From an uncultured virus (IMG/VR IMGVR_UViG_3300034107_000607) (Duplodnaviria; Heunggongvirae; Uroviricota; Caudoviricetes), in IMG/VR virus record IMGVR_UViG_3300034107_000607: 64,000 nucleotides of DNA. One strand, written 5' to 3'. Under the pieces are notes generated by a model. It had not been told where the DNA came from and searched no databases. It was given only the letters and a program-made list of their open reading frames with translations. Below, piece by piece: positions 1-64,000 of the stretch (position 1 is its first letter; the number at the start of each line of letters is the position of its first letter). Made by a program: the position numbers and the translations under genes.

Positions 1-34
1 CCATTTTATCACCTAATGATGTGTAAGTTTTTTC

Positions 35-42
35 TATTTATA
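35..42 (-). promoter_or_regulatory. T4-type late promoter TATAAATA for a gene starting at position 4 (runs off window)
   Basis: tatttata on + strand; downstream AGGTGA Shine-Dalgarno (9-14) and ATG (2-4) on minus strand. Confidence 0.75.
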
Positions 43-63
43 CTTAATGAACGACACTTTTGG

Positions 64-105
64 TTGACAGGTTCTACATGTATGGTATAATTGGATTATC
101 ATCCA
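64..105 (+). promoter_or_regulatory. sigma70-type promoter (TTGACA-N16-TATAAT, extended -10) plus TGGAT-N4-ATCCA palindrome
   Basis: TTGACA 64-69, TG 83-84, TATAAT 86-91, palindrome 92-105; near-identical copy at 23489-23530. Confidence 0.7.
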
Positions 106-121
106 TGAAAATAAAACAGAA

Positions 122-898
122 TCAAATCCGAATAATATCTTCCTCGATACAATTAACTCCGAATTGGATTTCAACAATTCGGACTTCATTGTTCGTCTCA
201 TTTACAAGTTGATGCCATTTGCCAACTGAGATATGAATCTCATCGTGTTTTTCCAATTTTGTAGTTGAAAGAGCGGCGGGATGGTCACCATAATTTACTG
301 TCGCAATACCTTCAGAAACTATCCAATGTTCACTTCTTAGATTGTGTTTCTGAACACTCAATGATTTCCCGGGTTCCACAACTAACTCTTTGACTTTGAG
401 TGATGGTCCATCAGAGTGTAATACTCTATAATAACCCCACTTTCGTTCTGTTTTTGGTGTCTTCCATTCGGTCAGTATTTTACTACTGGAATTCATTTTA
501 TGTGTTCCACCGATACCAAAAACATATTTTAGTCTCTTTGTTTCGGAATCATCACAAACAAGTTCCATTTCAGGTATATTTGCTTTTGTTCTATCACCAC
601 CATTTGCAAAGATAATTTCGGACTCTGGATATGCATTTAAACAATATCTTATTGCTGCTTTTGCAGTCCCATCAGAATCATCAAATATAATAGCAGCGTC
701 TACCATGGATAGATGTTTTATGATTGACATTCTCTCATTCACATCCATAAATGGTTGGCCTTTTTTACGAGATAACCATTCATCGCTATTGACACCGACT
801 ACCAATGTATTACCTAATTTCTTTGCTTCTTCAAAATATGCAATATGTCCACTATGTAGAGGATCGAAACCACCAGTTACAAGAATTACTTTATGCAT
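122..898 (-). CDS. Cytidylyltransferase-like nucleotidyltransferase fused to a mannose-6-phosphate-isomerase-type cupin
   Basis: N-terminal TGGFDPLHSGH (HxGH), FANGGDR; C-terminal RKWGYY...SLSVQKH...RSEHW...EIQFG...EEDIIR cupin. Confidence 0.85.
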   Translation of the reverse strand: MHKVILVTGGFDPLHSGHIAYFEEAKKLGNTLVVGVNSDEWLSRKKGQPFMDVNERMSIIKHLSMVDAAIIFDDSDGTAKAAIRYCLNAYPESEIIFANGGDRTKANIPEMELVCDDSETKRLKYVFGIGGTHKMNSSSKILTEWKTPKTERKWGYYRVLHSDGPSLKVKELVVEPGKSLSVQKHNLRSEHWIVSEGIATVNYGDHPAALSTTKLEKHDEIHISVGKWHQLVNETNNEVRIVEIQFGVNCIEEDIIRI

Positions 899-1635
899 TA
901 ATATATATCTCCATATTTCTTAAAATCAACATGTTTAAATAAACCTTCACCCCATGCAACATTAAAATTCTGTTCTGCCCACCATCTTGAAATTGATGGT
1001 TCAAGAAGATTATCTTGGATAAATGGATCAATAATATCTGGAATAAATTCTGTCTTGAATAAACACGGATTATTGGTCCAATTAGACCAACGCGATGTTG
1101 TAATGTAGTGATATTTATGCTTTCTAATTTGCTCAAATTTTAGATCAGGTTCTTCAATCCAATGAATACAATCAAAGAGATGCGGAGAAATTAAACCAGT
1201 ATTTTCATCGTAATGATTTAATTCATTATCCCTATAAACTTCTGAAAATAAAGGATATCCAGGTGTTCGTCTAGATCTTAGTCTTATGCACTGATAATCT
1301 TCTTCTAAAAGATCTATGGATCCAATTAATCTTTTCTTTGTAGTTTCTTTAGTTTCAATTAATTGCCAATCATTTTCAAGAAATAGAAAATATTCTTCTG
1401 TTGCTTGTTCGGCTAGTATTTGCATTGCTTTACCAATGCCTACATTTGTATCTAAACCAATGAAAGGAATGCCATATTTTTTAGCAAGTGCTTTATCCTC
1501 TTTAGTAACTTCTTGAAATAGAATTGTTATATCTGAAACTAGATTAAAAAGTCCATTCATTATATAAGTTTTTATTGTCTCTTCTAGAACTTCAGGTGAG
1601 TTCCACGAAAGTATTCCTACTGAAATTGGTAACAT
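898..1635 (-). CDS. Glycosyltransferase, GT-A/GT2-like
   Basis: ISVGILSWN start, NVGIG, FLFLENDW, WTNNP; start moved to ATG 1635, just after the upstream stop. Confidence 0.7.
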   Translation of the reverse strand: MLPISVGILSWNSPEVLEETIKTYIMNGLFNLVSDITILFQEVTKEDKALAKKYGIPFIGLDTNVGIGKAMQILAEQATEEYFLFLENDWQLIETKETTKKRLIGSIDLLEEDYQCIRLRSRRTPGYPLFSEVYRDNELNHYDENTGLISPHLFDCIHWIEEPDLKFEQIRKHKYHYITTSRWSNWTNNPCLFKTEFIPDIIDPFIQDNLLEPSISRWWAEQNFNVAWGEGLFKHVDFKKYGDIY

Positions 1636-1636
1636 T

Positions 1637-2422
1637 TTAAAATCCTGTATGTTTTCTTCTGACAAATTCGAGATCATATAGTGAATAACTAATATCTCGT
1701 TCTTCTCCAGCAAAGGGTAGTACATGTGGACATACAGTTCTCCAACCAGGACCCCATTTGCGGGTAAGATATTCTATATTAAGTGCATTAGAAATTTGTA
1801 ATATTTGTGCTAAATTCTCGTCAGATTTTTCAGTTTGTCTTCCATGTTCATAGTATGCTTCGGCATCTCCAGTACCATGTAAATAACCTGATTGTAATCC
1901 TACAATTTTCTTGACACCTTTGTTCACCATTTTCATAATATAATCTGCATCTTCACAATATGCGGGATATGTATTTTCGTCAAATAACCCTAGTTTCTTG
2001 ACTGCTCTTTCGTGTATTGCAAATAAATCCCACGCACCAATTTCAAAATCACCAGGGTTTGGATGTATTGTTCCAATTTCTGAATCATTTATCATGATAT
2101 CATTAAATTCTTTTAATAATCCTGGTTTAAAAGCAACATCATCATTAGCAATTATCCAATATGCTGCATTCATATAACACTTAATAATTAAATTCCAAGC
2201 ACCTGCACATCCTATATTAGCAGGCATATGAACTACTTTTATTTTATCTATATAGCGGTGCTTTAACTTGACTATATTGTTTAATTCTTCATCAATAATA
2301 CCACGTCCATTATTGTTTATAATTACAAAATTTTCCACTGGATAGTCAACACTTAAAAGTAATCTTGAAACCCAGAAACTGCTATTTACAACAGCAGCTC
2401 CTATCACAGGTATCTTATTCAT
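1637..2422 (-). CDS. Glycosyltransferase, GT2-like
   Basis: NIGCAGAWN, IIANDD, GLFDENTYPAYCEDADY; likely start ATG 2422 (MNKIPVIG). Confidence 0.8.
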   Translation of the reverse strand: MNKIPVIGAAVVNSSFWVSRLLLSVDYPVENFVIINNNGRGIIDEELNNIVKLKHRYIDKIKVVHMPANIGCAGAWNLIIKCYMNAAYWIIANDDVAFKPGLLKEFNDIMINDSEIGTIHPNPGDFEIGAWDLFAIHERAVKKLGLFDENTYPAYCEDADYIMKMVNKGVKKIVGLQSGYLHGTGDAEAYYEHGRQTEKSDENLAQILQISNALNIEYLTRKWGPGWRTVCPHVLPFAGEERDISYSLYDLEFVRRKHTGF

Positions 2423-3668
2423 TATAGGCACCAAACATAAAGTTTTCTGCACATTTTGTTTTATCTGAAGTATCAACTAGATGTTTTACTTTTTCATATT
2501 CATCTCTATGTACAAACCAATCTTCATATGGTCTATTTTCATCTGGTGAGATATTTGACACCGCAAGAACATAACCAAATGATTCTAAGAATTGTCTTGC
2601 CTTTTCTCTGACATTACTTTTTGGGTCTGCGTAATGGTCGTGTTCGAACGTAATTACTGAAAACTTGTAAGTTTCAAACGGGATTGTGTAAAGAACTTTC
2701 AGTGATATTTCAGCTGGATCAACATCAATCTGTAAGTAATCTATTTCAGTACCAAAACCGAGTGACTTAAAATAAGTACCATAATTTATTGTTGTTGCAT
2801 CTTTTAATATTGCTGTATGTTTTCTTTCTGCATTATGTTTTGCTATAAATTCTTCACTTATATCAACTGACATTCCAGTCCAGCCAAAATCTTTTTCCAA
2901 TAGATAACTATTATTTCCATATGTAGGATGACCTGATCCAATTTCTACATATGTTCCATTCTTTTTACCATTTAATACAGTAAGAACAAACATATCTTGA
3001 TATGCTTCAGAATAATTCTGTTCTATATCTTCAAGACTTTCAAATTTCCAGCGCAATTTATATAATTTAGATTTAGAGTATGTTGTCAATGATTTGGAAG
3101 CAAATGCATTCATATTTACTAAATTATTCTTAACTGAATTTGCAAATTCATCATTCATGTCCCAATTCATATGAAGATCCAAAAGAATTGATTTTGTTTC
3201 TTCTTGTAAACCATTCCACCAACCCATTACGCCCTTTTGAAATAATAGAGCATATTTACCTGGATAATTTACTGGTACTCTCAATTCTTTATTATTAAAA
3301 TCACAAACTTGAAGTGCTATAGAACACATTGTATATGAGTCTAAGTATCTACCCTCATTTGTATCATTGTATTCATATAGTCTACTTAATATATAATATG
3401 CCTCAGGTCTTTTCGGTAAAATAGTAATTGCCTGTTGAAGCATACCTTTTACAGTAAATCTACGAGTACCTTGTCGCTCAAAGCAATTTGCACCATGCAA
3501 TAGACATTCATATCGCAGAAGAAGATCTTCTGTTCTTTCAGCTGTTCTAATATAATAGGAAACAGCAGATGCAGTCTGACCTATTTCATCATAGTATCTT
3601 GCCATTTTAAAATTAATCTCTGGATCATTTGGATTTAAAGCAAATTGATTAAGTAAATCTTCTATCAT
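2415..3668 (-). CDS. TPR-domain protein fused to FkbM-like methyltransferase
   Basis: N-terminal helical repeats (AITILPKRPEAYY); C-terminal GTYVEIGS, NNSYLLEK.FGW.G, IDYLQIDVD, ITFEHD, EDWFV. Confidence 0.75.
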   Translation of the reverse strand: MIEDLLNQFALNPNDPEINFKMARYYDEIGQTASAVSYYIRTAERTEDLLLRYECLLHGANCFERQGTRRFTVKGMLQQAITILPKRPEAYYILSRLYEYNDTNEGRYLDSYTMCSIALQVCDFNNKELRVPVNYPGKYALLFQKGVMGWWNGLQEETKSILLDLHMNWDMNDEFANSVKNNLVNMNAFASKSLTTYSKSKLYKLRWKFESLEDIEQNYSEAYQDMFVLTVLNGKKNGTYVEIGSGHPTYGNNSYLLEKDFGWTGMSVDISEEFIAKHNAERKHTAILKDATTINYGTYFKSLGFGTEIDYLQIDVDPAEISLKVLYTIPFETYKFSVITFEHDHYADPKSNVREKARQFLESFGYVLAVSNISPDENRPYEDWFVHRDEYEKVKHLVDTSDKTKCAENFMFGAYNE

Positions 3669-4285
3669 ATCAAAACTCTCTTATATAGTTTTCTATTCAA
3701 TACATCGTCAACCATAATAAACTTGTTATTAAGCATTAAATTGTGTATAGGTGAATGATCATAATGATCAGTGTTATCAAAAACAAGAAGCCCTCTAATT
3801 GACATTCTTGGAATAAAGAAATTTGCGGCTAATCTGACTGATTCTATATCATGCTGACCGTCAATATGGACAAAACAATATGTATTCAGCATTTTCTTTT
3901 CTTGATCGTAAACAGGAACACCATCTGTAAATCTTCTATAAAATTCAGAGTCTTCCATATTAAAGAAAAGAATATTAATTCTATTATCAAATGCATATCG
4001 GTATAGTTCTGCAAGTGTCTCATTTTTCATATCATCTGTATAGTCACTTCGATGTGGACCTACTATATCATTGTAAATAATATTTCCATATGGGTCCATG
4101 CAGATATGAACACGTTTATCTTCATTTTCCATAAATGAATCGAGTATTACTTTAGTTCCCCCGCCTCGGCGAAGTCCTACTTCACAGCTTAGTCCCTCAA
4201 CACCTTTCAGTGTCTTTATGTGTTGAGTCATAATTTCATATGTCTCAATAGGGCTATCTATTTGTAAATTTGGATATTGACTCAT
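3665..4285 (-). CDS. Class I SAM-dependent O-methyltransferase (TylF/Methyltransf_24-like)
   Basis: CEVGLRRGGG, FVHIDGQH, LLVFDN. Confidence 0.75.
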   Translation of the reverse strand: MSQYPNLQIDSPIETYEIMTQHIKTLKGVEGLSCEVGLRRGGGTKVILDSFMENEDKRVHICMDPYGNIIYNDIVGPHRSDYTDDMKNETLAELYRYAFDNRINILFFNMEDSEFYRRFTDGVPVYDQEKKMLNTYCFVHIDGQHDIESVRLAANFFIPRMSIRGLLVFDNTDHYDHSPIHNLMLNNKFIMVDDVLNRKLYKRVLI

Positions 4286-5241
4286 ACTAAAAATCTTTCT
4301 TCAAATAATTTCATTACAGATTGCGGAGAAAATTTATCCAATAGATAACTCGTATTAAACGAAGTATTTCTTTCAATATTAAGAAATATGTTATCTAAAT
4401 CTCCTTTGTGTGAATATTTATAACAATGATCTTGTAAAAATAGAAAATGGTTTCTTCCGCCTAATTGGTGATTTGTCTGTAGATATTCATTATCATATGA
4501 GATAATAGGTTTATCTTTTGCCGCAAATTCTAAAACTGAAAGACCGAAGGTCTCACCGTAATCTCTGGCATGTATCATTGCGTCACATGTGTTAATAAAT
4601 TTTGTTTTTTCTTTTAAATCTACTGTTGCATCTAGATATATGACTCTTTGATGCTCTAATTTCTTTTCGGTATTTAAGAATAAAAACCAAATATCTGATC
4701 TTTTATCTAATATCTCTTTAATGCTATCAATTACAAAATCAATATTAAATGTATCAAAACCACCATGACGTCCTATTACCAGTGCATCTTTTGGTATATT
4801 AAGATTATCTCTCAAAGTTTCGGTGGTATCATAAAGATTTAAAATATGTGGTACATAAGGTATGTCATTAAAATGTGATTGCCATTCAGAAACTACAGCA
4901 TATCTTTCACCGTGCATATATTCTCTATGTTTGCAGAATACAGAATGAATTAAATTTTTAGTATTAGAAGAAACTATTCCATCATGATATCCATATTTAA
5001 TAGCATAGAAAGCATCTATTGAATTTTTAGATATGTAAGTTTCTACATCATCAAATGTGTCATATGAAAATACTTCAAAATTATTTTTAAACCTTTGAAT
5101 TGCTTGTGGTTTACTATTTTCATTTCTATAAGTAATTATTGGTTCTATATCTAATAGTTCTCTTGCATAATATGCATAATCAAACATTGCAACAGAAGTG
5201 CCTCTTTCTGTTAATTGATTTTCATGAAAAAGTATTTTCAT
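4282..5241 (-). CDS. Glycosyltransferase, GT-B/GT4-like
   Basis: RGTSVAMFDYA, GRHGG, CDAMIHAR..GETFGLSVLE. Confidence 0.8.
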   Translation of the reverse strand: MKILFHENQLTERGTSVAMFDYAYYARELLDIEPIITYRNENSKPQAIQRFKNNFEVFSYDTFDDVETYISKNSIDAFYAIKYGYHDGIVSSNTKNLIHSVFCKHREYMHGERYAVVSEWQSHFNDIPYVPHILNLYDTTETLRDNLNIPKDALVIGRHGGFDTFNIDFVIDSIKEILDKRSDIWFLFLNTEKKLEHQRVIYLDATVDLKEKTKFINTCDAMIHARDYGETFGLSVLEFAAKDKPIISYDNEYLQTNHQLGGRNHFLFLQDHCYKYSHKGDLDNIFLNIERNTSFNTSYLLDKFSPQSVMKLFEERFLV

Positions 5242-6049
5242 CTGGTAATAGATACTTTCTAATTCTGTTATTTTCTAATATCAAGTTCGGTAAATTGTTT
5301 ATATTATATCTTTTTAATATATGATCTTTTCTTCCGAGTGGATCAAATGAATTTTCTGATGCACTAAAGTTTTCATCTAGAGTATGTTCACCAGCGTGGC
5401 TATAATTTTTAATTTTTGTTTTTAATCTTTCTTGATTTCCCATCCAAGTAAAATGCCAACCAAGTTCTTTTAAATAACCATCTTCTGTTATAAAAATATC
5501 TTGCAATCTATGAAAACCCCAAGCATGATCTTCACGAATTTCTGAAAGTGTATAATGTTTTAATTGTTGTCCAGAAACTAAAAATGGGGTATTCCATTGC
5601 ATCTGTTCTTCATTTTGATTATAAACTCTTAAATCTGCTCTACCACACAAATATGCAAGTGGTGTTCTCAAAATCTCATTTGGGTGATTTTCTTTGATGT
5701 ATTTCATATATTCTATATGTGCCGGATTTAAAATCTCATCACAATCACCAATAAATGCAATGTCTGTTTCTCTAATATATGATGTAGCTGCATCTCTTTG
5801 CATACGCTCACGTACCCAATTATTCGGTTCTTGTGCAAGTGAAGGCAACATAACTGGAACATACCAGATTTTCTCAAGAGAAATATCCATTCTCTTGAGA
5901 GTGTTTAAAAGTGTCATTTGTTTCGGTAAACCGCTATGAGTGTGGTCTGCTTCTGTAATTATGAATTTATCTACTTTATTATATAGTAGTCTTAATCTTA
6001 ATTCTAGAAGTTCTTCCTCATTAAAATAAGAAAAGCAATCAATTATCAT
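5222..6049 (-). CDS. GT17-like (MGAT3-type beta-1,4-GlcNAc transferase) glycosyltransferase
   Basis: IIDCFSYFNE.ELLELRL, VDKFII.EA..THSG.PK, W.RE..QRD, DCDEI, GWHFTW, K...YSH. Confidence 0.8.
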   Translation of the reverse strand: MIIDCFSYFNEEELLELRLRLLYNKVDKFIITEADHTHSGLPKQMTLLNTLKRMDISLEKIWYVPVMLPSLAQEPNNWVRERMQRDAATSYIRETDIAFIGDCDEILNPAHIEYMKYIKENHPNEILRTPLAYLCGRADLRVYNQNEEQMQWNTPFLVSGQQLKHYTLSEIREDHAWGFHRLQDIFITEDGYLKELGWHFTWMGNQERLKTKIKNYSHAGEHTLDENFSASENSFDPLGRKDHILKRYNINNLPNLILENNRIRKYLLPDENTFS

Positions 6050-7085
6050 TTATAAAATCAATTATGTCCTGAATATTAGTTTGCAAAATATATGCAGCAT
6101 TATCTTGAAAACCAAATGTAATTAAAACTTCACCATTATTATGATGACACATTCCAACTGCAAATTCTACGTGTCCATTCATCATTGAAAAATCATTTGT
6201 ATACTTTACAATATTCCAATCTTTATCCCAGACTATAAAGCGATGTCTATAAACTGCATCTTTTCTATCGTGTTCACTTCTAAATAAATCAACTTCATGA
6301 ACAAGAGCTATTCTTTGCCCATCAATACCAAGTGGAATTACTTGTGTTCCACCTCTAAAATCGTTTGGTGCTGGAAAGTATTCACTTAATTTTATTGTAG
6401 TTGATTTAGCATCAATAGGATCTACTTTGACTACCTCTGTTGGATTAGACCATTTTACATACGTATAGTCTTCATCAATAACTGGCATCCAATTCTTTTC
6501 ACAATATGAATTTGGATCTTTTGGCGGTGGTATTCTGACTCTAGAAACTTCAGTCATTTTACCTTCAATGTATTGAAGTTCTGATAACTCCATTCTACCC
6601 TGACCATTTGTAGTTGTATCTCTACGAACACCTGTTGCATAAAGTTTTTCATTCCAAAGTACAAGACGGACATCTTCGAGACCAACAAAATCCCACATTG
6701 GCTCATATGTGTCAAATTTTGATGTATCTATTTTACAGAATCCAGTGATATTAAGATCATTATCCAATTCACAGTAATAATTAGTTGTTCGTAAATGCAT
6801 ATCATTTTCAGGGTGTAAATAAGTAAGTGGCCCCCATTGGTGCTGCAATAGTTTTCGTTCGGAATGATAGAATGTATAATTTACGTGTCGGATATTGACA
6901 ATTAATCTACCATCAGGCAATCTATAAATGGTCGGATTCATTAATCCAGTTCCATTAGTTAGTTCTGATGGGATAATGAGAGGCTTTATCTTGCCACCTC
7001 GTTCAAGTACATATTTGGTAAATGATTCATTATTACCGAACTTATACTTTGATTCTACTTCGTTAAAACCTTTTTTGATTTCCAT
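6039..7085 (-). CDS. Beta-propeller glycoside hydrolase/phosphorylase-like protein
   Basis: MNPTI, GLEDVRL, CEKNWMP, RGGT, VEFAVG, FGFQD; start ATG 7085 has a GAGGTGA SD. Confidence 0.6.
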   Translation of the reverse strand: MEIKKGFNEVESKYKFGNNESFTKYVLERGGKIKPLIIPSELTNGTGLMNPTIYRLPDGRLIVNIRHVNYTFYHSERKLLQHQWGPLTYLHPENDMHLRTTNYYCELDNDLNITGFCKIDTSKFDTYEPMWDFVGLEDVRLVLWNEKLYATGVRRDTTTNGQGRMELSELQYIEGKMTEVSRVRIPPPKDPNSYCEKNWMPVIDEDYTYVKWSNPTEVVKVDPIDAKSTTIKLSEYFPAPNDFRGGTQVIPLGIDGQRIALVHEVDLFRSEHDRKDAVYRHRFIVWDKDWNIVKYTNDFSMMNGHVEFAVGMCHHNNGEVLITFGFQDNAAYILQTNIQDIIDFINDN

Positions 7086-7120
7086 AGTATAGTCACCTCT
7101 ATTCAATTATATTGTGATAT

Positions 7121-7825
7121 TTATAACCCAAACAGGTGCCAAGAATTTTGATGAACTGCTACATATTCTGGACCTTTAAAATCTTCATCTATCAGAGTAT
7201 AGTCATGAAACTCTATGCTGTCTTGTTTTAACTTACCCAATTTAAATCCTAGTGGTTCCAAGAAATTGTAACTATCTATTAACATCCATTTGGTAAGCAC
7301 ACATATGAAACTATATTCAAATTGAATAATTCTAACCTTACCTTCTTTGAGCGTCTTTTCAAACCCTTTAAATACCTTTCCTTCTGCACCTTCGGTATCT
7401 ATTTTTAGATAATCTATCATTTCAAGTCTACGACTATCAACATAATCGTCACCTGTAAATGCAAGACCATTTATCGGAATACTATCATCTAATCTTAAAT
7501 CTGTAACTATTGTACTGAGTGAATCATATTCGGTTTTATGCTTCATTGGCACAGGGCCAGATTTATCTAGTAAACCGAAACTATTCGGAATCATTTTATT
7601 GTCTAGTTCAATATTTCTAAGCATTTTACTGTAAGTATCAGGAACTATTTCAAACATGTGTATATCAGCATTTGGTTGAAATGATCGAGTCATTCTTGTC
7701 CATTCACCGATATTAGATCCAACATCAAATATTGTTTTAAACTGCCCATTAAATCTATTTTGGATCCAAGTTTCACCATGCTGTTGAAACTCACTCATTG
7801 CATATTCACGATTGTATTCACTCAT
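7121..7825 (-). CDS. FkbM-family methyltransferase
   Basis: IFDVGSNIGEW, IDYLKIDTEGAE, IIQFEY. Confidence 0.88.
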   Translation of the reverse strand: MSEYNREYAMSEFQQHGETWIQNRFNGQFKTIFDVGSNIGEWTRMTRSFQPNADIHMFEIVPDTYSKMLRNIELDNKMIPNSFGLLDKSGPVPMKHKTEYDSLSTIVTDLRLDDSIPINGLAFTGDDYVDSRRLEMIDYLKIDTEGAEGKVFKGFEKTLKEGKVRIIQFEYSFICVLTKWMLIDSYNFLEPLGFKLGKLKQDSIEFHDYTLIDEDFKGPEYVAVHQNSWHLFGL

Positions 7826-10800
7826 TTAAAGATTCTCTCTTTTCTATAACTATCAGGTATTACAGTCACACCAGTTTCATCTTTTTTAACTTCTACTTGT
7901 TTTGGAATTTCTATTGGTTTAACTTCACTTTTAACTTTAAAGAAAGTTGAACCTTTATGATCGCATGTAATAGTTGTATCTACCCAAACTTTAAATCCAT
8001 TATCTCTTGCTTTCTTGCAGAAATAGATATCTTCTGATACTGTATCTTTATGATTTATTGCAGATTGATAATAGAAATGTGGGTATTCCATTTTTCTGAA
8101 TACATCACTTTTTACTAAACAGCAACCAAATCCACAGGCTGCTATTTCAACCAAACCATTATGTATCTTAATTAAATTATGAGGGATATTAATAATGCCA
8201 CCGGTTGGATCTACCATGTATATCTCAAGAGTATGAGTATCTGGTATTCGTTGAATATACATTCCAGTAACTATGTCTTTGTCAGCAGCAATCATTTTCT
8301 TAAGTGCATCTTTTGGAATTATAATATCTGAATCTATGGACAATAGATAATCATATCTTTTAGCCCATTCTCCAATTAGATTTCGTATTTGATCTACTTG
8401 ATACCCGAAAAAGTACTGAAACTCAACTTCATAACCAGTTGGTATTTCTAAATCCCAAATACTTTTGAATGTTTCTACTTCAATATACTTATTTGTTGGT
8501 ATTGCAATAAGAATTTTTTTATTCATTTTGTGTTTATCACCCTTTAACCATTTTTCAAAGATTGGCTTTTCTTTATCATGGGATTCTTTCCATATGTCAA
8601 GATCTCTTGATGTTGCACCAAAATCTTCCTCGTAATTTATATTTGATATTAGATATACACTCTTTCCAGAGTTTATAGTATTATGTAAGATAAAATCATC
8701 ACCGAAATATACGTCCAAACCTTCAGGTATTGGAACCCAATCATTTTTATTCATTATAATGAGTTGACCAAACCCATAAGCAGATTTATCTTGTGACCAT
8801 TCTATTAGATCTATTGAACCATCTGTTAATTCTGGTTGATTATATTTATGACCACCGACTATAAATCCATACACACCTATCTTGTCATTGATGTGATTAG
8901 AAATTTTATTAAATAACATTGGATCAAATGAAAGATCATCATTTATTATACATATTATATCATAAGAACTTTCTTTTGCACCTAAATTCCATGCAGGGTT
9001 AACTTTTATGTTAGCCTCTTGATTTAGCATTTTTATTTTTGGATTTTGTAGTACAATCCAATCAGGTGTGTGGATTACATCATTATTTATTACTATAATT
9101 TCACCGACTAAATCTTGCTGGACCAATCTTTCAAGTGATTTATTGAATAGTGGTTTAGACCGCCACATTGTCGGAACTATGACTGAGAATTTTTTACTAT
9201 ATGACATATTTGCATTTCTATTTTGCTCAACACCATTTATCTTGTAATCATTTAATGGGTTTAAATCATTGTAATTGCAAACTATTTCTCTATTACAGTA
9301 TATTTTCTCTGGCTCTATCTTCTCGATTAATTCATAGAATAGCGGATTATCGTGACCTGATTTCATCCATTTTCCATCTACTTTGAATTTTTCAATATCA
9401 AGTGAAAAGAAATGTTTGCTAAGACATGTTCTTAAATGTGTATATGGAATTTTCCAATTAAACTGATGTGTTCTATATTTTTTATTCTTTTTAACATCAA
9501 TTGGATATTCTTGAGCTATTAATGGGATATTATCTGTTAGAGACCACATAGATCCATATGTAAATTCGTAACCTTGTGCATATAGATCATTATAATAGTG
9601 AAATAGTGTGTTATTGTTTATTAACCAATCATCACCATCTAATAACATAACAATATCATCCATGGTGCAATGACTAATACCAGCTATTTGATTTGCAATA
9701 GCACCGATATTTTCTAAATTTTGAATTAATCTAAATTTACTCTGAAGTTTTTCTGGTAAACTATTAATAGTCTCTTTTGCTACTTGAAAGGACTTATCAT
9801 CTGAATTATCATCTATTAGAATATGCACGTAGTTATTATAATCTTGCGTAGCAATTGATAATATATTCTTTCGAATATAGTTTTCTGCATTCCAAAAAGG
9901 TGATATAACTACAATTCGTTTCTGATCTTCAGATGAACTATACTGTTTATTAGCAGGCATATTTCCTGTTCTTCCAAAGACACGAGCTACTTTTTGGTTG
10001 ATTCGAGTGACTTTTCTATAATCATCTACTGAAAGAAAATTCCCAAGTATCGAATAAAGAAACTGTTTCCATTGTAGTGCAACTGTATTCCAGCCTGTAA
10101 CATCTTTGACAATATCGCAGTAATTTTGTTTTTGTTGGTGTAGATATGGGTTATTATATGCAGCAAAGAAAGTTTCTAAGAACTTTTGCACCTGAATTTT
10201 TTTATCAATATGTGGAAATAAAACATTCGGTTCAATTGCATAGTCAATATGATAACAGGCAAGATCTATTGCTGTTTCTTCGAGTGCACCAAATCTTGTG
10301 GTGACAAGAGGTGTCTTGTATAGAAGTGATTCAAGGGATGAAATTCCGAATGTTTCTGGAAATGCACCTGGATAAAGCATCATCCAAGATTTTGCAAGTA
10401 TCTCTGCTATTTCATGCTGTGGAATTACTCCAGTAAATGTAATTCCGAGGTTTTTTAAGTCTTCTCTTGCGGCAAGTTGTGAAACTGTATTTTCTTGAGC
10501 ATCAGGTTCAGCTCCATCACGAAACCGATAGTAACCACCAATAATAGAAAGTTTTGCTTCTGGGATTCTTTTCTTTATCTCTGGCCAAATATGTTCTACT
10601 AGAGGCAACATACCTTTTGTTGCCGATGCATTATAGACAAATTGATTTGGATCTTTCTTTGATAGATCTACTTCTGGAATATGGCAAACGGCGCCATTAC
10701 GAGTTTGAAATATTGATTTCTTAAGTACTTCGTGGTTTCGTTTCTTGCCGTGTTGACAGGTAAGTATATATGACGTGTGCCAGTCAGAAAGTGTGAATAC

Positions 10801-11193
10801 GTGATCTATTTTTCCAGAGACAACAAGATCTTCTAATAGATTATCACCTTCTATAAATGTATCATGTAACCAAAGAATACGTTTCTTTGCTTTGTGTATA
10901 AACGGCCAATCATTAGAAATAAATGGTACTACAGTTCTAGAAACAATTACGGCTTCGTAGTCTGTTTCATCAAATTTAGCATCGGAGTTATCGACATATC
11001 GGACTCCATCATAAAGTCCTGGTTTTGAGTTCGAGCCGTCCTTGCAGTTATTATATACGGTGACCTCAAATCCGATTTTTGAAAGTTCTTTTGAAATAAG
11101 GATGACTGCGGATTCAGAGCCTCCGAGTCCTTGTTTAGAAAGAGTATCTCCATCATAGCATAAACCTATTTTGTCTATTATTGCAAGTTTCAT
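7822..11193 (-). CDS. Multidomain glycosyltransferase (GT4-like plus three GT2/GT-A-like domains)
   Basis: GLGGSESA...FPETFGISSLE (GT-B); VVISPFWN...DDNSDD...LLDGDDW; SVIVPTMW...VNPAWN...INDD; ILIAIPT...SIDSD...GFGCCLVK...SEDIYFC. Confidence 0.85.
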   Translation of the reverse strand: MKLAIIDKIGLCYDGDTLSKQGLGGSESAVILISKELSKIGFEVTVYNNCKDGSNSKPGLYDGVRYVDNSDAKFDETDYEAVIVSRTVVPFISNDWPFIHKAKKRILWLHDTFIEGDNLLEDLVVSGKIDHVFTLSDWHTSYILTCQHGKKRNHEVLKKSIFQTRNGAVCHIPEVDLSKKDPNQFVYNASATKGMLPLVEHIWPEIKKRIPEAKLSIIGGYYRFRDGAEPDAQENTVSQLAAREDLKNLGITFTGVIPQHEIAEILAKSWMMLYPGAFPETFGISSLESLLYKTPLVTTRFGALEETAIDLACYHIDYAIEPNVLFPHIDKKIQVQKFLETFFAAYNNPYLHQQKQNYCDIVKDVTGWNTVALQWKQFLYSILGNFLSVDDYRKVTRINQKVARVFGRTGNMPANKQYSSSEDQKRIVVISPFWNAENYIRKNILSIATQDYNNYVHILIDDNSDDKSFQVAKETINSLPEKLQSKFRLIQNLENIGAIANQIAGISHCTMDDIVMLLDGDDWLINNNTLFHYYNDLYAQGYEFTYGSMWSLTDNIPLIAQEYPIDVKKNKKYRTHQFNWKIPYTHLRTCLSKHFFSLDIEKFKVDGKWMKSGHDNPLFYELIEKIEPEKIYCNREIVCNYNDLNPLNDYKINGVEQNRNANMSYSKKFSVIVPTMWRSKPLFNKSLERLVQQDLVGEIIVINNDVIHTPDWIVLQNPKIKMLNQEANIKVNPAWNLGAKESSYDIICIINDDLSFDPMLFNKISNHINDKIGVYGFIVGGHKYNQPELTDGSIDLIEWSQDKSAYGFGQLIIMNKNDWVPIPEGLDVYFGDDFILHNTINSGKSVYLISNINYEEDFGATSRDLDIWKESHDKEKPIFEKWLKGDKHKMNKKILIAIPTNKYIEVETFKSIWDLEIPTGYEVEFQYFFGYQVDQIRNLIGEWAKRYDYLLSIDSDIIIPKDALKKMIAADKDIVTGMYIQRIPDTHTLEIYMVDPTGGIINIPHNLIKIHNGLVEIAACGFGCCLVKSDVFRKMEYPHFYYQSAINHKDTVSEDIYFCKKARDNGFKVWVDTTITCDHKGSTFFKVKSEVKPIEIPKQVEVKKDETGVTVIPDSYRKERIFK

Positions 11194-11227
11194 AATATAT
11201 CCTCATCACGTAAAAGTTAATCAATGG

Positions 11228-11235
11228 TATTTATA
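11228..11235 (-). promoter_or_regulatory. T4-type late promoter
   Basis: TATAAATA on minus strand in the intergenic gap, 35 nt upstream of the 11193 start. Confidence 0.8.
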
Positions 11236-11250
11236 TTTATCTATAAGAGC

Positions 11251-11631
11251 TCATGGTTTTTGTGGCCAATCGACCGCAAACGGGTTCAGGCCCGCCACGT
11301 TATTGTAAATGTCGCGAAGAGCTTGTCTATACTCGACCCATTCAGGGCTAACTGGTACTTGTAACTCGTATGCTTTGATCACCTTATAATCAGTTTCAGC
11401 CAAGTGTTTTTCAGATTCAGTTTTTATTTTTTGCCATTGAATCGCAAGTTCAGATTCATTTGGATCTTGTATAGTCCATTGATTATTTTCCCACCACAAT
11501 TTTTGTCCTGGAATGTATGATGGTTTTACAGTACAAATGACAAATCCAAGAACATTCAGTTCTTGCTCACTTTTTCCGACATGCTCAATAGGTAATTTTT
11601 GTGGTTGTGCAGTTTTATATGAAACTAGCAT
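11251..11631 (-). CDS. Tail fibre assembly chaperone-like protein
   Basis: C-terminal L.ETDY...W.EYRQALRD...WPQKP. Confidence 0.75.
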   Translation of the reverse strand: MLVSYKTAQPQKLPIEHVGKSEQELNVLGFVICTVKPSYIPGQKLWWENNQWTIQDPNESELAIQWQKIKTESEKHLAETDYKVIKAYELQVPVSPEWVEYRQALRDIYNNVAGLNPFAVDWPQKP

Positions 11632-11633
11632 TA

Positions 11634-12713
11634 TTATACATCTCCTGTACTAGTAGAGGGAAACGAGCGACCTGGACCCCATATGATACGAACGGCGCCG
11701 GTGCCCCCGCCGGAAGCTGTGCCGTCTGAACCGGGGCCGCCGCCGCCATATGCACCGCCCGTGTTGAGTGTACCGCCACCAACCCCTCCAGACCCGCCGC
11801 CACCGCGCGACCCGTTGTTGCCGGCCATGCCGCCGGTGCCACTAATTCCAGCACCTAAAATTCCAACGCCACCGCCCGAACCACCAAGGCCGGAGATGGC
11901 GCTGGTTCCCCCACCGCCGCCACCACCACCGCCATTTCCATTTAATCCTGCAGTGTTATAGCCGCTTCCTGCGCCTCCATTGCTAGTATAGCCGCCTGCA
12001 CCCCCGCCGCCGCCGCAGTAGTTGCCGATTGTATTTTGTCCTCCGATACCGCCAAACCCACCGCCGCCGGGGCCAATAGTAGTAGTAAAGCTGCCACCTG
12101 ATCCGCTCGCGCCGGAAAAGCCAACGGCGGCGACTGCGCCGCCGCCACCTGCTACAGTTAATGCTGAAATAAAATAGCTGGTTCCGCCCGCTTGGGGTGT
12201 TCCGCCCGATTGCCCCGCCAAACCTACAACAACAGTGTAACTACTCCCAGGTGTTACTGGTATATTATTTAACCAGGCCAAACCGCCGCCGCCACCGCCG
12301 GAACCTCCAGAAGCAGAAAGATATCCGCCACCCCCGCCGCCAACACAAACAACGTAAACTTGGTATACGTTTGCGGGACACACAAAAGAATATGTACCTG
12401 GGCTGGTATAAGCAAGCTGACCGCTGTCAGCAGTTAGATCAACTTGTTTTGCAAATGTAGAAACTACTTCCCATGTATCAATATCAGGATAATAAAATTC
12501 TAACCCTTCAAGATCAGTGTTATAGTAAATTGTAGCTGCAGACACGGTAGGTCGCTCTGCTTGTGTTCCAGAACGAATATATTGTATTGCATCTTGTATA
12601 TACGATAGTTGCCCATCAACTTTCCATTTAGTTCCGTCAAAGACAAAAACTAGATTATTAAACTGATATGTGTCGTTTACACTGGGGCTGTTGGGAAAGT
12701 TTATTGACATCAT
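11634..12713 (-). CDS. Glycine-rich tail tip/adhesin-like protein
   Basis: INFPNSPSVND N-terminus, YTSPGTYSFVCP..V..V.VVCVGGGGGG, poly-Gly loops, GAVRIIWG. Confidence 0.7.
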   Translation of the reverse strand: MMSINFPNSPSVNDTYQFNNLVFVFDGTKWKVDGQLSYIQDAIQYIRSGTQAERPTVSAATIYYNTDLEGLEFYYPDIDTWEVVSTFAKQVDLTADSGQLAYTSPGTYSFVCPANVYQVYVVCVGGGGGGYLSASGGSGGGGGGLAWLNNIPVTPGSSYTVVVGLAGQSGGTPQAGGTSYFISALTVAGGGGAVAAVGFSGASGSGGSFTTTIGPGGGGFGGIGGQNTIGNYCGGGGGAGGYTSNGGAGSGYNTAGLNGNGGGGGGGGGTSAISGLGGSGGGVGILGAGISGTGGMAGNNGSRGGGGSGGVGGGTLNTGGAYGGGGPGSDGTASGGGTGAVRIIWGPGRSFPSTSTGDV

Positions 12714-12723
12714 TTATCCTTTT

Positions 12724-12900
12724 ATTATGGTCAAATTGCGTTATACGGATCTGTTTGGGTTCCTATATAGAATTTGATTATTCGTAATTGGTGGCTTTTC
12801 AGAAACTTCTATATAACCTGTATTGATGTAGATTCTTATCAGAAAAAACGGTTGTTGGTACTTTATAAAGATATTGTGCCTGTAAACTCCAAATGCCCAT
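12724..12900 (-). pseudogene. Degenerate remnant of a fibre/assembly-chaperone gene
   Basis: Fragments in three frames: MGIWSLQAQY..., GYIEVSEKPPITNNQILY, TQTDPYNAI*P, resembling the 11251-11631 chaperone family. Confidence 0.45.
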
Positions 12901-13616
12901 TATATCGCATACCTTGTTTTAAAAAACTCATAGTTTTGTGAAATTTCAGAAATAGAAAGTGCTTTACTATACATTTGACAGGTATAAATTCTACCTTGAA
13001 AGTATCCATAAGGCCCGTATCCAAGAGTATCTCCTCTCATGTTTACTGCTGTCCTAGGACTAGTTAGCCCTTGTCTAGCAAATACATCGTTTAAATACAA
13101 ATAAGGTCTCTTATTTAAATAAACAACAGTTATAAGAGTAGGTGTTGTGCTAGATATTGTGGCGCTGTGTACAAGCAAAGGCGGCATATAACCATCAGCA
13201 TGCTCATAAACAGACACACCGTTTGTTCCACAAGATATACCAGCACCTGCTGCACTGGCGCCACCTTGATTAGCACCTACTAAATATCTTTGACCTGAGG
13301 TTCCAGTAACACCGCTGGTGCTTTCTGCGTCTATGCCATGAGTTGCTGTTGGCATTGCTATCATAGAATAAGTAAAAGAATCTGTTACTGTAGTAATTGC
13401 AGAACCAATATCAAAACCTTGAGTAGTTCCATTCATTGTAAAATAGTCACTTGTAAATGTAGGAGCATTTAACAGATTAAAATTTCTTCCATTACCTGAA
13501 ATATCATTCCAAACAGTACCACTCCCAGGATAACTACTAGTACTACCGTCTAAATAAACTAGCAAACCATCAGTTACTAGGCTACCTATGCATAGGAGCA
13601 TTTGTTGTATTGTCAT
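12900..13616 (-). CDS. LamG/concanavalin A-like lectin-fold virion protein
   Basis: DGLLVYLD...SYPGSGTVWNDISGNG, YFQGRI...YSKALS..EI.QNY...K.RY. Confidence 0.8.
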   Translation of the reverse strand: MTIQQMLLCIGSLVTDGLLVYLDGSTSSYPGSGTVWNDISGNGRNFNLLNAPTFTSDYFTMNGTTQGFDIGSAITTVTDSFTYSMIAMPTATHGIDAESTSGVTGTSGQRYLVGANQGGASAAGAGISCGTNGVSVYEHADGYMPPLLVHSATISSTTPTLITVVYLNKRPYLYLNDVFARQGLTSPRTAVNMRGDTLGYGPYGYFQGRIYTCQMYSKALSISEISQNYEFFKTRYAI

Positions 13617-14284
13617 GATATACCGGCACCAGAAATTGCGTAGTCATTGGCATTAACACATAAAGCAGTAGCCAACCCAAATTTAGATAATGTTCTATTT
13701 CCAGTAGTTGAAGTTCCTGCTAGACGTAGAGTAACTCCAGTAGAGACAATAGTTATAGCAGTATTAGACGAGTTATAAAAAGAAACCATATCCCCGATTG
13801 AAAACGATGTTGACGTGTTTATTGTTACATTTGCAGTAGTGTTTACGTGTTTTCCGGCATCAGAAGATAGTACAACGACGTTGTTGCTTTGTGGTATGCC
13901 TGTTGGTGCTGCACTGCCAGTAAATCCTTGGCTACCTGTAAAACCACCAGCTGGCCCTTGGCTACCTACAAATCCTATGTCACCCTTACTTCCAGTAAAA
14001 CCAAGTGATCCAGTATACCCAGTCAATCCTCTTGCGCCAGTAACAGTAATCCATTGCAGACTATCACCATCGTTGTATAGTACTGAAAGAGAAAGATCGG
14101 TGGTATCAAACCACATATGACCATCTGTAGTAGTAAAAGGTGCGGTGTTTGATGTATCTGCCAAGAAACCTGCCGATCCCGTAAACCCCACTGCTGCGTA
14201 AGAACCACTAACACCAATTAAACCAATTGACCCAGTAAAACCTGCATACCCACTACTTAAAAAATCTGATAAATTAGTAGTCAT
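13613..14284 (-). CDS. Short fibre/adaptor protein with GFTGS repeats
   Basis: GFTGS triplets; paralogous to 14952-15356 at both termini. Confidence 0.65.
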   Translation of the reverse strand: MTTNLSDFLSSGYAGFTGSIGLIGVSGSYAAVGFTGSAGFLADTSNTAPFTTTDGHMWFDTTDLSLSVLYNDGDSLQWITVTGARGLTGYTGSLGFTGSKGDIGFVGSQGPAGGFTGSQGFTGSAAPTGIPQSNNVVVLSSDAGKHVNTTANVTINTSTSFSIGDMVSFYNSSNTAITIVSTGVTLRLAGTSTTGNRTLSKFGLATALCVNANDYAISGAGIS

Positions 14285-14308
14285 TCATATCTCCATGTAT
14301 ATGATTAT

Positions 14309-14950
14309 TTATTTAAAAACTCCGGATATCATTATGCCGGTTGTAGATAAATTAACTGTAGAGCCAGATGTAAATACTTCAGCACCTGTGGTCGGATTAG
14401 ATGCCTGTGTTGTAATACCAGTGATTGATGTACCAGATGTAATTGCAAAAATAGCAGCTTTGCTGTTTATAAAATCTCCTGCACCTAAAACATGTGAGGC
14501 ACTATCTGTATTAGTTTGCACATCTTGTGGACCAGACCCTCCATCTAAAATATACACTCTACTTACTAAACTTATAGATCCAGGTGTTTGTCCTGAGAGT
14601 CCCGTTAAAGACATACTATATGAGGAAAATGCACCATTAGTTCTTGGGTGATTTATATAGTGCATATAGAGAGTATTAGTACTATTTGAAATTGTTGCTA
14701 TATTCAATCCAGCAGAACCTTGCACTGATAATGCTAAATTACTTATAGTTAGACCAGATGCCTTTACAATTCTTGTTAAAACTATAAATTTTTGATATGG
14801 TTCCGATGCTTGTGTTAATGTGAACGAACCAGCTGCACCGGCTGTAAATGAAAAGCTTGCAGCAGAATAACTAAATGCTGCATCATAACCAACTGCAGAA
14901 ATTTCAGGTACTCTATTCATACTTATGGCTTGTGAAACTACTGATACCAT
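14309..14950 (-). CDS. Hypothetical virion protein (possible fibre tip)
   Basis: Ser/Thr/Gly-rich ORF tightly packed between fibre genes; likely start ATG 14950. Confidence 0.5.
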   Translation of the reverse strand: MVSVVSQAISMNRVPEISAVGYDAAFSYSAASFSFTAGAAGSFTLTQASEPYQKFIVLTRIVKASGLTISNLALSVQGSAGLNIATISNSTNTLYMHYINHPRTNGAFSSYSMSLTGLSGQTPGSISLVSRVYILDGGSGPQDVQTNTDSASHVLGAGDFINSKAAIFAITSGTSITGITTQASNPTTGAEVFTSGSTVNLSTTGIMISGVFK

Positions 14951-14951
14951 A

Positions 14952-15352
14952 TCAAAACAATCCTGCACCGGATATTACAAATATATTAGTTCCTACACAT
15001 AAAATAGTTGCAAGACCTCTTTGAGACAATGTTAAAGTTCCTGTAATGTTTGTTCCTGCAAAGTATTGGGTGACACCGCTTGCCAAAATGGACATTGTAC
15101 TACCTTTATTATTAAATACAGTTACAACATCACCGTTTGAAAATATTCCAGACGGAACTGTAACATTTCCACTTGTTATATTAATGTATTTACCCACATC
15201 TGAAGCTTGGAGTGTATATCCAGCTGCTTGCGAATTTACTGGAATATTAGTAGGACCTATAGATCCAGTAAACCCGACTGACCCAGTAAAGCCTATGGAA
15301 CCAGTAAATCCTAGATAATTCCCATCTAAAAGCGCACTTAAATTAACCGTTG

Positions 15353-15356
<4 letters not shown>
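14952..15356 (-). CDS. Short fibre/adaptor protein with GFTGS repeats
   Basis: GFTGS x3, [27 protein letters not shown]...ISGAGL. Confidence 0.65.
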
Positions 15357-20689
<5,333 letters not shown>

Positions 20690-20694
20690 TTAAT

Positions 20695-21159
20695 TTAAAC
20701 TACTCCAACGTGCTCGCTTGATAGTTTTTCTTCCGCAGCAATCCAAATATCAAACACATTTGAAACTTCTGCACGAACTTGAACCGTATCACCAATAACA
20801 GTATTAGCTATTCGTTTAAAGATACTTCTACCTTGTAGAGGGATAAAAGCCGTATCACCAGCAGGTACTTCTACTTTTCCAATCTCGATTGTTTCAAAAT
20901 CCTCTGTTACTAAAATAGTTTCAAACCATCTCGTTTCGGTATCTTTATTTCTTGCGGCTAATGGAGTTAAGAAAAATATTTCACCTGGTCTAATAGCTCT
21001 TCCAACATCAGTAGGATCGCGCTCTGTAAATTTATTTGATGCATCTGGAACTGAAAAATCTGGAGCTTCTGCAATAACAACATAAGTATTATCTATATTA
21101 CTTTGTGCGAGTCTAAGAGATTTTCCAGTAGAAGGTGTTCTACAAGTAATTCTAGCCAT
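20695..21159 (-). CDS. Hypothetical virion protein, paralog of 40472-40918
   Basis: EAPDFSVPD / PGEIFFLTPL / VPAGDTAFIPLQG align with EVPEYEIPE / PGVAEIISPL / IPAFDILPLPLNG. Confidence 0.65.
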   Translation of the reverse strand: MARITCRTPSTGKSLRLAQSNIDNTYVVIAEAPDFSVPDASNKFTERDPTDVGRAIRPGEIFFLTPLAARNKDTETRWFETILVTEDFETIEIGKVEVPAGDTAFIPLQGRSIFKRIANTVIGDTVQVRAEVSNVFDIWIAAEEKLSSEHVGVV

Positions 21160-21161
21160 TA

Positions 21162-22787
21162 TTAAAAGCTCCTTGCGATGGCGGTTCTTGTTGCTATTCT
21201 ATTAACTGCTTGTTCAAATGGCGGGCCTGTTAATTCACCAGTATCTGCATCAATCTTCATACCACCAATAAAGAGTGCAGAGCCTTGATCATCTTGCCCT
21301 GATGCTATTACAACACCATTATTTAATTCTAATATACTTTCTTCAATATTAGTTTCATTTCTTGCAGGTGGTATCTTTGTAAGTGCAACACCTGCCATAA
21401 TAGCAGTCCAAGTATGACTAATTGCAGTAATAGTAGATGGTTGTATTGATGTGACCGGATTTTCGATTGTATTAATAAGAGCTGCGACTAGTGCTGATAC
21501 TATACTGTCAGCACTGTTATTTACGTTTGGTAATGCAAGTATTGCATCTCGCATAAACGTAAATGAATATATAAAAGCTTCTTCTTTATCTAAATTATAT
21601 GCTTTATTACCATTTGTATCAAATAAACCTTTTGCAAAATCGAGCATTGGTTTTTGATTAGCGGTTTGAAGAACCCATTCTAAAGATTGTAAAAGTGTTG
21701 CAGCATCTCTTCTTGTGAATGCTTCATCTTCAGCATTCCAACCAACTGTATAATTTTGTGCTACTAAACTATTCCACATATTATTTATGATGGTACTTGT
21801 AGCTGTATCAATCGCAGTTGATGCTGTAGTTTGTATTGTTAAAGTATTTTCAGGTACTTCTGTTGGTACTATAATATTTCTACTTCCACTTGAAACCATA
21901 GTGTAATCGCCAAATTGAGTAGAACATGATGAAAGTATTATTTGGCCACCAGATAAAGCTAAAAAGTGTTTATGAGCCCAAATACTTATGGCATTGACAG
22001 CATTTATCAGCGCGCCATTTTTAGCAACATATCCAATACCGTTGTGACTTACAGGTGTTGCTCCCCATGTCATAATATTCGGATAAATTGAGTATTGTGA
22101 ACACACAGACCCATCTGCTATAACTACACCAGCACCACGGCCTACTAATGGATTTCCATTTTCTCGATCGAGTGGTGGGGCGACATTGTCCCAATAAGGA
22201 TTAGTTCTTACAGCACATTTGTGAACATAAGGGGCTCTTCTTATCACAGAGCCTTGTCTAAAACAGAAAGCAAACCCTACCGTTGGATCATCTAAATCAT
22301 CAAGTCTCCAACCTTCAAAAAGTATTCCTTCGACAAAACAACCTGAACCTAATCCAAATACATTGTTTTCTTCAAAACCACTTTCTGGCTTAACAATAAC
22401 AGATCTATGAACACCTCTTACAATACAATCATCAGGAAGATCAATATTTCCGCGCGTTTCATATTCACCCGGTCCGATATCTATAAGTGTTAAAAGCCCG
22501 TCTCGTGCCCAAGCAGCATCTACTGCTCTCTCTATAGTAAGATAAGCTTCATCCCACGTTGATCCAGAAACAGTATTTGCATCACTTCCATTCTTTTGAA
22601 CATATATGACATTCTCAACTGGATTGCTAGAGATAAAATTAACTATCTCTTCTAATTCACCCTGTCTGCGCTTGAGAGATATTTTACCATCATAAGTATT
22701 AACTGAAAGCTCTCCAAGTGCCAACTGATTTGTAGTTGGAACTCTACCGGGGACACCAGTTCTTTTGAGTTTTATTCTTGTTGGCAT
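21162..22787 (-). CDS. Virion structural protein with probable beta-helix domain, paralog of 40915-43092
   Basis: RIKLKR...P...L.LGEL.VNTYDGK N-terminus, IYVQKNGSD.N.G; long matching blocks with 40915-43092. Confidence 0.7.
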   Translation of the reverse strand: MPTRIKLKRTGVPGRVPTTNQLALGELSVNTYDGKISLKRRQGELEEIVNFISSNPVENVIYVQKNGSDANTVSGSTWDEAYLTIERAVDAAWARDGLLTLIDIGPGEYETRGNIDLPDDCIVRGVHRSVIVKPESGFEENNVFGLGSGCFVEGILFEGWRLDDLDDPTVGFAFCFRQGSVIRRAPYVHKCAVRTNPYWDNVAPPLDRENGNPLVGRGAGVVIADGSVCSQYSIYPNIMTWGATPVSHNGIGYVAKNGALINAVNAISIWAHKHFLALSGGQIILSSCSTQFGDYTMVSSGSRNIIVPTEVPENTLTIQTTASTAIDTATSTIINNMWNSLVAQNYTVGWNAEDEAFTRRDAATLLQSLEWVLQTANQKPMLDFAKGLFDTNGNKAYNLDKEEAFIYSFTFMRDAILALPNVNNSADSIVSALVAALINTIENPVTSIQPSTITAISHTWTAIMAGVALTKIPPARNETNIEESILELNNGVVIASGQDDQGSALFIGGMKIDADTGELTGPPFEQAVNRIATRTAIARSF

Positions 22788-22851
22788 TTATCCTCACGTG
22801 GTGTTAATAACCTTTTAGTTATGAAAACTTTGTTACCATAACTATTATGGA

Positions 22852-22859
22852 TATTTATA
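22852..22859 (-). promoter_or_regulatory. T4-type late promoter
   Basis: TATAAATA on minus strand in the gap upstream of 22787. Confidence 0.75.
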
Positions 22860-23093
22860 TTAAAACTCACCACCGTCAATTTCTTGCTTTTCTAGAAGTC
22901 TTGATGCAACAAATTTTTGTGTTAATATATCATAAATTAGAAGAGAACCATCTTCTAAATTGGTCAAATCTACATCTGCAATATCGCCTAAATTTTTAAT
23001 AGACAAATCTGATTGATTAATTAAGATTCTAGGATTTGATTTTCTTCTTACTTCAATATTGGCAGCAGGTGTAATTGTAACATTAATTGCCAT
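22860..23093 (-). CDS. Small virion protein
   Basis: L.D..DVD...L.DGS.L.YD, C-terminal IDGGEF, typical of T4-like virion proteins. Confidence 0.65.
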   Translation of the reverse strand: MAINVTITPAANIEVRRKSNPRILINQSDLSIKNLGDIADVDLTNLEDGSLLIYDILTQKFVASRLLEKQEIDGGEF

Positions 23094-23095
23094 GC

Positions 23096-23434
23096 TTAAC
23101 CTCTAGTAATTGTAGGAAGTAGAAATAGTAAACCTTCTAAGATTTTCTCTCTTTTTCCGCTCGAGCTCGTCATTATTAAATCATATTGATATTTACCTGG
23201 ATCTGTATTAGCAGTAACAATACCTGAAAATTCCATTTCTAGTAAACCAGGAACATTACCTGGTTCTACCATAATGTCAGCACTAAATATAATAGTACTT
23301 GAATATACTTTACGAACATCACATGAAAATTCTTGCGTTGTGATATCAAATTCATCACCCACATCTGTGAAAAGATTTAGCGATGTAACAAAATCTACAC
23401 CTTGATCTACGTATAAGTTTGCTCTGGTTGACAT
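23096..23434 (-). CDS. Conserved T4-like virion protein
   Basis: ANLYVDQG.DF, RK.YSS, GKY.YD, EKILEG...P.ITR; likely start ATG 23434. Confidence 0.7.
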   Translation of the reverse strand: MSTRANLYVDQGVDFVTSLNLFTDVGDEFDITTQEFSCDVRKVYSSTIIFSADIMVEPGNVPGLLEMEFSGIVTANTDPGKYQYDLIMTSSSGKREKILEGLLFLLPTITRG

Positions 23435-23457
23435 TGAACACACCCTTCTTTTATTTC

Positions 23458-23465
23458 TATTTATA
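23458..23465 (-). promoter_or_regulatory. T4-type late promoter inside a potential SD-sequestering hairpin
   Basis: TATAAATA on minus strand flanked by ACACCTTCT and AGAAGGGTGT. Confidence 0.75.
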
Positions 23466-23488
23466 ATAGAAGGTGTCTATTTATTCCA

Positions 23489-23530
23489 TTGACAAAGACT
23501 GAAAGTATGGTATAATTGGATTATAATCCA
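23489..23530 (+). promoter_or_regulatory. sigma70-type promoter (TTGACA-N16-TATAAT, extended -10) plus TGGATTATAATCCA palindrome
   Basis: TTGACA 23489-23494, TATAAT 23511-23516, palindrome 23517-23530; copy of 64-105. Confidence 0.7.
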
Positions 23531-24339
23531 TAAAATAATAAATCATTTAATTTACTAATATCTGCTTGGGTGTGATACTGATAATGTTCTTTAAGATTTT
23601 CAGGAAATGGAATTTCTTTTATCTCTGCATTATACAAGAGGGCAATGTCTTTGGCAACATCAAGAAAACTTCTTGAATAGCCTGAACCAACATTATAGGT
23701 TCCCCCAGCAAATAGATCTATTTTACTTAAAGCTCGTATGTGTGCAGCAACTACTGTATCTACATGCACAAAATCACGTGTAAACTCACGAGAACCTTTA
23801 AATATTTTAATCACACCATTTTCTTTTGCCTGTTTAGCAAATTGAGTAAATGGGCTTGCTTGTGATCCTTTGTGTTCTTCATGCGGACCATAAACATTGA
23901 AATATCGGAAAATTTGTAATGTAGATGCAACATAAGTTCTTTTATTTGCATATTTCTCGAACATGTATTTACTGAGTGCATAATAATTTACAGGATAGCA
24001 AATGTCATCTTCACATAAAATTCTAGCATTTCTATTTTGACCATATACAGATGCAGAAGATGCAAATTGCATATCAATCCCTCTTTCTCTGCATTCTTCT
24101 AATAGTTCTATAGACCAACACAAATTCAAGTCCATAATTTTATGAACATCAGTCTCTGTTGTAGAACTGATTGCACCTAAATGCATGACACAATTAACAC
24201 CATCATAATTTAGATCTTTTGGTCTTGCTGTTGGATTATCGACTATATCAAAAGTTTCCAACTCCCAACCTTCAGCAAGAATAGCCTTACACATATTTTG
24301 GCCGATAAAGCCTTTGTGACCAGTTACTAATACTTTCAT
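23521..24339 (-). CDS. hldD: ADP-L-glycero-D-manno-heptose 6-epimerase-like (NAD-dependent SDR)
   Basis: TGHKGFIG, HLGAISSTTE, ASSASVYG, YALSK, FRYFNVYGPHEEHKG.QAS, IPFPE.LK..YQ..TQAD. Confidence 0.8.
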   Translation of the reverse strand: MKVLVTGHKGFIGQNMCKAILAEGWELETFDIVDNPTARPKDLNYDGVNCVMHLGAISSTTETDVHKIMDLNLCWSIELLEECRERGIDMQFASSASVYGQNRNARILCEDDICYPVNYYALSKYMFEKYANKRTYVASTLQIFRYFNVYGPHEEHKGSQASPFTQFAKQAKENGVIKIFKGSREFTRDFVHVDTVVAAHIRALSKIDLFAGGTYNVGSGYSRSFLDVAKDIALLYNAEIKEIPFPENLKEHYQYHTQADISKLNDLLFYGL

Positions 24340-24695
24340 TTTTGACTGTCTCCTGGGCTAACTCTATAGTTATCTTCAACTGAATCTGGTGTTGAAACCT
24401 CAATGATTGTACCTTCTTCAAGACACTCTAATTGGTGAGGTACAAGAGGTACATTTCTCCATGTAGAACCAGGTCTCAATTCTAGTGATTTCTTTTCCGC
24501 TGTTTTTGTATCTATCCAACTAACAATGAATTTACCTGTTAAGATATACCACGTTTCATCTTTTTCAGCATGAAAGTGCATTGAAAATTTTGCATCATTC
24601 TTAAAGTGTAGTAACTTTCCACAATACTTATCATTTGTTGCCCAAATTAGTTCACTTCCCCAGCCTTTTTCTATTCGCCCTTCAAGTCTTGTCAT
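24336..24695 (-). CDS. Cupin (sugar isomerase-like)
   Basis: EKGWG.ELIW, FSMHFH..KDETW, PHQL, EVST.D..ED.YR. Confidence 0.75.
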   Translation of the reverse strand: MTRLEGRIEKGWGSELIWATNDKYCGKLLHFKNDAKFSMHFHAEKDETWYILTGKFIVSWIDTKTAEKKSLELRPGSTWRNVPLVPHQLECLEEGTIIEVSTPDSVEDNYRVSPGDSQK

Positions 24696-25452
24696 GTTCT
24701 ATTTCCTCTCTTGTAGGAGCATAAACCCCTGTATGTTTTACAGTGACCGCAGCTGCATTCATTGCAAATTCGATTGATTCTTCTAGTGATTCAGATTCGA
24801 GATATCTTATAGCAAGTGCTGCCAAAAATGTATCACCTGCCCCACATACGTCATGTGTTTCTACTTTCGGTGGATAAAATACTTTATCCTTCCATGTCAC
24901 TTTTTCACCACCGTAAGTGACAATAAGATTTTCTAATCTAAAACCTTTATCAGATTTTTCATATTCATGTTGATTTATTTTGACAATAGCACCTTCGTAA
25001 TGATCCAGATAAGAATCTTTAGTATCTATGAAAATAGGGCCTTCAAAATTTTCTCTTAGAATATCATAATCTGATCTATTGAAGAAACCTTTGCCATAAT
25101 CTGAAATAACTATTGCATCATACGAATCATATTCAATATATTCATACTCGATTTCATTAAAATCAGTTTTATTGTTCTTTTCATCAACACGTAAAAGTTG
25201 CTGTTTTGACTTGATATCTATATAGCGATTCTTTGTTTCTTTGAAACTTGTGTGTATATGAACGGTCGCACCGAGTGCTTTCAAGTTCTCGTACACATTT
25301 GAAGCCATTCCATATTTCTTTGTTGAATATTTCAGATCAAAGATTGGAATTGGAGCTTCTGGACTTATCCGTTTGACTTCACCAAAGTGATATACATCAT
25401 AGCAACTGTCGCCGATCAATAAAATTTTGAATGATTTTTGTGGTGGATTCAT
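24682..25452 (-). CDS. hldA: Heptose-7-phosphate kinase (HldE/RfaE domain I-like, PfkB family)
   Basis: IGD...D, RISPEAPIPI, QQLLRVD, ISDYGKG, DVCGAGDTF. Confidence 0.8.
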   Translation of the reverse strand: MNPPQKSFKILLIGDSCYDVYHFGEVKRISPEAPIPIFDLKYSTKKYGMASNVYENLKALGATVHIHTSFKETKNRYIDIKSKQQLLRVDEKNNKTDFNEIEYEYIEYDSYDAIVISDYGKGFFNRSDYDILRENFEGPIFIDTKDSYLDHYEGAIVKINQHEYEKSDKGFRLENLIVTYGGEKVTWKDKVFYPPKVETHDVCGAGDTFLAALAIRYLESESLEESIEFAMNAAAVTVKHTGVYAPTREEIEHDKT

Positions 25453-25804
25453 TGTTCACTCTCTCATAAAATATAACTTTTCCACAGTATTCTGATCCGA
25501 TAACTTTTTTACCGACCCAATCAGAACCCTTCACCATAATGTCTGGTGAATAACCTCTGATGGTATTTATCAAGTCCTCATCGGTGCTAAATACACTCAC
25601 ACTATCGACTGGCTTGAGAGCATGCATGATAGCCTTTCGGATATGTAAAGGGTTTACAGGTCTATCAAAACCTTTTAATTCTTGTATTCGTTCATCTGAG
25701 TCTATTGCAACATGCAAGTGTTTACCGAGACTTTTGGCATAAAATAGTAGATCTAGATGTCCTGTGTGTAAAAGGTCAAATGATCCATTCACAAAAACCC
25801 GCAT
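25397..25804 (-). CDS. hldC: Heptose-1-phosphate nucleotidyltransferase (HldE/RfaE domain II-like)
   Basis: NGSFDLLHTGH, KG.DRPVN, PDIMVKGSDW, STTKII; likely start ATG 25804. Confidence 0.8.
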   Translation of the reverse strand: MRVFVNGSFDLLHTGHLDLLFYAKSLGKHLHVAIDSDERIQELKGFDRPVNPLHIRKAIMHALKPVDSVSVFSTDEDLINTIRGYSPDIMVKGSDWVGKKVIGSEYCGKVIFYERVNNESTTKIIQNFIDRRQLL

Positions 25805-26346
25805 TAAATAACCTTTAATTTGTAGTAGTGTAGAATACCATCTTGAAATGAATGAAATAGCCATGGTCTATAAAATAGAACATCATTTGGTTTCATCTTG
25901 ATAGTTGCTTCTTCTTCCCAGTGTTCTTTATTTAAATATTCTAACATCGGTTTTTCTTCATTTTCATCTTTAATGTAATCCAATAAACTCTTATAACCAT
26001 CTTTGTGAATATATGTTTTAAACTCATTCTCATCTAATGCAACAATAAAGCGCCAATCATTAAGATCTTCAAAATCTTCAAAGTGTATGATTTCGTGCAT
26101 TGTTTTTCTTAAAGTTCCAGAATTTGGTCGATCTATTTCTAAAAGATCACCAGACATTTTTCCGAGAACAATATCAATATCTTTAAAGATTAGATTAAAG
26201 TGTTCCATTTCTTGGCCGAATTTCTTTTCGGTCCAATGAACATCGTTTACTAATGGACGAAGGGATTCAATTTCACCTTTTGGGAAATAATCTCGAGCGT
26301 GTATATAGTTAATAACTGATCTATTTACAGGAAAATTATTGCTCAT
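25804..26346 (-). CDS. Possible 2OG-Fe(II) oxygenase-like protein
   Basis: IHFED...W..IVAL and W...ATI.MKPN...FYRPWLFHS pattern; likely start ATG 26346. Confidence 0.45.
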   Translation of the reverse strand: MSNNFPVNRSVINYIHARDYFPKGEIESLRPLVNDVHWTEKKFGQEMEHFNLIFKDIDIVLGKMSGDLLEIDRPNSGTLRKTMHEIIHFEDFEDLNDWRFIVALDENEFKTYIHKDGYKSLLDYIKDENEEKPMLEYLNKEHWEEEATIKMKPNDVLFYRPWLFHSFQDGILHYYKLKVI

Positions 26347-27122
26347 TTTGTGTATTCTCTCCACCATTCTTCCCAATTGATAAATGGGTCTTTCTGTTCT
26401 ATGAATTGCAAATGTAATGCAAGACTGGGTATGGGATTAAATCTAATTATATTGCCTTCAGTCCATAATTTCCAAATCGTATTTGATTCCTCAAAGTGTT
26501 CAGTGCGAGGATTTAAGTAATCTCCATTATATTTGAGAGACAATGTTTCAAATAAATCCCAATGTTCTCTAAATAGTTTTGGCTTGCAGAAAAGAACTTG
26601 GGTTGTAAATACACCTGTTCTCCAATGTCTTGCAGACCCATGAACTATAAAATCTTTTCTATTTGGTGGATTATATTCCGAAGGTTCGTCAAACGGATAT
26701 AAGACAATATCATCTCTTTTTAATCTATGAGAGAATAATTCAAAAGAATCTATCATTTCTTGTATTGCTGTTGAGCAATGTAAATAATCATCTTCTATTG
26801 AATAGACTAAATCTGCATTACTATCTCGACAAAGTTTCCATTGTTCGTGTGATGAATTATTATAACCTACACCTTCTAGTCTTATTAACTTACCTGGTAT
26901 TTTACTATTATTCAACTCGGTTTCTAACCAATTTACAGTTTCATCACTTGAATGATCATCAAGTATAGTTATAGAAACATTATCAAGTCGTTTACAACTA
27001 TTCAGTAATGATTTAACACATCCTTTGATGATATCCATTTTTGTTTTATCTACATACCGAACTCTCCAATCGGCATGAACATTTGAATGATCACAAGTTC
27101 TTAGAATAATATCTAAAGACAT
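26343..27122 (-). CDS. Glycosyltransferase, GT2-like
   Basis: ILDDHS, LVYSIEDDYLH, PIPSLALH. Confidence 0.72.
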   Translation of the reverse strand: MSLDIILRTCDHSNVHADWRVRYVDKTKMDIIKGCVKSLLNSCKRLDNVSITILDDHSSDETVNWLETELNNSKIPGKLIRLEGVGYNNSSHEQWKLCRDSNADLVYSIEDDYLHCSTAIQEMIDSFELFSHRLKRDDIVLYPFDEPSEYNPPNRKDFIVHGSARHWRTGVFTTQVLFCKPKLFREHWDLFETLSLKYNGDYLNPRTEHFEESNTIWKLWTEGNIIRFNPIPSLALHLQFIEQKDPFINWEEWWREYTK

Positions 27123-27892
27123 TATCGCCAGACTTCCATATTGGAATACTTTTGAAGAATATCAGGTGGTATAATAAATTGTCTAGGAATAAACTCTACT
27201 TTCTTGCGTACTTGATGTAAATTAATTCCAATTTCTGCATCATATTCATCCCAACTTGCTTCGACATCATCAAAGTCGTGTTCATAATAATCTTGACCGA
27301 TGAAATTGTAAATTGATTTCATCATTCTTTCAGGATTTTTACATAATTCATTGTATTCAATAAGCATTAGCATATTCTTTTCAGAACTTGTAATTGCTTG
27401 TTTAAGTCCTAGATAAGGAAAACCTACAATACCTTTTTCTTCCATGAGTAATTCTACTCTTGAATAAACAGTACCGTCAAGTCCGCCAGTAACAGTATTC
27501 ACCGTAAATGGATTTTTTCTGTGAGCAGTTTCAAATGAATCAATAATCCAATTTATATCACGAACACATACCAAAAGCTTTGATTTTGGAAACATATCTT
27601 TAATTTGTGGGGTAAGAAGAGTCCATGCCCTGTTAGTATTAAAGATTACTGGTTTGTCAATGTGTTTATAAAATCCTTCAAATAATCCTCCTATAGTATT
27701 CTTTCTTCGTTCAACTGGAACTTCGACTTTTATTCCAGGTCCATCATTTGAAGTTTCAATAATACCTTTCACCATCATTGCAAGTGGATCTGTAATTGAA
27801 GAATGGAAATTTGGATTTTGTCTAAGAATAGAACTCAAAAGGGTCGAGCCAGATCTTGGAAGGCCAGTAATAAAATGGTATTGTTTAGTCAC
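27122..27892 (-). CDS. Sulfotransferase family protein
   Basis: GLPRSGSTLL (5'-PSB loop), VRD...IIDSF, IEYNELC..P. Confidence 0.85.
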   Translation of the reverse strand: MTKQYHFITGLPRSGSTLLSSILRQNPNFHSSITDPLAMMVKGIIETSNDGPGIKVEVPVERRKNTIGGLFEGFYKHIDKPVIFNTNRAWTLLTPQIKDMFPKSKLLVCVRDINWIIDSFETAHRKNPFTVNTVTGGLDGTVYSRVELLMEEKGIVGFPYLGLKQAITSSEKNMLMLIEYNELCKNPERMMKSIYNFIGQDYYEHDFDDVEASWDEYDAEIGINLHQVRKKVEFIPRQFIIPPDILQKYSNMEVWR

Positions 27893-29219
27893 GTTTCACC
27901 TCATTCATTAATTTAATAACGTGTTTACTTATTTCGGAAAGTGGATTATCCCAATCTCTGATTTTAGTTTGTCTCATAACTTTAAAATTATCACCATACC
28001 AAGGAGATGAATTATCTTTTCTACTTGTTGTCCATATGTAATATTCAGCAATAGGAATAGCAACAAATGTAGTTTTTCCCATAGCACCTGCTGCGTGTAC
28101 TAGACTTGTGCACGAAGATACAATACAATCCATCTGATCTATGAAGTCGAGTGTATCTTCCCAGCTTTCAATTCTAGAACTTAAATCTATTACTCGCGGA
28201 TGATTCTTTTCTTCCTTGTCGATGTAATAGATTTCAGAATTTTCTGGAAGATAACTTAACATCTGTTCTATTGCAATTTTTCTATATTCATCCTGTGCAA
28301 AATATGGATTCCCAGAGCATTTAATGCCTATTTTGAATTTGTCTGATTTTATTATATTCTTTGGATTTTTCAAAGGTTTTAAATAAGTACCTTTCCAAAG
28401 ATCATCTTCAGTTAAGTCTAAAACTGATGGAATGCTCATTAATGGCACCCATGTGCATCGAGGATCTATAGAATATATATCATTTACTATTTCATAACCG
28501 TGCCTGTGGAAAAGTGAATTTGTATCTTTTCTGTATTTTCCTACAGAGTATAAAATTGGTCGCATTCCAAATTTTTTAAGATAATCAAAGAAACGTATAT
28601 TGATTATTTCATCTCCAATTCCACCTTCTCCATCAACATATATTGTTTTACCTGGGCTTATAATACCATCCCACTGTGTCATTTTTAGCTTATCAGAAAA
28701 TACACCATTACCTTTATATTTTCCAAGAAAGGCATGCATGCCTTTCTTTAATTGCCCTTCACGCAAATATTTTCCGCAAAGCATAACATCTAGATCATAT
28801 TTTCTTTGTGGAAATTTATCCATTAAATCAAATATAATTTGTTCTGCCTTTTCTTTATCTCCAAGTAAAGAAATATTAGAAGCCTTTTGACATAATGCAT
28901 CAAAATCTTCAGGTTTAATACTTAAATTGTGTTCTATATAATACAATGCTTTTTCTGGATAGTTCATCATATTATATGCTTTGTATAGATTAATTCTAGT
29001 ATTATATATTTGTTCTGGTGTATTTGCAAGTGCATATGTTGCTTCTGCACAATGTAAATATGTATCTCTCTTATCAGATTTTAAAGATACATATCCGAGC
29101 GCATCATAATCAGATATTGTTTTGGCATGAGATAGATAAAAATCAATCAGATCCCATGCCTTTTTTCGTTCATCACAATTTATTAAGTCTATTACGACGG
29201 GTTTAAGATATTCTATCAT
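27885..29219 (-). CDS. TPR protein with GT-B (GT9/heptosyltransferase-like) C-terminal domain
   Basis: TPR-like N-half; GEGGIGDEI..RF, PLMSIP, W.DT...I..MD.IVSSCTSLVHAAGAMG, SPWY. Confidence 0.7.
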   Translation of the reverse strand: MIEYLKPVVIDLINCDERKKAWDLIDFYLSHAKTISDYDALGYVSLKSDKRDTYLHCAEATYALANTPEQIYNTRINLYKAYNMMNYPEKALYYIEHNLSIKPEDFDALCQKASNISLLGDKEKAEQIIFDLMDKFPQRKYDLDVMLCGKYLREGQLKKGMHAFLGKYKGNGVFSDKLKMTQWDGIISPGKTIYVDGEGGIGDEIINIRFFDYLKKFGMRPILYSVGKYRKDTNSLFHRHGYEIVNDIYSIDPRCTWVPLMSIPSVLDLTEDDLWKGTYLKPLKNPKNIIKSDKFKIGIKCSGNPYFAQDEYRKIAIEQMLSYLPENSEIYYIDKEEKNHPRVIDLSSRIESWEDTLDFIDQMDCIVSSCTSLVHAAGAMGKTTFVAIPIAEYYIWTTSRKDNSSPWYGDNFKVMRQTKIRDWDNPLSEISKHVIKLMNEVKRD

Positions 29220-29761
29220 TCTTTATTTACAATTAATTTAATCTGAATTTCACTAACAATATTATTATGCTCATTTGCATAATCTTCAATTTCTTGTGCA
29301 GATAAATTTTGAAGTTTTAATCTTGCATTATCGTCTGGTGTGTATCTATAATCCAAAACTTCAAAATCAACTTCAAAGTATTCACCAAGCCGAGAAGAAG
29401 CATAACCTTCTTCACGACAGTGTTTATTGAATTTTTGACTGAAAAGCTGTAATCCAACTACAGTAATTGGTCTTCTGTGTGTTGGATCTGCAAGGAATGA
29501 ATCATGTCTAGGGTGTGGAACACGAATATCTAGTATTGCACCGTGTTTACATACACGATATAGTTCTTTAAGGCAATGGAAGTAGCCATCACCAAGATGC
29601 TCTAGAATATGATGAGCAACCACTGTTTCTACCGAATTATCTTCAAGTGGAAACTTATCTTTTTCTAAATTTACGATGTAATCTGGATTTGCATTTTTAT
29701 CGTAATCAAATGTAATAAAGCCTTCGAGTTTTGTATCTCCGGCACCAATATTTAGTTTCAT
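29216..29761 (-). CDS. Class I SAM-dependent methyltransferase
   Basis: KLNIGAG, DNSVE...AHHILEH, ELYRVCK.GA, VPH...DPTH. Confidence 0.85.
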   Translation of the reverse strand: MKLNIGAGDTKLEGFITFDYDKNANPDYIVNLEKDKFPLEDNSVETVVAHHILEHLGDGYFHCLKELYRVCKHGAILDIRVPHPRHDSFLADPTHRRPITVVGLQLFSQKFNKHCREEGYASSRLGEYFEVDFEVLDYRYTPDDNARLKLQNLSAQEIEDYANEHNNIVSEIQIKLIVNKE

Positions 29762-29792
29762 AATTTTTCACCTCATAGTAATAATATAGATT

Positions 29793-29800
29793 TATTTATA
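29793..29800 (-). promoter_or_regulatory. T4-type late promoter
   Basis: TATAAATA upstream of a GAGGTGA SD and the 29761 start. Confidence 0.8.
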
Positions 29801-29804
29801 TAGA

Positions 29805-31292
29805 TTAGCCGCCGCGGATTCCTGCACTATGTGTCGAGGTACCGACTGAAGTTGCGGCACTTATTTGCACCCAATCAGTAAAACCACCAACAACTGATAC
29901 AGGTGATGATGTGTTTGTTGTTGCGGTATTATCTCCCAATTCTCCAGCTGTATTAATTCCCCAAGCCCACGCGGTTCCGTTTGCTCTTAAACCTAGACTA
30001 TGTGACTGCCCTCCATCCAATTGTACCCAATCGGTAAAACCGCCGACAACTAATACTGGTGATGATTTAGCCACAACAGTATCATCACCTAATTTTCCAT
30101 CTTGACCAGAACCCCAGGCATAAGCAATTCCATTTGATTTTAGTCCTAAACTATGATTACTTCCAGCACTTACTTGTGTCCAATCAGTAAAACCACCAAC
30201 AACTGATACTGGGGATGATGTATTTGTTGTTGTACCGTCTCCTAACGAACCAGCTGAATTACCACCCCAAGCCCAAGCAGTTCCGTTTGCTTGGACACCC
30301 AAACTGTGTACCCCACCGCCACTTACTTGTATCCAATTAGTAAATCCACCTACTACTGATACAGGTGACGAACTATTTGCTGTAGTACCATCACCAATTC
30401 TTCCGAATGAATTATCACCCCAACCCCATGCGGTCCCATTTGCTCTGAGAGCTACAATATGTCTCTGCCCTGAACTTACTTGTGTCCAATTAGTGAAACC
30501 ACCTACAACTGAAACTGGTGATGATTTATCTACTGTAGTACCATCTCCAAGTTCTCCAGCAAAATTATAACCCCATGCCCATAATGTTCCATTTCCTCTT
30601 AATCCTAAACTGTGTTTAAATCCACCACTAAGTTGGGTCCAATCACTAAAACCGCCGACTACAGATACAGGAGATGATTTAGAAACTGTAGTTCCATCAC
30701 CTAGTTGCCCTGTATCATTAAGACCCCAAGCCCAAGCGGTTCCATTTGCTCTTAAAGCAACAGTATGAGAAGATAATGCTTCTACTTGAACCCAATCAAC
30801 ATAATCACCGACTACAGATACCGGAGATGATTTAGAAACTGTTGTTGCATCACCCAACTGTCCGTTAGTATTCGTACCCCAAGTCCAAAGATTATTTAAA
30901 GGTTTTGGATTTTGCAATGTTGGAAATAGTAAAACCCAAGTATCATCACTTCTATAAACATATGGTAAATTTTCATTTATAACAAAAACAACTGTACCTG
31001 GATCTACTTGTAATAAAGTTAAATCTGTTAAATCTGTTACAAAAATTGTTCTATTTTCAGTTATAAGATGAAGAGCTGCTGTTAATGTAGCAATTTCTTC
31101 CAAACTAGTAGCAGTATTAGCAGAATTTAATCTAGATAATAATTCTGTTTTTATTGTTGAAGAATCTACATCACCCAAAGATGCAGTCTTTAGGATTAAA
31201 ACTAATTCACTGGTTGTCTCGGTAGAAAGAGATAATCCACTTATTAATGTACCTAATTCTGTTACAGCATTTGTTTTAACTATTGATACCAT
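29805..31292 (-). CDS. RCC1/BLIP-II-like 7-bladed beta-propeller protein
   Basis: Seven ~51-aa repeats HSLG.RANGTAWAWG...G.LGD.T..SKSSPVSVVGG. Confidence 0.88.
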   Translation of the reverse strand: MVSIVKTNAVTELGTLISGLSLSTETTSELVLILKTASLGDVDSSTIKTELLSRLNSANTATSLEEIATLTAALHLITENRTIFVTDLTDLTLLQVDPGTVVFVINENLPYVYRSDDTWVLLFPTLQNPKPLNNLWTWGTNTNGQLGDATTVSKSSPVSVVGDYVDWVQVEALSSHTVALRANGTAWAWGLNDTGQLGDGTTVSKSSPVSVVGGFSDWTQLSGGFKHSLGLRGNGTLWAWGYNFAGELGDGTTVDKSSPVSVVGGFTNWTQVSSGQRHIVALRANGTAWGWGDNSFGRIGDGTTANSSSPVSVVGGFTNWIQVSGGGVHSLGVQANGTAWAWGGNSAGSLGDGTTTNTSSPVSVVGGFTDWTQVSAGSNHSLGLKSNGIAYAWGSGQDGKLGDDTVVAKSSPVLVVGGFTDWVQLDGGQSHSLGLRANGTAWAWGINTAGELGDNTATTNTSSPVSVVGGFTDWVQISAATSVGTSTHSAGIRGG

Positions 31293-31297
31293 TATAC

Positions 31298-31936
31298 TTA
31301 AGCCAATTTGTTAATAAAATCTAAATTTAAAAGTTCTTCAGTAGTTAAGCAAGAATCAATTTGCTCATTTAATGACTTTTCCCAATTAAATGTATCTTGA
31401 ATATAATCTGCACATGCTTTAGCTATAATACTTAATTCTTCTTTAGATATAGTTAACCAACCTTCGGAAAATTTCCAATTTATTACTTCACCATCATTCA
31501 TAGTTAAAAACTTTTGTATGTATACATTTCTTCTTTCTCGGGAGGTATCAATGGTTATTTCAAGATTTTGTAAAGTCAATTTAGTATTTGAAATTTCTTT
31601 TTTGTATCTTTCAGATGCCAATACCGATCTAAAATTATCTTTTGCAACTTCAATAGAAATATCTTTTACTTCATAATTTGCAATTATAATATCATTAGAA
31701 AAATCCCAAATTGGGCCATAATAATAATGAATCATAGTATTTAATTCTGGTCTATTTTCGACAACTCTATGAATTTTAGTATCATTGTCAATTACATATG
31801 GCAATATTTCTGGTTCAATGCCAGGTATATTTGCATCTATTTTATGACGAATTTTAAGAGCTGATGTAAAATACTTTTGGGACCAAGCCATTGGTCCTAC
31901 AACTACTCTATTTTTGTGTACTATTCCATATGACAT
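31298..31936 (-). CDS. DUF4376-like tail-associated protein
   Basis: A.ERY.KE, IDT.R, NWKF..GW, ..IQ..F.WE. Confidence 0.6.
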   Translation of the reverse strand: MSYGIVHKNRVVVGPMAWSQKYFTSALKIRHKIDANIPGIEPEILPYVIDNDTKIHRVVENRPELNTMIHYYYGPIWDFSNDIIIANYEVKDISIEVAKDNFRSVLASERYKKEISNTKLTLQNLEITIDTSRERRNVYIQKFLTMNDGEVINWKFSEGWLTISKEELSIIAKACADYIQDTFNWEKSLNEQIDSCLTTEELLNLDFINKLA

Positions 31937-31953
31937 ATTACTTAATCCTTATA

Positions 31954-33288
31954 TTATAATGTTCTTATACCGACACTAAATGCACCACCAGCATTTAGTT
32001 GAACCCAATCATTAAAATTGCCAAATCCACCAATGACAGATGCTGGTGATAATCTACTAGTAACAGTACCATCACCTAAGCGGCCACTACCATTTCCACC
32101 CCAGCCCCATGCTGTACCATTTAATCTTAATCCTACACTATGTATATTAGCACTTACTTGAACCCAATCTGTAAAACCACCTACAACTGACACAGGAGAT
32201 GATTTAGAAACAGTCGTTCCATCGCCAAGTCTTCCATATAGATTATAACCCCATGCCCAAGCAGTTCCATTTGCTCTTATACCGAGATTATGACGATCAC
32301 CTGCACTTACTTGAACCCAATCAGTGTACCCACCAACTACTGACACTGGAGACGATTTACCTACTGTAGTATTATCACCAAGTCTTCCATTTGTGTTCGC
32401 TCCCCACGCCCACGCAGTTCCATTTTCTCTAATTCCCAAACTATGGTAACCTCCGGCGCTTACTTGTGTCCAATCTGTAAAACCACCTACAACCGATACA
32501 GGGGAAGATTTGGATACTAAAGTGTTATCTCCAAGCTGTCCGTTACCATTATTACCCCAGGACCAGGCAGTTCCGTTTGCTCTTAAACCTACACTATGCG
32601 GGAATGAGGCTGGCCCAGCACTTACTTGAATCCAATCAACATAACCACCGACTACAGATACAGGAGATAATTTAGAAACTATTGTTTCATCACCTAATTG
32701 GCCCCTAGTATTATTACCCCAGGCCCAGGCAGTTCCGTTTGCTCTTAAACCTAGAGAAAATGCATTTCCAGCACTTACTTCTGTCCAATCTGTAAAACCA
32801 CCTACAACAGATACAGGTGATGATCTAACTGTAACAGTATTGTCACCTATTCGGCCGTTGCCGTTATATCCCCAACCCCATAAAGTACCATTAGATCTAA
32901 TTACATGATTATGACTAAATCCAGAACTCGAATAAATCCAATCTGTAAAACCACCAACTACTGAAACTGGTGATTGCTTTCCTATACCGGTATTATCGCC
33001 TAATTGTCCAGATCCATTTTCGCCAAATGAGAATAGACTTGGACTTCCTTCTACTACCTTAAGTCTATTAGGGCCAAAACTATAATATAGAGAATTTTCA
33101 GTTTCTACAAAATACAGATCACCATATGTATAAGAATCATCAAACATATCTGTATATAAAGTTACAGTTTTTACTTTATTTACATTTAATTTTTCTATAA
33201 TCTTAGAAAGGAATAGAAATTCTTGTTCTGTTGTAGAATTAGTAATTTTATCTACTATAATTTCAATAATATTTAATATTGCTGTCAT
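31954..33288 (-). CDS. RCC1/BLIP-II-like 7-bladed beta-propeller protein
   Basis: Seven RCC1-type repeats. Confidence 0.88.
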   Translation of the reverse strand: MTAILNIIEIIVDKITNSTTEQEFLFLSKIIEKLNVNKVKTVTLYTDMFDDSYTYGDLYFVETENSLYYSFGPNRLKVVEGSPSLFSFGENGSGQLGDNTGIGKQSPVSVVGGFTDWIYSSSGFSHNHVIRSNGTLWGWGYNGNGRIGDNTVTVRSSPVSVVGGFTDWTEVSAGNAFSLGLRANGTAWAWGNNTRGQLGDETIVSKLSPVSVVGGYVDWIQVSAGPASFPHSVGLRANGTAWSWGNNGNGQLGDNTLVSKSSPVSVVGGFTDWTQVSAGGYHSLGIRENGTAWAWGANTNGRLGDNTTVGKSSPVSVVGGYTDWVQVSAGDRHNLGIRANGTAWAWGYNLYGRLGDGTTVSKSSPVSVVGGFTDWVQVSANIHSVGLRLNGTAWGWGGNGSGRLGDGTVTSRLSPASVIGGFGNFNDWVQLNAGGAFSVGIRTL

Positions 33289-34610
33289 GCTTTAATTCCT
33301 AACATATGGGCAACATTTGTGCTTATTTGAACCCAATTGAGGGATCCCACTATAGATACTGGAGACAATTTACCTACTGCCGTGTTGTCACCTAAAATAG
33401 CAGCACCCCAAGCCCAAGCAGTTCCATTAGCTCGAAGACCGACACTATTAGAGGTCCCGGCATTTACTTGAACCCAATCTGTAAAACCACCAACTACAGA
33501 TACTGGTGATGTTCTAGATGAAACCGTACCATCACCTAATTGACCGTTAGTATTATAACCCCATGCCCAAGCAGTTCCATTAGCTCGAAGACCGACACTA
33601 TGCCCGCTGCTCAAGCCGCCCGCACTTACTTGAATCCAATCCGTAAAACCACCTACCACTGAAACTGGAGACAATTTAGAAACTATTGTTCCATCACCAA
33701 GTCTGCCATTTGTGCTCGGCCCCCATGCCCAAGCAGTTCCATTTGCTCTTAAGCCAAGACTATGTGTGGCACCAGCACTTACTTGAATCCAATCTGTAAA
33801 GCCACCTACCACCAAAACTGGAGACGATTTGGATACTGTGGTATTGTCCCCCAAAATACCACTTGCACCAGAACCCCAAGCCCATGCGGTTCCATTTGCT
33901 CTTACACCGAGACTATGAATGGCGCCAGCACTTACTTGCACCCAATCTATAAAACCACCTGCAACCGATACAGGAGCCGATTTTGCTACTGCAGTGTTGT
34001 CACCAAGTCTTCCGTTTGTACCAGCGCCCCATGCCCACGCAGTCCCATTTGCTCTTAAGCCAAGACTATGTGTGGCACCTGCACTTACTTGAACCCAATC
34101 AGTGTACCCACCTGCAACCGATACAGGAGATGATTTAGAAACAGTTGTTCCATCACCTAGTTTTCCCGAGGTGGCGGCACCCCACGCCCATGCAGTCCCA
34201 TTTGCACGAATACCAAAACTATGTTGAGAGCCAGCATTTAGTTGAACCCAATCTGTAAAACCACCTATTACAGAAACAGGTGATGATTTAGCAACAGTAG
34301 TACCATCGCCAAGTCTACCATAGACAGCGGTGCCCCATGCATATCCATTGGCATCTGGAAATCTAAGTATATTATTAATGTCCCAAGTAATACCATTGCT
34401 ATATACATATTTACTTTCAGAAGTGATGTATACAAATCTACCTTTATTATTGGCAGCAGGCGGTAAATTTAAAGTTGCAGTAACAACTCCTATACCACTT
34501 TTTTCTATTGATTCTATTGCACCAAAAACTTGTGCTAATTCAAGACTAGTCAATCCACCAGTTGCTATAGCAGAATTTAATTTTGTAATGAGACTATTTA
34601 CAGGTATCAT
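33285..34610 (-). CDS. RCC1/BLIP-II-like 7-bladed beta-propeller protein
   Basis: Seven RCC1-type repeats. Confidence 0.88.
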   Translation of the reverse strand: MIPVNSLITKLNSAIATGGLTSLELAQVFGAIESIEKSGIGVVTATLNLPPAANNKGRFVYITSESKYVYSNGITWDINNILRFPDANGYAWGTAVYGRLGDGTTVAKSSPVSVIGGFTDWVQLNAGSQHSFGIRANGTAWAWGAATSGKLGDGTTVSKSSPVSVAGGYTDWVQVSAGATHSLGLRANGTAWAWGAGTNGRLGDNTAVAKSAPVSVAGGFIDWVQVSAGAIHSLGVRANGTAWAWGSGASGILGDNTTVSKSSPVLVVGGFTDWIQVSAGATHSLGLRANGTAWAWGPSTNGRLGDGTIVSKLSPVSVVGGFTDWIQVSAGGLSSGHSVGLRANGTAWAWGYNTNGQLGDGTVSSRTSPVSVVGGFTDWVQVNAGTSNSVGLRANGTAWAWGAAILGDNTAVGKLSPVSIVGSLNWVQISTNVAHMLGIKA

Positions 34611-34611
34611 A

Positions 34612-34866
34612 TTATAATCCTAAAAATGCTATTGTTCTTGCAAATTCATCAGTACCTGCTCCGCCACCGCCGCCAATGGAACCCCAACCAGCATTACTAT
34701 AACCTTCAAACGAATTTGTTGTAGTATTGTAGCGCAACTGACCTAGAACACCAGTTGGTTGCTGACCAGTTGTTCCCGCAGGAACTTTGACTGCTGTAGT
34801 TCCAGCTAAATCTATGTAAGCAGTTTGATCATTGATGATCGTAGTGCCTTGAATCTTGATTGCCAT
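34612..34866 (-). CDS. Small virion/fibre adaptor protein
   Basis: MAIKIQGTTII, VP.GTT.Q.P...G.LRYNTT...FEGY...W. Confidence 0.65.
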   Translation of the reverse strand: MAIKIQGTTIINDQTAYIDLAGTTAVKVPAGTTGQQPTGVLGQLRYNTTTNSFEGYSNAGWGSIGGGGGAGTDEFARTIAFLGL

Positions 34867-34902
34867 CTTCGCGCCCCTTTCATGAGTACTCGGCTATACA
34901 AG

Positions 34903-34910
34903 TATTTATA
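34903..34910 (-). promoter_or_regulatory. T4-type late promoter
   Basis: TATAAATA directly after the upstream stop, upstream of 34866. Confidence 0.8.
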
Positions 34911-35351
34911 TTACTGAGGCGGTGTCGGCCATACAATATTGTCTGGGAAACCAGCTTGTGATGTCACATCTCTTAATTCTTGACGATATAGTGACCAAGC
35001 TTCTTTATTGATCGAAGCAGGTGCATCTGGAAGTTGTGTATAGTCACAAAGAAGAAGCAGTTGATTACGGATTGCTCTCATTTGTCCTGAGCGCTCTTCC
35101 AATGTAGGTTCATCAGAATAATCAATTGCACCGAATGCAGCTGCAACATCTATAGTTTGAACTACTGCATCTTTTTCTATCCAATATGCAACAGGTGAAT
35201 ATTGGACTATTACAGCTTCTAAAGTTTCACCTTCATATGGAATTCTTGTATATACATTCATATCACCATGAGTTGGTGATGTATATTTAACTTCCATAGT
35301 TCTTCCATTTGTATCAACATTTAATACTTTATATGTATATTTGATTTGCAT
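34911..35351 (-). CDS. Tail fibre assembly chaperone-like protein
   Basis: R..RN.LL..CDYTQLPD.P...W..YRQELRDV..Q.GFP..I.WP.PP. Confidence 0.8.
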   Translation of the reverse strand: MQIKYTYKVLNVDTNGRTMEVKYTSPTHGDMNVYTRIPYEGETLEAVIVQYSPVAYWIEKDAVVQTIDVAAAFGAIDYSDEPTLEERSGQMRAIRNQLLLLCDYTQLPDAPASINKEAWSLYRQELRDVTSQAGFPDNIVWPTPPQ

Positions 35352-35363
35352 GTTGTTTTCCTA

Positions 35364-36404
35364 TTAAACTGTTTCTGTCCCGCCTGCTACAGTTCCTAAT
35401 GTAGAAAAAGTAACATAATTTGACCCTTTAACTGCAAGACCTGCAGCTCCACCAGCGCCGCCTGCAGATCCATTAACAATAGTCGCGGAACCAAATGCCC
35501 CGCCTGCAGAATTTCCACTTGTTCCGGCACTGCCCAAAGCCCCACCGCTACCACCATTTGGTGGATTTGACCAGATCAACCCGCCGCTACCACCGGATCC
35601 ATCATTAAATGCATAGTTACCACCATCACCACCACTTCCTCCTGCTGTGGCAGTGCCACTAGAACCATTTGTCGGATATGTTATTGCAGGAATAATAGGA
35701 GATTGCCATGTTGTTGTGCCGCGAGTACCTCCAGTACCTCCAGTGCCGCCTGCACCACCTCCACCGCCAGGACCCCCGGCCCATAACTTTTTAGCATTTG
35801 CAGTCATAACAGCATATACACCAGCACTGCCGCCGCCGCCGCCGCCACCACCAGCTATAGTACCATTATTAATAACAGTCACCGCAGTGCTAGCATATAA
35901 TGCAGCACCTCCAGAACCTCCAGCAGTACCTCGTAATGATGTTGAATTTGTTGCTGGAGAACCACCACCATTTCCACCAGGACCGCCTTTTCCTGCTATA
36001 GTACCGTTATTAACAATACGAATACCTTTAGGAAATGAGCCAGAAACTGTAAGGGCATAAAAACCTGCACCTGAACTGGTTGTTGATACCGTAATACCCG
36101 AATCTATTGTTAATACAACTCTTTTAGCTTGATCCCATCCAAGTCCTATTAAATATGTTCTAACATTAACATCATTTGCATTAGTAGAAATTGATGCTCT
36201 AAATGGTGCATCTTTTCCGTGTCCATCCGAAAATGATATTTGTGATAAATTTGCATATGGTGCTGCCGCAAGATTTGGCGTATCTCCTGCCAGCATATCC
36301 CGAACAATATTTTCATTCATAGTCAGAGTTGTCGTGTCAGTTCTTGCCAACTCGACATTCATTTGATTTGTTGATATTCCGTTAGGAAATAGTGGAAGGG
36401 TCAT
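35364..36404 (-). CDS. gp38-like glycine-rich adhesin
   Basis: IVNNGTIAGKGG.GG and INNGTIAGGGGGGG motifs; lies directly after an S74-chaperoned fibre, as in the T2-type gp37/gp38 pair. Confidence 0.7.
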   Translation of the reverse strand: MTLPLFPNGISTNQMNVELARTDTTTLTMNENIVRDMLAGDTPNLAAAPYANLSQISFSDGHGKDAPFRASISTNANDVNVRTYLIGLGWDQAKRVVLTIDSGITVSTTSSGAGFYALTVSGSFPKGIRIVNNGTIAGKGGPGGNGGGSPATNSTSLRGTAGGSGGAALYASTAVTVINNGTIAGGGGGGGGSAGVYAVMTANAKKLWAGGPGGGGGAGGTGGTGGTRGTTTWQSPIIPAITYPTNGSSGTATAGGSGGDGGNYAFNDGSGGSGGLIWSNPPNGGSGGALGSAGTSGNSAGGAFGSATIVNGSAGGAGGAAGLAVKGSNYVTFSTLGTVAGGTETV

Positions 36405-36407
36405 TAC

Positions 36408-39400
36408 TTATTTCCCTTCCAGACTTTCAATTTTTACAGATAGTTCTTTAATTGCTTCAATTAGAAGTGGAACTATTTTTTCATATCTTACAGTCAGATA
36501 TCTTTCATCAATTGGAGCTGGAGCAACAATTTCTGGTAAAATTTCTTTCACTTTCTGAGCAGAAATACCGACTTCTCTTATTGGTTTGTAACCCATTCTC
36601 TGAGCAATTTCATTTGCTTCATAATAGAAACCATCAAGTGTTTTAACTTTTTCAAGTGCATTTTCAATTAACCCAAGTCTAGTTTTAAGTCTATCATCGG
36701 AATAATAAGCAGTAATATTATTAGTTGCTCTAATTTCACCTGCAGTTCCAGATGCGGTAGTTCCTACCCCAAGACTGTTAAATCGTACGTTACTCGAAGT
36801 ATTTACTGTTTGGTCGGCAGTAACACCTGTAGTACCTTGAATACCTTGGATACCAAAGATCCCTTGAATACCTTGTGACCCAACTCCTGTTATACCTTGC
36901 AGACCTAAAGTACCCTGAATACCTTGGCGACCTTGAATACCTTGGATACCTTGGATACCCTGTGAACCGTTAGCACCAACACCTGAAAGACCTTGACCAC
37001 CAATAGTTCCTTGTACACCTTGGCGACCTTGTAGACCTTGGAGACCTTGGTTGAAACTTACACCTGAAAGACCTTGAATACCTTGACCACCAATAGTTCC
37101 TTGGACACCTTGGCGACCTTGTAGACCTTGGTTACCAATAACACCTCCGCCGCCCTGAACACCCTGAATACCTTGGAGACCTTGATTAAAGCTTTGACCA
37201 GAAGTACCTTGAAGTCCTTGGAAACCTTGAGCAACCGCATTACCAGATTGTCCTTGAACACCTTGTAAGCCTTGGTTGAAACTTTGCCCTGAAGTACCTT
37301 GAAGTCCCTGGAAACCTTGGGCTACAGCAGATCCAGACTGTCCTTGTATACCTTGATAACCTTGTGCAACAGCAGAGCCTGAAGTACCTTGAAGTCCCTG
37401 GAAACCTTGAGCAACAGCAGATCCAGATTGGCCTTGGACACCTTGGCGACCTTGAATACCTTGTCCTGCAAACAAACCATCGGTACCTTGAAGTCCCTGG
37501 AAACCTTGTAATACTGCGGAACCAGATTGCCCTTGAACACCTTGAACACCTTGGTTAAAACTTTGACCCGATATTCCCTGGAAACCTTGACGGCCTTGTG
37601 TACCCTGAACACCTTGTAGGCCTTGATTGAAACTTTGACCGGATATACCTTGAACACCCTGGATACCTTGAGCGGCAAATGACCCAGGAACACCCTGTAT
37701 ACCTTGTCGACCTTGAAGCCCCTGTAGGCCTTGGCCCACAAGACCTTGTATACCTTGGACACCTTGTCTACCTTGAGACCCAGTTGAACCTTGAATTCCT
37801 TGGACACCTTGTAGACCTTGAGTACCTTGAGGTCCCTGAATACCTTGTATGCCTTGACCAACAAGTCCCTGAATGCCTTGAACACCTTGGCGCCCCTGAA
37901 TACCTTGAGCTCCAACGAATTGACCTACTTCAGACCAATTTACACCATCATAAACCCATAATTTACCGGTACTGGTTTCAATTACAGCATTACCTGAAAC
38001 TGCACTTGGAAACGCAATTTTAAGTGCCGCATCACTTGCTACACTAATACTTCCAATAACAGTAAGCGCAGGTCCGAATGTACCTTGAACACCTTGAAGT
38101 CCCTGAATACCTTGGCCAACAAGACCTTGTAAACCTTGAACACCCTGAGTTCCTTGAGTTCCTTGGACACCTTGAGCGCCTCTTAGACCTTGAACACCTA
38201 TTGGCCCTATAATACCTTGACGGCCTTGAATACCTTGATTACCAAATAGACCTTGAATACCTTGGACACCTTGAGAACCTACTGCTCCGACAAATCCTGA
38301 AATACCTTGAATACCTTGATTACCAAGAATGCCTTGAATACCTTGAACACCCTGAGAGCCTTGGATACCTTGTTGACCGATTTGACCTTGAACACCTTGA
38401 GTTCCTTGCGGGCCCTGAGTTCCTTGCACACCTTGTTGACCTTGAGGTCCTTGTAAACCTTGAATACCCTGTCCTACTTGACCTTGTATACCTTGAGTAC
38501 CTTGAGTACCTTGAATACCTTGGCTTCCAATAATACCTTGAGCGCCTTGAATACCTTGCGGCCCCTGGATGCCTTGATTACCTTGAATACCTTGGCTTCC
38601 AATAATACCTTGAGTGCCTTGAATACCTTGAGTGCCTTGAATACCTTGAGCGCCAATAGATCCTTGTATACCCTGAATACCTTGAGATCCTTGAATACCC
38701 TGTGGTCCCTGAATACCTTGAATACCAATAGAACCTTGAATACCCTGAATACCTTGAATACCAAATAGACCTTGAATACCTTGGTTACCCTGAATACCTT
38801 GGTTACCTTGAATACCAAATAGACCTTGAATACCTTGTCGGCCTTGAGTTCCTTGAATACCCTGTGGTCCCTGAATACCTTGAGTTCCTATCAAACCTTG
38901 TATACCTTGGACACCCTGTTCACCCTGAGTGCCTTGAATACCTTGGAAACCAATAGAGCCTTGAATACCTTGGGAACCAATAGAACCTTGAATACCCTGA
39001 GTACCCTGTGTCCCTTGGATACCTTGTGGACCCTGAATACCTTGAATGCCAATAGAACCTTGAATACCCTGAGGTCCTTGGATACCTTGTGGTCCCTGGA
39101 TACCTTGAGTTCCTTGAGTTCCTTGCGGCCCCTGGATACCTTGATTACCTTGAATACCTTGGCTTCCAATAATACCTTGAATTCCTGATCCTGTTATACC
39201 CTGTGTACCTTGGGCGCCTTGTGGACCTTGAATTTGTCCAACATTGTTCCAATTAACACCATCATAAACCCAGAGATTGCCAGATGCTTGATCTATCACA
39301 CCATTGCCCGCAACTGCAGTGTTAAATGCAGTATTTAAAACATCTTGTTCATCATCTGGGGGTGTGTAATTTGAAACATCAAGAACAGATCCGATAATTG

Positions 39401-40472
39401 TTAATGATGGCCCATAAGTTCCTTGAAGACCTTGGCGACCTTGAGTACCTTGAACACCTTGAGTACCCTGTGGCCCCTGAATACCTTGAGATCCCTGAAT
39501 TCCTTGATATCCTTGGATACCTTGAACACCTTGAGTACCCTGTGGCCCCTGAATACCCTGTGTCCCCTGTGTACCTTGAATACCTTGAGTTCCTATCGAA
39601 CCTTGTATACCTTGAAGTCCTTGCTGACCGACAAGTCCCTGAATACCCTGTGGCCCTTGAGTACCTTGAATACCCTGTGTACCTTGAACACCTTGAGTTC
39701 CCTGGTTCCCCTGAGTTCCTTGAACACCTTGAGTTCCCTGGTTCCCCTGAGTTCCTTGTATTCCTTGTGGTCCTATAGTACCCTGTATTCCTTGAATACC
39801 TTGTTCACCCTGAGTTCCTTGAATACCCTGTTCACCTTGTGTTCCCTGAGTTCCTTGAATACCTTGAGTTCCTTGAATGCCTTGAGCACCCTGTATACCT
39901 TGAATTCCTATTGAACCTTGTATACCTTGAAGTCCTTGCTGCCCGACAAGACCCTGAATACCTTGCTCACCAGTGGAACCTTGAATACCTTGCTGACCCT
40001 GAATACCCTGATTACCTTGAACACCCTGTGATCCCTGGAGACCCTGAGGTCCTATTATACCTTGAGTTCCCTGAATACCTTGTTGGCCCTGAATTCCTTG
40101 AGGGCCCTGAATTCCTTGTGTACCTTGTTCGCCCTGAATGCCTTGAGGTCCCTGGATACCTTGAATACCTTGACCTACCTGGCCTTGAATACCTTGTATA
40201 CCTTGGTAACCTTGTAGACCCTGTAATCCTTGACCAGGTATACCCTGCAAGCCTTGAAATCCCTGCAAACCTTGGATACCCTGAAGTCCTTGTAAACCTT
40301 GGAGACCTTCATTTAATCTAATCCACAGAGTTCCATTTGAATAGTAAACAAATGTATCATCACCATAAACAATAGCACCCTCAAAGTTTTGAGGGTCTAG
40401 GTTAATTGGTGTTTCTAACTTAGATCCTTGTCCAAGAAGAGAAGTTTTACCGCGGATTGTCCTAAAAGCCAT
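36408..40472 (-). CDS. Giant collagen-like tail fibre (G-X-Q) with C-terminal S74 chaperone
   Basis: Hundreds of GIQ/GTQ/GPQ/GVQ triplets, two globular nodes, GEIRATNNITAYYSDDRLK...VG.SAQ...[15 protein letters not shown]. Confidence 0.85.
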   Translation of the reverse strand: MAFRTIRGKTSLLGQGSKLETPINLDPQNFEGAIVYGDDTFVYYSNGTLWIRLNEGLQGLQGLQGIQGLQGFQGLQGIPGQGLQGLQGYQGIQGIQGQVGQGIQGIQGPQGIQGEQGTQGIQGPQGIQGQQGIQGTQGIIGPQGLQGSQGVQGNQGIQGQQGIQGSTGEQGIQGLVGQQGLQGIQGSIGIQGIQGAQGIQGTQGIQGTQGTQGEQGIQGTQGEQGIQGIQGTIGPQGIQGTQGNQGTQGVQGTQGNQGTQGVQGTQGIQGTQGPQGIQGLVGQQGLQGIQGSIGTQGIQGTQGTQGIQGPQGTQGVQGIQGYQGIQGSQGIQGPQGTQGVQGTQGRQGLQGTYGPSLTIIGSVLDVSNYTPPDDEQDVLNTAFNTAVAGNGVIDQASGNLWVYDGVNWNNVGQIQGPQGAQGTQGITGSGIQGIIGSQGIQGNQGIQGPQGTQGTQGIQGPQGIQGPQGIQGSIGIQGIQGPQGIQGTQGTQGIQGSIGSQGIQGSIGFQGIQGTQGEQGVQGIQGLIGTQGIQGPQGIQGTQGRQGIQGLFGIQGNQGIQGNQGIQGLFGIQGIQGIQGSIGIQGIQGPQGIQGSQGIQGIQGSIGAQGIQGTQGIQGTQGIIGSQGIQGNQGIQGPQGIQGAQGIIGSQGIQGTQGTQGIQGQVGQGIQGLQGPQGQQGVQGTQGPQGTQGVQGQIGQQGIQGSQGVQGIQGILGNQGIQGISGFVGAVGSQGVQGIQGLFGNQGIQGRQGIIGPIGVQGLRGAQGVQGTQGTQGVQGLQGLVGQGIQGLQGVQGTFGPALTVIGSISVASDAALKIAFPSAVSGNAVIETSTGKLWVYDGVNWSEVGQFVGAQGIQGRQGVQGIQGLVGQGIQGIQGPQGTQGLQGVQGIQGSTGSQGRQGVQGIQGLVGQGLQGLQGRQGIQGVPGSFAAQGIQGVQGISGQSFNQGLQGVQGTQGRQGFQGISGQSFNQGVQGVQGQSGSAVLQGFQGLQGTDGLFAGQGIQGRQGVQGQSGSAVAQGFQGLQGTSGSAVAQGYQGIQGQSGSAVAQGFQGLQGTSGQSFNQGLQGVQGQSGNAVAQGFQGLQGTSGQSFNQGLQGIQGVQGGGGVIGNQGLQGRQGVQGTIGGQGIQGLSGVSFNQGLQGLQGRQGVQGTIGGQGLSGVGANGSQGIQGIQGIQGRQGIQGTLGLQGITGVGSQGIQGIFGIQGIQGTTGVTADQTVNTSSNVRFNSLGVGTTASGTAGEIRATNNITAYYSDDRLKTRLGLIENALEKVKTLDGFYYEANEIAQRMGYKPIREVGISAQKVKEILPEIVAPAPIDERYLTVRYEKIVPLLIEAIKELSVKIESLEGK

Positions 40473-40918
40473 TATACGGTCTCCACTATTCCGTCTACAT
40501 CATCCTGTTCAGCTTGACCCACTGTATAAGATATTGTCACATTAATGCCACTAGCTGCAGAACTAGTAATTTCTAGTTTATCACCACTAGCAATAAATTG
40601 ACCATTTAACGGAAGTGGCAAAATATCAAATGCTGGTATTGGTAATTGTGTAGCAATTAAATAGTTAGTAGTATCGGTATTTCTATAAATTCGTATATCT
40701 ACATCGATGCTTGCCGCACTTATATTAGTAATAAGTAAAGGGCTGATAATTTCAGCAACACCTGGTACAGTAATGGTTCCCCCGCCGAATGTTTCTTCGG
40801 GTATTTCATATTCTGGCACTTCTATTAAAGTAGTCCAACCAGCACTAGTTATAGATTTAGAAACTCCGACGGGTTTTGCATCAGGAGCCTGACTTGTTAT
40901 AAGTTTTGTTATTGTCAT
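40472..40918 (-). CDS. Hypothetical virion protein, paralog of 20695-21159
   Basis: Shared motifs and same position upstream of a collagen-like fibre. Confidence 0.65.
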   Translation of the reverse strand: MTITKLITSQAPDAKPVGVSKSITSAGWTTLIEVPEYEIPEETFGGGTITVPGVAEIISPLLITNISAASIDVDIRIYRNTDTTNYLIATQLPIPAFDILPLPLNGQFIASGDKLEITSSAASGINVTISYTVGQAEQDDVDGIVETV

Positions 40919-43092
40919 GTAATTGATACCCTACTATTTGCTGCTCTTCTTGCTAATCTTCTAACTGATGATGTGAAAGGTCTTCCTTCCAGACGACCGG
41001 TCCTACCGTTAATTTTTAAACCTCCAGCAAAATACTGGTTGTTTAATTCATCTGCACCTGACCATCTTACTCGACCACTATCTTCCTTTAATACTGATCC
41101 GCTAGCAGGCAATGGCTTTCCGACTCTTCTGAAGTTAAGTGGCAGCGCATTTTTATTTACACCTGCGCCCGCCAAGTTAAACTGATGTGCCAAACTTTCA
41201 ATAAGACTGCCAAATAATAGTTTAGATGGATTCAACAAAGTTTTAATAATAATGTTATTAATTAATGTAGAGATCATATCCTGCTGCGCTGTATCTGCAG
41301 TCAATGTTAACATATATATTTTCATTCTTTCGTATGCAAATATAAATGAATCTAGCAATGTTGTATCATTAGGACCAGTATTGGTCCAAGTAGATCCATC
41401 GGAAACATAAACATCACCTTTATATATATTTATAGGTTCTCCATCCGGATCATAAACAATATATGCTGAATTTGGTTCTACTGTATTTGCATCTGGAAGA
41501 CCGCCTTCACCGCTAATAGCGGAAACACTTCCAATATATATTGCATCTTCATCCGATGGATTAAATACTTGAAATACGTGATCTGCCTTATAGTCAAAGA
41601 ATGAAGCTGCAAAGTTTCTAGAACTTGTTTGGCCTGCTGAAATTAAATCATAATAAATTGATTGAATAAAACTGTTTGCATCTCGTCTAGTAAGTGCTTC
41701 ATCTATTTCATATCCAAGACCTACAACATAGTCGCTGTATATTCGTTCCCACATATCTTCTATAATATCGTCACGTGCATTATCTATTGTTTCTGCTGCT
41801 GTATTTGCAAAAATTAAATCATTCTTTTCTACACCAGTTAATTCATATGGTTCTACTACATAGGTAAAACCTTTGGCCCGCATTGATATATCACCGAATT
41901 GTGTGCCGGAGTTATTGAGTGTGACTTGACCACCATTAAGTGCATAGAAAGCACATCTTTGGAAAATTGTAATAGAACCGATACCGTTAATGCCAGCACC
42001 ATTCTTTGCAACATATCCCATCCCATTTGGCGATCTTGGTGTAGCACCAAAAGCTAACATATATGGGAAAATTGTATCATAATCTAAAACCGCGCGATCT
42101 GCAAGAAGAACACCGCCACCTCTACCAACAAGAGGATTAGCATTAACTGGATCTAACGGCGCCGCAATAGCTCTTTCTGTATAGTTACTTACCTGACTGC
42201 AATCTTTTATATATGGCGATCTAAGTATTGTAGCACCTGGTCTGAATGCAACAGCAAATCCTTTTGTAGGATCATCAAAATCATCTACTCTCATATTTCT
42301 GAAACCGAAACCTTGAATATAGCATCCAGATCCGACCAAGAAACAATTTTCTTCGATTGGATCATGTAAGTACCAATCTACACCCGGTCCATTAGTTGGA
42401 TCATATAGATGTATATTTGTTGCATATTGACCATTTGTTGACACGACTGAACATTTATCTGGAAGTGAAAGATTCCCTTCCGTATAGTAATTACCTGGCA
42501 TTACTGAAATTGAAATTGGATAATTTATTGAATTCATAAAAGCAAATGCTTGTTCTAGTGTTTGATATGGTTTCATATAACTTCCATTGCCGCCGGCGTC
42601 AGCATCAGCAGCTACATACACTTTGTTTACTTTCTTTAACTGCTCTGCAATTTCATCATTTAAATCAGAGAATTTAATTGTAACAGTAGATCCATTTTGT
42701 GCTTCACGGATTATAAATTCATCATTATCATCTAACGGTGCCGCGTATTCATTTAAATTTCCAAATATTGGTTGATTTAATGCTGAATTATTTATAGTAC
42801 TTGTATTGATTGTAGCACTGGAAATAGAACCACCAGTAATTGCTGGATTGCTAATAGTAGGACTTGCAATGGAAGTAGTATTAATTACACTATTTGACAT
42901 TGTGACATTGTTTATAGTGCCACCAGTTATATTGATATTAGTAAAAGGTTCTTTTTGTAAGGCTTTTGCTAGTTCAGATCTTGTGATATTTTTTGTACCA
43001 TTGTCACCTTGCACAAGATTTACCATAACAAAAAGGTCGCTGGATGCAGTTTCATCTGCAAGTAATGGACCTAATTGAGAGATTTTTGACAT
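40915..43092 (-). CDS. Virion structural protein with probable beta-helix domain, paralog of 21162-22787
   Basis: MSKISQL N-terminus, I.GGTI repeats, VYVA...GNGS..KPY.T, NPLVGRG.GV. Confidence 0.7.
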   Translation of the reverse strand: MSKISQLGPLLADETASSDLFVMVNLVQGDNGTKNITRSELAKALQKEPFTNINITGGTINNVTMSNSVINTTSIASPTISNPAITGGSISSATINTSTINNSALNQPIFGNLNEYAAPLDDNDEFIIREAQNGSTVTIKFSDLNDEIAEQLKKVNKVYVAADADAGGNGSYMKPYQTLEQAFAFMNSINYPISISVMPGNYYTEGNLSLPDKCSVVSTNGQYATNIHLYDPTNGPGVDWYLHDPIEENCFLVGSGCYIQGFGFRNMRVDDFDDPTKGFAVAFRPGATILRSPYIKDCSQVSNYTERAIAAPLDPVNANPLVGRGGGVLLADRAVLDYDTIFPYMLAFGATPRSPNGMGYVAKNGAGINGIGSITIFQRCAFYALNGGQVTLNNSGTQFGDISMRAKGFTYVVEPYELTGVEKNDLIFANTAAETIDNARDDIIEDMWERIYSDYVVGLGYEIDEALTRRDANSFIQSIYYDLISAGQTSSRNFAASFFDYKADHVFQVFNPSDEDAIYIGSVSAISGEGGLPDANTVEPNSAYIVYDPDGEPINIYKGDVYVSDGSTWTNTGPNDTTLLDSFIFAYERMKIYMLTLTADTAQQDMISTLINNIIIKTLLNPSKLLFGSLIESLAHQFNLAGAGVNKNALPLNFRRVGKPLPASGSVLKEDSGRVRWSGADELNNQYFAGGLKINGRTGRLEGRPFTSSVRRLARRAANSRVSIT

Positions 43093-43112
43093 TTAACTAT
43101 ACCTTTTTTAGT

Positions 43113-43120
43113 TATTTATA
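43113..43120 (-). promoter_or_regulatory. T4-type late promoter
   Basis: TATAAATA upstream of an AAGGT SD and the 43092 start. Confidence 0.8.
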
Positions 43121-43217
43121 ATTTTAGAATCATATTATTCTGACTCTAACATAACACTGGTCTTTATCATTTTCTTTAAAAAGTTTACATAAAATGCCGA
43201 AAGATGGTAAAAGCATT

Positions 43218-44459
43218 TTATCTTCCTTTTATTTCGTCTAATTCTGTTTTTAACTCTTTAATAGCTTCTATAAGAAGACCAACAATATTACCATATCGTA
43301 CAGCTTTAGATTTTCCGCCAAATGCTTCATCATCTATTTCATAGACTGCTTCTGGTAATACTTTTTCTAATTCTTGAGCAATAACACCGGTTATTTTTCT
43401 ATCATCATTTTTAAAGTTGTAAGTATAACCGCCTATTTGCAGAACCTTTTCAAGTGCATTATCTATTCTTACAATATTTTCTTTCTTTCGTATATCAGAT
43501 GATGATGCGAATGCTGTAATGTCACCATTTGATGATATTGCGCCAGTTGAAGAAATAGTTCCGGTTGTAGTAAGATTTGCAAATTGCACATTGTTACCGA
43601 TGCCAACCGCTTGGCCTATAGATATAGCACCGCTTGTAGCATTATACGTGACACCTGTGGATCCACTAATTGCAAGTCGCGCGCGAGGATCGGTGTAATA
43701 ACGATTAGTTGTACCTTCACTGAGATCATTAGTGGTACGACCTGTGAAACTAGTTACAGAACCAGCACTACCAGATACGTTACCAGTTACATTTCCTGTA
43801 ACATTACCTGTGACGCTACCAGTTAATGCTCCAACAAAGCCTGTCGCAGTTAAAGCACCAGTACTTGGATTATATGTAAAACCAGTATCTGTTCTTACAT
43901 TTTCATTTCCAGTTGCTGCATCCACAAAAACTGGAAAATGTGTAGCATTTGTGGTATTTGTAGCGACAAGAGTGACTGTATTTGCGGTTTGAGCAGTACC
44001 AGAAAAAATACCAGTGATTTCTAGATTTCCGGAAGTATCTAATTTAAGAGCACCTCCGCCATTAGTAATTACAAACTTCTTTGTTGTATTATTTTCAAAA
44101 CCAATTTGCCAATCAGAGTCTATAGTATTATAAAATGATAATCTCGGGCCAGTTGTACTTGAAAGTCTTTCCAAAACTGTCTGGTTTGTGACTATATTAA
44201 CTGGAGCAGTAAATTCTATTGCTGTAGATCCAACATTTGGACTTATAGAATCTACTCTTAATAGGTCAAATGCAGTTATAGTATTGGCTCTAAAATTACC
44301 ATCAAGTGTTGCATTACCGATTGTAATGTCACCATTTGCAGAAGCAAGAGAAGCAGTAACTATATCACTTTGAACAAGATTTACAAGTTCATTTGTTTTG
44401 TCTAACCAAACTTGAAATGTATTATTAGCAGATACTTCAGTTATTGCGGATTTTGCCAT
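43218..44459 (-). CDS. Tail fibre with C-terminal S74 chaperone
   Basis: NTF..W..KTN N-terminus, GNVTGNVTG repeats, DLSEG..N.YYT..R, GDITAF.SSDIR.K...GVIAQE...[13 protein letters not shown]. Confidence 0.85.
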   Translation of the reverse strand: MAKSAITEVSANNTFQVWLDKTNELVNLVQSDIVTASLASANGDITIGNATLDGNFRANTITAFDLLRVDSISPNVGSTAIEFTAPVNIVTNQTVLERLSSTTGPRLSFYNTIDSDWQIGFENNTTKKFVITNGGGALKLDTSGNLEITGIFSGTAQTANTVTLVATNTTNATHFPVFVDAATGNENVRTDTGFTYNPSTGALTATGFVGALTGSVTGNVTGNVTGNVSGSAGSVTSFTGRTTNDLSEGTTNRYYTDPRARLAISGSTGVTYNATSGAISIGQAVGIGNNVQFANLTTTGTISSTGAISSNGDITAFASSSDIRKKENIVRIDNALEKVLQIGGYTYNFKNDDRKITGVIAQELEKVLPEAVYEIDDEAFGGKSKAVRYGNIVGLLIEAIKELKTELDEIKGR

Positions 44460-44637
44460 TATTCTTCTCTATTCTATCTTCTAAGAGTTTATATAAATTT
44501 TCTACTTGAGAATAAAGATGATCTATTTCTTTCTGCATAGAAGTCATCTTTCGTACTTTATCTCTTTCCATTTTGTATTTATAAAGGGCATCCGCATCGG
44601 TATTAATTAATGCCTTTGTTCTTTCGTCTCTAATCAT
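44437..44637 (-). CDS. Small conserved T4-like protein (coiled coil)
   Basis: RD..TKALINTD motif; overlaps both neighbours. Confidence 0.6.
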   Translation of the reverse strand: MIRDERTKALINTDADALYKYKMERDKVRKMTSMQKEIDHLYSQVENLYKLLEDRIEKNNGKIRNN

Positions 44638-47600
44638 GTAAGTGCAATCCCCCTATAATCGAGAAGTCTTGGTATTGAACCGATTGGTAATCTTCCGGAT
44701 ACCTCATCAACTATAAATTCTATCTTTACAGCAAATTTTCTATAACCAGAATATTCACCGGAAGTATTGGAATATGTTAATACACCGCCGACCTTTTCAG
44801 TTTCTGGTAATTTATATACAAACTCTTTAAAATCATTAGTATTACTTGTTGATGAATAAACTTCAGCACCTTCAACTAATTCTAATGGTATCCAATCATT
44901 TAGTTCAAATGCAACTGGATCAGAAGCATGTTGAACTTTGACATAAACATTAATACTTGTATTTAAGGGTCTGTATGCTGTAGTGTAGAGAATAAAATCT
45001 TCTGCATCTAGATTTTCAGCCAATTCAATTGTCCGTGAAATATATGCAGAAGTGTTATCTGTATTAGCACCAACTTTATATTGATATGCTAACATAGTAG
45101 CAGTTTCGACATCTACAAATGGTGATGCGGTAGTATTATTTCCATTAGTAAGAGTTAATGTTATGTCAAACGGTTTAACACCATTTGATTTACTGAAAAT
45201 AATACAGCCTTTTTCGTTAAATGTTGTCTTATTATTAAATGGAATATTTCTTGTATATGTCACATCAGTATCTGAAGGATCTGTGAATGTACCAGTCATT
45301 GTAACATCAGTAACACTGTTATTTGTTTTTAATATGATTGGTTGCATGTAACTCAATTCAACATTATCAACTGTTGAAATTGTTGCCGATGCTTCAGTTA
45401 CAAATCCTACAATAGTATCACCAGGAGATAATACCTTAGTTAGACTTGCTGATGAACCTTCGAGTATCATAAGTTCAGGATTTCTATTGGTATAGTAAAC
45501 AATTTTACCTATTACAGCAGGATTTGCAATAAATGATCCGGTAAATTTAGAAGGTTTATCAAATATCATAGCTCCCGACGTAGGAGCTTCTACGATCTTC
45601 ATTAAATCTTTATTTGCGCCACTTTCAACATATACATAGTCATATTGATTGTATGTAGTTGAAAGTGCTGTCCCTGTAGAAGTAGTATTTCCAGCAGAAA
45701 GAGATATCGTATTTGATGTTCCACCGCCGACAGATTTGAGTACGTATACGAGTTCTCCATTTTGGAAGTCACCAGTAATATTTGAAAGAGTCAAGAACTC
45801 GTTATCTTCATTTGTAAGAGTTACAGTTCCAGTTGATTGACTGAATTCTCTTCTATAAAGTGTAAACTTGATGTCTTCATCTTGGTATGACTGCCATGCT
45901 CTATTATTTGTAGAAGTGAATAGAACACCGTCACCCCAGTCCATAACTACAGGAGAATCTGTAATTAGATCAGTTAGACCCACCTTTGAAGTATATATTA
46001 GATAATCAGGATCACCTGCATCAGGCATAATAACAATTGCATATTCTTTTTCAACATCAAGTCTTACAGGTGCTTTGAAGAATACAGATGTTGCAGTCAA
46101 ACCATTATCTGAAATTGCAACATCACTTGCATTTAAGTGCACTTTAGAGAAAGGTATTATTTCCGCAGCTGGATAGCCATTAATGACTTCTCTTAGCATG
46201 ACTGTGACACCGTTGGTAACACTTTTTCTCTTGAAGAACAAGTCAACACGTGAAGCAAAGATACAATCTGCTCCGTTTGCCATTGCAGATTTTATAAAGA
46301 ATGTTTGTGCTAGTGGATCAGAGTTTCCTGTAGTTACTGCTACAGGTCTATTTACTACAGTTCTAGTTGTTGAAGTTTCTGAAACTCTTATTTCAGGTTC
46401 ACGTGTCGTGAGAGTTAGACTTTGCTTATTTACAGAGAAATTATATGCTCTATAAGTAATTGAACCACCAGATGTTCCTGCAGATGATACAGAATCTATA
46501 TTATCAACATCAGATACCAATAGAACTCTATCGCCGACATAGAATGCTGCAGATGGTATTGTGAATATTGCTGCAAGACTACCATTAGAATTTGTAATGA
46601 CACTTGCAACTGTAGTCCCTTTTGCAACTACATCACGAACAGAATCTGATGAAGGAACTAAGCCAGGGATAACACTTGAATTCACATCAATATCATCAAA
46701 GAAGAAATAATGACGTGTATTTGGTCTTAAACCGTGCATCAAGATTTTAACTTCTCTTGATCTCATAAATGGATTGAAGTTGAAGTTTGTAACAAATTCA
46801 CCTAGATTTTGCTCATTAACACGACCTTCGGAAACTTGAAGGGAACGAGTTATATCTTGAATAATATCAGTTTGCTGTGTGCTAACGGTAGTACTTCGAC
46901 CTTTACCTTTGCCTGAAGTTGTTCTTCCAATTTCTTCTATACGTGATTCTAGCAAAGTTGATTGAGTTGAAGTTAATGGTACAAATTCCTGTAGTGCTTC
47001 AGTATATTCAATAAATGGTGTTGCAATGTCAATGTTTATATTTGGAGATGGTGCTGTTACAGTATCATATGCACCATCATATTCTGGAAATAAGAAACCA
47101 GTTCCAATATAGTCATAGAAATTACTTACACAATTTCTAAAGCTTGTTGCATAAGGTTGTGTAATTAACGGTGTGTTAATTGATGTTGCAAGAGTTGCAG
47201 CATCTATTTCTGCACTACTTGGGTGTAATGAAACATTCGAGGATGTTTTATATTTTAGATTAATAGGTATTGTTTTAACAGCAGGTAAAAGTGATTTTTC
47301 TGTAAAATCTAGTGATGCATTAAATTCTGGATTCTTAACATCTGCTATTGATAAATCATTGAATGGATCTACGAGAATACCATTTTTAAATCTAGTAATA
47401 CCAGCTTCATCTGTGATATTTAGATTTTGTGTAGATGCTTCCAATAATGATACGGACATATAGTAGAAAAGTTTACTGATTTTACTGTCAAGATCTCCGA
47501 TTTCTTTCATCGTATATGTTTTCGCGCCCAAAGTCTTGGATTTTATTGCCAATGCTGGTTTATTTTCCTGTGATGCTCTATCAGAAGATATGGCAGGAAA

Positions 47601-49994
47601 CCCGGGTACGTAAATTTCTGAAATGACTAATTTATCGTCACCGATAGTAGGTGACCGAGATTTTCTTGAAGGTTTACCTTTTGTTGCAGAAAATTTACCA
47701 TACGAATCTATTGTTATAATATCAGTTCTATTAAGATAATATTCGTAATCAAGTGTTGCCGCAGAATTAAGCGCTGGTATTAAGAAAGTACCAGTAAACG
47801 TAGGATTTGCACCTACGGCTGTGCTTACAGTAGGAGCTGTTCCCAGTACTTCGGCACTTGCATATGCTACAGTATTTGCTGCATGTGGTCTAAAGTCTAC
47901 ACAATCTCTTAGATTTAATGTTGTGCCAGATGATGTTTTATATGAAGGAATATAACTTAGATCTATTGTATTTGGATAACTATCAACTGTAAAGAAATAT
48001 GATCCTGTTGCAGTACTTACTTTGAATGCTTTTACTCTAATGGTCATAAGACCATTGGCAGGAACTGGGCGACCAGGTATATATTCAATGTATGAAAGAT
48101 CATAGTAATGATCTTGCTGATTTTCTATTAATCTAAAACTATTAGTAACATCATTACTTCCAGAATCTGTTATGCTTACTAATTGATACACATCTGGGAA
48201 ACCAAGACTATATTTTGTTGTTCCAGCAGAGAATGTTGCTTTGACATAAAGTGTTGTATCTAATTTGTCGTATGGTTCTGCAAGTTGTACTCTGGAATTG
48301 TAGTAAATAGTCCCTGTAGCAGCTGGTGTTTGGCCTGCCACTAAATTAATAGTCAATTGAGTTGAACTATCTTTTACAATACTGGATATCTGAAGATTAT
48401 CTTGTGTTGTATCTACAATAAGGGTATCATCGAGTTGAACATTAAAATCTTCACCCGAGAGTGAAGTCAAAGTAAACGTGTCTGCAATATTAGTTAATGC
48501 TCTTGCTTTTCTTACGGGAATACTGATATCTGTTACACTTTTAAGAAATGTTTCACCGACATTAAAAATTGAAGTGTCATTACTTTTCTGTTTTATAGTA
48601 GGAATAATTTTTACAGAACCTGCAGCTCCATCAATAGAAGCTACATCACTAAAATTATTTGCACCCATTCTGATGTTTGAAACATATACTCTATCTGGGG
48701 TAAAGTTTCTTACTCTTACAGTACCAATTGTAGTATTACTAATATTTTTTAGAGAAGCGGTTGCGTATGTTCCAACTGGAAGTGTTCCCATTGAATCTGT
48801 ATTTGCAATATCAACATATGATCCGTAATTGAAAGATACAGGTTGATTTGCTTGTGTCTCAGTATCAGAAAGTTCCAATTGGTCAATAGGAACAAAGATC
48901 TCGCCCTTAGTTTCTATTCTATAGCCTTTGACATATGCTACACCTGGTTCCACTGCTGCCTGTATAGCTCCATTTGCGGTGTTGATAACTTTTGTTTTAA
49001 AGCCGCGCACAATATAATTGCCAGATTCTTCGAATGTACGACGAGCCATTTCCTCACCAAGTACATTATACTGAGAAACGTCTCTAACCTGAACAGCACT
49101 TCCGTTAATATAACGGGCAAGTGTAAAGAATGTAGGATCTCCATCTGCTTCCACGGTTGAAATTGCAATAAGTACAGGTTCTAATTTTAATCTGTTTGCA
49201 CCAGGGGCATTAAAATTAGGTGTACCAATCGAATTATCATAGAGTGTATTATCGGTCAGAGGGCTAATTAAGCTTTCCCTTACTCTATAACCAACTGAAA
49301 TGTTATTTGGTACATTTGTGTACTTTGTTAGTATTACAATTTGTTCTTTGGCATATAAGAAGTGACCTTTTTGATATGTAATACCTATAGCAGATTGTAC
49401 ACCAAATGATTTTCCAACATGATTTGCTCTTGATGTCACTGAAAATTCTGCTACTTTTACACCGACACTTGTTACATCATCAGTTATTGTATATCTATAA
49501 ATTTCTAAAGTTTCATTCTGATCAAAAACTTTTTCTTGTGCTTCGTTTGAATTTAGATAATTAATAAAGAATGTATTTAAATCGGGATCATTAGTTTCAA
49601 AACCAAATGCCGCAGCTATAATCAATGCTTTCAGCCCAGTTATAGCACCTTCAATTTCATAAAATGTTTCAATTCCAGTTTCTGGATCAATCCCACCAAC
49701 AAGTTCATTTACTGTTATTTCTAACAGGGGATTTATGATATTGACCGCAGTATCTGTTACTTTTACATAACTTAATGCTGATAATTCAGTAAAGTTACAC
49801 CCTTTAATAATACTACCTTCTTTAAAGATATTATCACCAAATTGTTCTACTTGATTTTGTAGAATTGTTTGAAGCTGAGTCAGTTCTCTTGCTTGAACTG
49901 CATAACCAGGTCTGAATAAAACTCTATGGTACTGTTTAGTAATATCGTAATCATCATAGTATGGAGACTCATTTAGATTAGTGCGAATTGGCAT
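44634..49994 (-). CDS. Large virion structural protein (VrlC/DUF4815-like)
   Basis: NLN.SPYYDDY...VLFRPG.AVQARELTQLQ, APGA.R, RFKNG..VD.F, DPLAQTF. Confidence 0.85.
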   Translation of the reverse strand: MPIRTNLNESPYYDDYDITKQYHRVLFRPGYAVQARELTQLQTILQNQVEQFGDNIFKEGSIIKGCNFTELSALSYVKVTDTAVNIINPLLEITVNELVGGIDPETGIETFYEIEGAITGLKALIIAAAFGFETNDPDLNTFFINYLNSNEAQEKVFDQNETLEIYRYTITDDVTSVGVKVAEFSVTSRANHVGKSFGVQSAIGITYQKGHFLYAKEQIVILTKYTNVPNNISVGYRVRESLISPLTDNTLYDNSIGTPNFNAPGANRLKLEPVLIAISTVEADGDPTFFTLARYINGSAVQVRDVSQYNVLGEEMARRTFEESGNYIVRGFKTKVINTANGAIQAAVEPGVAYVKGYRIETKGEIFVPIDQLELSDTETQANQPVSFNYGSYVDIANTDSMGTLPVGTYATASLKNISNTTIGTVRVRNFTPDRVYVSNIRMGANNFSDVASIDGAAGSVKIIPTIKQKSNDTSIFNVGETFLKSVTDISIPVRKARALTNIADTFTLTSLSGEDFNVQLDDTLIVDTTQDNLQISSIVKDSSTQLTINLVAGQTPAATGTIYYNSRVQLAEPYDKLDTTLYVKATFSAGTTKYSLGFPDVYQLVSITDSGSNDVTNSFRLIENQQDHYYDLSYIEYIPGRPVPANGLMTIRVKAFKVSTATGSYFFTVDSYPNTIDLSYIPSYKTSSGTTLNLRDCVDFRPHAANTVAYASAEVLGTAPTVSTAVGANPTFTGTFLIPALNSAATLDYEYYLNRTDIITIDSYGKFSATKGKPSRKSRSPTIGDDKLVISEIYVPGFPAISSDRASQENKPALAIKSKTLGAKTYTMKEIGDLDSKISKLFYYMSVSLLEASTQNLNITDEAGITRFKNGILVDPFNDLSIADVKNPEFNASLDFTEKSLLPAVKTIPINLKYKTSSNVSLHPSSAEIDAATLATSINTPLITQPYATSFRNCVSNFYDYIGTGFLFPEYDGAYDTVTAPSPNINIDIATPFIEYTEALQEFVPLTSTQSTLLESRIEEIGRTTSGKGKGRSTTVSTQQTDIIQDITRSLQVSEGRVNEQNLGEFVTNFNFNPFMRSREVKILMHGLRPNTRHYFFFDDIDVNSSVIPGLVPSSDSVRDVVAKGTTVASVITNSNGSLAAIFTIPSAAFYVGDRVLLVSDVDNIDSVSSAGTSGGSITYRAYNFSVNKQSLTLTTREPEIRVSETSTTRTVVNRPVAVTTGNSDPLAQTFFIKSAMANGADCIFASRVDLFFKRKSVTNGVTVMLREVINGYPAAEIIPFSKVHLNASDVAISDNGLTATSVFFKAPVRLDVEKEYAIVIMPDAGDPDYLIYTSKVGLTDLITDSPVVMDWGDGVLFTSTNNRAWQSYQDEDIKFTLYRREFSQSTGTVTLTNEDNEFLTLSNITGDFQNGELVYVLKSVGGGTSNTISLSAGNTTSTGTALSTTYNQYDYVYVESGANKDLMKIVEAPTSGAMIFDKPSKFTGSFIANPAVIGKIVYYTNRNPELMILEGSSASLTKVLSPGDTIVGFVTEASATISTVDNVELSYMQPIILKTNNSVTDVTMTGTFTDPSDTDVTYTRNIPFNNKTTFNEKGCIIFSKSNGVKPFDITLTLTNGNNTTASPFVDVETATMLAYQYKVGANTDNTSAYISRTIELAENLDAEDFILYTTAYRPLNTSINVYVKVQHASDPVAFELNDWIPLELVEGAEVYSSTSNTNDFKEFVYKLPETEKVGGVLTYSNTSGEYSGYRKFAVKIEFIVDEVSGRLPIGSIPRLLDYRGIALT

Positions 49995-50003
49995 TTTTTA
50001 TCC

Positions 50004-51791
50004 TTAAAATTCTAATACGATCTTATATTCTTCATTCGAAGTAGTTGTTCGAGTGATCGGAACAAAATTAGTTACATAATATACATCCCCAGTTTTCTGG
50101 ATGTAATTCGGTCTTATAATGTTATTTATATTCAATATCTGATTTTGAGATGATATAATAGAACTCTTTATGTTTATTGGAATATCTTCATATCCTTCTG
50201 CAGAACTGTTTGCAGAAGGATACGTTCTATATGGTCCGTGATAATTACACAAATATGCTATATTTCCATCAACAGCATGAACTTCAGAGGAAAATGAAAT
50301 AGGTTGTTGATAACTTTGAGTCACAGTTTCACCAACAGTTAAAATGCTTGAACTAAGTGTAAGTTTTAATCTGTTATCAAATAAATCTGTATTAGATGTA
50401 AATTCTGGATTTTTTACAATACCTATTCTAGTATACACATTTGATGATGGTATAGTTATATTATCAGTATCAGTTAAAGATGTATATACATGTGCTCTTC
50501 TAGATAGTAATTCAGTTTCAAAATTATAACCATGCCCATTTTTAGGTGATAAAATAGGTCTTAATATTGCTTCAACATCAGTTGATAATGCTGATACAGT
50601 ATCAAACCCATAAAGAGGTGTTACTATTCTTGCTGTTGCACGTGTATAACCACTACCTTTATTTAGAATTAATATAGTTTCTATTGTACCTAGACTGTTT
50701 ATTTTGGGCACAGCTTCTGCACCAGTACCATCCCCCGCTATTTCAATTTTAGGGAAAATTTCAAAATCAAAATTAATATCAATAAACGAATCTTTATCTA
50801 AAAGTGTGATAATTGCTTTTTTGGTAGATTCGTTATAACTATATGTATCTATAGTATATGTATTTGCATAATTATTTGTATCTATAACATAAAAGGTCTG
50901 GCCGGAATAATAATTAGCTAAAGGATTTAAATCTAGCTTAGGTGATGATATTGTAATATTAGTTTCACCGACTTCTTCTATTATTCCAGATCTTAATTCA
51001 TATCCTTTATTTAAATCATAATTTTCAACTTCAATGTGATCAATGGATCGCTTATTAACGAGCCCATTTTTTACAACACATTCACCTTGTGATGTTATTT
51101 GATACGATCCAGTTTCAGTACCGCTAATTGTAAATGAAGTAATTGATGCGGCAGTAATCACTCTATCAGTAACATTAAATTGATTTGGTATAATACCTTT
51201 TACAGTTACAATCATACCAGGTTTAAAAATATTGTCCGCGAAATATGTAATTGCAGTTCCCGTTGCAACAACGTTTGTAATTACAGCAGTGGGATACACG
51301 ATTGGAAAATATTGAAGTGCGGAATATTTTTGGTATTCTACAGTAGATATCACGTACATAAATTTCCAAACATAACCATCACCCATTCTATAAATTTGTT
51401 CATCTGTATCTGGATCATAATTTGGTGGATTGAAAGATTTAGCACCATGATCATTTGAAAGACACTTGTACACTCTATAATCGCCAGTACTATTATCAGT
51501 AGGATAGACTATTGCATAGAATTTTTTATCTGATAGATCTGATTTATCATCGTACTTTTCATAAATTAAACCAGATTGCCATCTATTATTATCTATCATA
51601 AAGAATACTTCATCGGGGTTTATTTTTTTACCAAAAAGTGTATTCTCTAAAAATTCATTTATATAATACTCGGAATCATTTGTCTGTGTTATTTGTGTAG
51701 AAGAAACAAAAACATAGTAATCTGAATCTATAAAATCTTGCTTGAAATCTGTAACATTACTTGTCTTAAATTTATTTGTTATAATTGACAT
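50004..51791 (-). CDS. gp8: Baseplate wedge subunit gp8-like
   Basis: W.SG.IY..YDD, YRVYKCL.N, DGY.WKFMY.I, P..GHG, C-terminal E.YKIVLEF. Confidence 0.8.
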   Translation of the reverse strand: MSIITNKFKTSNVTDFKQDFIDSDYYVFVSSTQITQTNDSEYYINEFLENTLFGKKINPDEVFFMIDNNRWQSGLIYEKYDDKSDLSDKKFYAIVYPTDNSTGDYRVYKCLSNDHGAKSFNPPNYDPDTDEQIYRMGDGYVWKFMYVISTVEYQKYSALQYFPIVYPTAVITNVVATGTAITYFADNIFKPGMIVTVKGIIPNQFNVTDRVITAASITSFTISGTETGSYQITSQGECVVKNGLVNKRSIDHIEVENYDLNKGYELRSGIIEEVGETNITISSPKLDLNPLANYYSGQTFYVIDTNNYANTYTIDTYSYNESTKKAIITLLDKDSFIDINFDFEIFPKIEIAGDGTGAEAVPKINSLGTIETILILNKGSGYTRATARIVTPLYGFDTVSALSTDVEAILRPILSPKNGHGYNFETELLSRRAHVYTSLTDTDNITIPSSNVYTRIGIVKNPEFTSNTDLFDNRLKLTLSSSILTVGETVTQSYQQPISFSSEVHAVDGNIAYLCNYHGPYRTYPSANSSAEGYEDIPINIKSSIISSQNQILNINNIIRPNYIQKTGDVYYVTNFVPITRTTTSNEEYKIVLEF

Positions 51792-51798
51792 TTTTCCC

Positions 51799-54126
51799 TC
51801 AAGTGTTTCTTATTATAGAAAATCTAGCAGTAGTATTTACCTTTGCCTCGTCTTTTAAAACAAATTTTCCAAATATTTTTGTTCCTGCAAGATGTGATAC
51901 TTCAGTAAGAGTAGATTTATAGGTATTTATATCCGTTTGTGACTGTATCTCGTATGAATATTCTTGGTAATAGTCACTATCTTGAAGTACCTTTCCGCTT
52001 TGGAAATTTAAGTGCGATTCCTTCGAGGACCATCTACCTTCAATTCTACCTTGGCCTCTTGCATTTGCCACACCAACCGCAAGTACATCTCCAAAATCAT
52101 CGGTAATAGTTACTTCTTCTTTATCGCCATAACCATATCCAGAATTTGTTACTTCAACATTTAATATTTTTCCTACAGCAAATTCGGTAATTGCATTAAT
52201 ATTAGCATTAAATCCAATTGGTGCCGAACTATAATCTCTACTGATACTTAGAACATTAAAATTATTTCCATTGAATGTAATGGGATTACTTGTAAATCCA
52301 TAATAAGAATAAGGAAGTACAAATATGGTATTTTCAACAATTTTAATTATTTTCCCAGAAATTTCCGATGGGCCGCTACCTTGTGTTATAATACTTCCGA
52401 CTTCAAGTGTTGCGGATATAGTTTCCAATGTGATAATCTGATTATATACATCAAAATTTTTCATAACTGGATCATATGCAACAGCAAATACTTTATTCTT
52501 ATAATCTGTTCCTGGCTTTATGTTTATGAACTTTTTGATTGAACCAATAGTAAATGGTTCCAAATTAAATGCTTCGTTTAATGGAGTATTAGCATCAACT
52601 GGATCGGTATTACCGCTCATTACAGTTAATGCGGGTGGATCATTATAGTTTACTGAATCGAGTTGTACATCTAAGAAATTGCCAATTATATCTACAATAA
52701 GAGATACAGTTTCTTCATTATCTAATTCATTTAATTTAACCGAAAGTATTTCTGTGTTTGCTGTTTCTGGATATAAAGGCCCCGGAGAAGAATCATTTTT
52801 AGGTGTTACTAGATCAAAATAGTAAATGTCATTATCACTAAAATAATTATTAGCTGTTTTATTTACAATTATAATATTAGGACTATCTATTATGATTTCA
52901 GCACCTGATATCACTATAGTATTGTCTACTGCTCTTGTGGTTGTAATAACGGAATTGGAAGTAAATTGCATCCCCTCATCCATTTTTATACCAAAAATGG
53001 TTTCGTTCCCGCCTATTACTTTACCAACATTACCGAATTGGTCTTGTACGGTTTCCAATACTACCAAGTCGTCAATTAAATCTGGTGATTCAGTAGTAAA
53101 CTTAAATGGAAATATAATTTGATTTGACACCAGCAATAATGTATTTTCTTCTGTGTAACCAAATCCAGTTTCTAAAAACTCATAAGTTATTTCACCACTG
53201 ATTGTTTGTGAAACATCTGTAACTATTGCTTTGCCGCCGCGGGCGCCTGCATAAGTTACGTTTACTAAGTCTCCAATTTCATTTCCGGTTGTTGCCCTAG
53301 GATCAGTTTGATTTATATTGACAGAATCCAATGATCCATATACTATTCCAAAATTTACAATAGTTCCATCTATGATACTGAATATGTCATCGTACCCTAT
53401 AAAGTTACCTTTTACACTACTCAAAAATAAAATAGGTATTAGGGCATTATTTACAAGTGTAAATGAAATTCTATTGACAATACCTTCGGCTTTGGAAATA
53501 GATCCGTATATAGATCGCCCTGTTAAATCTTTAAGTTCTGTTATTTCTTTTGGATAAAGTTGTAAAAATATGCCTTGATTCCAAGATGAGGTAGAAGGTT
53601 TTAATATAGCCTCTGAAGGATAATATATTTCAATATTTTCATTATAAAATAATCTAAAGAAGAGTTCGACACCATCAGGTGTGCCTCGTCTTCGATATAG
53701 ATCAAGAATATTTTTTACAATAAATCGTGTATTGTTACCATCTAATTGCAGATCTTTCATATACTTATTTTTAAAGAATATTACCATATCTTCAAGAGTA
53801 TTATCTATATCTCTAAATTCAAATAATCTTCTGTTATTATAAACACTTTGATTTTTATCTTCTTTTAACACTAAATTAGAATATGAAGGTATCTTTTTTA
53901 GATCAAAAAGTCTTTGTTCTGCATCTTTTCTTATCTTGAATTTTTCTGAAAATGTTTGGCTTACTCCATCTACTATTTTAGTACCCTGTACATAAAATGC
54001 AGAAACATCTGTTTCCAAAAATTCATAATAGTATTTTATCAGTGCTACTAATTCAGTACCTTCCTCTCTAAAGAGCGAAGGGAATTGTTTTTCTATCTGA
54101 TATGCTATAAATTTTTCAATATCCAT
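51799..54126 (-). CDS. Baseplate wedge subunit gp7-like
   Basis: IKYYYEFLE, I.DLY...GT....LFFRLFYNE, LQDSDYYQEYSY, H.AG.K.FG; lies between gp6 and gp8. Confidence 0.7.
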   Translation of the reverse strand: MDIEKFIAYQIEKQFPSLFREEGTELVALIKYYYEFLETDVSAFYVQGTKIVDGVSQTFSEKFKIRKDAEQRLFDLKKIPSYSNLVLKEDKNQSVYNNRRLFEFRDIDNTLEDMVIFFKNKYMKDLQLDGNNTRFIVKNILDLYRRRGTPDGVELFFRLFYNENIEIYYPSEAILKPSTSSWNQGIFLQLYPKEITELKDLTGRSIYGSISKAEGIVNRISFTLVNNALIPILFLSSVKGNFIGYDDIFSIIDGTIVNFGIVYGSLDSVNINQTDPRATTGNEIGDLVNVTYAGARGGKAIVTDVSQTISGEITYEFLETGFGYTEENTLLLVSNQIIFPFKFTTESPDLIDDLVVLETVQDQFGNVGKVIGGNETIFGIKMDEGMQFTSNSVITTTRAVDNTIVISGAEIIIDSPNIIIVNKTANNYFSDNDIYYFDLVTPKNDSSPGPLYPETANTEILSVKLNELDNEETVSLIVDIIGNFLDVQLDSVNYNDPPALTVMSGNTDPVDANTPLNEAFNLEPFTIGSIKKFINIKPGTDYKNKVFAVAYDPVMKNFDVYNQIITLETISATLEVGSIITQGSGPSEISGKIIKIVENTIFVLPYSYYGFTSNPITFNGNNFNVLSISRDYSSAPIGFNANINAITEFAVGKILNVEVTNSGYGYGDKEEVTITDDFGDVLAVGVANARGQGRIEGRWSSKESHLNFQSGKVLQDSDYYQEYSYEIQSQTDINTYKSTLTEVSHLAGTKIFGKFVLKDEAKVNTTARFSIIRNT

Positions 54127-55913
54127 TATGAAGAAACCTCGTTAAAGATTATTCTAATATCTTCATCTCTTAATTGAAGAAGTCTATTTTTTGGAGCAAT
54201 AATATCCGCTTCTTTCTTTCTTGCGAATATTTTAATAGCAGAACCTGAATAATCATCCGTAGTAAAATTAACTAATCTTAAAGTACCAGTTGTGTAGTCT
54301 ACTGTACCAGCACTTGCATTCAATACTCTGGTATTTATAGTATCGCTGGTAATAATCTGTATGATACCAGAACCATTATCTTGTAATAGCGCACATATAC
54401 CATTGTAAGAGAATATAGAACTTGCAATAGTAGGTTTAAAATCTGCAAAACCGGATGAATTTACGAACGGGTATGGTTTTATAAGTGGAGATCCAAATTT
54501 AAATGTCGGGTTCTGTGGTAATAGTAGCGGAGGTGAATATTCAATAATAGCTCTTAATTCAAGACTATTACTTAGTATTGCATCATCTACATCATCTATC
54601 AGTGCCATTAATTTTGAAGTTCGGAGAGTAGCACCAAATGCACTTAAATTAACTGTATCATAATCAAACATTACTTTTCTGATTAAATTTTCTAATTCAC
54701 TTTCAGTTCTATTTGTCTGCTTATATGAGTAATATATGTTGACCAAAGCGTCGACATACATAAATTCTGGACTTACAAATATAGGTTCAATGGTCAATGG
54801 AGTTTTATCAATGAGATATCTTTTAAACTCATTCTTTCTACTTTCCGAAAGATCATTTGTACCTTCGAGCACTACAGAAATAGCAACCTTTCCAAATTGT
54901 GGTGGTTCAAGATTCTCGCCACCATAAACAGAAACTGCCTGTATTTCATTGTATTTTTGTTTAAGCAAGATCTCATAATCTTTAGTTGTAACAGCTCTTT
55001 CTTGAATTTGAATAGAACGGGGAGCAAAGAAACGAATACTTTCAAGTGTTTCTTTAGGTGCACCACCAGCTGCAGCTTGAATTGTTTCTACTCTCACACC
55101 AGTTTTAAATGATGTTGCAAATTTAGATGCGCCATTTGAAGCATCTTCATTACACACACGATATTCAATTTGTATCTTTTCATCTGGGCTTGGTTGTAAA
55201 CCAAATGTATTTCTACCAAAAACTACAGCATATCTATCGTCAAAGTATGGTTCGATATAGAATACACGATCTGTTGGTTCAACACCAAATATGTCTGTTT
55301 TATATGTATATTGCAATTCATTATCATCAGTGCTTACTGCTACTGATAAAATATCAACATTTTCACTTGATAATACGCACTTGAATGCTGTGTCTTCTAC
55401 AAAATAACCTTCAGTTTCAAAGTTTGTAAATATTTCACCTTCAAAAATTTCAACTTGATCCGCTACGTAGGTTGCAGTTAAACCATCGGCAGATACAGCA
55501 GTTTTTCTTGCAAGGAAAACTTGTGCAGTTACAAAGTTAAAAGAATTACCATTAGATGAAGATGTAAATTTAGTTCCCTTTGGAATTGTAACGGTACTTG
55601 CTCCATTGGTATCTGTAAATGTCACTCTTACAATTGCCTTGGCAGAAGTAGAAGATTTTGGCAAATAGTTAAGTTCTTTTGCGTGAGACACAATAGAATT
55701 TTTTAATTGTGCAGTATCAAGGAACATTTCTGATAATGCCATATTTGTATAAAAGTTATTCTGAAACGTATTATATGCTAATACATCCAATAGAATAGAC
55801 ATGTTTGAGCCTTCAAAGTTATAGTCTTTAAAAGATGTCTGTGTTTTTAAATATGTTTTAAATTGTTCTTTAATCGCAAAGAAATCAAGTTCAGTAATAG
55901 GTGTCTTTGCCAT
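54126..55913 (-). CDS. gp6: Baseplate wedge subunit gp6
   Basis: ELDF..IK, DYNFEGS.MS.LLDVLAYNT, E.FLDTAQL, Q.RAVT..DY, G.VDY.TG. Confidence 0.92.
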   Translation of the reverse strand: MAKTPITELDFFAIKEQFKTYLKTQTSFKDYNFEGSNMSILLDVLAYNTFQNNFYTNMALSEMFLDTAQLKNSIVSHAKELNYLPKSSTSAKAIVRVTFTDTNGASTVTIPKGTKFTSSSNGNSFNFVTAQVFLARKTAVSADGLTATYVADQVEIFEGEIFTNFETEGYFVEDTAFKCVLSSENVDILSVAVSTDDNELQYTYKTDIFGVEPTDRVFYIEPYFDDRYAVVFGRNTFGLQPSPDEKIQIEYRVCNEDASNGASKFATSFKTGVRVETIQAAAGGAPKETLESIRFFAPRSIQIQERAVTTKDYEILLKQKYNEIQAVSVYGGENLEPPQFGKVAISVVLEGTNDLSESRKNEFKRYLIDKTPLTIEPIFVSPEFMYVDALVNIYYSYKQTNRTESELENLIRKVMFDYDTVNLSAFGATLRTSKLMALIDDVDDAILSNSLELRAIIEYSPPLLLPQNPTFKFGSPLIKPYPFVNSSGFADFKPTIASSIFSYNGICALLQDNGSGIIQIITSDTINTRVLNASAGTVDYTTGTLRLVNFTTDDYSGSAIKIFARKKEADIIAPKNRLLQLRDEDIRIIFNEVSS

Positions 55914-55914
55914 T

Positions 55915-56343
55915 TTATCTTACTCTTTCCAAAATAAACTCTACTTGAATTGGCTCTTCTCTATTTCTAAGAGCATAAATTATCTTTATTACTACTCTAT
56001 TGTCGTCTATTAAACTATAAACTTCAACTGAAATTAATTCTACTCTTGGTTCATAGTTATTTATGGTACTTTTAAGTTGTTCTTGAATTAATTTTATAGT
56101 AGCGGGACTATTTAATTCAAAAAGCATTGCTTTAATATTGCCACCAAATGATGGTCGGAATAGTTTTTCACCTTTATCCATTAATATAATATTTTTAAGA
56201 GACTCTTTAATTGCCTCTTCATCTGTTTTAAGTGCAAGATCATTAGAAAATGGATTTGTAGTCAGATCTTTGTGAAAATCTGCGTATACTGTTTCTATTT
56301 TTCTTGTTCTTGGTGTGATTCTAGTCTGAGGTATTATTGCCAT
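55915..56343 (-). CDS. gp25: Baseplate wedge subunit gp25
   Basis: AIKESLKNI...GEKLF.P.FG, NYEPRV. Confidence 0.9.
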   Translation of the reverse strand: MAIIPQTRITPRTRKIETVYADFHKDLTTNPFSNDLALKTDEEAIKESLKNIILMDKGEKLFRPSFGGNIKAMLFELNSPATIKLIQEQLKSTINNYEPRVELISVEVYSLIDDNRVVIKIIYALRNREEPIQVEFILERVR

Positions 56344-57900
56344 TTATCCGTTCCAACTTCTTGTGGGGCCTCTATCTATATGCACAAAATTACTTTTTCT
56401 ATATATACCAATACCATTAAATCCAACTGACTTTGCAACTTCTATAAACACATCTAAATTATTCGGCCAACCAGCCCATGTCACATCGAAAGCTTTTCCT
56501 TGGATGTGTTGACTAGTCTTTGCTACACCACTTGTTCTTTTACTAAGACAGTAGTTATATTTGGGGCTTCTATATGCGCTATTTATTGTAATCTGATTAA
56601 CTCCAGTTTGTTTAGAAAATTCTTTATAAACTCTCATTAGAAGTATTTTTGATGTAAGAAATACGTCAGTATCCAATTCCCATCCTTCTGATCCCATACC
56701 ACCAGCACAACCTTCACCTGGTGGCTTTATCCAGTTACCAGCAAATGTTACTCTACTATCACCTTTGCCATTATTCCACCCAGGTAAATCATCTTTTTCA
56801 GGTCCTGTAATCAATGGTTGATTACCGCTTGCAGTTTCTAATGCAGCACCTCGTTCAATGGCCGCAGCAATTTCAGCTTCATCAAATCTTTTAGCACCAG
56901 AGTTGACAGCATCAATTGTATTAACAGATGAATTTGTTTTTAATATATTTCCAGCATACACATATTTATTTGAAAAATCTTCAAGCGGTGATTTAATACC
57001 ATTAATAATATCTTCGACTTGAGTAATGAATGAACAAAATCTATAGATTAAAAACTGTATTTCTTCAATTTTAGGATCTTTAAAAATGTTTGTTGCATAC
57101 GAAATAAGACCTTCAATTTTTTTCTTAAAGTTCTCTACATTTATTGATTCAAAAAATTTCATGGCTTTTGATTTTAGTAGAAAGAATTTATTTGCTATTT
57201 TATTATGAAAGAATTTATTTACATCAGAAATAAGTTCGTCTATAGAAAAGTTTTCAATAATACTTTTTACCTTTTCTATTGTATTCTCAATAACTGACAT
57301 TATTTTATCTTTAAGACTAGTTAGTAATGCAGCCAAACTAAAATTTTGGATTTTATTGACAATATCTGTAATTTTATTTGCAAAGTTTCTAATAGCTGTA
57401 AAGAAACCTGCGACGGCACCAAAAATAGATGGAGCTAATTCGCAAAATGTACCCATCGTACTTTTGGAAAATCTACCATTAATATGTGAATTGTAAAGTT
57501 TTAATACAGTTTTAGGACTTGATGTTATTGCACTTTGTATTGTAATAGGATTATAACCAATATCTTCCATAAAATCAATATATTCTATTGTAGTAATCGC
57601 AACACCTTTAGATATTCTATCATTAACCAATGGATAATTCACAGGTAAATTTAAATTAGTATTTGTACTCGATGCTAAAAGAAAATTATTAAATGCTATT
57701 AAGCCCTGGTTGAATGTATCTTGTGTGTATAAATCTATATAATTATTAGAACTAATCCTATTTACTGCACTTTTCTCGAAATCTGCTTGTAATTTATCTA
57801 ATTGATATATTTGTATTGTGGGTGAATAAGCAAATCCATCTGTGCTAATTAAAGAAGCAGTATTTCTTGATTCGGTAGTATCTTTACATATTTCTGCCAT
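56344..57900 (-). CDS. Baseplate-associated protein with C-terminal peptidase M15A-like domain
   Basis: INSAYRS..YN, SQH..GKAFD, GIGIY...FVHID. Confidence 0.8.
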   Translation of the reverse strand: MAEICKDTTESRNTASLISTDGFAYSPTIQIYQLDKLQADFEKSAVNRISSNNYIDLYTQDTFNQGLIAFNNFLLASSTNTNLNLPVNYPLVNDRISKGVAITTIEYIDFMEDIGYNPITIQSAITSSPKTVLKLYNSHINGRFSKSTMGTFCELAPSIFGAVAGFFTAIRNFANKITDIVNKIQNFSLAALLTSLKDKIMSVIENTIEKVKSIIENFSIDELISDVNKFFHNKIANKFFLLKSKAMKFFESINVENFKKKIEGLISYATNIFKDPKIEEIQFLIYRFCSFITQVEDIINGIKSPLEDFSNKYVYAGNILKTNSSVNTIDAVNSGAKRFDEAEIAAAIERGAALETASGNQPLITGPEKDDLPGWNNGKGDSRVTFAGNWIKPPGEGCAGGMGSEGWELDTDVFLTSKILLMRVYKEFSKQTGVNQITINSAYRSPKYNYCLSKRTSGVAKTSQHIQGKAFDVTWAGWPNNLDVFIEVAKSVGFNGIGIYRKSNFVHIDRGPTRSWNG

Positions 57901-57911
57901 GATTTTAATCC

Positions 57912-59939
57912 TTAACTAATCCCGCGCTCTTTTAAGAGGCGTTCATATCTTGCTCTATCTTTATCTATATTCATTGTGTAAGTCTGTCCTGTTCTTGTTC
58001 CTGCTACGGCCGCACGAATATCACCGACAGGGTCACCTGTTCTTCTGACTCTATCTTTTAGATATGCTGCGGTAACTGAAGCTGCAACTTGTCTGTCGGT
58101 ATTAACAAGAGAAGGATTAGCAACAATATTATATCCAGTTAATTTGGCATATCTGTCATAATTAGCTCTGAATGTCAATTGTATAAGTCCGCGGCCTCTA
58201 TAATTATATCCATCATTATTTCCAGAACCATTGCCATTCTGGCCGCCATAAACATAATTAAAGAATTCTGTATCATTACTTTTAAGTGCAGTTAACTCTG
58301 TATCGGAAAGTGATGATGTACGAGAGAATATAGATCTAATTCGTTCATTAGAAGTACCTGAATAACTTGTTTCAGTTGCGGTAAAGGCACCATTTGATTC
58401 ACCGCCAATAATCGCAAGTGCCGCAGTTATTTCGTTTTCGCTGAAACCTTGCGCGCGAAGCGCTTCTTCAATATCAGCATAATCTCCGGCAACATAATTA
58501 CCTTCTACTGGAGTATCAGATGTTTTATTACCGTCAGTTACTCCATCGTCTTGTGATACATAACCACCACTGCCAGATAGTGAAGGACTTTTATAACCAC
58601 CATTTCCAAACCCGGCACCACCACCGTTCCCGTTACCGCTAGACTTTGCCGCCGGTTCTGGTAATTCGGTAGATTCTGCAGGTGAAGCCGCTACGGCATC
58701 ATCTGCCGCAATCGGAGTTCCAGCCATTCCGTTAGCAAGTTGAACAATATCATCAATAGCTACAGTCGATGCATTGATGCTTACAAGCTGTCCCCCGCCA
58801 GCGATTACGTGATCTGCTTTGAGGCTTAAATTGCCGGAAGAATCTATTGATATCTCAGAAGATTTTATATTTGAAGTACCTGATCCTTGGATGAATAAGT
58901 TATCGCCTTTGATATTAATATCTTCTACTGCTTCTTGGAATATACCTTGACCAGATTTAATGTTTATCAATTCACCAGACTGTATATTAATCTTTTTAGC
59001 AGACCTTAAGTTAATGCCTTCTATATTTGATTCAATTCTAATTTTACCTGCACGGGCCTGAATTTCATCCCCGGCATTTAAATTCAATTGGCCCGCAACT
59101 GATAGTTCATAGTTTCCATGAACTACTTGTCTCATATCACCAGTTACATCTTGAGTAAAATTTCCATCTACGTTAAAAACTGCGTCACCTTCTACCTTTA
59201 TAACTTGTCCGGCTTTTGCAATAATAACTATATTTGCTTCTGAAATAAGCCACAAATCATTCACTGATTTTAAAACTGTTACTCCATTTTGATGCATTTC
59301 TAAAAATTGACCTTCGCTGTGTCCTAATCTAACTCTTGCTGCGGATGGTGAATCATCCATCTCAAAACAGTGACCGCCCGCGGTTTCTGTTACTCTGTTA
59401 AAGGGATAAACTGGTTGCGCGCCGGGCGCGGGCTCTTCAATAATAAAATCTTCTTCTATCGCTGATAGATCAGCACTGACTCTAGTGACTTCCTGCATCA
59501 ACACGTCAGTTTTGTGTAGCTCTTCTCCTCTAGCTTTTCTTGAGTTTTGAGGCTGTCCGTAGTCTACTGCTCTTGAACCCTGAGATTGGAGATCTACATT
59601 TTCTGCAGGAATAGCACCCCAGCCATTTACTTCAGGATCAATTAAACTAGTCATTTGAGTTGGTATTAAACCAAGTATCATTGGTTGTTGTGCATCACGG
59701 CCATCTAAAAAAAATCCGAACACCCATGAATTAAGCGGCGGGATTGGATAATTTGGATCATAGTTCCCTGATATACATATTGCCCAAGGTAAGTTTGTAG
59801 TTTCAACTTCTTTATTGGTACCGTGAACACCAAATGCTCTTACTTGAACACGACCTTCTTTTCTTGGATCATTTCTGTTTTCTACAACACCAACAAACCA
59901 TAAAGGATTTTTAATGCCTACGCCAGTATCTTCAAACAT
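57912..59939 (-). CDS. gp5: Baseplate hub/needle gp5 with C-terminal GH19-like glycoside hydrolase
   Basis: WFVGVVE.R.DP...GRV.VR.FG.H, LPWA, GFFLDG.DAQQP, YP.N.V.ET..GH..E.DD; C-terminal YRGRGLIQLT...NY; start ATG 59939. Confidence 0.88.
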   Translation of the reverse strand: MFEDTGVGIKNPLWFVGVVENRNDPRKEGRVQVRAFGVHGTNKEVETTNLPWAICISGNYDPNYPIPPLNSWVFGFFLDGRDAQQPMILGLIPTQMTSLIDPEVNGWGAIPAENVDLQSQGSRAVDYGQPQNSRKARGEELHKTDVLMQEVTRVSADLSAIEEDFIIEEPAPGAQPVYPFNRVTETAGGHCFEMDDSPSAARVRLGHSEGQFLEMHQNGVTVLKSVNDLWLISEANIVIIAKAGQVIKVEGDAVFNVDGNFTQDVTGDMRQVVHGNYELSVAGQLNLNAGDEIQARAGKIRIESNIEGINLRSAKKINIQSGELINIKSGQGIFQEAVEDINIKGDNLFIQGSGTSNIKSSEISIDSSGNLSLKADHVIAGGGQLVSINASTVAIDDIVQLANGMAGTPIAADDAVAASPAESTELPEPAAKSSGNGNGGGAGFGNGGYKSPSLSGSGGYVSQDDGVTDGNKTSDTPVEGNYVAGDYADIEEALRAQGFSENEITAALAIIGGESNGAFTATETSYSGTSNERIRSIFSRTSSLSDTELTALKSNDTEFFNYVYGGQNGNGSGNNDGYNYRGRGLIQLTFRANYDRYAKLTGYNIVANPSLVNTDRQVAASVTAAYLKDRVRRTGDPVGDIRAAVAGTRTGQTYTMNIDKDRARYERLLKERGIS

Positions 59940-61246
59940 TAATCTTCTCTCCAATCAAATTTAGTTAACATCATAGAAACTTCGTATACTTCTTTATTAA
60001 ATGTGTGAGTGCAATCGTGAACTAAATAATTACCAGCTAATTTAGAATCAGTCTTATTTTCGCCGGGTGTTATTTCTGGTATTTTTAATTTCACAACATC
60101 GCCAGCCTTTAAATCTAGCCTTCCATGTGCTTTCACATAGATTTTATTTCTATAAAGCATATAGCGGTATGTAGTTCGTCTAGAAACAATTTCTGGGAGA
60201 TATTGATCACTTCTAATAGTAGTTGGTCCATCCCCAGCAGATTGATAATCTTTAAAAACTAAATAGCGTCTTTCATTTTCATCAGTAAAAACTCTATTGA
60301 TAAAATTATCACCGTGAGTATCTTCAATATTTTTATTGCCGAAATTAAGACTAGCAAATTCAGTTTTACTATCTTCATATGAATATCTATTATTAGTTAC
60401 AGTTTTATTTACAAAATCTACGACTATAGGATTATTACGATAAGCACCACTTAACAAATCTGCAACAGTATTAATACGATCTGTATTCTTAAGTTCTATT
60501 AAATTTCGTAATTGTACTTCAAGATCAAATGATATTCTATTATTTGAACTACTTATTTCCATAGGATTTGAATATGGTGTGTAAGTAAATTCTTTTATAT
60601 TATTTAAACGGATTGCTTCTGCAATCAACCATTCATCAGGAACAAAATAGAATGATTCAGAATTTTCAAAGAATCTAAATGTACACGATGGTGATAAATT
60701 ACTATATGCTCTATTTGCAAGAAATTTTAAAGCCTGAGGCGGCATATAATTAGGTATTACGCAATAAAAATCACCTTCAGTTCTTTCTATTGCTATAGGT
60801 TTTGTGTTTGGACTATAATTTGCATCAAATATTTCTTTAACTGTATTTGAAATAAGACCATCAAATGCTTTAATTATTTTTCTAGTACCTGCATTCCATC
60901 TCATATATGAAACAAATCCCATATCATAAAAAATGATATCATTTGCTTCTTTTGTAACAACATTCTTTATTTTATACACCAGAAGATCAAATATTTTCTT
61001 GTTTTTTAGAATATCTTCTACTTCAATAAAAAGTCTCTCTTCACCTCTTAATGGTAATTTCTCTAATAATCCAACGCCGTCTGCTACACTTACATAGCCT
61101 CGTATAGAATCATTTTCAAGTGACTCTTGTATTTCTATTTTATGTATAATAGCAGATATATCTATACGAGCAGTGCTGCCGTATGGTGAAATATATGCTG
61201 CTATAAGTTTATAGTAACCCGGAAGTAGAAATTCTTGATCAGACAT
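59939..61246 (-). CDS. Probable baseplate hub protein (gp27-like position)
   Basis: I.ES....I.G...V.D, LPL.GEE, F.FFE, G...L.AGD.V, L.G.YLV....H.F; lies between gp53 and gp5. Confidence 0.6.
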   Translation of the reverse strand: MSDQEFLLPGYYKLIAAYISPYGSTARIDISAIIHKIEIQESLENDSIRGYVSVADGVGLLEKLPLRGEERLFIEVEDILKNKKIFDLLVYKIKNVVTKEANDIIFYDMGFVSYMRWNAGTRKIIKAFDGLISNTVKEIFDANYSPNTKPIAIERTEGDFYCVIPNYMPPQALKFLANRAYSNLSPSCTFRFFENSESFYFVPDEWLIAEAIRLNNIKEFTYTPYSNPMEISSSNNRISFDLEVQLRNLIELKNTDRINTVADLLSGAYRNNPIVVDFVNKTVTNNRYSYEDSKTEFASLNFGNKNIEDTHGDNFINRVFTDENERRYLVFKDYQSAGDGPTTIRSDQYLPEIVSRRTTYRYMLYRNKIYVKAHGRLDLKAGDVVKLKIPEITPGENKTDSKLAGNYLVHDCTHTFNKEVYEVSMMLTKFDWRED

Positions 61247-61252
61247 AAATTA

Positions 61253-61507
61253 TTAATCTCTCATTAATCTTTTAAGATCTTTTTCAACAACTGGTAAGTA
61301 TTGTTTATCAACCAAAAGAATATTTCGTTTATTTTCATTCATTTCATATTCATAATCATAGAGTCTTGTAGGGATCCATTCTTGTGGGATAATTTGTCTT
61401 ATAACAATTCGTCTACCTTTTTCGGTTCTTAGAATGATATTATCTTCTTTTCTAAGATATATAGTTCTAAAACTTTCCGGATTTAAAATAAGTCTATCTA
61501 TTGCCAT
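61253..61507 (-). CDS. gp53 C-terminal-like polypeptide
   Basis: YDYE...NE.KR.I.L....YL matches the gp53 C-terminal motif. Confidence 0.6.
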   Translation of the reverse strand: MAIDRLILNPESFRTIYLRKEDNIILRTEKGRRIVIRQIIPQEWIPTRLYDYEYEMNENKRNILLVDKQYLPVVEKDLKRLMRD

Positions 61508-61511
61508 TTGT

Positions 61512-61889
61512 TTATACCAACTTTGAGTAATAAGCTATATTTTCTAGTATATTTTCATTTTTTAACCAATCAATAACAGCATAGCCTTTTTGTCCTGATT
61601 GTTCCTCATATTTTTTAATTAGATATTTATGAAAATCATCATCTTTTAATGGCCACTCATAATATGGATCTGTAATCTTATTAGCAAGAAGTACTAGCCA
61701 AGTATAGTCGGTGGAACCATAATAATAGTATGCAATATCTTCGGGGCGATCTTCATCTGTTATTGTGTATGGTAAAAACAGATAAGGATTTGAAAGTGAA
61801 GATGTTATTAATCTATTTCTGCGGGAAATATCTCGCACTTGATAACCATTATAGTTAATTATTGGTAATTGATCAAAATAGTTTGACAT
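61512..61889 (-). CDS. gp53: Baseplate wedge subunit gp53 (N-terminal part)
   Basis: YF..LP.I.Y, RPE.IA..YYG...Y.W.VL.AN.I.DPYYEWP. Confidence 0.85.
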   Translation of the reverse strand: MSNYFDQLPIINYNGYQVRDISRRNRLITSSLSNPYLFLPYTITDEDRPEDIAYYYYGSTDYTWLVLLANKITDPYYEWPLKDDDFHKYLIKKYEEQSGQKGYAVIDWLKNENILENIAYYSKLV

Positions 61890-61912
61890 TTAATAATCCT
61901 CTTTTTTCTTCT

Positions 61913-62923
61913 TCAATTCTGGCGATCGCGATTATTTAAAGAATTTATAGTCCTAGTATCAATTGTCCGACCTTCACCACCATAATCTTCCGCTGTATGA
62001 ATATCCATTTCTTTCAGAGTCATAGACATGTTGACTACAGCTGGTTTGCCGCCTCTCATAATTGCCATGCCTTGAGGTGTATAATTAAAATTGAAGTTTT
62101 CTATCATACATGTTTTATAGCGTGTAAAATATTCTTCTTGTAATCCAAAAAAGTATATATCAACAGTACTAGGGTAACTTAAAATTGCTCTCTTTAATGG
62201 CCCTAATGCGGCATAACTTGGTAGTGCATTGCGCTTTACCAAATTTGTTATTTTAAGAATTTCATCTGATTCATCTGTAGATCTTGGGGCAAATGTCCAA
62301 CTAAAGCTATGTGTTTTCATTTCAATTCCTTTGAATTGAAGTGCTTGTTTTGGATTTACAGTAGCACCCGCACCTGCCTCCAACGAACTTGTAAGCTGTC
62401 CTGCATCTATTTGTGAACCTATAAAACTACCTGCAGCTGTATCTTGAAGCCTAGAAGCACCTTTACCAGCTTTGCCCGCCTTGCCAGCTCCTCTAGATAA
62501 GAAAGCAAGAGTTCCACCAATAGCTGAACCAACCCCCTTTACCATTGTTTGTGTGCTAGGTACTCCCATATTTTCTGCAATTCCACCTAAACTTGGAGTA
62601 GCACCCCCATTTAGCATATAACTTGCACTTTGACTTACAGCATCGCCAAATACACCTTGACTAAATTCACCTATATTGACTCTAAATGAATCACTAATTT
62701 CTTTAGGCAAAGGTAATAAGAGAGCATTTCCACTTATTTCTTCTATGCTGAAATTATTTTCTGCTACACTGTTTATCCCTCTGGTACCTGGGCTTTGATA
62801 CTTATACTTTTTAAAGATAAGTAACATTGAATGCGCAGATTGATCTTTTTTTGGAAATGTCAATACAGACATTCCATTCAGATCTTCTTTCTTTCTTAGT
62901 ATTTCTTCTCTTGGTGTGGTCAC
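61913..62923 (-). CDS. gp48: Baseplate tail tube cap gp48-like
   Basis: LPLP..I.D, NP...L.F.G...K.HSF.W.F.P.S..ES, YTP.G, L.E; likely GTG start 62923 with AAGGGA SD. Confidence 0.8.
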   Translation of the reverse strand: MTTPREEILRKKEDLNGMSVLTFPKKDQSAHSMLLIFKKYKYQSPGTRGINSVAENNFSIEEISGNALLLPLPKEISDSFRVNIGEFSQGVFGDAVSQSASYMLNGGATPSLGGIAENMGVPSTQTMVKGVGSAIGGTLAFLSRGAGKAGKAGKGASRLQDTAAGSFIGSQIDAGQLTSSLEAGAGATVNPKQALQFKGIEMKTHSFSWTFAPRSTDESDEILKITNLVKRNALPSYAALGPLKRAILSYPSTVDIYFFGLQEEYFTRYKTCMIENFNFNYTPQGMAIMRGGKPAVVNMSMTLKEMDIHTAEDYGGEGRTIDTRTINSLNNRDRQN

Positions 62924-62935
62924 CTTGAAATCCCT

Positions 62936-62943
62936 TATAAATA
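62936..62943 (+). promoter_or_regulatory. T4-type late promoter for gp4/gp2
   Basis: TATAAATA on + strand upstream of ATG 62980. Confidence 0.8.
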
Positions 62944-62958
62944 CAATTGAGTTTAACC

Positions 62959-62966
62959 TATTTATA
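62959..62966 (-). promoter_or_regulatory. T4-type late promoter for the baseplate operon
   Basis: TATAAATA on minus strand upstream of gp48. Confidence 0.8.
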
Positions 62967-62979
62967 TTAAAAGTTGGGC

Positions 62980-63438
62980 ATGGCATACAAAGGACGATTT
63001 AGACCGGCTAATCCGCAAAAATACCGGGGTGATCCGAGCAATATAGTATACAGATCATTATGGGAACTTAAGTTTTTCAAATTTATTGACTTACACCCTG
63101 ATGTAATTTGGTGGCAATCAGAAGAATTAGCCATTCCTTATTTATCGCCAATTGACGGTAGGATGCATAGATATTTTCCTGATGTGATATTAAATAAAAA
63201 GGTAGGTCCTGATAAGTTTGAAACTATTATGATTGAGATAAAACCTGAAAAGCAGACACTACCACCTGATATAAGTAAAAAGAATAAAACACCAACTGGT
63301 AGAATTTCTAGACGGTACATAAACGAAGTTAAAACATTTGGTATTAATGATGCAAAATGGAAAGCTGCTAGACAATATTGTGGTTCTCATGGCTGGATTT
63401 TCCAGATAATGACCGAAAAACATTTAAACATAAGGTAA
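62980..63438 (+). CDS. gp4: Head completion protein gp4
   Basis: MAYKGRF.P.NP.KY.GD, YRS.WE, W.SEE..IPY, HRYFPD, EIKP, N.AKW.AA. Confidence 0.92.
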   Translation: MAYKGRFRPANPQKYRGDPSNIVYRSLWELKFFKFIDLHPDVIWWQSEELAIPYLSPIDGRMHRYFPDVILNKKVGPDKFETIMIEIKPEKQTLPPDISKKNKTPTGRISRRYINEVKTFGINDAKWKAARQYCGSHGWIFQIMTEKHLNIR

Positions 63439-63442
63439 GAAC

Positions 63443-64000
63443 TTGGCTAAAATATTTGATGATATTCTACTAAAAGGTATTCGAGCAGGGCAAATGCCTT
63501 CTCGTAATAGTACCGCACGAGTATGGTATCGAGAAAAGGCTAAAGAAGTCGGTAAAGTAAATGAGACTTCATTTTTTAGAACTGCAGATGCTGACAGATT
63601 TAGAAATAGCGGTCAATTTCAAATTGGGTCAATGTATATGTTCTATTATGATCCAAAGCATAAAGATACACTTCCATATTATGACAGAGTACCTCTCATA
63701 TTTCCTATCAATAGAGCAAAAGGTGGATTCCTAGGAATTAACTTTCACTACTTACCTTTGAAGATGAGAGCTAAATTAATGGATAACATTTATGATACAG
63801 CATCAAATGATAAATATGATGAAACTACTAAAATGAAAATTTCATATAATATTTTAAACGCAAGTTCACAATACAAAGAATTTAGACCTGCGGTAAAACA
63901 TTATCTATTCGGTCATGTTCGCAGTAGATTACTTTATGTAAACCCATCCGAATGGGATGTGGCGTTATTCTTGAATATTGCTAGATTTGAAGGTGCTACA
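63443..64000 (+). CDS. gp2: DNA end protector protein gp2 (partial, runs off window)
   Basis: Own translation from TTG 63443: MAKIFDDIL...GSMYMFYYDPKHKDTLPYYD..PLIF...GFLGINFHYLP...KHYL..HV.S. Confidence 0.9.
   Translation, partial: MAKIFDDILLKGIRAGQMPSRNSTARVWYREKAKEVGKVNETSFFRTADADRFRNSGQFQIGSMYMFYYDPKHKDTLPYYDRVPLIFPINRAKGGFLGINFHYLPLKMRAKLMDNIYDTASNDKYDETTKMKISYNILNASSQYKEFRPAVKHYLFGHVRSRLLYVNPSEWDVALFLNIARFEGAT

Follow-up and report, generated by a model that had tools for sequence, protein, structure and literature searches.

Sugar-modifying enzymes and virion repeat types co-occur in the host-recognition islands of aquatic T4-like phages

Across relatives of an uncultured T4-like aquatic phage, distinct families of sugar-modifying enzymes accompany distinct classes of repeat in fibre and tip proteins. 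A GT4-GT2x3 protein and an FkbM methyltransferase track collagen of the G[FY]TGS type (fibre B of the phage analysed here), a GH130-fold protein and a TPR-methyltransferase track collagen of the GTQ type (fibre A), and the TPR-GT9 transferase, sulfotransferase and heptose genes of operon A track RCC1 propellers, not collagen. These observations suggest that the phage sugar-coats its own appendages. We consider substrate-specific decoration of virion proteins by the phage's own enzymes to be the probable explanation; its acceptors, donors, chemistry, purpose and location on the virion are inferred.

Organization of the island

In the window analysed here (the whole 64,000-nucleotide stretch of IMG/VR record IMGVR_UViG_3300034107_000607) lies the host-recognition island of an aquatic myophage of T4-like type. 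The window contains a DUF4815/VrlC-type gene (44634-49994) and T4-type baseplate genes, including a gp6 with 37% identity to Sinorhizobium phages phiM7/phiN3/phiM12, and the related record L335, unlike the nearest record G001, extends past the window's left end into a gp13-type neck gene, which starts at the window edge behind a late promoter at 35..42. As in T4-like host recognition clusters, the site lies between VrlC and neck genes and holds fibre and glycosyltransferase (GT) genes. All module genes are encoded on the minus strand, to which the coordinates below refer unless marked (+). No tRNAs were found in the window, and an Rfam search of positions 1-45000 gave no match.

Two modules, each led by a late promoter and each with a collagen-like fibre, make up the island, and the enzymes are located in three separate late-promoter blocks. 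The preliminary description had reported the same gene order twice, and we recovered this duplicated layout with each feature where it had been placed. Module A begins with head protein A (40915..43092, 725 aa), a probable fibre anchor with a beta-helix-like core and with relatives in 246 IMG/VR stretches. Its claimed paralogy to head protein B (541 aa; 21162..22859 including its late promoter at 22852-22859) holds at 39% identity over 359 aa (E 1e-74), with both motifs said to be shared present and an additional C-terminal match (E 3e-14); two head paralogs occur in 10 of 50 related records. Atlas neighbours of head protein B fall in DUF1565, Mtd_N and pectate-lyase-like clusters, which we treat as a lead only. 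Each head gene is followed by a small protein (148 aa, 40472..40918; 154 aa, 20695..21159), and the two are distant paralogs, as had been proposed, with 19% identity, a pairwise E of 3e-4 and invariant columns in a 16-sequence alignment; the pair was not recovered at E 0.01 in a separate comparison.

Both fibres match Collagen (PF01391) and Peptidase_S74, and their repeat chemistries differ as originally described. Fibre A (36408..40472, 1354 aa, C-terminal S74 chaperone) is of the G-x-Q type, with 35 GTQ triplets and Gln at Y in 225 of 283 triplets. Fibre B (15353..20689, 1778 aa, S74 chaperone) is of the GFT-GSK-GDI type, with Thr at Y in 155 of 365 triplets; its 1095-residue collagen contains 1 Pro and 162 Thr. 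Tip proteins and an assembly chaperone are present in both modules, as had been claimed, but the tip genes are not paralogous sets. Module A has a Gly-rich gp38-like tip adhesin (35364..36404; phrog_2056, E 2e-7), a tail assembly chaperone (34911..35351; PF16778) and, headed by a late promoter at 34903-34910, a group (29805..34910) of an 84-aa protein, a DUF4376 protein (31298-31936) and three Ser/Thr-rich RCC1-like propellers (33285-34610, 31954-33288 and 29805-31292; 19-24% Ser+Thr). The tip genes of module B (11251..15356) encode two short GFTGS proteins, a 219-aa unknown, a LamG-like protein, a Gly-rich protein and a tail assembly chaperone. Two extra genes between the modules (22860-23443; 112-115 aa and 77 aa; phrog_1084 and phrog_3304) form, with a late promoter at 23458-23465, the head of module B (22860..23465); the first is conserved in 24 of 27 mapped regions.

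Late promoters with the sequence TATAAATA start at 43120, 29800, 23465, 22859, 11235 and 42, the one at 43113..43120 being 28 nt before the ATG in module A. The four positions given earlier (43113, 29793, 22852 and 11228) are the low ends of such sites, and two further late promoters, at 34910 and 7125, had been overlooked. Late promoters precede all three enzyme blocks, in agreement with the proposed late expression of the enzymes. The regulatory element said to end both operons (23458-23530 and 35-105) is present at both sites, but its nature is that of a divergent promoter pair: a perfect sigma70 promoter, antisense into each operon, stands back-to-back with the next late promoter. One such promoter (TTGACA-16-TATAAT with TG; 23489..23516, +) reads into operon A and the other (64..91, +) into block 3. 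They are the only perfect TTGACA-N16-18-TATAAT sites in the window (starts at 64 and 23489, both +), and 0.155 are expected per shuffled window. A terminator reading of the element was rejected for 22700-24400, where 0 terminators were found; the three hairpin rows returned for 1-1500 fall within the last gene, at 158-195. Downstream of the antisense promoters the plus strand has only short ORFs of up to 72 aa. Such a promoter may also mark an origin of the T4 oriF/oriG type (PMC3016281); the promoters here are sigma70-type and not MotA-type. Some marine relatives carry a sense sigma70 promoter ahead of the GH130-like gene, so this gene may be expressed early there.

Enzyme blocks

The two sugar operons have 9 (A) and 10 (B) genes, each with an HxGH nucleotidyltransferase and a cupin, as first reported; the nucleotidyltransferases are 37% identical over 70 aa, and the cupin is free in operon A and fused in operon B. 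Block 1 is operon A (23521..29800, late promoter and nine genes), which domain, profile and fold searches resolve into a methyltransferase, a TPR and GT9-fold transferase (27885-29219), a sulfotransferase, a GT2, an HxE..H protein that is a possible oxygenase (25804-26367), an HldE-II-like protein, an HldE-I-like kinase, a cupin and an HldD-like epimerase. The TPR-GT9 protein has N-terminal TPRs and a GT9-type GT-B domain. This domain matches the folds of 3tov (Z 15.9, rmsd 3.2, 236 aligned), WaaF (1psw, Z 15.7), the protein heptosyltransferase TibC (4rap, Z 14.8, rmsd 3.2, 242 aligned) and 2h1f (Z 13.5); the best two are a GT9 with unstated acceptor and an LPS heptosyltransferase, with TibC tied or nearly tied. 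Pfam PF01075 weakly matches 4 of 39 TPR-GT9 members (best E 0.012) and not the window protein, and the TibC/Aah family model is absent among the 25 NCBIfam families that the 39 members match at E 0.1. A homolog search with the TPR-GT9 profile returned 791 proteins, and the 120 names listed were all uninformative. PDB sequence searches with two further profiles gave only TPR matches below E 0.1, and one with the profile of a 187-aa protein gave nothing useful. Complex prediction for the TPR-GT9 protein with an RCC1 propeller scored 0.00, which counts neither way. The best NCBIfam matches of the heptose genes are below cut-off (HldE kinase, 134 versus 345 bits; HldE adenylyltransferase, 113 versus 181.5; HldD epimerase, 208 versus 274.6). 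Because no GmhA isomerase or GmhB phosphatase domain was found among the nine genes, those steps of an ADP-heptose pathway would have to be supplied by the host or the cupin.

Operon B is divided by the late promoter at 7125, behind which 8 of its 10 genes lie. Block 2 (7121..11235, G[FY]TGS-collagen-linked) consists of a late promoter, a 1123-aa GT4-GT2-GT2-GT2 protein, for which a PDB sequence search returned three weak GT2 matches (best GalT1 5hea, E 7.6e-6), and an FkbM methyltransferase. Block 3 (122..7125, GTQ-collagen-linked; late promoter at 7118-7125) encodes a GH130-fold propeller (6039-7085), a GT17, a GT4, a methyltransferase, a TPR-FkbM protein (2415-3668), two GT2s and a nucleotidyltransferase-cupin. 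The GH130-like model (pLDDT 89) is a five-bladed propeller, with top Foldseek matches to 4udg, 9erg and 6q4z (E 3e-9 to 2e-8, TM 0.48-0.56, 11-14% identity) and invariant residues in an acidic and basic pocket (E137-D138, R140, K197-N198-W199, R244 and H263). Pfam PF04041 scores 13.9 bits on it against a cut-off of 26 and matches 19 of 48 GH130-like members (best E 4.9e-5); a PDB sequence search with its profile gave nothing useful. All 19 enzymes are predicted to be soluble: none has a membrane segment, and hydropathy over 19-residue windows never rises above 1.9.

Co-occurrence of enzymes and repeats

To what extent fibre type and enzyme set co-vary was counted from both sides, and the answer was strongly positive. 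Enzyme-anchored counts used 90% clusters with up to 10 kb on each side, drawn from the best 80 of 500+, 125 and 602+ relatives of the three enzymes. Among these best relatives, 21 of 44 GT4 clusters have G[FY]TGS collagen, 2 have only Gln-type collagen and 2 have RCC1; all 47 GH130-like clusters have TPR-FkbM, 21 of them have Gln-type collagen, and the single one with G[FY]TGS collagen is that of the phage analysed here; and TPR-GT9 loci have RCC1 within 10 kb in 34 of 41, a sulfotransferase in 33, HldD in 16, HldE-I in 12 and 20 or more collagen triplets in 3. The cultured phage S-SRM01 likewise combines RCC1 genes with a TPR-GT9 homolog and a sulfotransferase. Homologs of the block 3 GT2 at 1637-2476 are found in 30 clusters of GH130-like loci versus 1 of GT4 loci.

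Collagen-anchored counts used the motif-scan matches listed, with full flanks for 80 loci of each motif. Among these matches, in clusters of at least 10 kb, GT4 adjoins 17/40 GFTGS versus 0/45 GTQ loci and the GH130-like gene 0/40 versus 14/45 (Fisher P = 2.8e-7 and 5e-5, kinship ignored), leaving 23/40 GFTGS and 31/45 GTQ loci with no enzyme partner within the flank. Without the length filter the listed matches give 18/115 versus 0/128 for GT4 and 0/115 versus 15/128 for the GH130-like gene. Of the 27 mapped regions, 17 were complete islands that run from first head gene through gp13; the remaining ten, being incomplete, were set aside. Concordance in them, six similar marine types included, is 17/17 for GT4 with G[FY]TGS, 17/17 for TPR-GT9 with RCC1 and 16/17 for the GH130-like gene with GTQ, and both collagen-free islands among them have none of the three enzymes. 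In the mapped islands, either head paralog can stand ahead of either collagen chemistry, or of none.

Among the exceptions, one island (G009) has 16 GTQG but no GH130-like gene. Three loci (L237, L202 and L337) have GT4-GT2 without collagen in the available sequence, that of L237 being surrounded by replication-type genes, and L219 has GT4 beside mostly Gln-type collagen (2 G[FY]TGS). L180 illustrates the RCC1 pairing: its operon A accompanies one RCC1 gene, behind tip genes of the B type. A blastn check of L258 versus L131/L132 found no overlap.

Enzyme-collagen spacing ranges from ~0.1 to 9 kb, with GT4 inverted relative to collagen in 4 of 22 cases and the partner gene nearly always upstream on the same strand. 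On a gp13 tree of the 34 of 69 clusters with typed collagen, collagen type changes 7 times, and in independent pairs GT4 never changed in the opposite direction. Independent pairs on branches with good support number only 3 (sign test, median P = 0.25 for GT4 and 0.5 for the GH130-like gene), so phylogenetic independence is unproven. Adjacent genes tend to be inherited as a group, and the co-occurrence may be linkage.

Discussion

The island can be read as two anchored collagen-like fibres and propeller tips served by three blocks of soluble, late-expressed enzymes that move independently. The most likely target of each block is a single class of Ser/Thr-rich virion repeat, modified in the cytoplasm while the virion is assembled. 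GT4-GT2x3 and FkbM would build a methyl-capped O-glycan on the G-[FY]-T-G-S collagen of fibre B and the short tips. The GH130-fold enzyme, TPR-FkbM and companion GTs would place a methylated, probably mannose-containing glycan on the G-T-Q collagen, with block 3 acting on fibre A from 30 kb away. The TPR-GT9-fold enzyme and a partial ADP-heptose pathway would put heptose, or a sugar like it, on the RCC1 propellers, which may be further sulfated, methylated and perhaps hydroxylated. Likely purposes are stabilised proline-poor triple helices and tuned adhesion or protease resistance. A bolder joint reading, which as a whole we regard as possible but rather doubtful, is a modular protein-glycosylation code in aquatic T4-like phages: G-[FY]-T-G-S, G-T-Q and RCC1 repeats would each recruit their own transferase family to give three glycans per virion, a Thr-sugar would replace hydroxyproline as helix stabiliser, the GH130-fold enzyme would be synthetic on a protein-linked acceptor, and the early antisense promoter would silence the enzymes until assembly.

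The enzymes could instead remodel the host surface (LPS core or O-chain) against co-infection, and share an island with the fibre genes since each set is host-specific. Pelagimyophage islands (PMC7029224) and cyanophage GT clusters (PMC12801897) have been read in this way in print, where the available text assigns host-surface remodelling without test. The HldE- and HldD-like genes and the GT9 folds belong to the machinery of the LPS core. LPS core transferases do not require a membrane helix. We nevertheless consider it unlikely, given the late promoters ahead of all three blocks, the lack of a flippase or Gtr-type membrane partners, TPR domains that point to protein partners and enzyme families that segregate with virion repeat chemistry in both search directions. 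Hitch-hiking of adjacent genes, with the enzymes acting elsewhere, such as on phage DNA or small metabolites, would suit the small number of independent contrasts and the upstream, same-strand position of the partner gene, and phage GTs with a role in DNA hypermodification are known (bioRxiv 10.1101/2023.12.21.572611). Yet the pairings persist through variable spacing, inversions and re-shuffling, collagen-free islands (G014, G017 and G008) lack the enzymes, and late timing and a place among structural genes suit DNA modification poorly, which makes this account quite unlikely.

The preliminary description had assigned each appendage a dedicated pathway, its whole downstream operon serving the fibre and both being swapped as a single cassette of ~20 kb. 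The parallel order does exist, as do the twin head paralogs of some relatives; GT4-GT2x3 does match the fibre B of its own module, and G002 and G006, with gp13 at least 95% identical, differ in module A tips and operons. The co-variation of repeat type and enzyme stands, but operon A follows RCC1 rather than collagen (34/41 clusters from the best 80 relatives, and likewise at L180), and operon B is two blocks, eight of its genes sitting behind a separate promoter with homologs in GH130-like rather than GT4 loci, beside Gln-type collagen, the type of fibre A. A fibre with its own downstream operon is not the unit, and we judge the cassette highly improbable.

Decoration of virion repeats would have consequences beyond this phage. 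If the virion is what GT clusters decorate, this class of auxiliary genes, one of the most common in large aquatic phages, needs reinterpretation. The window is useful in holding all three enzyme blocks together with all three candidate substrates, and the resulting predictions cross: the substrate of block 3 should be fibre A, not the adjacent fibre B, and that of block 1 the propellers. Three sets of soluble enzymes whose acceptors can be read from sequence would, in addition, be relevant to glyco-engineering and to proline-free collagen materials.

Comparison with known systems

The host recognition clusters of pelagimyophages and cyanomyophages (Zaragoza-Solas et al. 2020, PMC7029224) are likewise variable islands between VrlC and neck genes, in which many glycosyltransferases accompany genes for fibres, collagen and ConA-domain proteins. 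In the available text of that paper the GTs are ascribed to modification of the host O-chain, and enzyme-repeat pairing is not reported. We found no published pairing of enzymes with fibre repeats in phages in a search of main texts, mostly outside subscription journals. Glycosylation of virions by phage-encoded enzymes has been described before (PMC12363180): mycobacteriophage GTs modify the phage's own structural proteins (Freeman et al. 2023, as described in PMC12363180 and PMC12619734), but their targets are capsid and tail tube, whereas the predicted targets of the three blocks here are fibre collagens and propellers of a T4-like phage.

The TPR-GT9 protein shares N-terminal TPRs and a C-terminal GT-B domain with the cytoplasmic enzyme FlmG of Caulobacter, whose TPRs bind the protein acceptor (PMC7591256), and SPY/OGT top its whole-chain Foldseek list at low TM. 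The likeness to FlmG and OGT is one of layout; the catalytic domain here is closest to GT9 heptosyltransferases, with heptose-pathway genes adjacent. The autotransporter heptosyltransferases TibC/Aah, a family with an iron-binding cysteine motif and a dodecameric form, share the GT9-like fold, and the candidate acceptor is again a Ser/Thr-rich repeat adhesin, but here a TPR domain is added and the putative acceptor is a beta-propeller. Gtr-type serotype conversion uses a membrane flippase and a membrane transferase, whereas none of the 19 enzymes here has a membrane segment. The five-bladed propeller of the GH130-like protein is common to GH130 mannoside phosphorylases/synthases and Leishmania GDP-Man mannosyltransferase/phosphorylases; the window protein differs in falling below the Pfam cut-off and in its TPR-methyltransferase companion (47/47 clusters from the best 80 relatives).

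The closest parallel for the fibres is with BclA of Bacillus/Clostridioides and mimivirus collagen, which combine Thr-rich Gly-X-Y repeats with dedicated modifying enzymes and whose glycan is thought to aid triple-helix hydration (PMC8968730). If decoration of virion repeats is true, phage fibres would join BclA and mimivirus as glycosylated collagens, with almost no proline, two repeat chemistries in one phage and different enzyme families.

Two fiber modules share a gene order within a T4-like structural region

The window is part of a T4-like myophage structural region, in which baseplate genes occupy 44 to 63 kb and all genes of interest lie on the − strand. Its gp6 is 37% identical to that of Sinorhizobium phages phiM7/phiN3/phiM12 and 35% identical to that of Caulobacter Cr30. 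A VrlC/DUF4815 gene forms one boundary of the two-module island, and the gp13 neck gene begins at the window's left edge, as shown by a locus with an identical GH130-like gene. The island thus occupies the position of the variable "host recognition cluster" described in pelagimyophages (PMC7029224). Nearby are a third S74-bearing fiber gene, lacking collagen, between VrlC and module A (43218-44459), and a gp5-like hub gene with a GH19/lysozyme-like domain, after which comes a distinct gene for a peptidase M15 (56344-59954).

The parallel gene order reported in the preliminary description is real: modules A and B each contain a head protein (40915-43092 and 21162-22787; 39% identity over 359 aa), a ~150-aa paralog (19% identity), and a giant fiber with collagen and S74 domains. 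Fiber A is of the G-x-Q type, with the Y position occupied by Gln in 225 of 283 triplets, and fiber B is of the GFT-GSK-GDI type, where Thr takes this position in 155 of 365 triplets and the 1095 collagen residues include one proline. The two modules carry unrelated sets of tip genes. Because 10 of 50 related records, many of them fragmentary, also have two head paralogs, we regard the duplication as a family trait. Each unit is headed by TATAAATA; seven of these promoters sit 28 to 44 nt ahead of an ATG, and the copy at 22859 sits 72 nt ahead. The late promoters recognized earlier all stand, and two more had been overlooked, at 34910 and 7125.

Predicted folds and solubility of the enzymes

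All 19 enzymes lack membrane segments. The modeled 444-aa protein of operon A (TPR-GT9; 27885-29219) combines TPRs with a GT-B domain nearest GT9 (pLDDT 93.6; 3tov, Z 15.9, rmsd 3.2, 236 aligned; WaaF, Z 15.7; TibC, Z 14.8). It shares its TPR and GT-B layout with FlmG, whose TPRs bind the protein acceptor (PMC7591256). Neighboring genes are HldE-I-, HldE-II-, and HldD-like, all under curated cut-offs, and GmhA and GmhB were not found among operon A genes. The 348-aa GH130-like protein (6039-7085) is modeled as a propeller (pLDDT 89) that by fold most resembles GH130 mannoside phosphorylases/synthases and Leishmania mannosyltransferases. A 187-aa protein (25804-26367), inferred to be an oxygenase, conserves an HxE motif and His residues and has DUF6445-like neighbors.

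Enzyme sets co-vary with repeat types

We mapped 26 related contigs and the window, in which Gln-type, Thr-type, mixed, or noncollagen fibers can all follow either head gene. Seventeen islands, six of them similar marine types, are readable over the whole span between the first head gene and gp13. Among these, GT4-GT2x3 is present in 5/5 islands with G[FY]TGS collagen and 0/12 others, TPR-GT9 in 3/3 with RCC1 propellers and 0/14 others, and the GH130-like gene in 12/13 with GTQ collagen (exception, G009) and 0/4 without it.

Searches from either side also show co-variation of fiber type and enzyme set, the check that the preliminary description had proposed. Among the best 80 loci per enzyme, clustered at 90%, GT4 clusters contain G[FY]TGS collagen in 21/44 cases and only Gln-type in 2/44; GH130-like clusters contain Gln-type collagen in 21/47, G[FY]TGS in 1/47, and TPR-FkbM in 47/47. 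TPR-GT9 clusters contain RCC1 (34/41), methyltransferase (36/41), sulfotransferase (33/41), the 187-aa protein (29/41), HldD (16/41), and HldE kinase (12/41), with at least 20 collagen triplets in just 3/41. In collagen-anchored searches, which are independent of enzyme ancestry (clusters of at least 10 kb, among matches listed), GT4 adjoins 17/40 G[FY]TGS versus 0/45 GTQ loci, and the GH130-like gene 0/40 versus 14/45; these counts are lower bounds because most loci show no partner in the flank. Exceptions to the GT4-G[FY]TGS pairing are L237, L202, L337, and L219. In L337 (1-3643), whose available stretch has no collagen, proteins with a different Ser/Thr-rich repeat, a possible alternative acceptor, precede GH130-like, TPR-FkbM, and GT4 genes.

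Related islands carry further variants. The collagen-free G017 island has eleven opposite-strand genes, including radical SAM/SPASM and QueC-like (L148:9808-17196). Among the module A enzyme genes of G002 lies a tripartite tricarboxylate transporter of the TctA family (E = 1.5e-69; L116:12309-13640), along with genes for a sugar dehydratase, GT25, radical SAM, and 2OG oxygenase. In place of RCC1, G031 has six paralogous tip proteins of 300 to 370 aa (L152:11299-15427, L153:951-2836) that gave no convincing Pfam match and are accompanied by a sulfotransferase and three 2OG-Fe(II) oxygenases. A tryptophan-halogenase-family gene (L156:7591-9078, G033) and a NUBPL/ParA Fe-S scaffold-like gene (L175:14372-15238, G028) also lie within fiber islands. 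The only GT4 relative found among GTDB genomes, in a Cellvibrionaceae MAG contig (L739, CAZIWB010000010.1), is flanked by G[FY]TGS collagen genes near a gp13-like gene, and therefore the contig is probably phage DNA. The cultured cyanophage S-SRM01 (L115, NC_070963.1, 17415-40159) holds a head-like gene, fibers, three RCC1 genes, a TPR-GT9 homolog, 2OG oxygenase, sulfotransferase, and epimerase in one block, and offers a ready test system.

Antisense sigma70 promoters at operon ends

The "terminal element" is a back-to-back pair of the next unit's late promoter and a perfect sigma70 promoter (23489-23516 and 64-91, + strand; 12/12 matches with TG) directed into the enzyme genes. These are the window's only perfect sigma70 sites (0.155 expected). 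Ten operon ends, drawn from six sources, align over this pair; they were selected from a wider scan in which the pair is absent at several other ends, e.g., both ends of G002 and module A of G031. Judged from sequence, two readings are about evenly balanced: early antisense transcription may hold the enzymes off until late, or the pair may be an R-loop origin resembling oriF/oriG of T4, each made up of a pre-late promoter plus an A+T-rich element (PMC3016281). Early synthesis in T4 arises mostly from late-gene regions (PMC3016281). The origin reading fits the near-perfect antisense sigma70 promoters inside large fiber-gene coding sequences of marine relatives (L157, L160, L163, L164, L165, L167, L168, L169, L171, L172, and L174; G033-G047), which resemble T4 ori(34). 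Separately, a sense sigma70 promoter just 5′ of the GH130-like gene (L156:6570, L160:17099, L162:14452, L121:11843) suggests early expression there, unlike in the window.

Proposed mechanism and alternatives

Beyond the observed layout, promoters, folds, solubility, and co-occurrence, we propose that late in infection the three enzyme blocks (block 1, 23521-29800; block 2, 7121-11235; block 3, 122-7125) would O-glycosylate Thr/Ser, each in its own repeat class, and that the glycans would then be capped via methylation or sulfation. S74 domains would afterwards trimerize the fibers, which the head and ~150-aa proteins would anchor. Fiber trimerization is the established role of the S74 family, and in a vent-worm collagen glycosylated threonine can replace hydroxyproline. 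Glycosylated Thr-rich collagens are found in BclA and mimivirus (PMC8968730).

We consider decoration of a block's own class of virion repeat probable. That each fiber instead has one operon, as originally suggested, is the least likely alternative, because operon B is two blocks whose associations switch at the 7125 promoter. Among the best 80 loci each, the FkbM gene upstream of it occurs in 8 GT4 versus 1 GH130-like clusters, and downstream genes show 1 versus 30 (GT2, 1637-2476), 1 versus 10 (GT17), and 1 versus 5 (GT4, 4282-5241). Among clusters from relatives, only 5/45 have TATAAATA 150 nt or less from the GH130-like gene (background, 1.4%), so this promoter is not universal.

Linkage of enzymes that have another target seems nearly as improbable. 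On the gp13 tree (34 rows), collagen type switches 7 times; GT4 changed alongside it in ~2.9 of 3 independent pairs, and never the opposite way, and the GH130-like gene changed concordantly in 1.9 of 3, with three pairs being too few for significance. Enzyme-collagen spacing ranges from ~0.1 to 9 kb and 4/22 GT4 genes are inverted, with the partner gene nearly always upstream. In L180, a natural reshuffle, operon A genes (51 to 86% identity to the window's) follow one RCC1 gene and B-type tips and continue with GT4-GT2 and then gp13; the GH130-like block is absent from this island. Somewhat less remote, though still unlikely, is modification of the host surface by these enzymes, the function under which GT-rich islands of T4-like aquatic phages were published (PMC7029224, PMC12801897).

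Virion glycosylation is already known in mycobacteriophages (PMC12363180, PMC12619734), and our literature search found no paper pairing phage enzyme families with fiber repeats. The window adds all three enzyme-repeat pairings within one island, in a crossed arrangement that separates gene neighborhood from predicted target, together with the antisense promoter pair.
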